From Hormiphora californensis (taxonomy: Eukaryota; Animalia; Ctenophora), in the NCBI GenBank assembly GCA_020137815.1, contig CM035357.1:8184001-8248000 (forward strand): a DNA stretch of 64,000 nt, given 5' to 3'. A program made the translations under genes and the position numbers. Below are positions 1 to 64,000 of this stretch, one piece after another; positions within the stretch are counted from its first letter, which is position 1; each line of letters begins with the position of its first letter. The notes beneath the pieces are model-generated. The model had not been told where the DNA came from and searched no databases. It was given only the letters and a program-made list of their open reading frames with translations.

Positions 1-756
1 GGTGTTAGCCACACAATAAACCCCTAACCTAGCGATAAATAAAACGAAAGACAGCGAAAGACTTAAAGTAAGAGTGGTGCGCCGTAAAGTAAGAGTGGTG
101 CGCCGTGATTTCTCACAAAACTTAGTTGATGAACGGCGAGTACCATCAGGACCATTGCTACGGTATCGAAAATTTCTAATTCTGTCTCGTTCATTAGTTA
201 TAACGTAATACCGTATGGGGAAGGGATGGAATGGTAGTGGTGTGGTGCTGTACTGAGCTTCGCTCTTCTTGGCACCATACCACTGCAAGCCCGATCAGTC
301 AACCTCCGCGTCGGTCCATCCTGGAAACGTACTCCGCATGTGTGGTCCGGTTTTTTGCTTGGGGGCTGGGTGGTTTTTCGGCCTTGTTTCTGGGTGGGCG
401 TGTTCCCGGTTCCGGCCGGGATGGGCTCTCTGGCTTGGCGGGGACCGGGGTGCGGTCGTCTTGGGCGGGGTGGGGGTCTTCCCTATCCCTTGAGCGGGAG
501 ATTGGGCTTTGTGCGGGTTGTACGGGTAATGACTGCGGACGTGAGGCTGTCTCCCACTATGGGGGTAAATTCAACGCCAGAGAACTAGCCTCCCTCAACT
601 ATGGCACACTGATTTGTAATCACCGAGGGCCTCTGCCTAGCATGCCTACGTATTCTTTACCCCGACATGGAGAGACGAAGAGTGAGAGGGGGAGAGATAA
701 ATAGAGACGGGTGGGGGGGGGGGGGGTGTTGTAAGACTTAACAATGGGCTTTCTAG

Positions 757-1000
757 TCTATATTATAAAGCAGAGAACAGTGCAAAACAAAATTCGGGGG
801 AGGGTTTTTTAGGGGTTGCACGTGGAAAATTTGAATGTTGTTATGGGTGGTTGCCGGTTGGTGGGGTTTGGGGAGTGCACGTGGCACGTGCGAATGTAAA
901 GCTTTTCTTGGGGGAAACTAGCTCTTTGGAAAGAGCTTGAGTTTTTTTTCTAATGAGCCCAAGATTTTTGAAATTGGTTGAGAAGTGACTGATGTGGGGT
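757..1000 (+). mobile_element. Non-autonomous Helitron-like unit (5' part) abutting the CTAG end of a preceding unit
   Basis: gggctttCTAG|TCtatattataaagcagag junction; reverse-complement similar to the units at 41392-43619. Right boundary approximate. Confidence 0.5.
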
Positions 1001-1325
1001 ATGTGAGAGATCCCTAACCATAGTTTGATCGGGTCATGTCGGGTATGCAATTGTTCGCACAGAGAGTGTGTGCATTAGTCGATGTGAGGTCCCTTTTCAT
1101 CGCCAGGAACGTCCTACAGAACGTCTTAAAGTCGTCATTTTTCAGACTCTGACTAAAATTCTTTGAGCTCATTTTACACCCTGAAGACGGATTCTAATCG
1201 AAAATCGAAGACTATATCATGGAAAGAGAATTGTCTGTACTTTCAGAAACTGTATTGCGAATTTTCAAAACTAGACGTATAAGGGTCTTAAAACGCGTCT
1301 AAAGTGTTATGACTGTTTAAAAATA

Positions 1326-1574
1326 CCTTACTCTCGTTTTTTAAGAAACGCTTTAGTATTTTAGTAAGAAACTTTTTTATAAGAAACTTTTCAAATGTAA
1401 ATCACACAATTCAGAGACACCACAACAAAATAGAACACCCCTAACTTGTTTAGTTTCTTGATAAAGGAGAAGTTCTTTTTGTTTTTGGATTGCTTACACC
1501 TGTAGTTTCCTAGAAAAAAAGTTTCTTATTTAAAAGTTTCTTGAAATATGCGAGCTTAATTAACGAGAGTAAGG
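1326..1574. mobile_element. MITE with short TIRs and TA flanks
   Basis: ta-CCTTACTCTCGTT...AACGAGAGTAAGG-ta; internal aagaaac/gtttctt repeats. Confidence 0.6.
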
Positions 1575-1928
1575 TAGATATGACGATATATATGGGTTTT
1601 TTCGCCATAGCAGACTCAAATCTCATCCAATCGATCTCAAACTTGGTCAGTATCTTAATCTAGGTAATCCCGATGATATGACGTCATCATTATGACGTCA
1701 TAACGACGTGACGTCATTTTATGACGTCAAAATGACGTCAAAAATGAAAATTTTGCAAATTCGCGATTCCATCCGGGAATACAGAGAAAGAACCATCACT
1801 GTGGTCCATTATCAGTTAGAGTTTTACTGTTGATGGGATCCCATTAATGGGATGCCATTCAGTTAGAGTTTCCCCTTACCTGTTCTACTACATCTAGATG
1901 GATAAAAAATCCCAAAAATGATGCAAAT

Positions 1929-2130
1929 TATACCAAAACTAATTGAAATTAGTAGGCCGGAAAGGTTGCCCTATGATTTGAGCTACCTTTGTCACCAGTA
2001 CATTCCCTTTTGAAGATAGAAGACGCATTGGTTATACCCTGTCTGTACCCCGTGAATGTTACGGTGGCAAAGGTAGCTCAAATCATAGAGCAACCTTTCC
2101 GGCCTACTAATTTCAATTAGTTTTGGTATA
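1929..2130. mobile_element. Palindromic MITE (second copy at about 17723-17893)
   Basis: About 70-bp inverted arms tataccaaaactaattgaaattagtaggccggaaaggttgc / reverse complement. Confidence 0.75.
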
Positions 2131-2157
2131 ATACCTGTATACAAAAAACCCGAGAAA

Positions 2158-2408
2158 CTAGATCAAAAAGAAATTTGTTTGAAACACCCGTGGCCTTTTT
2201 ACGATACTTGGCGCTACGGGAAATACACCCTTCGTCGGAGTAAAAGTAAAAGAGAGGGAGAGAAAAAGTTTGAGAACTTGGAGAGGGAGAGAGATCGATG
2301 ACATGACAGTAGCTAGAAGCTCAGATTATGGGTGCGTTTCCCGTAGCGCCAAGTATCGTAAAAAGGCCACGGGTGTTCCAAACAAATGTCTTTTGTTTTT
2401 TGATCTAG
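2158..2408. mobile_element. Palindromic MITE (second copy at about 43967-45580)
   Basis: Inverted arms aacacccgtggcctttttacgatacttggcgctacggg / cccgtagcgccaagtatcgtaaaaaggccacgggtgtt with a GA-rich core. Confidence 0.7.
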
Positions 2409-3780
2409 TTTAATATAATGACGAATGTCAGTCCATCTTCCGTTTGTTAAGTATGTATACGTGGACTTTGCCACAACTGCGATGTTCTACCACCATCAAG
2501 CGAGGTGAACTATATGGAGCGCGCGGTGACTAGAATGTGTTAGAGCCGCGCAACCATCTCTCGATTGAGGGCCAAATAAAGGGGGAGGTTTGGATTGTCA
2601 ATCTTATCCTGGGGTCGAGCCATTGAGAAATTTCACAAAACCCAACTTTGTTATACAGGGTGTTCATATGGGATCTTTACAAGCGTTGGGCTTCACCCAG
2701 AAAAATGACAAATTAGCATAAACCCCTATTTGGGCTTTCATAAATGGCCTTTTTATTTCTCGGGGGAAAGGGTTTTGTCTGTTAAATCGGGGTATCCGCT
2801 AAATCGGGGTCAAATACTGTTAATTTCCTATATCGGGGGAAGATATTGCTGCCGTTAAATCGGGGTGCCGTTAAATCGGGGTCCGACTGTAGTATGGTGG
2901 GATGATTCGATCACTCATAAATTCACGTCCCTCTCATGCCCCTCTCACGCTCATTAGCTATGGCTAATAGAACCTAATCAGATCACATTTCTTTTAGCCA
3001 TAGTTGTATGCCTCTATGGCTAATAGAATCTTTTAGCCATAGTTGCATACATCTATGGCTAATAAATTCTTTTAGCCATAGTTGCATTAGCCATAGTTGT
3101 AGGTCACCACAGAAACTCACCTTGGCCCCCACAACTCGAATAGGTGAGTTAGTGTCCACCCGGACTCTAACTCACCGTAAATAGTGCTAAACAGTGGGGC
3201 GGACAGAAAGTCACCTGATCCGGACTATAACTCACCTAAATTCGACATTTTCAAAAGTGAGTTATAGTCCGAAATTTTCGAGTTCGAATTCGAGTTATCG
3301 TCCGTTCGAGTTTCTGTCCGGTACCCATCAGGATGACCAAAAATATCAGTAAATAAACAAGTAAACATTGCAGTTTGAGGTGAACTGGAGTGCATTGTCA
3401 ATTAGACCCAATTATGGTCAATTAGGGCACTTTGCCGACCTCTGAGGACTTGGAAAATTTACTCATGTGATTGAGCGTATAGTATCAAAATTAGTGTGTA
3501 AAGTGCCCTCACATGCGATATTTCAGCATTTCCAGTTGAAAATGCAATTATCACCAATTAGACTGAATTATGCTCAATTAGGACACTTTCTTCACCTCTG
3601 ACGTTAAACGCGCTCACGTGATTCAGCGTATCAAAATTAGTGTGGATAGTGCTCTCACATGAATTGATAATGTTTTTTTGCGATACGTTACAGTTACGAT
3701 CAATTAGACCCGATTATGCTCAATTAGGGCACATTTAGGAATTTTTTATATATTTCCTTAATTTTGGAATTTTTTATATA

Positions 3781-3948
3781 CAGTCGGACCCCGATTTACC
3801 GGGATGCTCGGGGAAAGGGTTTCGCCCGGTAAATCGGGGTGCCCGGTATATCGGGGTAAAATATTGTTAATTGCCTATTTCGGGGGAAGATCCTCCCGGT
3901 AAATCGGGGTTCTGGTAAATCGGGGCCCGGTATATTGGGGTCCGACTG
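3781..3948. mobile_element. Tc1/mariner-pogo-type MITE (CAGTCGGACCCC family)
   Basis: ta-CAGTCGGACCCC...GGGGTCCGACTG-ta; internal taaatcgggg repeats. Other copies at about 2760-2889 (partial), 4089-4260 and 19655-19825. Confidence 0.85.
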
Positions 3949-4088
3949 TATATATAAAAATATATAAAAATATATAAAAATATATAAAAATATATAAAAA
4001 TATGTATGTAAAAATATGTAAAGTTATGTATATAAAAAATTAGCATTGCCCCCCCCCCCCCCCCCGGTTTTGCCTTTTATACCAATTA

Positions 4089-4260
4089 CAGTCGGACCCT
4101 GATTTACCGGGATGCTCGGGGGAAAGGGTTTTGTCCGGTAAATCGGGGTGCCCGGTAAATTGGGGTGAAATACTGTTAATTTCCTATATCGGGTGAAGTT
4201 TATCCTCCCGGTAAATCGGGGTTCCGGTAAATCGGGGCCCGGTAAATCGGGGTTCGACTG
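4089..4260. mobile_element. Tc1/mariner-pogo-type MITE, same family as 3781-3948
   Basis: CAGTCGGACC...GGTTCGACTG termini, TA on both sides. Confidence 0.85.
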
Positions 4261-4763
4261 TAGTTGGCTAAATTTTTCAGTTTATACTCTCCTAGGATAC
4301 AATATTCATTTCAGGGCTGAAAAAATTAATAACTATTGACTATTTTGTTGACTATAGGCTAAATATTAACAATTTGTATGTAAAATTGAGGAAGTACAGC
4401 CAAGTCTGATTGTATATGTTATAGTTCTATCTATTCATGACAACACTAGAGACAAATGGAAACAAAAAACGGAAACTAGAAGTGGTCTTAAAGTTTTTAG
4501 AAAAAACCCGGTAAAAATCGCATGTGTATTAGCTGAGATAATGACATTTAATCTGTAATACTGGTCTCCTCCTCTTACCATAACCAATTAGGAGGTACTA
4601 ATATTCGGGTCCCTATATCTTGAGAAGTAGAGGGAGTAGAGAGCTCGGACTTCGACACAATGTATTTATTCTCTCAGATGATGTGATTGAGCAATGTTTT
4701 ACTAAAATTTGAGATGGTCGATTTGAATATGTCAGTATCCCTTTAACATTTTAATTATTTTAG

Positions 4764-5274
4764 AGTGGTAGCAGCAGCAGTAAGGAAGAAAGTTCTGAGG
4801 ATGAGAAGCAGTACAGCTGTATCAAGACTAATCCCGGATTTTACCCATCAACTACTGCATTAACAGATGATTCAGCTTCAGTACTTGATCCAGTTAAATC
4901 TGCTCTTACGGCAAAGTCTTCAAAACAGCCAGTACTTGACCAGCCAGTACTATCTACAGAAAATGATGGTGCTGTCAAGACCCAAATGCAACTGCCTGGT
5001 TATAATACGTTTCGTAAAGTAGACACTGCCCAAAAACCTGCAGTGTTTCAACTAGCAAACATTAATATTTGTAAGGCCGGTTGTGAGTCCAGAGACAATA
5101 TCACTGAAAACAGTCCGATAAGAAACACTGATCATCATGATGATCAGTTTCCATCGATGGGGGAAACAGAGATTGTTCGAGCTCCACCATACTCTGAAAC
5201 AATGCTGGATGGAGAAACACATGCAAAGGCAGCTGAAAAAGAAAATACATTTCCTAGCACCACTTCAAATGCTG
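4764..5274 (+). CDS. Coding exon A (511 nt), S/T/E/K-rich low-complexity segment
   Basis: Acceptor ttaattattttag, open frame SGSSSSKEESSEDEKQY...TTSNA, donor G|gtaagt (phase 1). Includes ORF 4986..5294. Confidence 0.75.
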
Positions 5275-6047
5275 GTAAGTGTTCAACTAGTTAGACTTGC
5301 AAATTTTTACAAATGGAAACACATTTATCTGTTCACTTTCCTTCTTCCCGGCTGCTGTGTTTACTTGATGATAGACAGGGGTCCATTATATCGTGTGGAG
5401 CAATAAAAAGTCCCCCCTCCAAGTCTACTATAGTTTCAGGTATCGTGGAGTGCTAAAATTTGACACAGCTACTCTACGAGATAAATAAATGACTTGACCA
5501 AAATTCAGACCTCTAGCTCAAATTCTTTTTTTTTTTTTGATCGAAATGAACATATAATTAGGGAATATTAGCTTTGAACTAGGGAAAAATGTGTAACAAG
5601 CTAATTCCTTGAAGCCTCTCATGGTCAACCGCGAGCCCCTACCAAAGGCTCCAAACAGCACCAGCCGCTCTAACCAACCAACCAACCAAGCTAATTCCTT
5701 CACCAATTGGTCCCTATGGGTCCCTAGAATCACCAAAAAAAAATCACTAAAAATCCGCGATGGCTAAGTTGGGTTTTTGGACCACGCCCTTTTGCCTGTA
5801 TTTTCAGTGATAAGGGTAAAAATATAAATTCTCTTAGAATAGGAGTAGAGAAGAAAACAAGGGCACTAAAGTGTGTAGCGTCCTCGCATTAGTGGGGGTA
5901 GACACCCATGAAAAGTCTCTATCTCATTTGGTTAATTAGATAATTGGATAATTAGATATGTGCATAGCCGTTTTTGGCCATATGGCTATAGCCACTTAGG
6001 AATGGTTTAGAGACTTTTCACTGGTGCCAAATCAGAATTGGATAAAA

Positions 6048-6454
6048 TTGTTGTAGGTAGTAGAGATTAGCTTTCTGAGCATTTTGCGTTTTTGCCGCTC
6101 AAAATCGACCCACCCATCACTGAAATATCTTTGTTATGTTGGGAGAATTCCTGCTGGATCAATATTTATCAAACAGGATAGAAACAATCCTTGTGTTTTA
6201 CTAACACATTCTTTAAATTTTGAATATATATGCTGGCTTGCATTGCCCTGCTTCTGTGCATGGACATGTCAACCTCACTGTTCATATTCAGAATGTGTTA
6301 GTAAAACACCACGATTGTTTCTTTTCTGTTTTATACATACTGATTAAACAGGAGTTCTCCCAACATAACAAAAATATCTCAGTGATGGGTGGGTCGATTT
6401 TGAGCGGCAAAAACGCAAAATGCTCAGAAAGCTAATCTCTACTACCTACAACAA
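6048..6454. mobile_element. Palindromic MITE-like element (duplicated at about 9268-9673)
   Basis: About 75-bp inverted arms gtaggtagtagagattagctttctgagc...cccatcactga / reverse complement. Confidence 0.7.
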
Positions 6455-9400
6455 ACCTGTCTGATTCTGATTCGGTCCACTCTCACTTTAAGCTCTATTT
6501 CGAACCGTTTAGCCGTTATTTGACTTTAAAGGTGCTCCAAAATCGGGCTTTTTACCGTTTTTGCTATTTGAGCACCTTTAAAGTCAATAATGGCTAAACG
6601 GTTGGAGATAGAGCTTAAAAGTCCGACGTCGACCCCCCATAACTTGTCCATTACCAATATATATATATGTATAACTATATCTAATGCAAATTTGCACGGA
6701 AATATGACACCCTATCGTCAATGTGACGACGTGATCCGTCAGTGTGACGACGTGATCCGTCAGTGTGACGACGTGATTCGTAGGTATCACGTATCACACG
6801 TGTTGAGAACTGCTTGCGACTTGAGGGGTCACATCACATGTATAAAAGGGAGAGAAAGAGAGAAAAAGAGAGGAATCACATCACATAGCATATATATAGC
6901 AGACAGGCAGAGAGAAAAACATAGAAACAGACCCCTCGATTTGCGATCGGTACGATCGCCCCAGTTTTGCCAATTGCTAGTAATAGTAACCAATCGCGGA
7001 TAGCTAATCGCGATAGTTGATCGCTACCTACAATTGTAAAAGTCTCCCGAATCCGCGTCTATTAAATTCAGCTAGTATTACAAAATACATGTCATAGTAT
7101 AACAAAATGCATGATACTACTGTGTGATTTTAAATGACTGAGACTGCTCTATCTCAAATTGTGTAAAAACTATGGCATCTTTCGACTTCAAATTTTGGGA
7201 CACGATAAAACATAATTTCTCATTTATTCTCCCAGATTTTCAGAAAGTTTCCGTGTTCCTGAATGAACTTATTGCCATAAAACCTCCTCCAACTTTACAC
7301 AGTCATATCTCTGGAGTCTAATGAGATAGAGAGTTCAGATGTTAGGAGAGACAGATAAGACGATTTTGAATGTTTTGTCTGCTTTACGAGTTGATAACTT
7401 TACCGTCTGTTCACAGGAACTGTTTAAAGTGATGTAACACGCCCTAATTAGGCCAAATTTAGGTCATTTTACCCCTCAAAGATCACATGTCCAGCTGATT
7501 CTAGTTGGCTAATGAGGCCTCTTACACGAATTCGTCACGTGTTACTGCAAGGATACCGCTCTCCTTTTTCACCTTGACCAAGCAGACATGATCATGATGT
7601 CTGGAAGTGGTAGCAAGCTGTAGGATACCAGACATCATGCTGCTCTCTACTTCAATCACTTTCTCGTATAAGGTCACGTGACTGGAATTGGGATCTCGAC
7701 ATTAGACATGATCAAAATGTCTACAAAGCGTTCTCTCTCTACTGTTCTGAAGAAGGAGTGTGAGACATCCCTCGCTCCTCAACGGATACAGCGGGCTGTA
7801 GCTGCAGCCAGCGAGGACAGATCTTGTAACATTGCATCTACGGACTGAATGACAGTCCTGGAGACAAAGAAGAACTACTACCGGAGTTGTGGACAACGCT
7901 GGCAGAGAAGCCCTTGGTAAAGAGTGCTCAGCGGTTGGGGAGATTCATAGCGGGTCAGACTAGACCCATGAAGATATCCCTGGCAAGCAAGGAGATGCAT
8001 CGTGTATTCTTGGTAAGAAGACACGACTTAGAGAGAGTGAAGTGTTTTCCCGAGTTTATATCCTCCCGACCTTACTTCTGAGGAGAGAGCGGCCCGGGCG
8101 GTCCTAGTGAAGAAGTTAAAAGAGGAGAAGGAGCGGAGCCTGGGAAGTCGTTTAGGATCAAAGGAGGCGAGGTGGTGGAGGTCTCCTCGGGGACACATAG
8201 TACTTACTGTGAGTGCTATTCATTTAAGTTTCTTCTTTTTCATTATTTTCATTAAATTGCCTTCTTTGTTTGCTATAGTGTTCCTGTTGTTAACTATTAG
8301 ACCAGCAGGAACATTCCAACGGGTCCATTACTAAAGTGGATTCCAAGCTACTTCAGCTAAACCTTGTCAAAGGTAAAAAAAAAAATGGGGGAAACAGAGA
8401 TTGTTCGAGCTCCACCATACTCTGAAACAATGCTGGATGGAGAAACACATGCAAAGGCAGCTGAAAAGAAAATACATTTCTAGCACCACTTCAAATGCTG
8501 GTAAGTGTTCAACTAGTTAGACTTGCAAATTTTTACAAATGGAAACACATTTATCTGTTCACTTTCCTTCTTCCCGGCTGCTGTGTTTACTTGATGATAG
8601 ACAGGGGTCCATTATATCGTGTGGAGCAATAAAAAGTCCCCCCTCCAAGTCTACTATAGTTTCAGGTATCGTGGAGTGCTAAAATTTGACACAGCTACTC
8701 TACGAGATAAATAAATGACTTGACCAAAATTTCAGACCTCTAGCTCAAAATTCTTTTTTTTTGTTGATCGAAATGAACATATAATTAGGGAATATTAGCT
8801 TTGAACTAGGGAAAAATGTGTAACAAGCTAATTCCTTGAAGCCTCTCATGGTCAACCGCGAGCCCCTACCAAAGGCTCCAAACAGCACCAGCCGCTCTAA
8901 CCAACCAACCAACCAAGCTAATTCCTTCACCAATTGGTCCCTATGGGTCCTAGAATCACCAAAAAAAAATCACTAAAAATCCGCGATGGCTAAGTTGGGT
9001 TTTTGGACCACGCCCTTTTGCCTGTATTTTCAGTGATAAGGGTAAAAATATAAATTCTCTTAGAATAGGAGTAGAGAAGAAAACAAGGGCACTAAAGTGT
9101 GTAGCCTCGCATTAGTGGGGGTAGACACCATGAAAAGTCTCTATCTCATTGGTTAATTAGATAATTGGATAATTAGATATGTGCATAGCCGTTTTTGGCC
9201 ATATGGCTATAGCCACTTAGGAATGGTTTAGAGACTTTTCACTGGTGCCAAATCAGAATTGGATAAAATTGTTGTAGGTAGTAGAGATTAGCTTTCGAGC
9301 ATTTGCGTTTTTGCCGCTCAAAATCGACCCACCCATCACTGAAATATCTTGTTATGTTGGGAGAATTCCTGCTGGATCAATATTTATCAAAAAGGATAGA

Positions 9401-10340
9401 AACAATCCTTGTGTTTTACTAACACATTCTTTAAATTTTGAATATATATGCTGGCTTGCATTGCCCTGCTTCTGTGCATGGACATGTCAACCTCACTGTT
9501 CATATTCAGAATGTGTTAGTAAAACACCACGATTGTTTCTTTTCTGTTTTATACATACTGATTAAACAGGAGTTCTCCCAACATAACAAAAATATCTCAG
9601 TGATGGGTGGGTCGATTTTGAGCGGCAAAAACGCAAAATGCTCAGAAAGCTAATCTCTACTACCTACAACAAACCTGTCTGATTCTGATTCGGTCCACTC
9701 TCACTTTAAGCTCTATTTCGAACCGTTTAGCCGTTATTTGACTTTAAAGGTGCTCAAAATCGGGCTTTTTACCGTTTTTTGCTCATTTTGAGCACCTTTA
9801 AAGTCAAATAATGGCTAAACGGTTGGAGATAGAGCTTAAAAGTCCGACGTCGACCCCCCATAACTTGTCCATTACCAATATATATATATGTATAACTATA
9901 TCTAATGCAAATTTGCACGGAAATATGACACCCTATCGTCAATGTGACGACGTGATCCGTCAGTGTGACGACGTGATCCGTCAGTGTGACGACGTGATTC
10001 GTAGGTATCACGTATCACACGTGTTGAGAACTGCTTGCGACTTGAGGGGTCACATCACATGTATAAAAGGGAGAGAAAGAGAGAAAAAGAGAGGAATCAC
10101 ATCACATAGCATATATATAGCAGACAGGCAGAGAGAAAAACATAGAAACAGACCCCTCGATTTGCGATCGGTACGATCGCCCCAGTTTTGCCAACTGGCT
10201 AGAATAGTAACCAATCGCGGATAGCTATCGCGATTAGTGTCGCACCTACAATGTAAAAGTCTCCCGAATCCGCGTCTTATTAAATTCAGCGTAGTATTAC
10301 CAAAATAATGTCATAGCATAAACAAAATGCATTGATACTA

Positions 10341-11611
10341 CGTGTGCTTTTAAAACTGAGACTGCTCTATCTCAAATTGGTAAAAAACTATGGCATCTTC
10401 GATTCAAATTTTGGGACACGGTAAAAAATAAATTTCTAATTATCTCCAAGCTTTCAGAAAGTTTCCGTGTTCCTGAATGAACTTATTGCCATAAAACCTC
10501 CTCCAACTTTACACAGTCATATCTCTGGAGTCTAATGAGATAGAGAGTTCAGATGTTTAGGAGAGACAGATAAGACGATTTTGAATGTTTTGTCTGCTTT
10601 ACGAGTTGATAACTTTTACCGTCTGTTCACAGGAACTGTTTAAAGTGATGTAACACGCCCTAATTAGGCCAAATTTAGGTCATTTTACCCCTCAAAGATC
10701 ACATGTCCAGCTGATTCTAGTTGGCTAATGAGGCCTCTTACACGAATTCGTCACGTGTTACTGCAAGGATACCGCTCTCCTTTTTCACCTTGACCAAGCA
10801 GACATGATCATGATGTCTGGAAGTGGTAGCAAGCTGTAGGATACCAGACATCTATGCTGCTCTCTACTTCAATCACTTTCTCGTTATAAGGTCACGTGAC
10901 TGGAATTGGGATCTCGACATTAGACATGATCAAAATGTCTACAAAGCGTTCTCTCTCTACTGTTCTGAAGAAGGAGTGTGAGACATCCCTCGCTCCTCAA
11001 CGGATACAGCGGGCTGTAGCTGCAGCCAGCGAGGACAGATCTTGTAACATTGTCATCTACGGACTGACTGACAGTCCTGGAGACAAAGAAGAACTACTAC
11101 CGGAGTTGTGGACAACGCTGGCAGAGAAGCCCTTGGTAAAGAGTGCTCAGCGGTTGGGGAGATTCATAGCGGGTCAGACTAGACCCATGAAGATATCCCT
11201 GGCAAGCAAGGAGATGCAGTCGTGTATTCTTGGTAAGAAGACACGACTTAGAGAGAGTGAAGTGTTTTCCCGAGTTTATATCTCTCCCGACCTTACTTCT
11301 GAGGAGAGAGCGGCCCGGGCGGTCCTAGTGAAGAAGTTAAAAGAGGAGAAGGAGCGGAGCCCTGGGAAGTCGTTTAGGATCAAAGGAGGCGAGGTGGTGG
11401 AGGTCTCCTCGGGGACACAGTAGTACTTACTGTGAGTGCTATTCATTTAAGTTTCTTCTTTTTCATTTATTTCATTAAATTGCCTTCTTTGTTTGCTATA
11501 GTGTTCCTGTTGTTAACTATTAGACCAGCAGGAACATTTCAACGGGTCCATTACTAAAGTGGATTCCAAGCTACTTCAGCTAAACCTTGTCAAAGGTAAA
11601 AAAAAAAAAAA

Positions 11612-11659
<48 letters not shown>

Positions 11660-12272
11660 TGCTTTGTAGACATTGTGATCATGTCTGATGTCGAGATCCC
11701 AATTCCAGTCACGTGACCTTATAACGAGAGAGTGATTGAAATAGAGAGCAGCATCCGTCTGGTATCCTACAGCTTGTTACCACTTCCAGACACCATGATC
11801 ATGTCTGCTTGGTCAAGGTGAAAAAGGAGAGCGGTATCCTTGCAGTAACACGTGACGAATTCGTGTAAGAGGCCTCATTAGCCAACTAGAATCAGCTGGA
11901 CATGTGATCTTTGAGGGGTAAAATGACCTAAATTTTGCCTAATTAGGGCGTGTTACATCACTTTAAACAGTTCCTGTGAACAGACGGTAAAAGTTATCAA
12001 CTCGTAAAGCAGACAAAACATTCAAAATCGTCTTATCTGTCTCTCCTAAACATCTGAACTCTCTATCTCATTAGACTCCAGAGATATGACTGTGTAAAGT
12101 TGGAGGAGGTTTTATGGCAATAAGTTCATTCAGGAACACGGAAACTTTCTGAAAATCTGGGAGAATAAATGAGAAATTATGTTTTATCGTGTCCCAAAAT
12201 TTGAAGTCGAAAGATGCCATAGTTTTTACACAATTTGAGATAGAGCAGTCTCAGTCATTTAAAATCACACAG
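10341..12272. mobile_element. Foldback DNA element with ~610-bp TIRs and TA flanks, carrying a central retro-insertion
   Basis: 10341-10948 is the reverse complement of 11661-12272; ends are ta-CTGTGTG (clean in the 7120 copy) and CACACAG-ta. The left arm is repeated at 7120-7729. Confidence 0.85.
10960..11616 (+). mobile_element. 5'-truncated LINE ORF1-only retrocopy with a short 3' UTR and poly(A)
   Basis: EDRSCNIVIYGL..RLG..RPMKI..VYISPDLTSEER is a CR1/L2-group ORF1-type pattern. Stop at 11423, about 170 nt of tail, A~20, flanked by ctctctct. A frameshifted copy lies at about 7740-8384. Confidence 0.7.
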
Positions 12273-12315
12273 TAGTTTAAAATACACATTTAATGATTTA
12301 GCAAGCTAGAAATAG

Positions 12316-13301
12316 GTCTAGCAGCCAGAAATAGATTTTAGCGCCAGAAATAGATTTTAGCAGCCAGAAACAGATCTTGATCAGAGTTCCCCGCCAATTG
12401 TCTTGCTATAAACACTCGCATGAATACACCAAATCAGTAAACTAGATAGATATCGATAAAATTCAATCGCTGTTGTAGGCAATCCCTTTGGCAGCTGTAT
12501 GGCGGCGCCCACACCCCAATTTGACAGTGCGCTCAGATGGGGTCGGCGGCGCCAGACAGTTTGGCAGGCAGGACTTCTCTGAGTGGTTTCCCCTGTTGAA
12601 CCTCCTTGTGGATATCGGTGTACATCCTCATGATCTCCTCCTAGTGATAGCTAAAACTGACCAGAACAAAATCAATGTGTTTAGATTTTGTCACTCTATC
12701 TCTTTCTCTCACGAGTCACGTGATCTCTCTATCTCTGTATGGGATACGAGAGACGAATCGGTGAAGTGATTCGGTATCTGCAGCTAACTAGGTATGGGAT
12801 ACGGGAGACGAATCGTTAAAGACTGAAGTAATTCGGTATCTTCAGCTAATTGGGTATGGGATACGGGAGACGAATCGGTGGAGTGATTCGGTATCTGCAA
12901 CTAAATGGGTATAGGATACGAGAGGCACCTGTTTTGTTTTACCGGTCCCCTAGCTCCAAACTTGAAGGTCAAGACATCGAATATGTGTTATCACACGGCA
13001 CACCCATTGCGTCAAATCACCGATAAACTGATCTCATATCACGCCGTGTAACTTCCACAACCTGGACCGGCATTTCCAAGAAAGCAACGGAGCTCTCCAA
13101 GCGATCTGACATTCGAACTGCAATCACCTCTACGAGGAAATCCAACCTCATCATTTGAATTTTATCGATATCTACCTAGTTTACTGATTGATTTCAACCG
13201 ACATTAAATGTACATGTTTATGCGAGTGTTTATAGCAAGACAATTGGCGGGGAACTCTGATCACTATCTTTTTCTGGCTGCTAAAATCTATTTCTGGCTG
13301 C
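12316..13301. mobile_element. TIR element with subterminal 20-bp repeats and internal ~60-bp tandem repeats
   Basis: gatcagagttccccgccaattgtcttgctataaacactcgcat at about 12380 is inverted at about 13218-13262; agcagccagaaatagatttt repeats; tandem units at 12737-12922. Confidence 0.6.
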
Positions 13302-13335
13302 TTGCAGTCGGAAATAGATTTAGCAGCCAGAAATA

Positions 13336-14432
13336 CCGCGTGGCCCAAATTAAAGGGAGGGTACGTTGGCCTTCTTTTCACCCAGAAGTTTAATTTCAAT
13401 CACTCTGATATTTTGACACAATGTCTGCATGGTTACTCATTCGAGGAATCCGAAGTTTCAGCCCTCTGGATAAAAGTTCATTTTTTTCGACCGAATGAAC
13501 ACAAATTTGGGACCATATTTCGGTACCAAAGTTTCACAAATTTGTTTGGCTATCGATTTCCTTTCGAATGGGACCAGTTTGAGCTTAATTGGATCACCAC
13601 AATAATCACAGTGATCCGTTTTCTAAGCCTAGGGTAAGTCATGTGATCCCCATCAAATTATGACGTGTTAGCAAGAGAGCTTACATTTTAACGGATGCTG
13701 TATCGGTACACCATCCTCATTAGCAGACGTGATACGTGATACTCGACCGTTACACCTGCTTATTGGCACTTAGTAATGACGCTATCGTCTCATTAGGTGT
13801 CAGATGACCAAACCTAGGGTTAGATAACTAGAAACTGTGTCTCTTGCGGTGGTCCAATTGAGCTCAAATTAGTCGCGTTTGAAAGGAAATCGATACCCGA
13901 AGGCGACTGTGAAATTCCGGTTCCAAAAAGCATTCCTGTTTTCAAGTTCATTCAGAATTCATTCCAGTCGGAAAAATGAATTTTAAGATGGAGAGCTTAA
14001 ATTCCGGCTAACATTAAAATTGGTCAAGTGTAGTGGCCGTAAAGATTTTTAGCGCCTGAATTTACCGATTTCTGGTCACAACTGAGGTCAAAATCGATGT
14101 TTGGTAAAAAATATCATTTTTAAATAACTTATTTCACCCACTAAACTTAATTCAATTTAATAAAAATGCAGATTGCCATTTGTTGATACTTACTCTATTG
14201 TATGGCGGTTTTTAAAATAATAAAATTGAATTTAATCAAGAGAAAACCTCAAAAAACCCGAAAAATTAAAAATTGAGTTCATTAATGAACTTTCAACTTT
14301 TATGATTTGAAACTTCGGATTCCTCGAATGAGTACCCATGCAGACATTGTGTCAAAATATCAGAGTGATTGAAATTAAACTTCTGGGTGAAAAGAAGGCC
14401 AACGTATCCTCCCTTTAATTTGGGCCACACGG
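13336..14432. mobile_element. Non-autonomous Tc1/mariner-type element (1.1 kb, ~120-bp TIRs, TA TSD)
   Basis: ta-CCGCGTGGCCCAAATTAAAGGGAGG...CCTCCCTTTAATTTGGGCCACACGG-ta; near-identical copy at 47920-49025. Confidence 0.9.
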
Positions 14433-14469
14433 TAGCAGCCAGAAATAGACTGTCGAGCAACTGTGTACC

Positions 14470-16240
14470 TGCCAGATTGTCAATAGTAAACTGAAGATTC
14501 ATAATGTCAGACTCACAAGTTATAACGCTCCAAGTTTTAATATCGTCAGTAAAAAGGGCCGTCTTGGTATTCCCTATAGTAATCAAAAATACATCATTGA
14601 TGAACATGATAAAGAGAAGGGGTCCCAAGATGGAGCCTTGAGGGACCCCAGACAGCACATCAATAAGGTCTGACTGGCTGCCACTGATAGCAACTCTCTG
14701 CTTCCTCCCAAAAGATAACAGCGCAAAAAATTAAACATTTTACCGTCAATATTAAACATATATTTCAACTTCTCCAAAAGAATATCATGGTTAACACTAT
14801 CAAAAGCTTAAGAAAAATCATAATATACAATGTCAACTGCTTCTCTGTTATGATTTGAGTGAGTGAGATCATCGAGAAAGGGAATAAGTTGGGTTAAACA
14901 GGACTTTCCGGGAAGGAAGCCGTGCTGTCTAGGATCCAACTTACTGTAACACTTCTCTAAGAGCTGATAATTAACAAGTCTCTCCAAGATCTTCATAGCA
15001 ATACAAATCAGGGAGATAGGTCGGTAGTTACGGACATCCTTCTTAATATCTCCCTTCTTGTGTACTGGTACAACATTTTAGTTGGTAAACTACCAATGCT
15101 GTAGGCGATGTTGTAAAGTAACGATAAAGGATAAGCTAATGCACCTGCACACTTTCTATAGATCATGCTGTGGATGCCATCAGGGCCTACAGGCTTCATG
15201 GTATTGAGTTTCTACAGTACCCCATAAACATCACTCGCACTAAAATTACAATTGTCCATATCGTCTGAGTCAAAGCTAACATTCACAGTGTCATAGCTGC
15301 TAGGTGCCGAGAAGTTGGTAGCAAAGTGGCCATTGAAAAAGTTAGCCTGGTCAATCCTATCAGTCCTAAAGACACTCCCATCATTGGCAACAGGAGGGAT
15401 TCTAGTTGATTTGGATGTGACCTTAACCTGCTTCCAGAACTTCTTAGTAACGGCGTCAGTAGTGTCAAGATCAAGAGAGGAACAAAGATTCTTATTAACA
15501 GTTTTCCTAAATTCTTTTCTAGCAGCTTTATACCTGTCCCAGTCACCACTCAGACCAGAGGTTTTAGCTTTATCACGAAGAGCCTCCTTGCGTTTCCTTG
15601 CATGCTCTCATCGAGAATAACAATGTCTATTTTATGTGTGTAGATATAATAATCTTGACATTCAATAACTGTCAGGACAACAGTGACAGATCTCGATTTC
15701 ACCGCTGTCTCATTCCAGCTATCATTCCTGTGTACGTGGCCGATATGGTCCCGGGTGATATCAGTACCATCTCCAATGATGTTAACAACACTCCTTGAGA
15801 GCAGCTGGAGACGTATCCTTACTGTCGGGTAGTCTGGTGAGGATGATTGTGTTCCTACCGGAGTAGGCCTCGAGTTCAAGCAGTCTGTCATCATTAGCAG
15901 GCTGGGTCACAACAGCAGGAGCAGATTTAGCGTGTTCTTCAAGCTCACAAACACGCACTCCAAGGTCAGTAACAAGCTGCTTCAAGCCACAAATCTCGCC
16001 CTGAAGGCTGGCGTTTGCTGCTGTTCAATCAACTTCTGTTGGCCCTCAAAAAGCAACATGATCACCTCCATCTGGTCAATGTTGTTCTTCGTAATGTAAT
16101 CTCTGGTGGTGCCATCATCAAGAGAAGCGTTCAGTTCCTTACTGCTTTGTTTGCTCAATCTCGTCATGCCCACTCCTCCCGAAGCTAGCCCACAATCAAG
16201 GCAGAAACTATGTGTGTAAAGTTGCTACAAACAGGCAATT
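14470..16240 (-). mobile_element. Degenerate, internally deleted CR1/L2-group LINE (ORF1 plus RT fragments)
   Basis: Frameshifted RT motifs GPDGIH, QHGFLPGKSCLTQL, DIVYYDFS, GVPQGSILGPLLF.MFIND and LFTDD; coiled-coil ORF1-like pieces at 15550-16173. Confidence 0.88.
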
Positions 16241-16669
16241 ACTGCACAAAGAGAGAGAGGGGCAGCTCGTGCAACGAAAGCGGCCGTGATACTTGGCCCG
16301 ATTAGCAATCCCGGACACTCAACGGACAACGATTCGGTGAGGATCACATGACCTGACTAACTTTAAGAAACAGGACACTGTGTCTCTTATGGTGGTCCAA
16401 TTTAGCTGATCTCGGTCACATTGGAAAGCTAATCGATAACCAAACAAAATTTTTACCGGAAAATGTTTTTTCTGGAATGAATGACCATGTTTGAGCTTGA
16501 GGTCTGAAATTTTGGTCAAGTTATTTATTTGTTTCATAGAGTAGCTTTACTAAATTTTAGCACTCCACGATACCCCTGTATCTGGAACTATGGTAGACTT
16601 AGGGGGACTTTTTATTGCCCCACACGATATACTGCGTGGCCCACTGAAGAAGGATCATTTGCTTTTTAG

Positions 16670-16764
16670 GTGTACTAGTAGCGATACGTCGCCGTACTTC
16701 CCAGCGGATACAAGAGCAAAAGAAATCTAAGACTCCGGCAGTTACTCACGAGATATCCAAACAG
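16670..16764 (+). CDS. Coding exon B (95 nt), GVLVAIRRRTSQRIQEQKKSKTPAVTHEISKQ
   Basis: Acceptor ttgctttttag, donor CAG|gtgatt. Phase 1 in and phase 0 out exactly bridges exons A and C. Unique sequence between repeats. Confidence 0.65.
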
Positions 16765-17636
16765 GTGATTAAATAGTTATGAAACCCGATAGTTGATTTA
16801 TCAGTCGTTTGAACATTTTACGCGCACACGTTAACTGCGAGATGGCGGATTTAACACCCTGCTCGCTCTTTATCAGACCAGTGCCCATTTTCACGCTTTT
16901 CTCTTCATTTGAATAACATGCGTGTAAAATTCTAAGTATTGAAAATGTGTGTAAACACACAGTTCTGTCAACAAAAGAAAGGGGAAACATGTCTGCAACA
17001 CGTTTCAATGTTATCTCTCTCATAAGGAGTGAAAAGAATCACATTCAATTCATTTCTCTCTCTCATTGTCTCTTTTACTGTTCACTACCTCTGACAGTGT
17101 GTATTGCCCCTAATCTTGCTCTCTCTTACTCAAATATGTTAGGAACAGTAGACACTAAGTCTACACACATTTTCAGGGTGTCTGTTAAATCACCTCCCCC
17201 TCACCCTCGGCTGGCGCCTCGAGATCGGCGTCGGGATTTAAACCAGTTTAATCGCCCTGCCGGGCGATTAAACTCCAGTTGGCTGTCCCCAGCTCGCGCT
17301 GGGAACAGCCAACTTAATAACGCGCCAGTCTACAAACGTTCATACTTCATTTATTCGAATTAGTTGAGCACCTTAAAGTCGAACTAGTTGAAATTAGTGC
17401 GTCGGAAAGATTACCCTATTATGGCTCACTTTGACACCTCTACATTCACGGGAATTAGGTATAGTATAGGGAATGTACTCAAATGATAGGACAACCTTTC
17501 CGACCTACCAATTTCAATTATTTTTTCACGTATTAAACAGTATAGAACAAATTAGAACAAACATGTTGCCCCTCGCAACCTGAAACGGGACAAAAGAGCT
17601 GACTTGCTACACATAGTCACTATTATCTGTTTAGAT

Positions 17637-17995
17637 TTCTAAACCCCTATGCCTTTTTGCACTAGGCATCCGGGTGAATGCCCTTCGGGCATTCACCCGG
17701 GCAGGGAAAAAATGATGCAAATTATACCAAAACTAATTGAAATTAATTGGCCGGAAAGGTTGCCCTATGATTTGAGCTACCTTTGGCACCAGTAAATTCC
17801 CTTTTGTAGATACTCCGTGAAAGTTACGGTGGCAAAGGTAGCTCAAATCATAGGGCAACCTTTCCGGCCTACTAATTTCAATTAGTTTTGGTATGATACA
17901 TACATACATACATACGCACCACATTTTCCCCGCCCGGGTGAATGCCGAAGGCATTCACCCGGATGCCTTTGCAAAAAGGCATAGGGGGTTTAGAA
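17637..17995. mobile_element. Inverted-repeat element whose arms each contain a GC-rich hairpin, with a MITE nested in the centre
   Basis: ttctaaacccctatgcctttttgca...tgcaaaaaggcataggggtttagaa; hairpins ccgggtgaatgcc-(cttcg/gaa)-ggcattcacccgg. Confidence 0.65.
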
Positions 17996-18804
17996 TTCGA
18001 CAATTTTACATACTACATAGTAAGGTGTCACTGTCACAAAACTGGCTGTAACACTTCCATAGCAACGCATCCAGTGCGGAGATATCACTTCACACACGAT
18101 CTCGGAAGAGATCGCATCGCGCGCGCAAGCAGGTTCGCACGAATGAGCGCCTGCTAATTGTCATTGCGTGTTACGTCATCGTAGTGGTAATGACATAATA
18201 GAGTACTGAATTTGTAATTACATATAAACGAGTTGTGATCTGAACTGTGCCTTAGTGTTACTAGGATATCATATAGCACTACAAATGAAGTCTAATTAGA
18301 AAACCCATCAGCTCTGTACCGACTCACGTATCAGTACCACACCCGCAGACATGGCATGGCATGGCATGGAAAGTGGCAACGGGTACATACCAGGTCACAT
18401 ACCATTGCTATATACATATAACTATAAGGCGGGGAAACCAGGCGATATGACACCATATCTCAATTAATTATTCTTGTTGCAAAACATATAGAGCGAAAAC
18501 GGCTGGATTTAGAGCTTTTTGTCCCGGGCAAGACCCCCCATAAATCGAATATACTACGTGTAATAGGCTATATAAAATCTTGATTTGAGTATGGGAAGTC
18601 ATTAATTATGCATAATTTATGTAAAATTTTATGAATATATCGGTATAAACTGGTTTAAGAAAGTTTTCATGGACATATTCCGACGCAGAATAGTTGACTT
18701 ATGGGGGGTCATCCCCTGAATAAAAAGTCGTATCTCGCACCGTTTAGCCGTTATTTGCATATTTATGCGCCAATTCATAATTTAATGCATATTCTGAATA
18801 TTTC

Positions 18805-19003
18805 CATGCTGCAACACGATGTGTGTTGTTGGGGGAGAGGATGTGGTAGAAAGGAGGGGACTGGTGTGTCATGCTGCAACACGATGTGTGTTGTTGGGGG
18901 AGAGGGTGTGGTAGAAAGGAGGGGACTGGTGTGTCATGCTGCAACACGATGTGTGTTGTTGGGGGAGTGGGTGTGGTAGAAAGGAGGGGTCTGGTGTGGC
19001 ATG
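18805..19003 (+). repeat. 65-bp tandem repeat, 3 copies
   Basis: catgctgcaacacgatgtgtgttgttgggggag... at 18805, 18870 and 18935. Confidence 0.9.
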
Positions 19004-19654
19004 ACTAGTCCATAACTCATTCTCCATTGTTAGATTCAACCCATTCATCATGAATGGTAATGGTTGATATTGTTAATGATGATTACTGACAAAACAAAAA
19101 AATGATCTTATCGAATTACTATCTCATCTACGGCCTGAGCTGAGGAAAAAAATGGGAACGCCTGTTAATCACGGATACGTGATCCCAATCATGTAAATAC
19201 TAAACAACTCTAGTCATGCACCTAGTTACAACCGCAAAGTATCCCATATCCGCCCTGTCCTTGGTAACAGATCACATCCCAAAACTTGCCCCACCTACAA
19301 TTGGGGAAGTGGGAAAGAGAATGAGATCGATGTTCACGCGTTACTGTGGATGAGTAGAATTTCCACTCCGCAAACAATCGGCATTCTAGTCGCCGATTGA
19401 AAGGTTGAAATCCCCAAACGCGGCACGCTATTTCTTTGCTCGCGCGACTGGCTGCACGAATAACCTGCTTTCTCCAGGAATAATCCAGGGTCTCTCCTGG
19501 ATAATCACCTTCATTTGCGTGAAGCAAAGTCTGGAGGAAGCAGGTTTCTCCGCACGAACTTTCTATGGGGGCCAGCGCAGAATAGTCGATTTGTCCCCCT
19601 GACAAAAAGTCGTATCTCTCACCGTTTAGTCGTTATTCGCATAGTTATGAACTA

Positions 19655-19825
19655 CAGTCGGACCCCGATTTAGGGACACCCTCGGGGGAAAGGCTCTTGT
19701 CCACTAAACCGGGGTGTCCACTAAATCGGGGTCAAATAAGGTTAATTTCCTATATCGGGGGAAAAAATCCTGTCCCTAAATCGGGGTGCCACTAAATCGG
19801 GGGCCGCTAAATCGGGGTCCGACTG
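19655..19825. mobile_element. Tc1/mariner-pogo-type MITE (CAGTCGGACCCC family)
   Basis: TIRs CAGTCGGACCCCGATTTA / TAAATCGGGGTCCGACTG, TA TSD. Confidence 0.85.
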
Positions 19826-19943
19826 TATTCAAATTCGAAAATATGCAGAAATCAGAAAAAAATAGCTTTTTCTATATAACACCAAAAAGAACAGAAATTA
19901 TGTCCAAAAACCAATTAAATAAATTAGTTTGGATGCCCAGGCC

Positions 19944-19945
<2 letters not shown>

Positions 19946-20000
<55 letters not shown>
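19946..20000. repeat. (TG)n microsatellite
   Basis: Direct reading. Confidence 0.95.
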
Positions 20001-20006
<6 letters not shown>

Positions 20007-20736
20007 ACCTCCGTACTTACTACTTCCATCCACACTGCTGACGTTGGGGATCAGCTAGCCCTTATTTCCGCAGGATCTCCCCTTGGCGCCCACACACCGA
20101 CAACCCGGGCACCGACCCACACCCCCAGATCAAAACCGCCTTCAGTGTTCAAACGGGTTTCCCCGTTGTCCCCTCCGACAGTGATGACCTTATATTAGAG
20201 ATGCAGACCGACAGGCGATCCCACTTAATAAGTTTTTGCATAAGTCCTACCTACGACAGCGGATGCACTAACACAAGCATGTCAGTCTTACGTTCCTGGG
20301 TTGTCCCAGGTGTAGGTAGTTGCCGAACGATAGCGTCGTCTCCATAACTAGAGCGTCTCGCTATTTTTTCACTCCCGCATTGCCTTGTTATGGCTAATAC
20401 CTTGTGGTTTGGGTATAGCGGCAGGGGTCGGTCCACCGAGTCGTTCGCATGCATTTGCATTTGAAGGAGTCGGCCCATGTGGCACTGTTTGTTATTGGGT
20501 TCCATCTAGAATAGGGGTACCAATACCATATCGCTAGTGGCTGGCGACTTTGCAGTTGTGATTACCGTTTCCAGTACTGTTGCATACCGTTTGGTTTCAG
20601 ATCCGACCTGTTATGCTCAAGGCTTTGCGACTTGGCTGTTGTTGAGGCTACCTGTGACGGATCGATTTTTTAGGGAGAGGGGGGGGTAGCCTTTAGTGAC
20701 TCATCGGAGTTATCCAGACTTCGTAATCAGTTTTGC

Positions 20737-21545
20737 TGGGGTTGCCGTTACATATATTGCAGTGGTGCCACGTTATTGGGGTTGCCGCGTGTGAGACAGT
20801 GGTGCTCCATTTTTGGGGTTGTTGTATAATGCAGTGGTGCCCCTTTTTGAGGTTGCCGCGTGAGACAGTGGTGCCCCGTTTTTAGAGTTGCCGTTTAATG
20901 CAGTGGTGCCCCGTTTTTGGGTTGTCGTATAATGCAGTGGTGCCCCGTTTTGGGGTTGCCGTATAGTGCAGTGGTGCCCCGTTTTTGGGGTTGCCGTATA
21001 GTGCAGTGGCGCCCCGTTTTTAGGTTGCCGTGGTGCCCCGTTTTTGGGGTTGCCGTATAGGGCAGTGGCGCCCCGTTTTTGGGTTGCCGTATAATGCAGT
21101 GGCACCCCATTTTTGGGTTGCCGTATAATGCAGTGGTGCCCCGTTTTTGGGGTTGCCGCATGAGACAGTGGTGCCCCGTTTTTGGGGTTGCCGTATAGTG
21201 CAGTGCAGTGGTGCCCCGTTTTTGGGTTGCCGTATAATGCAGTGGTGCCCCGTTTTTGGGGTTGCCGCGTGAGGCAGTGGTGCCCCGTTTTTGGGGTTGC
21301 CGTATAGTGCAGCAGTAGCGCCCCGTTTTTGGGTTGCCGTATAATGCAGTGCAGTGGTGCCCCGTTTTTGGGGTTGCCGTATAGTGCAGTGGTACCCCGT
21401 TTTTGGGTTGTCGTATAATGCAGTGGTGCCCCGTTTTTGGGTTGCCGTGTAATGCAGTGGTGCCCCGTTTTTGGGGTTGCGTATAATGCAGTGGTTCCCC
21501 GTTTTTGGGGTTGCCGTATAATGCAGTGCCGCGTAAGGCAGTGCC
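20737..21545 (+). repeat. About 35-bp minisatellite, roughly 20 or more copies
   Basis: Unit cagtggtgccccgtttttggggttgccgtataatg with variants. Confidence 0.93.
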
Positions 21546-22068
21546 CAGTGGTGTCCCCTGGGCTTATAGAGGTTTTACGAGAGTACTGTTGTATACTTGT
21601 TCGGGATCAGATATGATCTGACCTGTTATGCTCAGGGCTTTGCGGGTTTGCCGTTGTTGAGGCTACCTGTGACGGATCGGTTTTCTTATGGAGGTCGGCC
21701 TTGGTTCACCTAAGTAGATCGGATTTCGTGATCAATTTAGTCAGTTTAGTTAGGTCTAGGTTTTGTTTATTGTCATAGGTATTTTCTTTGATCATCTGGA
21801 AATCCAAAGAGTGTATGTCTTACGGTACTGGGGTTTTCCCAGAATTGGTTTTTGCCGAACGATAGCGCCGGGTCCTCACATATGGACGCGTCACGCTACT
21901 TGTAATGAATCGATTTTCTTATGGAGGTCGGCTTTGGCTCACCTAAATAACCCGGATTTCGTTGTCAAATTAAGTAGTTAGTTTAGTTAGATCTTGACTT
22001 TGTTCGGTGTAGGGTTCTTCTTTTGGTTCAGGTACGATGATATAGTAAGGGTCGGTTCACCTAGTCTC

Positions 22069-22942
22069 CCTGTGTGCGGCAAAAAAAATGCCCCCCCTAG
22101 ACCACCATAGTTGCCGATGTGGTGGAGAGCTGTAACTTGGCAGGGTTGCTCCACTATGTCTATCTTGATCCTGACAGAAAAATCAGAGCTCTAGCTCAAA
22201 ATTCATTTTTTTGATAGGAATGAACATTGTCATTCATTCCAAGAAAAAAATATTTTCGGTCCAGAATTCAAGCAATTATCTTTGGCCATCGATTAGCTTT
22301 CCAATGTGATCAAGATCATCTAAATTGGGCAACCACAAGAGACACAGTGTCATGTTTCTTAAAGTTAGTCAGGTCATGTGATCTTCACCGAATCGTTGAT
22401 TATCCGGGATTGCTAATCGAGCCAATGGGCAGAGGAATCTCGTATCACGGCCGCTAATGAGGTATGTGTACCAATACAGGGTAATGTGATTCGAGGAAAG
22501 AGGACATTTATCAAAGAGCTACAGATCTCATGACCAATCAGCATCGTCATCCCTCATTAGTAGCCGTGATACGTGATTCTCTACCACTTAGACCGATTCG
22601 TAATACTGAACACTCAACGATTCGGTGAAGATCACATGACCTGACTAACTTTAAGAAACATGACACTGTGTCTCTTGTGGTTGCCCAATTTAGATGATCT
22701 TGGTCACATTGGAAAGCTAATCGATGGCCAAAGATAATTGCTTGAATTCTGGACCGAAAATATTTTTTTCTTGGAATGAATGACAATGTTCATTCCTATC
22801 AAAAAAATGAATTTTGAGCTAGAGCTCTGATTTTTCTGTCAGGATCAAGATAGACATAGTGGAGCAACCCTGCCAAGTTACAGCTCTCCACCACATCGGC
22901 AACTATGGTGGTCTAGGGGGGGCATTTTTTTGCCGCACACGG
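22069..22942. mobile_element. Foldback MITE with ~330-bp TIRs (Tc1/mariner-like ends); related half-copy at about 16296-16630
   Basis: gtgtgcggcaaaaaaaatgccccccctagacc is inverted at 22910-22942; mirrored ORFs 22227+ and 22547-. Confidence 0.88.
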
Positions 22943-22944
22943 TA

Positions 22945-23111
22945 GTATTCGGTATTTATCGTGTTAAATCGCCGGTATAATCGGAAACTTAAATGCTTCA
23001 ATATCAAGCAAAAGTGAAAAAAGATGTCTAATATTATAAATCTCTTGACCGGGATTTGAACCTGGGATCTTGTGCTTCTTAGCCCAAATTGTAGCCATTC
23101 GGCCACGGAGC
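22945..23111 (-). mobile_element. tRNA-derived SINE-like head (Pol III A and B boxes)
   Basis: Minus strand GCTCCGTGGCCGAATGGCT (A box) ... GGTTCAAATCCCGG (B box) followed by a non-tRNA body; no intact cloverleaf. Confidence 0.6.
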
Positions 23112-23169
23112 TGTTAGATCCAGTGCAATTCAGATATACTTATCCTGTGTCGCTTATTGAAAATTGGGC

Positions 23170-26100
23170 AGGGGTTCCCCAGGGGCACCTTGCCCCTACT
23201 CGGTTTTTAGGAAGGGAACATCCGGCCAATTGATTTGGACCCGCCGGTGCCTGTTTTAGGGTGGCAACAGGAGCCCTGGCATGTTAGCAATGGCGTGTAA
23301 GCAATGTTGGCACTCCAAGTTCCGTTAATAGACTTGAGTGTTGTGGTATAAGGTCGTAGGGCTGGATTCCCTCTGTTTGGGCAATGCCGATTTATTGCAG
23401 GTTGACCGCAGCCGTATTGGTCCATCAGGCCCCAGGACCGCGGCTGTGGGACTTCTTCTTCTTCTTCGTAGAGGCTGTCTCAGCCCCGTGAGGGGCTGAG
23501 ATGAAGGGATGTAGCACAATGGTTACGTTCCCCAGCCTTGAGGTACCCCGACCAGAAATTCTAGATTCCTGGGGTGTACTTCTTGGAGTCGTGGTGTTTT
23601 CTACCTAGAGGCCGGGTGAGGGTCCTCGGGGTGTAGTAGTTTCTCCGCCCTTCGGTAAAACGTGACGGTTTTTTGGAAGGGCAGGTGGTGTCTTATGTCG
23701 TCCAAAGTCACGCACAGTTTATCGAATACTTCTTGTCGAAGTTTCCACAGTAGTGGGCATTCTGTGAGTACGTGTTTGACAGTTTCGTCCTCCATCCCAC
23801 ATAGGTTGCAGGTTGTGGTTTTGACTTTTTTCAGTTTTTTCATATGGTAGTTTAGATTGCCATGTCCCGTGAGAAGGTGCGTGGCAGCTCTTAGGTTACT
23901 TCTAGTCATGTTTTTCAGAGATTTCCCAAATCGGTCAGCCCATATCATATCCATGTGGTTTGATATTTTCCTGTTACCGGTTTTAATCTTGTTCCTTAGG
24001 GCTGCGTATGCTGCAGCTTTGGGGATTGGGATTAGGGTTTCTTCTGAAGTATTTTGAGCACCCTTTTTGGCCAGAGCGTCAGCAAGTTCGTTCCCGTGAT
24101 GCCCTTGGTGGGCTGGGATCCATCTTACTGTGACGTTGTTCCAAATTGATAGGGTGTTGAGGTTTGATATTGTTTTCAGAGTGGTTTTTGACCTGGACGT
24201 GGTGGTGTCTAGGCTTTTTATGGTACCCTGGCTGTCACAGTTTATTAGGACCCGCTCATTTGCAGTTCCACTGTCCAGCAGGGTTTGTGTTGCTTGTTGT
24301 ATGGCAAACATTTCTGAGGCTGGCACTGATATGTGCGGGCCTAGGTTAAATGACTTTTGGGTTGTTTCTTCTCCATCTTTCCAGATGGTGAGTCCAGCTC
24401 CCGCATTGTCGTTTATTTTAGAACCATCCGTGTATATAACAGTGGTAAACTCACTTTCCACCTCCTTGTAACTCCCCCTATCCGGGATCTCCGTTTGGAA
24501 ATCCCTGTCTAGGGAAAGCACAGGGGTGGTTAGATCGTGTGTCCACTCAGACGGTAAGGTTCTTAGTGTTTTGTTCACAGTGTTGGCGTGGGATGTGAAC
24601 TTCTTGGGGTTTTTCAGGTCTGATTTTACTGGGCCTTCCCACTGCCCAGTGGCCATCAGAGTGTATGCTGTTTTCACCGCACAGAATCTAAGATGTTCTG
24701 TTATTGGTGTCGTGTTTGTAATCTTGTCCAATGCTGACGCTGGGGTCGTGGGGAGAGCCCCCGTAACCATCTTAAGCGCCATTCTTTGGAGTTTGATCAT
24801 ATTGTCTTGGTTGGTTTTTGTAAGCATGGCGTTTGCCCATACCATAGCTCCATAGGAAAGAGCTGGTCGGACTATTGTTGTGTATATCCAGGATGCGGTC
24901 TTTGGGTTAAGTCCCCACGTGGGGCCTACAACTCTTCTACACTGCATTAGGATGTTTTTGCATTTCTTTATTTGTTTCACTATGTGCTCGTTCCAATTCA
25001 ACTTGCTGTCCAGGGTAAGACCAAGGAATTTGGTGGAGCTCACGGTGTTTATGGAGTTTCCCCCGATTTTAATCGGGTCATTGATTTTAACGTTTTGCCG
25101 ATGGGTGAAGATAACAATATGGGACTTTAGAGCACTAAGCTTTAGTCCCACTGTCTTGCACCACTTATTGATTGCCGTCAAGCCCTTTTGAGTGGCGTCC
25201 CTTAGTGGAAGAATATCCACCGAGGGGCCTGCCTTGGAGGGGGGCATTGTTGTTGTTACCAGGAGACTTAGGTCATCGGCGAATCCCTGTAGGTCACCTG
25301 GTATTTCCTTTTTACTGTGGTTGAGGAGATCATCCATGACTAGGTTCCATAAGAATGGAGAGAGTATGCCGCCTTGGGGGCACCCTCTCGTTACCATGAT
25401 CGTTAACGATTCTCCCAGCAGTTTTGTTGTTACCTTTCGGTTGGTGATTGTGAACATTATCCAGTCAACTGTCCGTTTATCACGGAGTTTGGCGTGGAGT
25501 GCTCTTTCGATAGCTTTAAAGGCAACGTTGTCGAACGCTCCCTCGATATCGAGGAAAGTGCCCAACGCTATGCCTTGGTTCATTAGGGTCTTCTCAATTT
25601 TCCTTACTACTTTGTGGAGGGCTGTCTCGGTGGAGACTCCCCTCTTGAAGCCGTATTGGGATTTATTGAGTTTTTTGTGGACTTTTTGATCCGCTTCGAT
25701 GTGCCAAAGCACCAACCTTTCAGCAAGTTTCTGAAGGTTGGATGCCAGGGTTATCGTTCGGAATGATTTTGGCTGGCGGTAATCTCCTTTCCCTGGTTTG
25801 GGTAGGTAGATTGCTTCCGCTTACTGCCATAGTGTTGGAGTTTTTCCTAGTTCATACGATGCTGTTACGATTTTTGCGAAGTATTTTGCAAAAGTATCGG
25901 CTATTTTCTGCATCATTATTGGCCTTATGCTATCCGGGCCCGCTGCAGTTAGGGGCCTGAATTCGCGTAGGGCTTTAATGATGCGTGTTGTTGAGAATGT
26001 TCTTTCATTAGACCATTTCCCGCGACCAATCTTATCATAGTCTTGGGTTGATGGTCTTGTGATGTTGTGGTCTCCGAAGTGGACGTCTGCCATTGCTAGC

Positions 26101-26275
26101 AGTGTTTCCTTCGGAGAGCTTGTTATGTTGCCGTTTTTGTCGTTTACACAGTTCAGTTTACAACCTTCACTGGTTTTAATGACATGGCTTATTTTTTGTG
26201 CATCAGAGAAGGCGTCGAGTTCTTCCGTCCATGCTTTCCAGCATTTTCTCTTGGAATATACTCGTATCTTACTGT
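23170..26275 (-). mobile_element. 5'-truncated LINE of the I/R1/LOA group: RT, RNase H and CCHC knuckle
   Basis: ORF 23601..25715 contains QYGF, LDIEGAFD, GCPQGGILSP and FADD; RNase H YTDGSK / CDSQ / WIPAHQGHHGNELAD; CNLC..ETVKHVLTEC. It continues upstream in the same frame across a single stop at 25821-25823. Confidence 0.95.
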
Positions 26276-26420
26276 GGCTGTGGGACCACTCCCTAGTCTT
26301 TCCCCGAGAGATACCCTCCCCCTGCCCCCCTAGTCCCCCGTGGGACTACCATACCCCCTGAGATAGACAATGGGCTGCCACAAGGAGTCAGTAATCCAGT
26401 CACCTGACTCCCCCCACAGC

Positions 26421-26580
26421 CACGGGGGTAACACCTTTAGGCTACTGTCATAAATGATGGATATCGAGAGAGATAAAGGAAATTAGGATAGAAAGAGTGA
26501 GATATAATCAAGAAAGACGGGGAGAGAAAAAATGAGAGACATAGTGGAAGAAACAGTGAGAGAGAAAGAGAGAGCGAAGT

Positions 26581-26623
<43 letters not shown>

Positions 26624-26731
26624 GAGAGAGTGAGAGAGATAGATAGAGATAGAAAGATTGAAGGAAAGCAATTAACAATTAACGAGATATGCCGTTAATT
26701 ATGGCAGTAGCCTAAAGGTGTTACCCCCGTG
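26421..26731. mobile_element. MITE with ~45-bp TIRs and a GA-microsatellite core
   Basis: CACGGGGGTAACACCTTTAGGCTACTG...CAGTAGCCTAAAGGTGTTACCCCCGTG. Confidence 0.8.
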
Positions 26732-26867
26732 ACACCACATGGGCCCGGGCATCCAAACTAATATTTAATTGGTTTTTGGACATAATTATAATTATAATAT
26801 ATAATTAGTCTGACAAAAGGTGGATTGAAATTCAGTTTGACAGGACGCTAATTATCCTTTTTTTCAG

Positions 26868-29800
26868 GAATCAAAACGTTGGGAGCATACCTGGGCACAT
26901 GCCACCAAGAATCCTTCTAGAGTGCCTCTTCTACAGCTCTCTAAAAATGAATCTTCACTGGAAGATTGGGAGGAAGTACATCCAATTACAGCAGATACCT
27001 ATACTTTTCCTCAATCAACTGAAGAGGCCGCCCCCCAATTTATAAGACGAACCAAAGCTATGTTATCTCACTCAGCTCCAAGCAACAAGTCGCATATTAC
27101 ACTACCTGTCACAATGACATTCGAACAAGGCTCTCAAAACCATGCTAATTTCGTGCCACATATAAACGAGGAGTTATCAAGTTGTTTTAGCCAAATGTCC
27201 ATCGACTGGGAACACGCTGCACAATTATTAAACTCCGATATTTCTCCACTGAAAAAGGCTAATGGCGACCCACTGAACTTAAAACAATCTAACCAGAAAA
27301 AAGAAACAGAAAGTCCACCTGTTGAGCCTACCATACCAGTCAAAAGTACCCCACTCAAAAAAGCTACATTTGTGTACATTTCCAATACAGGCTCCCCTCT
27401 AGTTCCATCTATTGCGACCCCGATTAAGTCTGCTCCAGTAGATCCGGCAATAGCGGCCATATTTGAGAGCAGTACCCTGGTTTCTCCTTGCAAAAAGCAA
27501 GTATGCCGGCCCTCACAACGGATACCTCGGAGAGTATCACTGGTCAAACTGGCGGATAACTGCTCATTAAACTTTATAAAGAGTCCTTCTCCCACTAGTG
27601 CACGTGAGATGGGTAGAAAATTGTTTTCAGGAAAGCATGACTGGAGCAATGTTGAAACAGTTCGTGATGCGAGTACAGATACAACGCCTAAGAAAAACAA
27701 GACTGCTGTAAAAGCACAGTCAATAACCTCTTGGAAAAATTGCCTAAAAAATCTCAAGGATTATCCATTTTTTAGCATCAATCAACAGCAACTCAAAATT
27801 GCTGAAACGAGTAATGTTATTTCAGATAGGTTCACGACAAATGAAACCTCTAGAGTGTCTCCTAAATCTGTTTTCTTGAAAGAAATCGTCCAAGATTCAA
27901 CCGATGAGACAACGGGTGATGCGGAAAAAATACCATCTGTCTCGCAATGGCCAATTGATAACCCCAGTGATAGCCATATTTTCAAGACTCCATCCGAATG
28001 GGCGGTCTCAGAATCAGCTGTAAAACCATTTTTGTCGCCAGCTAAACAACCATTGGATCTAAGTTGTCCTTATGATCCTAGCGAAACTGGATGTTATTCT
28101 ACCGATATTGAACATTCAACCGAGGTTATCCCAGCTCCAGTTCATGATGGCAGTGCAAAGATTGTTGATGAAAAACAGGAAGATATCAGTAAAAAGTCTT
28201 CTATAACAGTTAACCTTACCAAACTTCTAAGTTGTGAGGAGATTTCAAAGGAGATATCATCTAGCCCATATCTACTGGAAAAACTCAATGACCCATCTAA
28301 ACAATGTCCTAGAGCTTCGATTTCTGACACCTACCAATCATCTATCTCCGAGTCTGCTTCAAAAATATCGTCCAATAACTCCCCGAAAAATACACTCACT
28401 ATGTTAGCAGATTCTGTTATGGGAAATATACAGAGTTTTGTTGACACTACCGGAGAGGAAACACTGGATTTTGAAGCAGGCGATGACATTACATCCTACA
28501 AACATAAGAACGTAATGATCGGATATGGAAAGGAATTTTTGGATGAAGGGGAAGTTTTTTCTTCCGATGAAGAAGGTGAACTGAAAATACTCAACGGAGA
28601 AAAAGAGGAAGAGGTAACAGTCAGCAGGGAAAAGAGAGATAAAAGTATGTCAAACGAATGGAATAAAATATTAAAGCAAGAGAGAATTTTTCAGACGGAT
28701 CTGAAATTGAGTAATACGCTCGTAGGAACTAAAAATCCAGAATACACAGATAAAGAGTTGTCAGAAACAAAGAAAATTGCAAAGTGTTTGAAATCCCATA
28801 CTCACGTCGTGACTACTACACAATCAAAAATCAGATCTGTATTACAATTACCTTGTGGTAATTCGGAACTAACTCCTTTGCATTCAATAGAAGATGTATG
28901 TTATGTATCGGAAGTAGATCCATTGCCTATGACGCAGATGACCAATCTACCATGTTTATTGGAAGTACCTCACTTGGCTATAAATATGCGTCTAGGCCAT
29001 CCATCAGAACTACCCCCACAAAAATGTTCTGTGACACAAGCTCTCATATGTGAAGATGCGCTTTCGAACCCCGATTCCTTGACTTCTTCAGTGAATGACT
29101 TCCCTGAAATGCGGGCAAGTAAGCTTAATGAAAGCGATAAAGTTTGTAGCTCGTCAAATTTGTTGCTATGCAAAGATTCTCTGGTTTGCTCATCTTCTTC
29201 TGCCGATAGAACTGTTCCGCTGAATGAACCTGCATCTAATGTAACTTTAGTGGGTAAGGTGACAACGGATGACTGGATTGCTGGGTCACAAATAGTGCCG
29301 GGTGAGCTCGCCAGTTTTTGGAAACAACAAACTAATAATATTTCATCTGAAAATGCCATCGATCCCGTTTCTGGGATGGAATTTCATCCAAAAAATTTAG
29401 CTGCAGGTCAGCAGCCTAGACGAAGACTCTCTCTACATGACTATGTAAATCGAAAAAAAGCTCTACAGTCTGGCACAAAACAACTAAATGAGAATGTAGC
29501 CAGTGCAAGTGCTGCGGCGGTGGTTTGTGAGTCAGAATTTGTGAGCATAAAGAAGGTTGGTAAGAAAACAGATATGACAGCAACTTTAAACTTCCACCAT
29601 TTAATCCCAATTCATGTTCCGCCCATTGAGTTCACTTATCTAAGACGGGTCCCAGTAATACAGGATATGCTGATTAATGAGATTGTAAATGGAGTAAATT
29701 TTGGTGGTTTTGTTTCGCAAAATTTGCTCCCCAGCCGTGCAGGTGGAAGGTGGACGACGACAAATCAGCTCAATTGTGATAAAAGCCGGGTTAATGACAA

Positions 29801-31587
29801 GAAGACTTGGGGGTCAGTAAGAAGGGGCAAAATCGATGCAAGACGTGAAGAAGAGGATACAGTTATAGAAAACGTGGTACCATTTGACGATTATCAAGGA
29901 AAAGATCAGCTTGAATCAAATTTATCAACTTTGGTCCCTTCCTGTGTTTTAGAATCCCATCCCCCTCAACAGCGGAAAAAATTGAATGGCCAACCAGAAA
30001 TTCTGGACGAGGAATCGAGCGATTTTTTTCATATGGTTTGTATACCGAAAGTGAAACGTGTAACAGATACTTACATGTCTGATCAAACGATTTTAGATTC
30101 GTACGGCACGGGAAGAGATGCCTTTGAAGTAGGAAAACTGATTCGACGGAGTATTAGATCTGCAGATGGAAATGATATTCGGGAGTTTCCAAGCGACTTT
30201 CCCAGATTTGTCCCTCTTTCCTTAAAACATTCAAACGTCGGGCAAGCATCATCAGGAAACGAAGAAATGTCTACATTAAAAAAAATGCTATCTTCCCCAA
30301 CATCTAAGTCTAAGTTACATATACAACACTCATCCACGGTAACTTTACCATTATCCGTCGGCAAATATGCGATCAAAGATATGTCATCACCTTGTTCGGG
30401 GGTTTCGATATCACCCGGAAGTATAGATGTTACTTGTGATGAGATTTCTGGTAAAGAAGTTCAGGTACCTGTTGTTACAAGCCCGCAGTCTAGGACCCAA
30501 GACCAGACACAACCTTTAGACAACATAAACTCTGTAAACACAACCGTTATGGAACAGGAAAAAGATTCTAGCACGCCACAACCGTTGCCTCAAGAAGTTA
30601 CCTCAAGTGAATCTATTCGTCTATTTCTTTTAGACAATTTGGACGCCACCCCAAAGGAATCTATCTTTACTCGACGACGTAAGCAGCAAATGGAATCTTC
30701 TGTCATTGGGAAGCGGGAGAGAAGTATGACATCTGTTACTCCGCTAGCTGAAGTTGTTGCAACAGATTTAAAAAATCTTGATCAAGTAGGGAAGGAACAA
30801 AACACAGAATCGAATGGATATTCACATATAAAGGGGAAAAGCCAAGAACTCGGGAAAGGTCTTTTAAAAATAGATCAAGGAAAACAGGGACAGATGATAC
30901 AAAAGACCAGAAAGCGCCGTAAAACTGACTCTCCAGATAAAGGAGTAACTGACCTTCGTTCCCTGTTGAAGAATCGCAATAAAAGTCCCAGTAACTGTAC
31001 ATCAACAGGAAAGCCACATTGTAAAAGATCCAAAAACTCTGGAAAGGGTGATTTAATATCCATTTTTTCTGACTTTCGTGGCCAACTATTTGATCCAGTT
31101 GAAGTACTGAGGATAAATCGAGGGGTAAAGGATCTTACATACGATACATCAAAATCTTGTGAAACCTTAAATGAGTGGCTAGATAAATGGAGGGAGATAG
31201 CTGAACCACGAATACGTGAGCTTGCGGATATGAGGCATTTGTTGTTTGAAAAAAATAATTCGTTACCATTGACAGACAAATCAATGAAAAGGCTTACAAA
31301 ACAAAGATCAGGTTTTGGCTGGAAAGAGAGCATACCTGACTCCACTTATCAAAAACGTATGGGATTGATAGGTGTAGCTAATTGTATGAAAACCGTCGAG
31401 TCCTTTAACATCTCTACTACTGATAGATCAGTTAATCCCCTCTTAAAAAGGCGTGAAATATACAACTACAAGAAAAAGGGGAAGGTGCTAGCACCTAAAG
31501 TGTGGGAAGAGAGTCTTGATATTGCTAATGATGCAGACGGCGTAAAACAGAAACGGAAAGGAAAGAATGTCCTTGATTTTATGATAG
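26868..31587 (+). CDS. LSM11: Giant coding exon C (4,720 nt): disordered region ending in an LSm11 N-terminal-like segment
   Basis: Acceptor ccttttttttcag in frame with the 1560-aa ORF; donor ATAG|gtgagt. Contains SDFRGQLFDPVEVL...YDTSKSCETLNEW (31068-31178), NLS-like KTRKRRK and terminal KNVLDFMI. Confidence 0.88.
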
Positions 31588-32000
31588 GTGAGTTTAATTG
31601 TTAACATTTCTTTAACAGGGGTTTCAGGAGCAGTAAGCACCTCGATTTTTAAAATTTTGATTAGAATCGCTAATTTTTTCTGGTGGTGATCAATGGGCTA
31701 AAGAATAACTGCATTATGTTTCATAATGCTATGTTTCCCCGCCAACCTTTATTTTCATAACCATCTAATGGGAAGGAGGGACAGGCGTTTCCGATCATTT
31801 ATGAATCAGTCAAACCGTATAGAACAAATCTTTGTGTTTTGGTAGCACTAAATTGCGCGCCTCACATTTCCTGAAAACGTGCCATTGAAGTATTTGATGA
31901 AGGAGCAACATCGTTGTCCCTCGCAACTGAGCGGGTTACGTTACAAAAAAGCGTGACACTTCACTAGTATGTAAAATAAAATTGTCGAATTCTAAATAGT

Positions 32001-32170
32001 ACATAACTCCCTCCTGCGCAGGCATCTAATCAATAGACGCACTGCAGAGCAGTGCGTCTATTGAGCTGTAATGCACGGGTCCCGAAGGGACCGTGCATTA
32101 CAGCCCTGTAAATCCCGAGCGTCAGCGAGGGGTTTACAGGTATATCTGCACGCAAGGGAGGGAGTTATGT
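32001..32170. repeat. Inverted-repeat-bounded cassette of three abutting hairpins
   Basis: acataactccctcc / ggagggagttatgt enclose stems at about 32030-32064, 32065-32104 and 32105-32140. Confidence 0.75.
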
Positions 32171-33469
32171 TCTATAGACCCCGCTGGCGGGCACCTAGAA
32201 GCAAAACAAGCACAAGTTAGGTGGTTGACACACAGAGAGCTCACACAAAACGGGTCAAACAGTTGGAAATGAAGCTACAGAGTGCCTCTCTACATTCCTA
32301 CACATTCGTAACAATCGTCAAAACAGTTTCAAAGGGTGGAATGCAGAGAGAGATTACAGTTAACTGTGGGTCATGAGCAACAGTTGCAACAGACTGGCGG
32401 GCGCCAAATCTAGACAGAGAGCGTTGTAGGTTGTACACACACTCCCTCTTGTGTTACCAAGTCATTTTATCGTGTTTCCAGTGATTCTTTGTGATCTTTA
32501 CACAAATCTGTCAGAGGGCGACGGGCGTGCGTCTATCGAGACACAAACTCACGGCAGTGCACGGCCCAATAGACCAGTGCAAATTGTTTGAGCGTGCCGT
32601 GCGTCTATTTGAGCCGGCGGGGTCTATACCCCTATGCCTTTTTACAAAAGGCATCCAGGTGAATGCCTTCGGCATTCACCGGGCGGGGAAAAAATCAACA
32701 CTGCAAATTTTTTTTGAAATTGAACTTAATTAAGCGTAGCAGCAACGCGACTTAAGTTTTTGGGCATGCGTGTGTGCCTGGCAGACCCCATTTTAGTGAC
32801 TTTGATGGTCGAAAACCTTGCTAGCCGATCCGGAATACAACTTATGGTCTAAAACGCTTAGTTTTTGAGTTATGGGCGATTTAGTGAACTGTGACGTCAC
32901 GCGTTTAATGATAGGTATGCCAATTACAGCTAATTGGACTGTTCTAGTGATTTTAAACCAAACCATCCGCTCCGGAATGGCCATGTTTATATATGACTTA
33001 TGAAGCAACATATAGCCTAAAATGCTTAGGTGATTTTCTGTTTGGGCAAAATAGGAATATTAATGAATTGAATTAATGATTTGATTTTTAGCCCATTTGT
33101 CACCACCAGAAAAAAAGGAGGCCATTTTTTAAGGGGCTCCTGAAACTCCCTAGTCTCTGAAGTTCCCTGGTTGAATTCGCGGTCAAACCCAGTATTTTTC
33201 CCTGCCCGGGTGAATCCCGTAGGCGTTCACCCGGATGTTTTTTAGCAAGCACGTGCTATGGACATTGGGTATATTCTAGTAGTACTATAATCCCTGGAAA
33301 ATGACCAAGGCGGTTCGGTATGCACGTTACTGACCTAGTTTCAGGAGCATAGCAAGCAGGAAACGCGAGTTACAACTGATACCATGCCTCCACTGTGTGC
33401 GGCTGGGTTGGTTTTAGATAGGCCCTAAATTTTTCCACAACTCCTAGATTAAAATTTTTTCTGAACAAA

Positions 33470-34400
33470 ATGACACCAGTGAAAAGTCTCTAAACCATTC
33501 TTAAGTGGCTATAGCCATACAGCCAAAAAACGGCTATGCGCAAAACCTAATTATCCAATAACCTAATTAACCAGATAAGATAGAGACTTAATTTCAGCAC
33601 CTATGCCCACGAATGCGAGGACGCTACACACTCTAGAGCCCTAGATTTATTCTCTACTCCTTTTAAGGCAGGGAAATGTTGTCGAAAATAGCCTGAACCT
33701 AGAAATCATTAGGGGCAAGCTAATTTTTGCACAATCCGATAGTCAATAGGCCCCAGGACAAAGAAGCTCAAAATCGGACTTTTTACCGTTTTTGCTCATT
33801 TTCAGCATCTTTGAATCCAAATAACGGCTAAACGGTTGGAGATAGAGCTTAAAAGTTCAAGCACGACACCCCATAACTTAGCTATTGGCTACAAAATGGC
33901 ACCAGTGAAAAGTCTCTAAACCATTCCCAAGTGGCTATAGCCATATGGCCAAAAACGGCTATTTGCGGATATAATTATCCAATTATCGAATTAACCAGAC
34001 GAGATAGAGACTTAATTTCAGCACCTACTCCCACTAATTCGAGAACGCTGAACACTTTAGTACCCTTGGTTTTGTCTCTACTCCTTTCCTAACATGGCTA
34101 CAGCCATATGGCCAAAAACGGCTATGTGCAGAGCTAATTATCTAATTAACCAGACGAGATAGAGACTTAATTCCAGCACCTACCCCGACTAATGCGAGGA
34201 CGCTGGACACTTAAGTGCCCTCGGTTTTTCCTCTACTCTTTTGCTAAGACGATTTGCGATTTAATTGATGACTACAAATACACTGTAATCAATTAGGGCA
34301 CTTCCCCCAACACTTGGGCTTGAAACTTTTTTGGTGGTCCAGGGGCCTATTGACTATCGGATTGTGCAAAAATTAGCTTGCCCCTAATGATTTCTAGGTT
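33470..34400. repeat. Repeat cluster: three related ~150-180-bp units and a ~58-bp inverted pair; related to 5830-6030 in reverse
   Basis: gtggctatagccat...gagatagagacttaatt repeated; the arm at about 33697-33755 is inverted at about 34343-34400. Confidence 0.65.
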
Positions 34401-34640
34401 CTAACAACAATTCCCTGCATTATTTCCTAAGATGGTTTTTGTTTTTTCTTCCATGCTAGAAATACATGTAATTACATACAGTGAAGGTTTTTGTGCGCTC
34501 AGTGCGTGCACGCTCCCGATCATCATGGCTTTTTTTGGGTATACTAGACACCTATCCGGACCTACTGGTGAAAAAATTAGCTTGTTGCAAATTTTGCCCA
34601 AGATTTGGCCCTTACGTCCTTAGTACACCCTAACTACTAA

Positions 34641-35213
34641 AACGTTTTCATGGACATATTTCGACGCAGAATAGTCAATTTATGGGGGGGTCGTCCCCCC
34701 GACAAAAAGTCGTATCTCGCACCGTTTAGCCGTTATTTGCATATTTATGCACATATTCATGATTTAATGCATATTCTGAATATTTCCACTTCAGTTGGTC
34801 CTAGAACGTTTTCATGGACATATATTTCGACGCAGAGTAGTCGATTTATGGGGGGTCATCCCCCAGACAAAAAGTCGTATCTCGCGCGCACCGTTTAGCC
34901 GTTAGTTGCATATTTATGCACCGATTCACGATTTGATGCATATTCTGAATATTTCTACTTCAGCTAGTCCTAGAACTTTTTTATGGACATATTTCGACGT
35001 AGAATAGTCGATTTACGGGGAGTCGTCCCCCGGATAAAAAGTCGTATCTCGCACCGTTTAGCCGTTATTTGCATATTAATTATGCACCGATTCATGATTT
35101 AATGCATATTCTGAATTTTTGCACTTCAGCTGATCCTAGAACGTTTTCATGGACATATTTCGACACAGAATAGTCGATTATTGGGGATTCGTCCCCTCGA
35201 CAAAAAGTCGTAT
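34641..35213 (+). repeat. About 166-bp tandem repeat, ~3.5 copies; dispersed monomers at about 18660, 19575, 40475 and 63575
   Basis: Unit ttttcatggacatatttcgacgcagaatagtc...aaaaagtcgtatctcgcaccgtttagccg. Confidence 0.88.
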
Positions 35214-35374
35214 TAAACAGAATTAAACAGAATTAATCAATTAAAGATCATAACACTAATACTGTGTTGTTAGATCCTAATTCCTTAAGTTAGGTCCCTA
35301 GGCTAAATTCCGATTGACGACCCTCCTTCAATGTAAAAAATGTAATAAAAAAAGAAACATGATAAAACACACTA

Positions 35375-35560
35375 ACACGCACACACACACACACACCCAC
35401 TCACACACACACACACACACACACCCACACACACGCATAGCCATACACACACATACACACTCACACTCACTCACACGCACCCACGCACCCACACACACAC
35501 ACACACACAAAGAGAAACACACAAAGACGTACCCACATACCCACACAAATAACACACACA
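35375..35560. repeat. Imperfect (CA)n microsatellite
   Basis: Direct reading. Confidence 0.9.
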
Positions 35561-38092
35561 AACTACCACGTTCGCAAAAGACCGTAAATAATACACGCTC
35601 CATACACTGACACTTTCTTCACCAAACATGACTAATAGCGTCAGTGGAATGGCTCTTCACCGGGCATGGCATGGCGCCAGTGGGGCCGGCATTGGCTGAG
35701 CCTGGGACTTTTGCATATGCTAGCAGTTTGGTATTCGTTCGCTGTGTGAAAGGCATGAAGTGATTGTGTGGTTTGACTTCGTTGGCGTGGGGTTTCGTTG
35801 GGGTGTCAGATTTTGATGCAGGGTCTTGACTTGGTCCGAGTTCCGTGGTGCAGCAGGATGTCTGATGTTGTTGGCTTTACGCAGGAATACCGCAGTTTCC
35901 CAGGGGTGATCCTTGAAGAGACATCTCATCCGGACTGCATGAAGCTAAGGCTTATCTGTAGATAGATGTTGATTCCTAATGACGTCGTACCCTGGGCAAT
36001 GCAATAGTACATGTTCCTCATCCTCCGTGATTGTCTCGTGTGAGGGGAGTTGAGAGATGAGCAGGAAAGTAAGGGTATCCTCCGTGGTGCAGATGGGGCA
36101 GGCTCTTTTCTTTATCAGTGTGTCCTCTGTCCTTGTGCTTTCCCTGTATTTTTGTTGTCTCCCTACTTCAATGTTGAATCGGTGAGCACTGCACCTTAGT
36201 CTTGCTATCCATTTAGATAGGTCACGTTCGAGGTCAAGATATTCTTCTGGGTAAAATGATGTTTTCACCGTATTGTACAATTCCATTTCCCTGTTTGTAG
36301 TGCGATCCCTTTTCCAACTGGTGGTGAATGTATCTTCCTTGTCGAGACGGCTCATGGCGAGTACTTGAGTAACCCGGTCCAGCTCCAGCAATTCTTGCTC
36401 CTTCAGAGCATAAACCACTAACGGGGTGGAAGTATCATGGCTGTCACAGTTTTCCATGTCTTTGATACGGTTGAAGGCGCCCACAATCGCCCTATACCGC
36501 AACGCTGGGGGCCCGAGTGTGTATTCCCAACGCCATCTTGCAGAATGATAGATGCAATCGTTCCAAGGGCGATTTGGCTATGATCTTCAAATTCAGTGAG
36601 TCTTTGCTTATAATTGACTTCCAGGATGTGTGCGGGAGCCATACTTGAGAGCAGTAGCTAGCCACGGGAAGGACTAGTGAGTCGAAAAGTTTCAGCGCTG
36701 TGCGGGGACTTATCGCCGAGAAATCAATTTGTTTCTTCAAGGCGAATACAGCTCTGAGGGCTTTTTGCTTGAGCTTAGCTTCATTCAGCTTAAATGATCC
36801 ATTGAGAGTGAAGGTTACACCCAGGTAGCAATATGTTTTTGCGGAGGGTATTCTCTGTCCCTTGAATGTAAATCTTTCACTTTCTTTTAGTTTGACTGCC
36901 GATTTGTTGAATACCATGACTTCTGTTTTCTTGAGGTTTACGGAGAGCCCCCATTCCTCACAGTATTCCTCTAGTACATCGATGAGTCGTTGGAGGCTGG
37001 CAGGGTTTAAAGCCATCAGAACCAAGTCGTCGGCCCACAGGAGGTGAGAAATGTATTCCCCCGCCAAGGATGGTGATGAAGAAGCCTCTTCCCTGTTGAG
37101 TCTTACCGAGAGCTCGTGTACGTAGATCTTAAAGAGCTCAGGACTTAGAGGGTGACCCTGTTCTGTACCAGTGTACCGATGTTAACCTCTATAGTCTCTG
37201 TGAGCTTACCAAGGAGTTTTATCTTGGCTGCAGATCCAGTATACATATCCTTGAGTACACCAAAGAACCGGCCACGCACGCCGTATTGATAGAGTTTATA
37301 CAGTAGGGCCTCCCTGCACACGGTGTCAAAGGCTTTGGAGTAGTCTACAAACACCGTGTACAGGCGAGATTTTTGCTGGATGTATTTATCTATGGTTGTC
37401 TTCAGGGTTAGGACATGGTCAGCGGTTTGCTCTCCTTTACAGAACCCCAGTTGATTCGGAAGATCTGGTACTTCAATAGAGCGGAAATCCAGAAGCCTAT
37501 CCAATAGAATCCCAGAGAATAGCTTTCCAAGGTTGCTTGCTACTGCCACTGCTCTGTAAGTTGTTGGGATCATACCTACTGCCTTTCTTATGTAGCGGGG
37601 TAACGAGTGATTCTTTCCAGGGATAACACTGGTTTCGAAGACATTGGTTAAACAGGTTAGTTGTCGCCTCCATGACTTCGGGACTGCTTGCTTTCAGAAA
37701 CTCATTGGAAATCTGGTCCTCAGCCACTGCTTTTCCGTCCCTGAGTCTCCTTGTTACAGCTGCTACTTCTTCTACTGACACATCCCTATTGAGAGCTTCA
37801 TCTAGATCCTCTGATATGGGTTCCTCGCATGGCGTATCCCAGCACAAAGCTTGTTCCTTTCCTGACAGAGCGGCTGGTGGGGGCTGCTTGGCGTAGAGTT
37901 TCTTGAAGAACTTGCAGAAGTTTTTCATGTCGAACGCGTCCAGCTTGCTATCCAAGGGTGCAAAGCTCTTCAACTTCTTGAGATTTTTCCAGTCGATGTT
38001 ACCATCATCGATATCTTGGGAGAGTTCTCTGATGTAGCGTCTCTTTGTGTTTCTTACCAACCTTCTGTGATCCTTTTTCGCTGTGAATAGTT

Positions 38093-40084
38093 TAGTAGAG
38101 TCGATAACTACAGGGTGTCCCACTGTCTTTGCGTGACCTGTGATTTTGGGTGGTGAGTGGGTTCCATTCAAATGCTCATAACTCATCGAAAAATAGGTCA
38201 AAACGGCTCAACCAAAAACAGTGTTGTAGAGAATTGTCAGGCGAACGTTTGGGTACAAGATTGATGTTCCAAGTCTTACCAACCGTCAGATATATCGTCT
38301 TAAAGTCAAAAATACGTATTCATGAAATCCGACCGGGGTTCACGTTTTGAAAAATTCACAAATGCAAAGTTGCTCGGATCACATTGCATCCCTCATAAGA
38401 GTTGTAGGAAATTGTCTGGCGGTCATTTTGGTACCCGCGTTTTTGTCCTAGCTCAATGTTTAGAGTGTCTTATGACTGTCAGAACTGGAATTTTCACAAA
38501 AGTGGTCTCAGGTATCGCATTACATTTTGCCCTGTTATGAAGATCATTGCTGCTTGAATAACATCTTAGTGCATGATAGGGTTGAGATAGACCACTTGCG
38601 TATCCTACACATTAACAGGGGCCTTGCCAAATCGTCATAATAACCCTGTCAAGTGTCTAGATGAAATTGAGACGATATGTCCTGATTAGCATGGGATTAC
38701 ACACGACACCGAGCCACCTAATTAGGCGCTGTGAGCCGATACCAACTAAGACTCAGCGTAGAAAATCTTAATGTTCCTACAGTCATAACGCAACTAAAAC
38801 GTAGAGCTATGGAAAAAATCATGGTGTCAAAATGAACCTTAGACGATTCCAATGAAGCTCTTATAAATTTCAAACCATTTTACCCATTTGTTGATGACAC
38901 GTGATCCCCTCAAAAATGTTGGTTGAATTTCGTCTTTAGACAGTCATAAGACACTTTAAACATTGAGCTAGGACAAAAACCCGGGTACCAAAATGACCGC
39001 CAGACAATTTCCTACAACTCTTATGAGGGATGCAATGTGATCCGAGCAACTTTGCATTTGTGAATTTTTCAAAACGTGAACCCCGGTCGGATTTCATGAA
39101 CACGTATTTTTGACTTTAAGACGATATATCTGACGGTTGGTAAGACTTGGAACATCAATCTTGTACCCAAATGTTCGCCTGACAATTCTCTACAACACTG
39201 TTTTTGGTTGAGCCGTTTTGACCTATTTTTCGATGAGTTATGAGCATTTGAATGGAACCCACTCACCACCCAAAATCACAGGTCACGCAAAGACAGTGGG
39301 ACACCCTGTACATCGACCTCTCCCAATTGTTCCAGTTTTTGTCACATCAGTTTGGAGCCTCGACACGACCTCTAAACAGGTGTTACTTTTTCACAAGCTG
39401 TTTTCATCTTGGTGTAATCAGCAGTTGAAATGTTGCTGATCATAACAAAAATCTGACTAAATTTTTTCAACTTGGGGTACAACCATGGGTGTCAAAAGTT
39501 AGCTCTAGGTCCCCTGAGTAACCATCCGGAGACTCCAAGAGATATTTCAAGCCGTTCTCCTGTAATCATTAATCCCGGTAGAGCACATATTTGAGTATGG
39601 GCGTACGTGCAATTGCCTACAACCTCAACTTTAATGTATAACGTTAATGTGCGTCTCTCTCTTTTCTCCCCCTTGAGAAAGAGTTATCTCGCGCGGCGCA
39701 ACCGCACGTGCGGTTTTTCCAGAGAGAGTGAGAGACATACAATAACATGTAAACAGCCTGCCAGCGCTCACGTACGTCCGCATTGTATTTTTTTCTCCAC
39801 CGGGATTAATGATTACGGGAGAACGGCTTGAAATATCTCTTAGAGTCTCCGGATGGTTACTCAGGGGACCTAGAGCTAACTTTTGACACCCATGGTTTTA
39901 CCCCAAGTTGAAAAAATTTAGTCAGGTTTTTGTTATGATCAGCAACATTTCAACTGCTGATTACACCAAGATGAAAACAGTTTGTGAAAAAGTAACACCT
40001 GTTTAGAGGTCGTGTCGAGGCTCCAAACAGATGTGACAAAACTGGAACAATTGGGAGAGGTCGATGTAGTTATCGACTCTACTA
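38093..40084. mobile_element. Non-autonomous foldback element with TAG...CTA ends and a 3-bp TSD (Academ-like)
   Basis: gtt-TAGTAGAGTCGATAACTA...TAGTTATCGACTCTACTA-gtt; ~290-bp arms. Removing it restores the LINE frame (TGQLFTAKK). Confidence 0.75.
38111..39308. mobile_element. Tc1/mariner-type foldback element (1.2 kb, ~365-bp TIRs, TA TSD)
   Basis: ta-CAGGGTGTCCCACTG...CAGTGGGACACCCTG-ta, inserted in the left TIR of 38093-40084. Confidence 0.9.
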
Positions 40085-40554
40085 GTTGGCCCGTGACCGT
40101 TCCGGAGGGATTTCTGCCTGCTCTTTGGGAGATTCTGTTAACCATTTTCCTGGAGGGTAGGCAATGTCTAAACCATGGTTGTTTGGGGATGGTTTTGCTT
40201 CTTTTTGTTTTCTTTCGATTGGGGTTCTCTTTTTTGAGGGGCACAGTGATGTCTGCGGCCTTTTTGAAAACTCCCACTAGCCTGTTGTTGAGATCTATAG
40301 TTTCAGTGGCTGACGAGCAGGATACTTCTTTGATTGCCTTGGCTTCTGCGTTACAGGCGTCACCTAGAAGTGTCATCTTGAAAGCTTTTTTGTCTTCAGC
40401 GGTGTGGATTTTGTATCTTCTCGGTGCTGGATCTAGGTCGGCTAGAAGTGTTTCCTCCATGATTTGGGGACCAGGGTCGTATGTCGCACCGTTTAGCCGT
40501 TATTTGCATTATATTATTATTAACTAGAAAGCCCGTTGGCTGGACCCCTTTGAT

Positions 40555-40575
40555 GTCTCTCTCTCCCTCTATCTT

Positions 40576-40656
<81 letters not shown>

Positions 40657-40897
40657 ATATCTCTATATATAATATATAATATATATAATATATATAATAT
40701 GTATATATATAATATATATCTCTATCTATCTCTCTCTCTATCTACCATTCTCTCACTTCATCTCTTCATCATATCCTTTCTCTATCTCTCTCTCTGTCCC
40801 TCTATCTCTCTTTCCCTCTATCTCTCTATATCTCTCGCTCTATCTAGCTCGCTGTCCCTCTGTATCTCTATCTCTCTCGCTCCATCTCTCTCAGCTC

Positions 40898-40932
<35 letters not shown>

Positions 40933-41002
40933 AGCTCTCTCCCTCTATCTCTCTTTGTCTCTATCTCTACCTCTCTCACTCACTCTCTCTCTCACTCTCT
41001 CA
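40555..41002. repeat. (CT)n / (TA)n low-complexity tract
   Basis: Direct reading. Confidence 0.92.
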
Positions 41003-41391
41003 CTCCATCATGTCGGGCTGAAGAATATGGAGGTTGGTAGAGTGGTAGCAGGTAGGGATGGTGATGAACATCAAGGGTCATCGTTAGATGGCTGCTTGAA
41101 ACGTGCCGAATTAGGTGATAAACATCCGTAGAATTGTAGCTGTGTAGAGTAGTTAACGGGGGATCGTAGGTAGAAACGCTTTGGTATTCATCGGGGCCGA
41201 AGCAGTAGATGGCGAAACACCGCAGAAACACGCAACACAACATCAAATAACATGCACGTGCAGTATTCACACCCTTGCCCACCAACCATAACAACCCCTT
41301 GATTCGCATGGGCAAATGGAGCAAATTGTTGCACGCTAGTGTTGCACGCTAGGATACTCCATCATCACGCATTTGCAAATTATAATAATGA

Positions 41392-43619
41392 CTAGAGAGC
41401 CCAGGCAAAAGAACAAAAAACTCTCACACCCTATTGACTCCTCTCAATCCTAATCCCTGGCTCATGCCTACTCCCCTCAGTCCTCACCCATATTATCCCT
41501 ATTGACTCCCCTAGGCCCCTATTGAATCATATCGTCCCCTATTCACGTCATCTCACCCTCTATTCACTTTCCTATAACGCCATAAGGAATACTTCCCTAT
41601 CCCCTCTCTCAATCTGTGATGTGAAGCAGTTCAAAAACACACATTTCTTACAAATTTTTCATCATTTCCCCCATTACTCCGTCATTTCTCAACCAATTTC
41701 GAAAATCTTGGGCTCATTCGAAAGATAATCTTAAGCTCTTTCAAATCAGCTATTATCCCCCAAATTTATAAAACCTTTACACACGCACGTGCACTCCCCA
41801 AGCCCCACCAACCACCCCTATCAACATGTCAATTTTCCACGTGCAAACCCTAAAAACCCCCAAAAAAACAATTGTCTTGCAACCATCTCTGCTTTATAAT
41901 ATAGACTAAAGAGCCCAGGCAAAAGAACAAAAAACTCTCACCTCTATTGACTCCTCTCAATCCCGATCCCTGGCTCAGATCATGCCTACTTTGCTCCCTA
42001 CGGCGCCGCTTCTCGGCACCTCCGGTCGCGAGATCTTACTCCACGCCCCCCTTCCCCCTGTTGACTCCCCTCAGTCCTCACCCCTCTTATCCCTATTGAA
42101 TTATATCGTCCCCTATAATTCACTCCATCTCACCCTCTATTTACTCCCCTATAACGCCATAATGAACACTCCCCTCAGCCCTCTCTCAATCTGTGATCTG
42201 AGGCAGTTTAGTACCCCAAATTTTCCCTCATTTTTCACCATTTTCGCCATAACTCTGTCATTTCGCAACCAATTTCAAAATACCAAGACTCATTGGAAAG
42301 GTAATCTCAAGCTCTTTCCAAAGAGCTATTATCCCCCAAGATTAGAAAAACTTTACACACGCACGTGCACTCCCCAAACCCCACCAAACACCCCTAACAA
42401 CACGTCAATTTTCCACGTGCAAGCCCTAAAAACCCCCCAAAAACCAATTGTCTTGCAAGGTTCTCCGCTTTGGTGTGCGGACTCTAGTGCTACACTCTAA
42501 GTCTACAGTGGACTCTATATCTAAATTTAGATTTAGATAAAGAGTCCAAATAAGTCTAAACTCTAGGAGGACTCTATCTCTAAAAAGTCTAAACAGGGCG
42601 GACTCTTTATCTAAAAAGTCTACAAAGAGCGGACTCTATATCTACACAAATCTAAATTAGACATAGAGTCCGCCATTCTCAGCGAACTCGAGATTTCGGC
42701 CGTTAGGCTGTAAACGAGAGTTTGCTGTACCTCTATACTAATTGAGAAGTGTTAGGGCCATTATTTGGGTTCGAGGTTAGGGTTAGGGTTATGGTTAGGG
42801 TTAGCTTTTGGGTTGGTTTAGGATTTTAGACATAGAGTCCGGGTTGGGGGATTTGGCGCCAAAATGTACCAGGGGACTCTATGTCTAAAAAGTCTACACA
42901 GTGCGGACTCTATATCTAAAAAGTCTACACTGGGCGGACTCTTTATCTAAACTTTTTTCAAAGTCTAACTGTAGATAAAGAGTCCGCTTTTAGATATAGA
43001 GTCCGCCTTGAATTTAGATAAATAAATAATAAAAGAGTCCGTTAGCACTAGAGTCCGCCCACCCTCTGCTTTATAATATAGACTAGAGAGCCCAGGCAAA
43101 AGAACAAAAAACTCTCACACCCTATCGATTCATCTCAATACCGATCCCTGGCTCATGCCTAATTTGCTCCCTACGGCGCCGCTTCGCGGCACCTCCGATC
43201 GCGAGATCATAATCCACGCCCCCTTCCCCCTGTTGACTCCCCTCAGTCCTCACCCCTCTTATCCCTATTGACTCCCCTCGGCCCCTATTAAATCATATCG
43301 TCCCCTATTCACTCCATCTGACCCTCTATTCACTCCCCTATAACGCCATAATGGACACTCCCCTCACCCCTCTCTCAATCTGTGATCTGAAGCAGTTCGG
43401 AGCCCCACATTTTCCCTCATTTTTCACCATTTCCCCCATTACTCAGTCATTTCTCAACCAATTTCCAAAATCTTGGGCTCATTAGAAAGATAATCTCATA
43501 CTCTTTCAAATCAGCTATTATCCCCAAAATTAATAAAACCTTTACACACGCACGTGCACGCCCCAAACCCCACCAACCACCCCTATCAACATGTCAATTT
43601 TCCTGCTTTATAATAGAGA
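41392..43619 (-). mobile_element. Head-to-tail array of three non-autonomous Helitron-like units (~510-590 bp each)
   Basis: Minus strand A|TC(T)ATTATAAAG...GGGCTCTCTAG|T, no TSD; internal junctions at 41905/41906 and 43082/43083. Confidence 0.65.
42472..43063 (+). mobile_element. MULE-like MITE, 9-bp TSD
   Basis: TIR GG..GCGGACTCTAGTGCTA; TSD ctccgcttt/ctctgcttt; internal ggactctatatcta repeats and a TTAGGG-like stretch. Confidence 0.85.
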
Positions 43620-44133
43620 TAGCGCACCCATTGGGTGCGCCTCAAGTAAGGCCTTTTCATAACCCACCCGGCTTCGCCGGTTGGTTCTTTTCGCCCTTTC
43701 AACGTCAATAACACGCGGTTGTCATGGCAACTGAATTGGTAATTATAGGGACTGGCATGTTAAAATTCATTCGAAAATATCAACAAACTTCCACTGGAAG
43801 TTCCAAAAGTGTTAGCAACAGCTTTACAGCTTTGAGCACATGAAGTATTTTATGAAGGAGCAGCCTGTCGCTTAGATACCGCTGAACGAACGACTTCGAC
43901 TTCGACGTTCATCTCCAAATTATAATATAGATATTTATGACACCTGTTTACAAAAATCCTGAGAAACTGGATCAAAAAACAAAGGAATTTGTTTGGAACA
44001 CCCGTGGCCTTTTGTCGATTGTACTTGACGCTGCGGGAAATGCACCCTTCGTCAGAGCAAGACGCGAGGAAGAGTGAGAGAGAGAGAGAGAGGGAGTGTG
44101 TGTGCGTGTGTTAGAGAGAGATGGCACAACGAT

Positions 44134-45475
44134 TAGGGTGCGTCATTTTGCAAAAAAGTTTTCCGATTTGACTGAAACCTTCCCAGAAGTTGTGGACAGG
44201 TACACAGAGAAGGACTGTGAAGTTTCAGCCCCCTACTCCAACTCCTTACGGGTACAAAATGCTTTTTATGCGCATGGGAAGTGTTACTTCCCGCGCGCCC
44301 ATTTTGGCCCATTTTTGCCATTTTAGGACATCCAAAAAATCTACAAAAATTTCTAGTTGCTTCTTGGATTGCTAAGAGTCGTTTATAAGTCAAATAAAAG
44401 CATTTAAACGATTTTTGTAAAAAAATAATTTTATTTTTCCCCCATTTTTGGCAGGCTTGACACAAGGCTTCATTTCATATCCTTCCATTTGACCTTTGCT
44501 GTTGTTTTTCTTATACAGGCCCATAAACCCTCAGAGATGCTAAAAGAAGTTAATAGAGGACCATAGAGACCCAGAGAGGCCCATAGAGACCCATAATGGC
44601 CCCTATATACCCATAGAGGCCTATGCGGGATGACATTGAGGTTCATAGAGGCCCCTTAGAGGGTCATAGAGACCAATTAAGGTCCATAGAGGCCCACACA
44701 GGCCACTAGAGCTTCATAGAGTCCCCTTAAAGGCCCATAGAGACCGACAGAGGGTTTATGTATGCACATAGAGGTCCATAAAGCTTCAAAGAGGCCCGTA
44801 GATGCCATTAGAGGCTTATAGAGTCCTCTTGAGGCCCCTTAGAGAGTATATAGACCATCTGTCGGTCTCTATGGGCCTTTAAGGGGACTCTATGAAGCTC
44901 TAGTGGCCTGTGTGGGCCTCTATGGACCTTAATTGGTCTCTATGACCCTCTAAGGGGCCTCTATGAACCTCAATGCCATCCCGCATAGGCCTCTATGGGT
45001 ATATAGGGGCCATTATGGGTCTCTATGGGCCTCTCTGGGTCTCTATGGTCCTCTATTAACTTCTTTTAGCATCTCTGAGGGTTTATGGGCCTGTATAAGA
45101 AAAACAACAGCAAAGGTCAAATGGAAGGATATGAAATGAAGCCTTGTGTCAAGCCTGCCAAAAATGGGGGAAAAATAAAATTATTTTTTTACAAAAATCG
45201 TTTAAATGCTTTTATTTGACTTATAAACGACTCTTAGCAATCCAAGAAGCAACTAGAAATTTTTGTAGATTTTTTGGATGTCCTAAAATGGCAAAAATGG
45301 GCCAAAATGGGTGCGCGGGAAGTAACACTTCCCATGCGCATAAAAAGCATTTTGTACCCGTAAGGAGTTGGAGTAGGGGGCTGAAACTTCACAGTCCTTC
45401 TCTGTGTACCTGTCCACAACTTCTGGGAAGGTTTCAGTCAAATCGGAAAACTTTTTTGCAAAATGACGCACCCTA
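44134..45475. mobile_element. hAT-like foldback element (1,342 bp, ~617-bp near-perfect arms, 8-bp TSD)
   Basis: acaacgat-TAGGGTGCGTCA...TGACGCACCCTA-acaacgat; internal ccatagag ~10-bp repeats; nested in the MITE at about 43967-45580. Confidence 0.92.
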
Positions 45476-46041
45476 ACAACGATACCTAGTAGCTCAGATT
45501 ATGGGTGCATTTCCCGCAGCGTCAAGTATCGACAAAAGGCCACGGGTGTTCCAAACAAATTTCCTTTGTTTTTGGTCTAGTAAATTATATAAATGATTCA
45601 GTACGGCTAGTAGATAAAGTCCATTTTTATTCAACTGTTCAGGCCTCAACTCCTGTGCGTGTGATATTTTAATTCATGCTGTGTGCGCTACATCTTAAAA
45701 TGTGATAGACACGCAAAACAATTCCGCACGGTTGAAAAAATGGACTTTACCGTGTTTTGTTGGAATTCGTTTGATTCCGATTATTTTTCAGGCATAGTCG
45801 GTACACAGGTGGCCGACCCCTCCTTTACACCCTCTGTACAGAGGGCAATCGGTACTCCGGTGGTCACCCGTGAAAATGCATTCGGGAGAATAATCCTTAT
45901 ATGAAACCCAAGCCTTCTCTCCCAAACAAAATATTTGAGGTTTTAGTTCTCTCCACATCAAGTATGAGAACTAAAACCTCAAATACTTTTTCCATTCGCC
46001 ACATACCGATTAACAAACAAATTATTATCAATATCCCCCAG

Positions 46042-46181
46042 CAAAGAAAGATGGTCCATTTGGATTGCTTCAACGAGCAATGACTGAAAACCTTCGTGTT
46101 ACTGTTCTGACTAGGACCTACAAAGGAGTGAGGGGCCAGTGCTCTGGATATCTTGTGGCCTTTGATAAATACATGAACCTT
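46042..46181 (+). CDS. LSM11: Coding exon D: Sm motif 1 of LSm11
   Basis: Acceptor atatcccccag, donor CTT|gtaagt. Encodes AKKDGPFGLLQRAMTENLRVTVLTRTYKGVRGQCSGYLVAFDKYMNL; the RT.KG.RG.C.G.LVAFDK..N pattern is LSm11-type. Confidence 0.9.
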
Positions 46182-46732
46182 GTAAGTTTAACGAATTACG
46201 CAAATCTTGGGCTTCACTGTCGTGCATTTCACCTCCACATATATATATATATATACTCTGCAGTCCAGAGCGTACGCCGTACATGGCACGCTTATGAAAC
46301 TTATGTATCCCGGCTTTACAAGTTTCGTGTCGCAGCGTTTGTTGGTTGGTGCTTTTTGAAGCCTCACGGTTTACCATGTAAGACTTCTCAGGTTTGGAGT
46401 TTTCCACCGCTGGGGTTTTTTAGTGCTAGTGACTTTGCGCTGCATTAATGCACGCTCTGGGGGGTGGTGGTGAAAAACCTAGTTACCACCTAGAGGTCAA
46501 GTTGCCGTGGAGCCACCCCGTGAAGAAAAAAGGGGGGAGGGAGTGGCCCCGGTTTGTAACACTTGTCTTCCCTCTTTTTTCTTTACTGATCCAGCTTTTG
46601 GGAGTTAAATTATCAGCTGTTGAAAGAAGGATATAAGCAGCGATATATAGATCACTGAATTAGAGAGATTTAGGGAGACAGAGAGAAAGGGGATTTGGAT
46701 TTAGAGAGGAATGAGAGGAAAGGAGATATAGG

Positions 46733-47282
46733 AGTGATAGTCATAGTGATAGTCATAGTGATAGTCATAGTGATAGTCATAGTGATAGTCATAGTGATAG
46801 TCATAGTGATAGTCATAGTGATAGTCATAGTGATAGTCATAGTGATAGTCATAGTGATAGTCATAGTGATAGTCGTAGTGATAGTCATAGTGATAGTCAT
46901 AACTCATAGTCAAAGTCATAGTCATGTTCATAGTCATAGTTTTAGTCTTGGTCATAGTTTTTATCATAGTCATAAGAAAATGAGATTTAGGATAAAATAT
47001 TCATAGTTATAGTTATAGTTTAAGTCATGGTCATAGTCTTGGTCATAGTTTTAGTCATAGTCATGAGAAATGGAGATATAGGAGATAGAGATAGTCATAG
47101 TTTTAGTCATGGCCAGAGTCATAGTTTTAGTCATAGTCATGAGATATCATGAGATATAGGGAGCACGGATTTTGGAGATCTTCTTAGTCATAGTGATAGT
47201 CATCATGATAGTGATAGTCATAGTGATAGTCATATTCATAGTTTTAGTCATGGTCATAGTCAGTCATAGTTTTAGTCATAGT
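46733..47282. repeat. (GTGATAGTCATA)n 12-bp minisatellite with a degenerate extension
   Basis: Direct reading; source of the spurious VI/TITM/YHYD ORFs. Confidence 0.93.
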
Positions 47283-47399
47283 AATGTTATTGGTGTTTCA
47301 TTCATTGCAGCTTATAGGGTTGGAATGGAGCAAATTATGTGTCCGGACGTAGCCGTTTTAGGGCTGGCGTTTATCTGGCGCTGGGTGACGGGTGTGGCC

Positions 47400-47917
47400 A
47401 GGGGAAGGAGAAGGGGATCAGCAAAAGCATACAATGTGAACTCGTGTCGCAGCGTGTCGTGTTGGTTACGAAGTCACCCCTATTATTGAATACGGGGCGA
47501 TATGCCTCCTCCCGGTCTTTTTCTGAGCTTCTTGTTCTTTGTAGAGGTTTTTCAATGCTTTCGAATGATACGAATGTGCTCCTGGATGAAAAATACGAAA
47601 AATACCAAGACCTAAGACGTCCATACGGGTATCGGGGGCGTGATTCGCGGTGTGAGAAAGGGGAAATCTCCGACGGGGAATAGGTGTCTCTGTTTCCACC
47701 GCCGTCATGCCAGCCTGCTTGGCCATTTCCGCTAGTGATTCACGCACTTTATTATGTCGTAAGATAGAGTACCCTCCAAGAGGGCAACCCAGTGTATGGT
47801 CAGCAGAGTTGGGTTTGCCACACTGGCATAGGGAGGGGAGATCAGGAATAGTGAACTCGTATCGTAAAGCCACAGCGTCGATAAACTCCTGCCGGCTCAA
47901 TTCAAAGCCTAACTATC
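47400..47917 (-). mobile_element. CRE-like (RLE-type) non-LTR retrotransposon 3' fragment
   Basis: RQEFIDAVALRY..LPSLCQCG..DHTLGCPLGG..LRHNKVR..RMDV (zinc knuckle plus restriction-like endonuclease pattern); continues briefly after 49025 (EKGA). Confidence 0.75.
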
Positions 47918-47919
47918 TA

Positions 47920-49025
47920 CCGCCTGGCCCAAATTAAAGGGAGGGTACGTTGGTCTTCTTTTCACCCAGAAGTTTAATTTCAATCACTCTGATATTTTGA
48001 CACAATGTCTGCATGGTTACTCATTCGAGGAATCCGAAGTTTCAGCCCTCTGGATAAAAGTTCATTTTTTCCGACCGAATGAACATTGAATGAACAAAAA
48101 TATGGGACCATATTTCGGTACCAAAGTTTCACAAATTTGTTTGGCTATTGATTTCCTTTCGAATGGGACTAGTTTGAGCTTAATTGGATCACCACAAGAA
48201 TCACAGTGATCCGTTTTCTAAGCCTAGGGTAAGTCATGTGATCCCCATCAAATTATGACGTGTTAGCAAGAGAGCTTACATTTTCACGGATGCTGTATCG
48301 GTACACCATCCTCATTAGCAGACGTGATACGTGATACTCGTCCGTAACACCTGCTTATTGGCACTTAGTAATGACGCTATCGTCTCATTAATTGTCAGAT
48401 GACCAAACCTAGGGTTAGATAACTAGACACTGTGTCTCTTGTGGTGGTCCAATTGAGCTCAAATTAGTCGCGTTGAAAGGAAATCGATACCCGAAGGCGA
48501 CTGTGAAAATCCGGTTCCAAAAAGCATTCCTGTTTTCAAGTTCATTCAGGATTCATTCCAGTCGGAAAAATGAATTTTAAGATAGAGAGCTTAATTTCCG
48601 GCTAACACCAAAATTGATCAAGTGTAGTGGCCGTACAGATTTTTAGCGCCTGAATTTACCGATTTCTGGTCAAAACAGGTCAAAATCGATGTTTGGTAAA
48701 AAATATCATCTTTAAATAATTTATTTCACCCACTAAACTTGATTCAATTTTAATATAAATTTAGATTGCCATTTGTTGATACTTGATCTATTGTATGGCG
48801 GTTTTAAAAATAATAAAATCGAATTTAATCAAGAGAAAACCTCAAAAAACCCGAAAAACGAAAAATTGAGTTCATTAATGAACTTTCAACTTTTATGATT
48901 TGAAACTTCGGATTCCTCGAATGAGTACCCATGCAGACATTGTGTCAAAATATCAGAGTGATTGAAATTAAACTTCTGGGTGAAAAGAAGGCCAACGTAC
49001 CCTCCCTTTAATTTGGGCCACGCGG
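47920..49025. mobile_element. Non-autonomous Tc1/mariner-type element, copy of 13336-14432
   Basis: Same TIRs and interior, TA TSD. Confidence 0.9.
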
Positions 49026-49599
49026 TATATAAGGTTTGGCTGAGAGCCCCTTTCTCTAGAGTGTCGGGTTTTGAAATCTTTTTTTGAAATAGAACTGGCT
49101 AGACGTATTTTTTTACGCTGATTCCGAATCTGTCATCAGATTTGATCTACGATAATGTCATCCCTGATCGCAGTCCTTATAAAAGAATTTCTATTGCGCT
49201 GCGTTTTAGTGCTGGCACTATATCACGTGATCTCTCGCTAATTAGCTGCACTCTCGATCTTACACACGAGTACACAACTCGAGATGTGTGAGAACCCCGG
49301 TCCCATTACAATTACGGTTGAATTGATCGGGACGAAGCTGAATCAATAGCTTGCTGCTTGGGATATATTTGAGGTAAAATATGTGAATGGGGTATTACAA
49401 ATCTATTGGGTAAGTAGGATGTAACCAATGATTGGGTCCCGGGGTTGTGTATCAAACACGTGTCTGAATGTGGTACTGATAGCTATTAGCTATAATTGAG
49501 TTCGAGACACTGAAACAGAGTGAGTGAAAGGGAGTGTGTGTGTGTGTGTGTGACACGGTTTTGACACGGTTTGACACGGTTTTAAAATAATTCTGCACG

Positions 49600-50084
49600 G
49601 GTTTCCCGGTGCGCAAGAATGTTGGAGCATCAACCTGTCGACATCCAAGGATAGAGGGTGTCAGGTTGGTGCTCCAGATTCTGGGAATATAACACAGTAA
49701 TAAATAATTATTCAGATTATAAGGAGTATAGTGGAGTTTGTCCTAAGTGGTGTGAGGCAGCTAAGCCGGTTAATGTCCTTTAGTAAATTTTTCGCGAGTT
49801 GAAATGATGGCGTGAGTAAAACACGCCACCAGGCCTGCGATCCGCGGGGTGTAGTTATGAAGATTGTGGAAGATGTGAGTGAGTGAGTGATGTGATAAAA
49901 GGAAAATTTCCGGTTCTTTCCTCAAGTTGTCTCGGCTGTCTTCGTAGAGGCTGCAGTGGTCCAGAGCATGTTCCTCAGTCTCTACTTCATAGATGTTCAA
50001 GCTCTCGCACCAGGGGCAGTAGCGGTTGTCTCTGGGGATGTTGGTGTACCGGCCGGTTTCTATTTTGAGAGGGTGGGCATACAT
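49600..50084 (-). mobile_element. RTE-X-like LINE 3' end fragment
   Basis: AHPLKIETGRY..RYCPWC..ETEEHALDHC (ORF 49770..50084); 3' boundary approximate. Confidence 0.75.
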
Positions 50085-51695
50085 CGGCCCACGTAATTGG
50101 GCCAGGGTAGGACTAAAATTTTTTTACCAAATGTTTTAGAATGAGGAACTCATTCTAGGGGTAAACTATTTGAAAATTGGATTTGATTTATGAGTTGAGA
50201 AAAATAGCACACCCAGTGTGTGTTGTTGCGTGTGCAGTGCACACGCAACACACACTGTGCAGTAGTTAGGGCGTGTGTACTGTGTAGTGATGTAATGTTC
50301 ACACTGTGTGCGTGTGACTAGAAAGTGTCTAATTTTTCACATACCACTGCAACGGTATTTTACTTTATAATTACTAGTGTTTTTGCAGTGGTCTAAGTTT
50401 TCACAGTACACTGTAACCGGTGGTCTAAGTGGTTAGACCACCGGAAACGGTGTACTGTGAAAACTTAAATAACCGGTTAAAATTGTCTAATTGTTATTAG
50501 TTACACGCGATAAGCGACTTAGTGCACCAAAACACAAGGATTGTCTCTGTAGTATGCAGTATAGCAATGTCCGCTATATTGGGAGAGGTGGGAGGGGGAG
50601 GGCGGGTGGGGGTGGGGCGGTGGGTAATATTAGACCAGAATGTTCCTCGACAGTGGGGGGGGGTACGAAAAGATAAGAAGTGATACTGAGTGTGAGAAGG
50701 GAAAAAGGGGGGAAAGAGATGAAACAAAAATGACGACGCGAAAGCAAGAAATCATAAACACAGAACACACGGATTTGAGAGAGTGCAAGAGATAGATGAA
50801 CGAGATTGGGATCGGGAGGCGCTCATGCGTGACAGACCTCCAATTTGATTAGCTGCACTGACAAAGTTCGTGATTGGGGGCGGGGATATTAGACCAGAAT
50901 GTACCATGAATCAGGAAAACAACTTTTCAGTTTTTTTCTTTCTTTTTCAGAAATTTCAGTTTTTAGAATTTTACTTTTCTATTTTATTTTTTGTATTTTA
51001 TTTTTTGTATTTTTCTTTTTCGGTTTCAGGTTTTAGTTTTTAGATTTTTATTTTTCAAAATCCAAATTTTAAAGAGATATTCAGATTAAAACAAAGGAAT
51101 TAGAGGTAAACAAGGAATTTATAACACAAAACAGTTGAAATATGCGGGGTAGCCATTTATACCACCATTATAGGCCTCCGCCCTGTTATTGATTTTAGAG
51201 CAAACTTTTTCAAAGACCTGGCTGCAAAGAACTACTGAACCGATTTGCTTCTCGTTTGTTGCCACTCTGGCAGATAATTGTCTTTAGTTTTACGAAAAAT
51301 ACCCGTGAGTATCAGCATTTGGGGAATAGTGGGTCAAAATTGACTCTAAACATAGGTAATTCTTTAAAGACCTGGCTGCAAGCTCCTACTCGGTCCTGGG
51401 ACAATCTGCGGGTACTGGGTGAATCTTCATGGCCATGTGAGCATGGGAAAATACCCGCCGATTCATCACGATGCGAAATGAGGCGGTAATTGACGTTTGA
51501 GTAGTGCTAGGTCAGCTGAAAAGGTCTCCAAAAACAGTCTGTCGCGTGGGATTTGCTGAAAAACGTGCTTTACATCGTGCGCACGTGAGTTCTTGCTGTC
51601 CACAGGGCGAGAGCCTATTCTTCGCGGAGCGAGAATAGGTTGCAATGGAGCCAAGGCTCTCTAGTCATACCAAAAAGGAGAGAAACTATATAGTA

Positions 51696-52658
51696 CGGTG
51701 GCAGATTCCGGCCAAGAGTTTTTTCAATCAAGTGAAATATTTTTGTTTGAAGTTTTATAAAAATTTTATTTCAAAATAACAATAAACATGTTGTTAAAAT
51801 TATTGGCCGGAATCTGCCACGTGAGTGCTAGATCTCGGCTAAAATTCTAAAAAACCTTGGCCAGAATCTGCCAACCACGTGGCAGATTCCGGCCAACAAA
51901 CTGAAACTTACTTATATCAAAGCGAAAACCGCTGTACCCGACTAATTTTGATACGCTGAATCACGTAAGCAACTTTTGCAATCCCTCAGAGGTCGGGAAA
52001 GTGTCCTAATTGAGCATAATAGGGTCTAATTGGCCCCACTTACAAATGTTCCCCTAGAAACGATAGACGCTTATGTGAAGGCACTTTTCCGACTAATTTT
52101 GATACGCTGAATCACGTAAGCAACATTTCCAAGCCCTCCGAGGTCGGGAATTCGGCCTAATTAAGTATAATCAGGTCTAATTGGCCTTAATTGCTCAATA
52201 ACGGCAAATTCCCGACCTCGGAGGGCTTGGAAAAGTTGCTTACGTGATTCAGCGTATCAAAATTAGTCAGAAAAGTTCCTTCACATTAGCGTCTATCGTT
52301 TCTAGGTGAACATTTGTAAGTGGGGTCAATTAGACCATATTATGCTCAATTAGGACACTTTCCCGACCTCTGAGGGATTGGAAAAGTTGCTTACGTGATT
52401 CAGCGTATCAAAATTAGTCGGGTACAGCGGTTTTCGCTTTGATATAAGTAAGTTTCAGTTTGTTGGCCGGAATCTGCCATGTGGTTGGCAGATTCTGGCC
52501 AAGGTTTTTTTAGAATTTTGGCCGAGATCTGCCATTCGCGTGGCAGATTCCGGCCAATAATTTTAACGACATTTTTATTTTGAAATGAAATTTTTATAAA
52601 ACTTCAAACAAAAATATTTCACTTGATTGAAAAAACTCTTGGCCGAAATCTGCCACCG
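51696..52658. mobile_element. About 960-bp palindromic MITE with TA flanks; related fragments at about 3400-3740
   Basis: ta-CGGTGGCAGATT...AATCTGCCACCG-ta; arms about 455 bp. Confidence 0.88.
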
Positions 52659-52761
52659 TAATGTAGTACATACCAAAAACCAATTAAATTGGTTTAGATA
52701 ATCTGGGGCCCAATGTTCACCACGATTGATTAGATTGATATTTTACCCTTTTTACTTTTAG

Positions 52762-52984
52762 GCGTTGACTGACGTGACTGAACACTTCCGATCTTTATAC
52801 CATTCCGAGAGAACCTGTGGGAAAGTGGAGATTGAAATCAACCTTATAAATCAATCAGCTTCATCGCAACGGTCAAAAATAAACGAAGGAGTACACTGTT
52901 ATGATAATGTTAAAATCAAACCTGTTTCACCTTCTTTCTCCCCGGGGTCTAGTATAGGATCTCCTGGCACAACTCCTTCACCAG
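52762..52984 (+). CDS. LSM11: Coding exon E: end of Sm1 (ALTDVTE) and the Ser/Pro-rich Sm1-Sm2 loop
   Basis: Acceptor tttacttttag, phase 0; ALTDVTEHF continues Sm1 from exon D. Donor CCAG|gtcagt. Confidence 0.85.
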
Positions 52985-53019
52985 GTCAGTTATTGATTTT
53001 TTTAGTGGTATTAATTATT

Positions 53020-53737
53020 GGTAGGCGGACTCTAGTGCTACACTCTAAGTCTACAGTGGACTCTACCATGGATACATGGAATAGAGAACACCTGCATTGG
53101 CTTAAAAACAGGAATTTAGGTTCATTAATGAATTTCTGCAGTTTTGGACTTGAAACTCTGTACACATATCTGGCATATAAGCTCAACAACATTGTGTCAA
53201 AATTTCAGAACCATTGGAATTAAGGTGCCGGAGAAATCTAAGATTTTAGACCCTCCCTTTTTATTGGCCCACACGGTATATCTAAATTTAGATTTAGATA
53301 AAGAGTCCAAATAAGTCTAAACTCTAGGAGGACTCTATATCTAAAAAGTCTACACAGGGCGGACTCTTTATCTAAAAATTCTACAAAGGGCGGACTCTAA
53401 ACTAGACATAGAGTCCGCCATTCTCAGCGAACTCGAGATTTCGGCCGTTAGGCCGGAAACGAGAGTTTGCTGTACCTCTATACTTGTTTAGAAGTGTTAG
53501 GGCCATTATTTGGGTTCGAGGTTAGGGTTAGGGTGGGGGTTAGGGTTAGGTTTTGGGTTGGTTTAGGATTTTAGACATAGAGTCCGGGTTGGGGGATTTG
53601 GCGCCAAAATGTACCTGGGGACTCTATGTCTAAAAAGTCTACACAGGGCGGACTCTATGTCTAAAAAGTCTAAATTAGGCGGACTCTTTATCTATAACTG
53701 TAGATAAAGAGTCCGTTAGCACTAGAGTCCGCCCACC
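53020..53737 (+). mobile_element. MULE-like MITE, 9-bp TSD, with a nested Tc1-like end fragment (about 53066-53277)
   Basis: ttaattatt-GGTAGGCGGACTCTAGTGC...GCACTAGAGTCCGCCCACC-ttaattatt. Confidence 0.88.
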
Positions 53738-54284
53738 TTAATTATTGTGTGTCAGCTTTTACTGTGTTGCCTGTCGTTGAGTGTTTATATGGTGATTGAA
53801 CAGAGACTCGCGACCTATTCCGAGCCATTTTGTCAGACGTTGAATACAAGAGTTTAAACAATATTTTTGACCTTGGAAGGGGGAAGTTGACAAAAGAGAG
53901 AGCGTGAAGAGAGATTGTTACAGTAGCCTACATACTGGAATTCAATCACCTATTTTTAGAGAACTAGGGAACGTGAACCCTTCAAGTAGACCAACTAAAC
54001 AGTGAAAAATCACCTTTTTGCACGAATTTGAGCCGTTTTACGCCATAACGCGTTCATTTCTCAACCATTTTTGGAAATCTTGAGCTCATTGGAAAGAGGA
54101 AGTTAAACTCTTTCCAAAGAGCTATGAAATTTGCAGATTGGCTAAGAAATTAATTTGCATGTGCAAACTGAGGTCCGCTATCCCACTCCAAGATCTCCTA
54201 TTAAACTGCACGTGCAAATGCTGAGCCATCATCACTACCTAGACTAACCATCTGCCTTTTTAATAACTAGAAAGCCCGTTGTAG

Positions 54285-54797
54285 TAGGGTAAACCGGGGC
54301 AATTCGAACAACCGGGGCAATTCGAACAACGTACTGCCCGTCTTTCACCTAGTTAAGCTATCATAATGACGTCATCCTATCTCCCGAAGAAAACTGCTCG
54401 TTCGAGCCTGCCCGTTACCACTAAATAGGCTCTAGATCCGGCTTAATATTATCCAGCTAATAATATTAGCTTTCAGATGGTATAAAAATTATTTAAATAT
54501 TCGCTATATATGTTTTCATTCCAAATTCTGGTAAATTAAGATTACCGGGGCAATTCGAACCACCGGGGCAATTCGAACTGGGGCAATTTGTTTAGTGAAC
54601 CGGGCCAATGATGTGCAGTTCTTTGTACCACGTGATACCGGGGCAATTCGAACAAGAACGACCAGCGTGTAGATTACATTGTTCGAATTGCCCCCACCTC
54701 TAACAACACCAGGCGGGAATCTTCTTCTGGTGTTGTGAGGACGTTCACGTGACGAAATAAAGCACTCCTATTGGTGTTGTCCGAATTGCCCCGGTAC
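54285..54797. mobile_element. MITE-like remnant with ccggggcaattcgaac subterminal repeats
   Basis: The motif is repeated about 6 times forward and twice inverted. Confidence 0.5.
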
Positions 54798-55869
54798 CAT
54801 TTTTTCCGACCAAAATTTTTAAATTAGTTATTTAGTTAAGTAAATGATGGTGCCTAGAGTTGAAATTTATCTTATTTGAAAGATAAAATAATGAACTTTA
54901 ATCCTATATAATTTTTTTATTGTATCTTTTGGTGGTGAGGGCGGTGTCTTTTTAAGCCCACCCAGGGGTCAGGAAATCTCTACTTCACTCTCTCTCTCAT
55001 ACCACTGTTTCTTATCCCTGGCCCAAGATCCGTCGGGGGTGAAATTAGTTCACTCTACACGGGGTGCCACTGTTTTATAGCTAAACCCCACGGCTCGAGA
55101 CAAGATACAGTCGACAAAATCCACTTACAAGTACTGGGAAATCATAGCTGCAGCCCATGCGTGTAAGTGCATCACATAGCTCGCTCCCACACCACATCTC
55201 TCTGCCACATCTCTGCCACAGGACTCGATCACGTCACGGCGGCAACACAGGAATTCGTCAGTGTGACCCGGCATACCCCGGGGTAAAACAGAAGTTTTCG
55301 TGTGGCCTTACCGCGCCCTCTCACCGTCTTTTTCCCTCTTGCGGTACCTCAGGAATCTTCAAGGGTGACCCGGCATACCCCGGGATAAACCATGAAGCTC
55401 CCAGGGGATCTCCACCGCCTTCTCGGTACCACAGGAAACAGTCAGAGTGACTCGGCATACCCCGAGGTAAATCAGGCCAACCCAGTGGACAAATACCTCT
55501 CTGTCCCACCTCCTTCCTCACGAACACATCACCTAGTTTCCCGCTCTTTTCTACTTTCTATGTTAAATAGGAACCCCCCCCCCCCCCCCCCGATCCCTTC
55601 CCTGGGACACATGCGGACCACCACTACCCGTCAGTTAGTGGTGGATCCGGTTTAAACCCGTAAACTGAGCAACTTGGGCATATCACAACGCGGCAGTGTG
55701 AGAAACCCGTAGTTATACTACACATAAAAATTGCCCCGGGCCTGACTCGTTAAATCAGACAATGGTGGGATTTTCACAGGCAGAGTGAGAAACCCATCTA
55801 TAAACCAAAATGAGAACTGCCCCGATTAAACCATATCGCACGTCCACCACCCACACCATGGGGGACAGA

Positions 55870-56465
55870 GCTAATAAACTTTTAAAACGGCACAATAAAA
55901 CCCAAAAACTAGGTACAAATATACCACAACCTAAGAATTGTGAAGGTGAAGGCACACACAAACATTGAAGGAAATGAGATCGCAGACGAACTGGCAAAAA
56001 AAGCAACAAAGGAAAGTTAGTCGACAAAAAACAAGATCGGGCCAAACAAGGCAATCATAAAAATAGAACTGCAGAAGTGGTTCAAAAGTGAAAACTTAGA
56101 ACAACTCAGAAATAAAAACTACAACAACTTCACAACAGCAATACTAACCAAAATCTACAGAGATTACGGAACTATAAGATTTAAAGACAAACCCAAAGTA
56201 AGACAGATGATCCGAGCAGAATCAGGACAAAACGACCTAGCATCATCAAGAAACCACAGGGATAAGGATATAAATCCAAACTGTGAACTATGCGGAATAA
56301 AAAAATTCAGAGCATGTTTTAATACATTGCCCCCGGTTGGAAGAACTAAAACACAAACTTGACTACAAAACCATTAAAGAAGAGGTATACGGAGACAACC
56401 ACCTAGACCTCCCAAAACATACCAAAGTCATAACAAAAAGAGGACTATTCCGCAAAAAAAATTAA
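55870..56465 (+). mobile_element. Degenerate LINE 3' fragment with RNase H end and zinc knuckle
   Basis: Manual translation gives VKVKAHTNIEGNEIADELAKK (about 55938-56003) and CELCG..SEHVLIHCP with a frameshift. Confidence 0.7.
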
Positions 56466-56495
56466 CGACGTTTGAAACAAACGACCAGGGGCAAA

Positions 56496-57185
56496 AACCA
56501 TTCGGGGCCTGGCAAGGCCCCCCGACCCGAAAATAACCCAAACTCAACCCATCCCCCCTAAAACATCCCCCCTAAAACTAAAACAACGGGGCCGAGCCGA
56601 CAGGCCCTTAATACCAGATGAAAAAAACCATAACCATTCGGGGCCTGGCAAGGCCCCCCGACCCGAATATAACCCAAACTCAACCCATCCCCCCTAAAAC
56701 ATCCCCCCTAAAACTAAAACAACGGGGCCGAGCCGACAGGCCCTTAATACCAGATGAAAAAAAACCATAAACCATTCGGGGCCTGGCAAGGCCCCCCGAC
56801 CCGAATATAACCCAAACTCAACCCATCCCCCCTAAAACATCCCCCCTAAAACTAAAACAACGGGGCCGAGCCGACAGGCCCTTAATACCAGATGAAAAAA
56901 AACCATAAACCATTCGGGGCCTGGCAAGGCCCCCCGACCCGAATATAACCCAAACTCAACCCATCCCCCCTAAAACATCCCCCCTAAAACTAAAACAACG
57001 GGGCCGAGCCGACAGGCCCTTAATACCAGATGAAAAAAAACCATAAACCATTCGGGGCCTGGCAAGGCCCCCCGACCCGAATATAACCCAAACTCAACCC
57101 ATCCCCCCTAAAACATCCCCCCTAAAACTAAAACAACGGGGCCGAGCCGACAGGCCCTTAATACCAGATGAAAAAAAAACCATAA
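56496..57185 (+). repeat. About 137-bp satellite, 5 copies (2 more at about 60176-60450)
   Basis: Unit aaccattcggggcctggcaaggccccccgacccgaa...cccttaataccagatgaaaaaa. Confidence 0.93.
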
Positions 57186-59693
57186 AACCATAACCATAAC
57201 CATAACCATAGATATTTTTAGAGTGAAAGTTTTGAAGCCCCCTGAAGTAGTAGAGAGGTGTTCTATGGCTCGTTGGAAAGGTCTCGAGGTCCCGCGACGT
57301 ATAGGGGGTGTGGCGATGGCCATACCCAAACCTATAAGGGGTAGGACGCGAAAAACAGTCAAAATAAGGGGTATACAGAACTCGGCAATTAGAAGGAGTA
57401 GAAAGGTGTTCTAGGGTGCGTTCGAAAGCTCTCGAGGTGCTGAAGTAATTGGAATGTAATTGGAAGTAATTACATGTAATTAAAGGGTAATTACATGTAA
57501 TTAAAGGGTAATTACATGTAATTAAAAGGTCTAAATGACCCCAAATGACAATTCAGACATATTTTGACACATTTGGAGGCCCTGAGACCAGCGGGTGGCC
57601 AAATTTAATCCGGTTTCGGGTCGGCTGACGTAAAAACTCCGCGTTTTGGTCGAGGTAAACCATAAACCATAACCATAGATATTTTTAGAGTGAAAGTTTT
57701 GAAGCCCCCTGAAGTAGTAGAGAGGTGTTCTATGGCTCATTGGAAAGGTCTCGAGGTCCCGCGACGTATAGGGGGTGTGGCGATGGCCATACCCAAACCT
57801 ATAAGGGGTAGGACGCGAAAAACAGTCAAAATAAGGGGTATACAGAACTCGGCAATTAGAAGGAGTAGAAAGGTGTTCTAGGGTGCGTTCGAAAGCTCTC
57901 GAGGTGCTGAAGTAATTGGAATGTAATTGGAAGTAATTACATGTAATTAAAATGTAATTACATGTAATTAAAGGGTAATTACATGTAATTAAAAGGTCTA
58001 AATGACCCCAAATGACAATTCAGACATATTTTGACATATTTGGAGGCCCTGAGACCAGCGGGTGGCAAAATTTAATCCGGTTTCGGGTCGGCTGACGTAA
58101 AAACTCCGCGTTTTGGTCGAGGTAAACCATAAACCATAAACCATAACCATAGATATTTTTAGAGTGAAAGTTTTGAAGCCCCCTGAAGTAGTAGAGAGGT
58201 GTTCTATGGCTCATTGGAAAGGTCTCGAGGTCCCGCGACGTATAGGGGGTGTGGCGATGGCCATACCCAAACCTATAAGGGGTAGGACGCGAAAAACAGT
58301 CAAAATAAGGGGTATACAGAACTCGGCAATTAGAAGGAGTAGAAAGGTGTTCTAGGGTGCGTTCGTAAGCTCTCGAGGTGCTGAAGTAATTGGAATGTAA
58401 TTGGAAGTAATTACATGTAATTAAAATGTAATTACATGTAATTAAAGGGTAATTACATGTAATTAAAAGGTCTAAATGACCCCAAATGACAATTCAGACA
58501 TATTTTGACATATTTGGAGGCCCTGAGACCAGCGGGTGGCAAAATTTAATCCGGTTTCGGGTCGGCTGACGTAAAAACTCCGCGTTTTGGTCGAGTAAAC
58601 CATAAAACCATAAACCATAAAACCATAGATATTTTTAGAGTGAAAGTTTTGAAGCCCCCTGAAGTATTAGAGAGGTGTTCTATGGCTCGTTGGAAAGGTC
58701 TCGAGTTCCCGCGACGTATAGGGGGTGTGGCGATGGCCATACCCAAACCTATAAGGGGTAGGACGCGAAAAACAGTCAAAATAAGGGGTATACAGAACTC
58801 GGCAATTAGAAGGAGTAGAAAGGTGTTCTAGGGTGCATTCGAAAGCTCTCGAGGTGCTGAAGTAATTGGAATGTAATTGGAAGTAATTACATGTAATTAA
58901 AATGTAATTACATGTAATTAAAGGGTAATTACATGTAATTAAAAGGTCTAAATGACCCCAAATGACAATTCAGACATATTTTGACATATTTTGAGGCCCT
59001 GAGACCAGCGGGTGGCCAAATTTAATCCGGTTTCGGGTCGGCTGACGTAAAAACTCCGCGTTTTGGTCGAGGTAAACCATAAACCATAAACCATAACCAT
59101 AGATATTTTTAGAGTGAAAGTTTTGAAGCCCCCTGAAGTAGTAGAGAGGTGTTCTATGGCTCATTGGAAAGGTCTCGAGGTCCCGCGACGTATAGGGGGT
59201 GTGGCGATAGCCATACCCAAACCTATAAGGGGTAGGACGCGAAAAACAGTCAAAATAAGGGGTATACAGAACTCGGCAATTAGAAGGAGTAGAAAGGTGT
59301 TCTAGGGTGCGTTCGAAAGCTCTCGAGGTGCTGAAGTAATTGGAATGTAATTGGAAGTAATTACATGTAATTAAAATGTAATTACATGTAATTAAAGGGT
59401 AATTACATGTAATTAAAAGGTCTAAATAACCCCAAATGACAATTCAGACATATTTTGACATATTTGGAGGCCCTGAGACCAGCGGGTGGCAAAATTTAAT
59501 CCGGTTTCGGGTCGGCTGACGTAAAAACTCCGCGTTTTGGTCGAGGTAAACCATAACCATAAACCATAGATATTTTTAGAGTGAAAGTTTTGAAGCCCCC
59601 TGAAGTAGTAGAGAGGTGTTCTATGGTTCGTTGGAAAGGTCTCGAGGTCCCGCGACGTATAGGGGGTGTGGCGATGACCATACCCAAACCTAT

Positions 59694-59827
59694 TAAGGTG
59701 AAAGCGAAACAACAACGAACTGGCTGCGCGTCGCGCATTCGTTGCGCATAACGATCTCACCGGAGAGATTCACATGTGCAACGTTGCGGGACGCGCAGCC
59801 AGTTCGTTGTTGTTTCGCTTACACTTT
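59694..59827. mobile_element. About 132-bp palindromic MITE inserted in one satellite unit
   Basis: aagcgaaacaacaacgaactggctgcgcgtc / gacgcgcagccagttcgttgttgtttcgctt; absent from sister units; TSD ambiguous (TA or TAT). Confidence 0.8.
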
Positions 59828-61603
59828 ATAAGGGGTAGGACGCGAAAAACAGTCAAAATAAGGGGTATACAGAACTCGGCAATTGGAAGGAGTAGAAAGG
59901 TGTTCTAGGGTGCGTTCGAAAGCTCTCGAGGTGCAGAAGTAATTGGAATGTAATTGGAAGTAATTACATGTAATTAAAGCGTAATTACATGTAATTAAAG
60001 GGTAATTACATGTAATTAAAAGGTCTGCATGATCCCAAATGACAATTCAGACATATTTTGACATATTTGGAGGCCCTGAGACCAGCGGGTGGCCAAATTT
60101 AATCCGGTTTCGGGTCGGCTGACGTAAAAACGCCGCATTTTGGTCGAGGTATTATATAAACCATATTATCAAATAAATTCGGGGCCTGGCAAGGCCCCCC
60201 GACCCGAATATAACCCAAACTCAACACATCCCCCCTAAAACATCCCCCTACAACTAAAACAACGGGGCCGAGCCGACAGGCCCTTAATACCAGATGAAAA
60301 AAAAACCATAACCATTCGGGGCCTGGCAAGGCCCCCCGACCCGAATACAACCCAAACTCAACCCATCCCCCCTAAAACATCCCCCCTAAAACTAAAACAA
60401 CGGGGCCGAGCCGACAGGCCCTTAATACCAGATGAAAAAAAAACCATAAACCATAAACCATAAAACCATAACCATAGATATTTTTAGAGTGAAAGTTTTG
60501 AAGCCCCCTGAAGTAGTAGAGAGGTGTTCTATGGCTCGTTGGAAAGGTCTCGAGATCCCGCGACGTATAGGGGGTGTGGCGATGGCCATACCCAAACCTA
60601 TAAGGGGTAGGACGCGAAAAACAGTCAAAATAAGGGGTATACAGAACTCGGCAATTAGAAGGAGTAGAAAGGTGTTCTAGGGTGCATTCGAAAGCTCTCG
60701 AGGTGCTGAAGTAATTGGAATGTAATTGGAAGTAATTACATGTAATTAAAATGTAATTACATGTAATTAAAGGGTAATTACATGTAATTAAAAGGTCTAA
60801 ATGACCCCAAATGACAATTCAGACATATTTTGACATATTTGGAGGCCCTGAGACCAGCGGGTGGCCAAATTTAATCCGGTTTCGGGTCGGCTGACGTAAA
60901 AACTCCGCGTTTTGGTCGAGGTAACCATAAACCATAACCATAGATATTTTTAGAGTGAAAGTTTTGAAGCCCGCTGAAGTAGTAGAGAGGTGTTCTATGG
61001 CTCGTTGGAAAGGTCTCGAGGTCCCGCGACGTATAGGGGGTGTGGCGATGGCCATACCCAAACCTATAAGGGGTAGGACGCGAAAAACAGTCAAAATAAG
61101 GGGTATACAGAACTCGGCAATTAGAAGGAGTAGAAAGGTGTTCTAGGGTGCGTTCAAAAGCTCTCGAGGTGCTGAAGTAATTGGAATGTAATTGGAAGTA
61201 ATTACATGTAATTAAAATGTAATTACATGTAATTAAAGGGTAATTACATGTAATTAAAAGGTCTAAATGACCCCAAATGACAATTCAGACATATTTTGAC
61301 ATATTTGGAGGCCCTGAGACCAGCGGGTGGCAAAATTTAATCCGGTTTCGGGTCGGCTGACGTAAAAACTCCGCGTTTTGGTCGAGGTAACCATAAAACC
61401 ATAACCATAGATATTTTTAGAGTGAAAGTTTTGAAGCCCCCTGAAGTAGTAGAGAGGTGTTCTATGGCTCGTTGGAAAGGTCTCGAGGTCCCGCGACGTA
61501 TAGGGGGTGTGGCGATGGCCATACCCAAACCTATAAGGGGTAGGACGCGAAAAACAGTCAAAATAAGGGGTATACAGAACTCGGCAATTGGAAGGAGTAG
61601 AAA

Positions 61604-62036
61604 CAGGGCTGGCTCCAGGGGGGTGATGCGGGGGGTGCACACCCCCCCCCCCCCCAAAATTCTTGGCAGCTAAGCTGCCAAGACTGTCTGAGACCATTTG
61701 CATTGGGAAACCACCCCAAAAATACAAAATATTCAGTAAAATTTTTGACTGATCACAACCGAATTTAAATCACCTAGTGAACATCACTGAGTGAGAGAGA
61801 GAGAGAGCATTGTAGCATTCAAAAATCTAGAAAGTAGACGTCACAAATGATTAAAAACCCTAAAATTTGCTTGATTTAGTTAAAAAAATCCCCCCCCCCC
61901 CCTGGGCGGAGCTCCCTACGCACGGAGCTCCCTGGGCGGAGCTCCCTACGCGCTCCGGTCGCAAATGCTACTATTAGGGAACAGGGGCATTCGGCCACTG
62001 CACCCCCCCAGAAATATCGGGCTGGAGCCAGCCCTG
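61604..62036. mobile_element. hAT-like MITE, 8-bp TSD
   Basis: agtagaaa-CAGGGCTGGCTCCAG...CTGGAGCCAGCCCTG-agtagaaa; the empty site is visible in sister satellite units. Confidence 0.92.
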
Positions 62037-62376
62037 AGTAGAAAGGTATTCTAGGGTGCGTTCGAAAGCTCTCGAGGTGCTGAAGTAATTGAAATGTAAT
62101 TGGAAGTAATTACATGTAATTAAAATGTAATTACATGTAATTAAAGGGTAATTACATGTAATTAAAAGGTCTAAATGACCCCAAATGACAATTCAGACAT
62201 ATTTTGACATATTTGGAGGCCCTGAGACCAGCGGGTGGCAAAATTTAATCCGGTTTCGGGTCGGCTGACGTAAATATATACATATAGTATTATTTCCCAA
62301 CCTTATAGCTGGACCTCATTTTGCATCGGTTTACCCTAGAGAACCCGTTGACCCGAATCCCCACGCTCTCACTCAC

Positions 62377-62810
62377 GGTAGGCGGACTCTAGTGCTAACG
62401 GACTCTTTATCTAAATTCAAGGCGGACTCAATATCTAAAAGCGGACTCTTTATCTACAGTTATACTTTGAAAAAGATAAAGAGTCCGCCCAATGTAGACT
62501 TTTTAGACATAGAGTCCGCTGGTATATTTTGGCGCCAAATCCTCCAACCCGGACTCTATGTCTAAAATCCTAAACCAACCCTAACCTCGGACCCAAATAA
62601 TAGCCCTAACACTTCTAAATTAGTATAGAGGTACAGCAAACTCTCGTTTCCGGCCTAACGGCCCTTTTTAGATAAAGAGTCCGCTCTGTGTAGACTTTTT
62701 AGACATAGAGTCCTCCTAGAGTTTAGACTTATTTGGACTCTTTATCTAAATCTAAATTTAGATATAGAGTCCACTGTAGACTTAGAGTGTAGTACTAGAG
62801 TCCGCCTACC
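62377..62810 (-). mobile_element. MULE-like MITE (third copy, reversed, internally deleted), 9-bp TSD
   Basis: ctcactcac-GGTAGGCGGACTCTAG...CTAGAGTCCGCCTACC-ctcactcac. Confidence 0.88.
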
Positions 62811-63779
62811 CTCACTCACGCAGGAACACCCCTCTCACCCGCTGCACCAACCCGCACGTGCAGCCTTCGATTACCCGCTGGGTAGGGGCTATGGCAACCC
62901 CTTGACAACCCCCTCTCTGTTTGCACGTGTGGATACGACATATTCATCACGCCACGCATTTCTATCACTGCACTGGCAAGTGCCCCGGGGCCCATCCACC
63001 CCCCCCCCCTTTCCAAGAAAGAAAGAAAAATGCGAGGGGCCGTCAGGCCCCGAAGCTAGAGAGAGAGAATGAGTGTGTTTGAAGTAGGTACACTAGGGGA
63101 AAGAAGCCTCTAAAGTGCACACTCTCCCTTTCACTTCTACAGTGCAGTACATACGGACGAGACCGGATTTCAGGATCAAATTACACAAGCATGCAGTTGA
63201 ACTAGAGTTATGAAACTTGGTATCCAGCTTTCCTTTTACTATCACTGCTGGAATCCAAGTTTATAGACTGATTGAAGCTAAGATGCTGAAACGGTAGGGG
63301 TGTCAAATTCGGGTATAAAAGTGTCGTCTATATATAGATAGATAGATATATATACCACCAAAATCCCGGGAGCTTAGCTCTTGAAAACGGTTAAAGCTAT
63401 CAAGTTGAAATTTTGTGGAGTCATAGTCCTCGATAGGGTGCGTGTAATAGGATATTTTTTGTTTCATACAACCTTAATTAAGACCTAATTATGCCCTAAT
63501 TAAGTATGCATTTCCCACCTATCTCCAGACTGGGTGGTCGGAGAGACTTCTTTTATAGCTTATCCGAACCGGAAACGTCGATTTATGGGGGGTCGTTCCC
63601 CGAACAAAAAGTCGTATCTCGCACCCTTCTTAAGTAATGCACATATTTATGATTTAATACAATCATTCGCTGTATGGCTAATACTAGAAACTTTGAATTG
63701 GTGTTTGACGTAAAAAGATCGAAGTACATATATGCAGCAGATTTACCAAAAAAGAGAAACATCATACCAAAAAGAAGAG

Positions 63780-63990
63780 AAACTAGTACCAAAAACCAAT
63801 CAAATTGGTTTGGATGACCCGGGGCCCAAAGGCGTCGGGATGCAAAATGTTGGTAGGATAAAACATTACTTTTGTAGGAAAATCTAAAAATGCGTCAAGA
63901 AAACACTATTGTAGCTGGTGAAGGTCGCATCCCGACGCCTTTGGGCCCCGGGTCATCCAAACCAATTTGATTGGTTTTTGGTACTAGTTT
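63780..63990. repeat. Palindrome with ~64-bp perfect arms
   Basis: aaactagtaccaaaaaccaatcaaattggtttggatgacccggggcccaaaggcgtcgggatgc and its reverse complement. Confidence 0.88.
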
Positions 63991-64000
63991 TACAATACTA

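What the first reader, a model, noticed from the sequence alone, without database searches (positions are those of the whole stretch)
4764..52984. Giant LSm11: more than 1,600 extra residues fused in frame ahead of the U7 snRNP-specific Sm-like protein
Seen: five exons splice in frame (~1,896 codons). The 4.7-kb exon ends KNVLDFMI and joins at phase 1 to an Sm1 exon of LSm11 type, then to ALTDV. Known (from recall): animal LSm11 is only a few hundred residues and starts shortly before a DxxSxxFDP(L)xxL FLASH-binding segment. Here the equivalent SDFRGQLFDPVEVL...Y....CETLNEW lies about 1,610 residues into the visible chain, with no stop codon or intron between it and the upstream 1,400 codons. 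Inference: this lineage has a fused or greatly extended LSm11, implying a rewired histone pre-mRNA 3'-processing complex.
Basis: partly seen in the sequence, partly recalled or inferred. Interest (0 to 1): 0.9.

Follow-up and report, generated by a model that had tools for sequence, protein, structure and literature searches.

The report
Giant LSm11 protein of comb jellies
In comb jellies, the gene for LSm11, a normally small subunit of the machine that trims histone messenger RNAs, carries one huge conserved exon that likely makes the protein five to seven times longer than ours, and the added floppy tail is predicted to act as a built-in docking scaffold.

Summary
Five GT-AG exons splice into 1,896 open codons, and exon D is the LSm11 Sm1 motif (best PDB hit human LSm11, E 9e-10). 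The 4.7-kb exon is 90% identical to a Pleurobrachia bachei model. It is also open in six further lineages at 24-31% identity to the window, with 15 collinear blocks. An independent Bolinopsis RefSeq model (XP_063686235.1, 2,523 aa, 'uncharacterized') joins the same exon to a full LSm11 Sm fold and adds a PHD finger. Human LSm11 has 154 residues before the Sm fold; here at least 1,779. The extension is predicted disordered and carries an ARS2-binding-type motif in 10 of 10 sequences plus excess CDK sites. These are features of FLASH and NPAT, so it is most likely a built-in scaffold for U7 snRNP. Not shown: spliced RNA; membership of exons A/B (no homology); statistical homology of the FDP motif to human LSm11; a literal FLASH fusion (no LDLY motif, no Myb domain). 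Sm2 is not in the window.

The parts
4764..5274 (+). Exon A, Ser/Glu-rich start, low complexity; probably near the N-terminus; membership likely but not shown
   Evidence: top candidate exon outside C; no homology to relatives
16670..16764 (+). Exon B, 95 nt, restores frame between A and C; weakest exon
26868..31587 (+). Exon C, 4,720-nt giant exon: disordered extension plus LSm11 N-terminal region; ends at a phase-1 donor
27012..28127 (+). Six conserved blocks, including predicted short helices, a KLFSG segment (possible cyclin docking) and SP/TP sites
28425..28583 (+). LDFE motif followed by two ARS2-binding-type motifs [ED][ED]GE[ILV] (28542-28583)
   Evidence: consensus from PMC9402713
29403..30095 (+). 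Three conserved blocks (SLxDY helix; IPI..PP..IQxML block; IPKVKR block), partners unknown
30639..30962 (+). Conserved predicted charged helix and a basic RKRRK stretch (likely nuclear localisation signal)
31068..31256 (+). LFD[PA] motif and following helix: positional equivalents of the LSm11 FLASH-binding and CPSF73-contacting segments (inferred)
   Evidence: human segments from PMC5636114 and PMC12774660; not recovered by PDB sequence search
31473..31586 (+). End of exon C, VLDxM segment; the Bolinopsis equivalent aligns to human LSm11 residues 142-148
46042..46181 (+). Exon D, LSm11 Sm1 motif
52762..52984 (+). Exon E, end of Sm1 and start of the LSm11 internal loop; donor position plausible, not proven

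Best explanation
This is the LSm11 gene of a Pleurobrachia-like comb jelly, whose giant conserved exon is predicted to add about 1,400-2,100 mostly disordered residues ahead of the usual LSm11 N-terminal region, and that tail likely works as a built-in docking scaffold for the U7 snRNP. Shown: open frame, LSm11 identity of the Sm exons, conservation and block-wise selection across seven lineages, an ARS2-binding-type motif in all ten sequences, excess CDK consensus sites. Predicted: disorder with short helices. Inferred mechanism: the Sm fold enters the U7 ring as usual. The tail binds ARS2/cap-binding complex on nascent histone transcripts and other nuclear partners through short motifs, is regulated by cyclin-CDK phosphorylation, and so helps concentrate U7 at histone genes. 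In bilaterians the separate large proteins FLASH and NPAT do these jobs.
For: Splicing in frame. Exon D = LSm11. The RefSeq Bolinopsis model joins the homologous giant region to Sm1, loop and Sm2 (human LSm11 E 4.5e-17). P0008 reads through a short intron into Sm1, while its near-identical cluster mate P0023 diverges 8 residues after the donor, as an intron would. An HMM of six non-Pleurobrachia sequences scores exon C 487.6 bits in six collinear stretches; best of 31 shuffled/reversed controls -3.9. In the extension, window vs P0003 is identical at 271 of 298 block positions against 765 of 1,026 elsewhere (p 1.7e-10; blocks defined from other lineages). 21 indels against P0003 keep both frames open. 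[ED][ED]GE[ILV] in 10 of 10 (0.01-0.04 expected per shuffled sequence); full CDK sites 7-13 against 2.2-5.6 shuffled. FLASH binds ARS2 with the same motif class (PMC5923425, PMC9402713). No methionine shared by the relatives lies within 250 residues upstream of the LFD motif, and P0006 has none there.
Against: No transcript evidence was obtained. No partner binding was shown. [quoted passage not shown] The motif counts are on related sequences, so they show conservation, not ten independent events. The LSm11 N-terminal motifs did not hit human LSm11 in six PDB searches. Both AlphaFold models are low confidence (mean pLDDT 45 and 41, alignments of 8-9 rows), so a folded domain could have been missed. 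The Bolinopsis model is a prediction whose RNA support I could not see.
Confidence: 0.6

Rival explanations
1. The extension is a FLASH-derived (or NPAT-like) gene segment fused in front of LSm11 in the ctenophore ancestor, so a two-protein platform became one chain.
For: FLASH-like size and composition. ARS2 motif with trailing SD, as in FLASH 931-DELEEGEIRSDSE-943. Blocks are collinear over about 1,300 residues, which fits capture of a ready-made protein. FLASH is the natural LSm11 partner (PMC5636114).
Against: No LD[LIV]Y motif in 0 of 8 sequences tested, including both full Bolinopsis models. No Myb/SANT, LisH or NPAT Pfam hit. No FLASH chain among the 33 PDB hits of P0025 at E <= 0.1. 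No non-ctenophore relative of the 1,195 residues searched among 1.84 billion proteins. I could not obtain FLASH sequences for a direct comparison.
Confidence: 0.15
2. The giant protein is real, but the tail serves a job outside histone mRNA processing (general transcription or RNA sorting, chromatin reading through the PHD finger, or a cleaved product), and LSm11 is only its carrier.
For: The ARS2 motif is shared with PAXT/NEXT-type factors. The Bolinopsis PHD finger is closest to CXXC1 (E 1.7e-7). Most blocks have no known partner.
Against: The tail has stayed in one exon with the LSm11 N-terminal region in all seven lineages. Ctenophores keep histone stem-loops and downstream elements (bioRxiv 10.64898/2026.10.14.759114), so U7 processing likely operates.
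Confidence: 0.17
3. One locus, two products: a long Sm-less protein that ends in the intron after exon C, and a normal-sized LSm11 from an internal start.
For: An A[AT]TAAA signal lies at 31975, 388 nt into the intron. The P. bachei model P0002 stops right after exon C. No junction reads were seen.
Against: All genomic ORFs end just after the same VLDxM segment, which aligns to human LSm11 right before Sm1. No conserved internal methionine. The Bolinopsis model is continuous. P0002 and P0003 endings are simple read-through of the donor site.
Confidence: 0.08

Closest known systems
Human LSm11 (360 aa; PDB 6V4X, 8G1U, 9NH5)
   Same: Sm1 motif, long internal loop, Sm2 at the C-terminus (Bolinopsis model), VLxxM segment before Sm1.
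   Different: N-terminal region is 154 aa in human (PMC13552480) against at least 1,779 here and 2,307 in Bolinopsis. The position of human Gly211 is Ser here and Asn in Bolinopsis, by ungapped count from the alignment.
Bolinopsis microptera LOC134819996 (XP_063686234.1/XP_063686235.1, 'uncharacterized')
   Same: Orthologue: same blocks in the same order, same join to Sm1.
   Different: 29% identity over co-aligned columns; has a PHD finger (316-359) and an FKIPK motif, neither found in the window; one ARS2-type motif instead of two.
FLASH/CASP8AP2
   Same: Large protein of the same pathway with a central ARS2-binding EEGEI motif (PMC5923425).
   Different: FLASH has an LDLY motif with an N-terminal coiled coil and a C-terminal SANT/Myb domain; none was detected here. 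It is a separate protein in bilaterians.
NPAT/Mxc
   Same: Large, mostly unstructured CDK substrate that organises histone locus bodies (PMC10730174); the extension has the same general make-up.
   Different: No LisH or NPAT C-terminal Pfam match; no sequence homology shown.

Membership tests
LSm11 | Sm1 motif closer to LSm11 than to other Sm/Lsm proteins | tested here: met
   E 9.4e-10 against 0.0022 for SmD2
LSm11 | Long loop splitting Sm1 from a C-terminal Sm2 | tested here: met
   Complete in the Bolinopsis orthologue; the window shows the loop start only, Sm2 not found in the window
LSm11 | N-terminal FLASH-binding segment (human 23-130 construct) | tested here: inconclusive
   LF[DNE][PA] motif in 10 of 10, 170-200 aa before Sm1 in the two spliced chains; no hit to human LSm11
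LSm11 | CPSF73-contacting helix (human R109-L116) | tested here: inconclusive
   Predicted helix with invariant W, L, R after the LFD motif; likeness to the residues listed in PMC12774660 is by eye only
LSm11 | Assembly with LSm10 on U7 snRNA | not testable with these tools
   No genome held; needs biochemistry
FLASH/CASP8AP2 | LDLY motif and N-terminal coiled coil | tested here: not met
   0 of 8 sequences have LD[LIV]Y; no FLASH PDB hit. The window's true N-terminus is not visible; the Bolinopsis models are full-length predictions
FLASH/CASP8AP2 | C-terminal SANT/Myb domain | tested here: not met
FLASH/CASP8AP2 | Central ARS2-binding motif | tested here: met
   10 of 10 by consensus; the motif is not specific to FLASH
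NPAT/Mxc | N-terminal LisH domain and conserved C-terminal FLASH-binding tail | tested here: not met
   No Pfam match; the C-terminus is Sm2

The most novel reading that the evidence does not exclude
In the animal lineage sister to all others, LSm11 has absorbed the scaffold roles of FLASH/NPAT: one 2,000-2,500-residue chain links the cap-binding ARS2 complex, CDK control and (in Bolinopsis) a histone-mark-reading PHD finger directly to the U7 Sm ring, possibly with the separate scaffold reduced or lost. This would be a second, fused architecture of the histone locus body.
Probability: 0.25. Interest if true: 0.9.

Novelty: new variant of a known kind. Interest (0 to 1): 0.74.

Why it matters
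LSm11 is already the largest Sm/Lsm protein at 360 residues, and how the U7 core reaches histone locus bodies is stated as unknown (PMC13552480, section 12). A conserved 1,400-2,100-residue tail with 12 selected blocks on U7 itself is a natural experiment: it gives a short list of candidate contacts that U7 needs, testable by peptide screens. It also shows that a core RNA-processing machine is built differently in comb jellies, and it names an 'uncharacterized' RefSeq gene. The fragmentary calls in the collections (P0002 and the single-exon ORFs) carry no Pfam label, which would explain why it was overlooked.

Tried and rejected
RNA: no RNA holder listed. Contigs of X1 covered only short pieces of exon C and of flanking introns, with no joint; nothing lay on exon D; uninformative. 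Complex prediction of the conserved helix (two copies) with the LFD segment, from P0004: no verdict, score 0.01, alignment not used, controls not folded. ESM Atlas: best scores 0.85 and 0.84 to BRCA1 disordered fragments, below the useful range. Metagenome scans: no relatives among 239 and 343 pattern matches. Homologue search with exon D alone: no hit among 2 candidates, so I have no length survey of LSm11 in other phyla; the comparison rests on human LSm11. PDB searches with exon C profiles or the FDP region: no LSm11 or FLASH hit. P0009 (ankyrin protein, E 1.3e-4, 1 of 7 hits) was dropped as spurious; P0007 is a fragment from P0016's cluster. Fold search was skipped because both models were low confidence. 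No PHD or Sm2 exon in six frames of the window. Rfam: 0 hits. Earlier findings: none. P0006 carries a precomputed PF28412 label that the Pfam copy here did not return; unresolved. A recalled match of the exon D boundaries to human LSM11 exon 2 could not be verified and is not used as evidence.
Full report
1. The observation. The five exons lie at the stated coordinates with AG/GT boundaries and give 1,896 codons without a stop; the other frames have 121 and 172 stops. Introns are 11.4, 10.1, 14.5 and 6.6 kb and contain repeats. Exon C is 4,720 nt, open for 1,573 codons (chance about 1e-39). The FDP motif is at residue 1,610 and the Sm1 start near 1,780. Exon D matches human LSm11 (E 9.4e-10) far better than SmD2 (E 0.0022). 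No Sm2 or PHD exon was found in the window. Exons A and B have no detectable homologues. A is well supported by codon usage and splice signals, B weakly. The claim does not depend on them, since exon C alone puts 1,407 residues before the motif.

2. What it is. The nearest named relative is a Pleurobrachia bachei model, 90% identical, so the window is from a Pleurobrachia-like ctenophore. An exhaustive phmmer with the last 1,195 residues of exon C gave 7 hits among 1.84 billion proteins: 6 homologues and one ankyrin protein that I dropped. A further search gave 8 hits, including Bolinopsis microptera XP_063686235.1. The two named homologues are ctenophores; the unnamed ENA ORFs are assumed to be ctenophores from similarity and the tree. 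Ten sequences form seven lineages at 23-57% identity between lineages. The ENA proteins look like single ORFs of 1,615-2,340 codons that end just after the same VLDxM segment, so the giant exon and the intron behind it are shared. P0008 continues through 33 intron-derived codons into a Sm1 start, while its cluster mate P0023 diverges just after the donor. The Bolinopsis model (2,523 aa; second isoform 2,536) joins the region to Sm1, a long loop and Sm2, matching human LSm11 142-359 at E 4.5e-17, and has a PHD finger at 316-359. Human LSm11 has 360 residues, 154 of them before the Sm fold (PMC13552480).

3. The extension is under selection as protein. Fifteen collinear blocks are conserved, 12 of them upstream of the FDP motif. 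A profile from six non-Pleurobrachia sequences finds exon C at 487.6 bits in six ordered stretches; the best of 31 controls scores -3.9. Substitutions between the window and P0003 avoid blocks that were defined without them (271 of 298 identical against 765 of 1,026; p 1.7e-10). Twenty-one indels leave both frames open. Methionines shared by all 8 sequences tested are at exon C positions 65, 110, 248 and 1,572; none lies in the 250 residues before the LFD motif. This argues against a conserved short LSm11 from an internal start, though only transcripts can exclude it.

4. Anatomy and likely mechanism. AlphaFold on two parts of exon C (360 and 731 of 1,573 residues, alignments of 8-9 rows) predicts disorder with short helices on the blocks (mean pLDDT 45 and 41). 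Pfam finds no domain above cut-off in the giant exon or its homologues. The ARS2-binding consensus [ED][ED]GE[ILV] (PMC9402713) is present in 10 of 10, twice in the Pleurobrachia clade, followed by an acidic Ser-rich stretch as in the FLASH FARB peptide (PMC5923425). Full CDK sites number 7-13 against 2.2-5.6 in shuffles. A [RK]xLF pattern (cyclin-docking label recalled; a weak motif, 0.3-0.6 expected by chance) lies at the aligned site in 9 of 10. SLx[DE]Y and LD[FY][ED] motifs are in 10 of 10, with unknown partners. In bilaterians FLASH supplies the ARS2 link, and NPAT/Mxc is the unstructured CDK substrate that builds histone locus bodies (PMC10730174); how U7 gets there is unknown (PMC13552480). 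I therefore infer a built-in scaffold that ties the U7 ring to ARS2/cap-binding complex and other nuclear partners under cell-cycle control. I put the reality of the giant LSm11 at about 0.92 and this mechanism at about 0.6.

5. Results against. No junction read was obtained. The supposed FLASH-binding and CPSF73-binding segments did not retrieve human LSm11 in six searches; their assignment rests on position, on conservation among the homologues and on recall. A literal FLASH fusion fails two defining tests: no LDLY-type motif (0 of 8) and no Myb domain. [quoted passage not shown] The PHD finger is seen only in the two Bolinopsis isoforms. I could not survey LSm11 lengths in sponges, placozoans or cnidarians (one search failed), so restriction to ctenophores rests on the lack of outside hits.

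6. Novelty. Searches: 'lsm11'+'mnemiopsis' gave 0 papers. 'casp8ap2'+'ctenophore' gave 1. None of the 40 listed of 414 papers for lsm11 with ctenophore names contained 'lsm11'. Searches listed no report of a long LSm11. The one relevant preprint (10.64898/2026.10.14.759114; passages and section 7 read) reports histone stem-loops in ctenophores and says nothing on LSm11 length in what I read; its figures and supplements were not visible and could list the protein. Papers seen as passages: PMC9402713, PMC5923425, PMC12774660, PMC5636114, PMC10730174; PMC13552480 as passages plus section 12. The library lacks most subscription journals. The sequence sits in RefSeq unnamed.

7. Verdict. A real, conserved and apparently undescribed architecture of a known protein: new variant of a known kind, interest 0.74. 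The boldest reading, that LSm11 has taken over FLASH/NPAT scaffold roles, has probability about 0.25 and would deserve 0.9.

Noticed in passing
P0025 316-359 (P0026 from 329); not in window: PHD finger (Pfam E 3.4e-6, above cut-off; best PDB hit CXXC1) in the Bolinopsis LSm11 model. Absent from the window and from the P0006/P0008 ORFs, which run from a Ser/Asp-rich start to the LSm11 part. Either lineage-specific or a gene-model artefact.
   Followed up: partly
window 5156-8384 and 8384-11607: Tandem duplication of 3.2 kb at 97.9% identity that repeats the 3' end and donor site of exon A with small deletions; recent duplication or haplotype mis-assembly.
   Followed up: partly
window 23604-26345, minus strand: Non-LTR retroelement with RT and RNase H (739-codon open stretch, Pfam RVT_1 E 1e-27) about 0.5 kb upstream of exon C; further RT-like fragments at 36495-38207 and 14296-14730, judged by eye.
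   Followed up: partly
window 56347-62274 and 20765-21544: Tandem arrays with units of about 138, 470 and 34 bp.
   Followed up: no
window 13334-14434 and 47918-49027: Dispersed repeat of about 1.1 kb at 96-98% identity in two introns.
   Followed up: no
window 52804-52806: The position matching human LSm11 Gly211 (G211S is linked to Aicardi-Goutieres syndrome, PMC13552480) is Ser here and Asn in Bolinopsis, by ungapped count.
   Followed up: no
P0004, P0024, P0025, P0005, P0016, P0006, P0008: An [FY][KR]IPK motif is present in 7 of 10 sequences and missing from the three Pleurobrachia-clade ones, including the window.
   Followed up: no

Follow-up and report, generated by a model that had tools for sequence, protein, structure and literature searches.

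A conserved tandem ARS2-recruitment-type motif on a probable, unusually long LSm11 of a ctenophore

In mammals, the contact between ARS2 and FLASH was reported to be needed for correct histone mRNA processing (PMC5923425). Three parts of FLASH are described as understood, namely an LDLY motif with a coiled coil at the N-terminus, an ARS2 site in the centre and a SANT/Myb domain at the C-terminus, within a protein of about 2,000 residues that is mostly uncharacterised, and the LDLY and coiled-coil part was reported to bind LSm11 as a dimer, at a ratio of 2:1 (PMC5636114). The FARB peptide of FLASH is given as 931-DELEEGEIRSDSE-943 (PMC5923425). For Drosophila, Ars2 was reported neither to bind FLASH nor to be required for histone processing (PMC3884669), indicating that the ARS2-FLASH link is not universal. 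The ARS2-recruitment consensus was published as [DE]-[DE]-G-[DE]-[ILV] (PMC10720265; the same in 10.1101/2023.07.25.550453). The same motif is reported to be common to Red1/ZFC3H1, ZC3H4, ZC3H6, ZC3H18, NCBP3, THRAP3, PRPF4B, RTF1 and CPSF2, with two or three tandem copies in ZFC3H1, ZC3H4, ZC3H6 and ZC3H18 (PMC9402713). Since many ARS2 partners carry it, the motif is not specific to FLASH.

Human LSm11 is reported to have 154 residues before its Sm fold (PMC13552480). The LSm11 of Priapulus caudatus (XP_014665639.1, P0127), annotated only as SRRM2-like, has 2,292 aa with an insert of ~2,100 residues between Sm1 and Sm2, indicating that LSm11 can expand disordered regions on its own. It carries two serine-variant look-alikes of the ARS2 motif and a GVTDLR word (residues 1090-1096, 1261-1267 and 2095-2103). 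Enlarged LSm11 loops were also observed in Lineus (865 aa), Ptychodera (603) and Saccoglossus (522). For ctenophores, histone stem-loops with purine-rich downstream elements have been reported (10.64898/2026.10.14.759114); the main text of this source, which concerns Lsm11 and ctenophores, contains neither the word 'fusion' nor any of the four ctenophore genera searched for. No natural Lsm11-FLASH fusion was described among the literature titles listed, and nothing on FLASH or ARS2 in ctenophores was present among the literature listed.

The window, the 64-kb stretch of Hormiphora californensis DNA that was analysed, contains an open frame of 1,587 codons around the motif (26841-31604, + strand). 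The giant exon within this frame is delimited by two splice sites, the acceptor being at 26867/26868 and the donor at 31587/31588, and has the following features:

26868-31587, + strand: giant exon of 1,573 codons (4.7 kb), phase 0 to phase 1, with a disordered extension and a probable LSm11 N-terminal region
28419-28589, + strand: most conserved 57-residue segment, ending in the tandem motif, 55/57 positions invariant in three species
28542-28556, + strand: ARS2-recruitment-type motif 1 (DEGEV), a consensus match whose context resembles the FARB of FLASH
28569-28583, + strand: ARS2-recruitment-type motif 2 (EEGEL), a consensus match

The earlier note had described two tandem (D/E)EGE(V/L) motifs in a disordered chain rich in S, T, E and K and had assigned them to the ARS2-recruitment type, and both points were borne out. 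LDEGEVFSSDEEGEL is the exact + strand translation of 28539-28583, both halves fit the published consensus, and DEGEV and EEGEL, nine residues apart, are the only matches to [DE][DE]G[DE][ILV] in the 1,573 exon-encoded residues. When the exon protein was shuffled and searched with this pattern, which had been picked after the sequence was seen, at least one consensus copy was obtained in 574/20,000 shuffles, two copies anywhere in 4/20,000, and two within 20 residues in 1/20,000. S, T, E and K together make up 34.6% of the exon-encoded chain. In a single-sequence AlphaFold model of residues 1-1,200 the mean pLDDT was 32.8 with no helix longer than 17 residues, and the conserved island around the motifs stayed below 40 throughout; a three-sequence model was low-confidence throughout (mean pLDDT 36.4). 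These low-confidence models are consistent with disorder, yet they would also be expected from shallow alignments. The exact consensus, the tandem copies and the disordered setting are shared with ARM proteins (Red1/ZFC3H1, ZC3H18, ZC3H4, NCBP3 and PHAX). Unlike the candidate LSm11 tail, none of the ARM proteins named in the cited literature is an Sm-ring subunit, and zinc fingers of the kind found in the ZC3H-type ARM proteins gave no Pfam match in the window protein.

With the last 193 residues of the exon as query, two relatives were found among 192 candidates, namely Pleurobrachia bachei (P0002), whose homologue of the giant exon is 90% identical, and a third relative (P0003, 78%). The earlier note had asked for conservation of the motif in orthologues, and the motif is invariant in both of these close relatives. 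The 57-residue segment, of a size chosen after the fact, ranks first of 1,530 in conservation, against 1,035/1,401 invariant positions in the whole alignment. The motif is inside a 28-residue invariant run, the third longest in the three-sequence alignment after runs of 38 and 33 residues; invariant runs of at least 28 residues arose in 342/5,000 column permutations, which makes the run weak evidence when taken by itself. In the contigs of organism B (run X11), all five exonic indel events are multiples of three, and single-base indels are found in the flanking introns. Among the 40 of 195 differences listed (up to 28541), 38 exonic ones split 15/8/15 by codon position, indicating that the chain outside the island evolves with little constraint, and the four that fall in the conserved island are all at third positions. 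Taken together, the triplet indels, the codon-position pattern and the conservation of the segment indicate that the chain is coding and fast-evolving, and is constrained locally at the motif.

The two longer invariant runs (29595-29708 and 30009-30107, 38 and 33 residues, respectively) are hydrophobic, gave no Pfam match and are possible binding elements. Other conserved words of the tail are RRRLSLxDY, a basic stretch ending in DLRxxL, and ETLDFE (29418-29450, 30906-30971 and 28458-28475, respectively), which we take to resemble linear motifs of nuclear RNA factors.

At the 3' end of the giant exon and downstream of it, the following LSm11 features were assigned:

31068-31115, + strand: LSm11 signature A (D-x5-FDP-x2-L), best matrix site, 1/2,000 shuffles as high
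31548-31583, + strand: LSm11 signature B (KNVL..M), just 5' of the donor, best matrix site, 32/2,000 shuffles as high
46042-46181, + strand: LSm11 Sm1 exon, phase 1 to phase 0, from the human LSm11 match and splice sites
52762-52984, + strand: following LSm11 exon, with the last part of Sm1 and the beginning of the internal loop, phase 0 to phase 1, from the ALTDV-type continuation

The LSm11 homologue search covered 1.84 billion representatives and gave 278 matches, of which the 150 listed include many fragments. The signature A matrix was built from 29 Met-start matches with F[DN]P minus three near-duplicates (26 sequences), and the signature B matrix from 19 of these. In the window protein and in both relatives, the best-scoring sites of signatures A and B are at the end of the giant exon. 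The Sm1 exon, 14.4 kb downstream of the giant exon and compatible with it in phase, matched human LSm11 (E 2.9e-10) in the PDB more closely than SmD2 (E 4.7e-4). With the predicted splice, signature B would lie 11 residues from the Sm1 'GP', as in 13/19 LSm11 proteins. The acceptor at 52762 was the only downstream phase-0 acceptor yielding the expected ALTDV-type continuation, by comparison with P0070, and an Sm2 exon was not found within the 64-kb window. The whole-region HMM of the LSm11 N-terminus was weak on the exon (E 0.04 over the whole protein and 0.13 over its best-scoring stretch), and a PDB search with the LSm11 N-terminal region of the giant exon missed LSm11. A word-based search with the Sm1 exon gave no match, and a metagenome scan gave nine loci (36-58% identity), none with a comparable giant exon. 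It is very probable from the sequence that the giant exon is spliced to the Sm1 exon, and because both signatures are at the exon end, with matching phase and the usual spacing to Sm1, the gene most probably encodes an LSm11 whose N-terminus is extended by 1,400 residues or more.

The top Sm1 matches, P0004 (71%) and P0005 (65%), were set aside as uninformative on the N-terminus, being single-exon fragments. In both, the same two intron positions bound the similar region; they probably come from more distant ctenophores, and P0005 is on a 100-kb contig.

Like described LSm11 proteins, the window protein has the Sm1 exon, the ALTDV-type continuation and both N-terminal signatures in order at the usual Sm1 spacing. 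The differences are in length and in the motifs. In the frame, signature A falls at residue 1,417, which leaves at least 1,400 residues before it, whereas in the 29 Met-starting LSm11 matches its median position is 31 and its maximum 260; the distance from signature A to Sm1 is ~170 residues here against 78-149 in other LSm11. Consensus ARS2 motifs were found in 0/150 LSm11 matches listed (29,723 residues), whereas the window protein carries two. With the Priapulus LSm11, the window protein has in common a huge disordered region, ARM look-alikes and the GVTDLR word; in contrast, the Priapulus insert lies between Sm1 and Sm2 and the extension here is N-terminal, the Priapulus look-alikes miss the strict consensus, and the two proteins have no alignable similarity (best E 3.5).

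An invariant run covers the 19 residues before the first Met of the giant exon, indicating that coding continues upstream of it. One candidate exon was observed on that side:

4764-5274, + strand: candidate coding exon on the upstream side, with a low-complexity translation of 170 aa, phase 0 to phase 1, with AG/GT ends

The frame of this exon has 176 codons, and an orthologous stretch in P. bachei P0156 is 86% identical over a 56-aa query; its codon-position split (10/5/4, p 0.2) is uninformative. It is phase-compatible with the giant exon only via a further bridging exon, and the phase-1-to-0 candidates in 5275-26867 were short, unconvincing and not adopted. The upstream exon had no Pfam match, and no FLASH domain was present in it or in P0156. 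P0156 was rejected as a FLASH-bearing gene, the upstream exon sitting there between transposon-like or unrelated pieces. The gene start was not identifiable within the 64-kb window.

The 3' end of the upstream exon is copied in a tandem 3.2-kb duplication (5157-8385 and 8385-11608, 97.8%), the second copy of which has scattered one-base losses and may therefore be an assembly artefact. The window is repeat-rich, with 49% having a second copy inside it. Remains of non-LTR retroelements are present in introns at 23601-26345 and 35945-38207 (both - strand), the former with a 739-codon frame matching reverse transcriptase and RNase H, and a tandem array with a unit of ~470 bases and 97-99% identity occupies 57177-61603, preceded by a ~138-base array from 56492. 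Rfam gave no match in the window.

Like FLASH, the window protein is a large and for the most part disordered chain that has an ARS2-type motif in its central part, a tie to LSm11 and a similar context of motif 1, which by eye is identical to FARB at 6/13 positions. The mapped ARS2 site of FLASH is a single motif, whereas the window protein has a tandem pair, and FLASH is separate from LSm11, whereas the tail here is probably joined to it covalently. The SANT/Myb, LDLY and coiled-coil parts of FLASH, which the earlier note had stated were not visible, were not found in the visible exons either by Pfam and PDB searches or in the models. An LDLY-like motif was absent from P0001-P0003, the visible exons gave no long coiled coil or heptad helix, and the model of residues 1-1,200 had no long helix. 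In the stretch that separates the motifs from the LSm11 part, neither Pfam nor the PDB gave a match to SANT/Myb, and the low-confidence models showed no helical bundle. No sequence similarity to FLASH was detected in the visible exons, and the FLASH cluster was absent from the Atlas matches listed, which all scored 0.80 or less; no other Atlas search yielded a usable match. These FLASH negatives are insensitive, as the LSm11 N-terminal region likewise escaped the same PDB search. Of the proposal in the earlier note that the extension is 'FLASH itself or a functional analogue', the second part stands as the leading reading in the form of an analogue of FLASH's ARS2 site, since the consensus motifs are conserved in two relatives and are most likely on LSm11, and the first part found no FLASH-specific feature. 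Overall, the conserved tandem ARS2-type motif is real and is most likely carried by an unusually long LSm11, and FLASH identity is unsupported by FLASH-specific features.

A true fusion, in which LDLY, coiled coil and FARB would be joined to LSm11, with SANT/Myb lost and the FLASH N-terminus upstream of the window, is considered unlikely. The resemblance of motif 1 to FARB reaches beyond the core and would suit it, as would the properties of FLASH as the direct partner of LSm11, with ~2,000 residues and a central ARS2 site (PMC5636114). Coding continues upstream to an unseen N-terminus, and the motif lies ~840 residues before the LSm11 part, against ~1,040 from FARB to the end of FLASH. With a fusion of whole FLASH, however, SANT/Myb would be expected just before the LSm11 part, inside the visible exon, and its absence there argues against this reading, together with several other negatives: no LDLY-like motif in P0001-P0003, no long helix up to residue 1,200, no FLASH domain in either P0156 or the upstream exon, and no FLASH cluster among the Atlas matches listed. 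In addition, FLASH binds LSm11 2:1 as a dimer, which a 1:1 fusion does not supply simply, and tandem copies of the motif are reported for ZFC3H1, ZC3H4, ZC3H6 and ZC3H18 (PMC9402713). That FLASH and LSm11 form one gene in Pleurobrachia-type comb jellies, encoding a self-contained U7 subunit with its own cleavage-module dock in the upstream exons and a tether to the cap-binding complex, is doubtful, and so is the accompanying loss of the SANT domain, through which FLASH is brought to histone locus bodies.

It is quite unlikely that the motifs bind ARS2 for an end other than histone pre-mRNA cleavage, such as PHAX-like capture of nascent capped U7 snRNA during snRNP biogenesis, or a link of LSm11 to termination or to RNA decay in the nucleus. 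PHAX, NCBP3, ZC3H18, ZC3H4 and ZFC3H1 are reported to use the same surface of ARS2 (PMC9402713, 10.1101/2023.07.25.550453), and the dispensability of Ars2 for histone cleavage in Drosophila (PMC3884669) would agree with such a role, but for an LSm11 subunit the mammalian ARS2-FLASH contact in histone processing is the most direct parallel. Still less probable is an acidic patch kept for a reason other than ARS2 binding, as a phosphorylated motif for a different partner or as a small divergent domain. The conserved island reaches ~40 residues upstream of the motifs, and a five-residue consensus is low in information, one copy arising in 574 of the 20,000 shuffles; against this are the two exact copies nine residues apart and the pLDDT below 40 across the island. 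A weak SH3-like PDB match in the island (E 0.67), which would have favoured a domain, was rejected because Pfam gave no SH3 at E up to 10. We give the lowest probability to the giant frame being a separate protein, or to LSm11 starting near the 3' end of the frame by an internal start or trans-splicing. Spliced-leader trans-splicing occurs in ctenophores, and a conserved Met precedes signature A by ~130 residues. In P. bachei, the model P0002 ends at an intron read-through stop without joined Sm exons, and no junction-spanning RNA reads or contigs were found in the sequencing runs examined. Run X12 (presumed RNA) matched the giant exon with three short pieces and the upstream exon with one, none of them crossing a junction, and run X14 gave only partial, unrelated-looking pieces or nothing; the pieces from both runs were left out of the evidence. 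Nevertheless, one unbroken frame runs from the motif pair through the LSm11 signatures in the window protein and in both relatives, and the predicted join to Sm1 keeps the phase and leaves signature B at its customary distance.

The explanation we lean towards, and hold to be moderately probable, is a lineage-specific disordered LSm11 tail, at least 1,400 residues long, with tandem motifs that work like the ARS2 site of FLASH. Splicing of the giant exon to the LSm11 Sm exons would place the motif pair on the LSm11 polypeptide. By analogy with FLASH, Red1/ZFC3H1 and ZC3H18, the acidic motifs may bind the basic zinc-finger foot of ARS2; what is established for ARS2 would have them contact a patch of lysines in its C-terminal leg, and the tandem copies would tend to raise the affinity for ARS2. 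The LSm11 tail would then tether U7 snRNP directly to the cap-binding complex and ARS2 on nascent capped histone pre-mRNA, a job that in mammals falls to the FARB peptide of FLASH. To bring in the cleavage module, such an LSm11 would still depend on a FLASH-type partner with LDLY and coiled coil that docks on the LSm11 signature it has kept, and this partner may most simply be encoded by a separate gene.

ARS2 was reported to bind FLASH in mammals and not in Drosophila (PMC3884669), which bears on whether it belongs to the core of histone mRNA 3' processing. A true fusion, if it existed, would offer a natural case in which to examine the 2:1 stoichiometry of FLASH and LSm11 as well as the SANT/NPAT contact. 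If a constrained ARS2-type motif is indeed present on a U7 ring subunit of ctenophores, the link from the cap to U7 would be either old or reinvented, and its position on LSm11 would mean that this link can move between partners.
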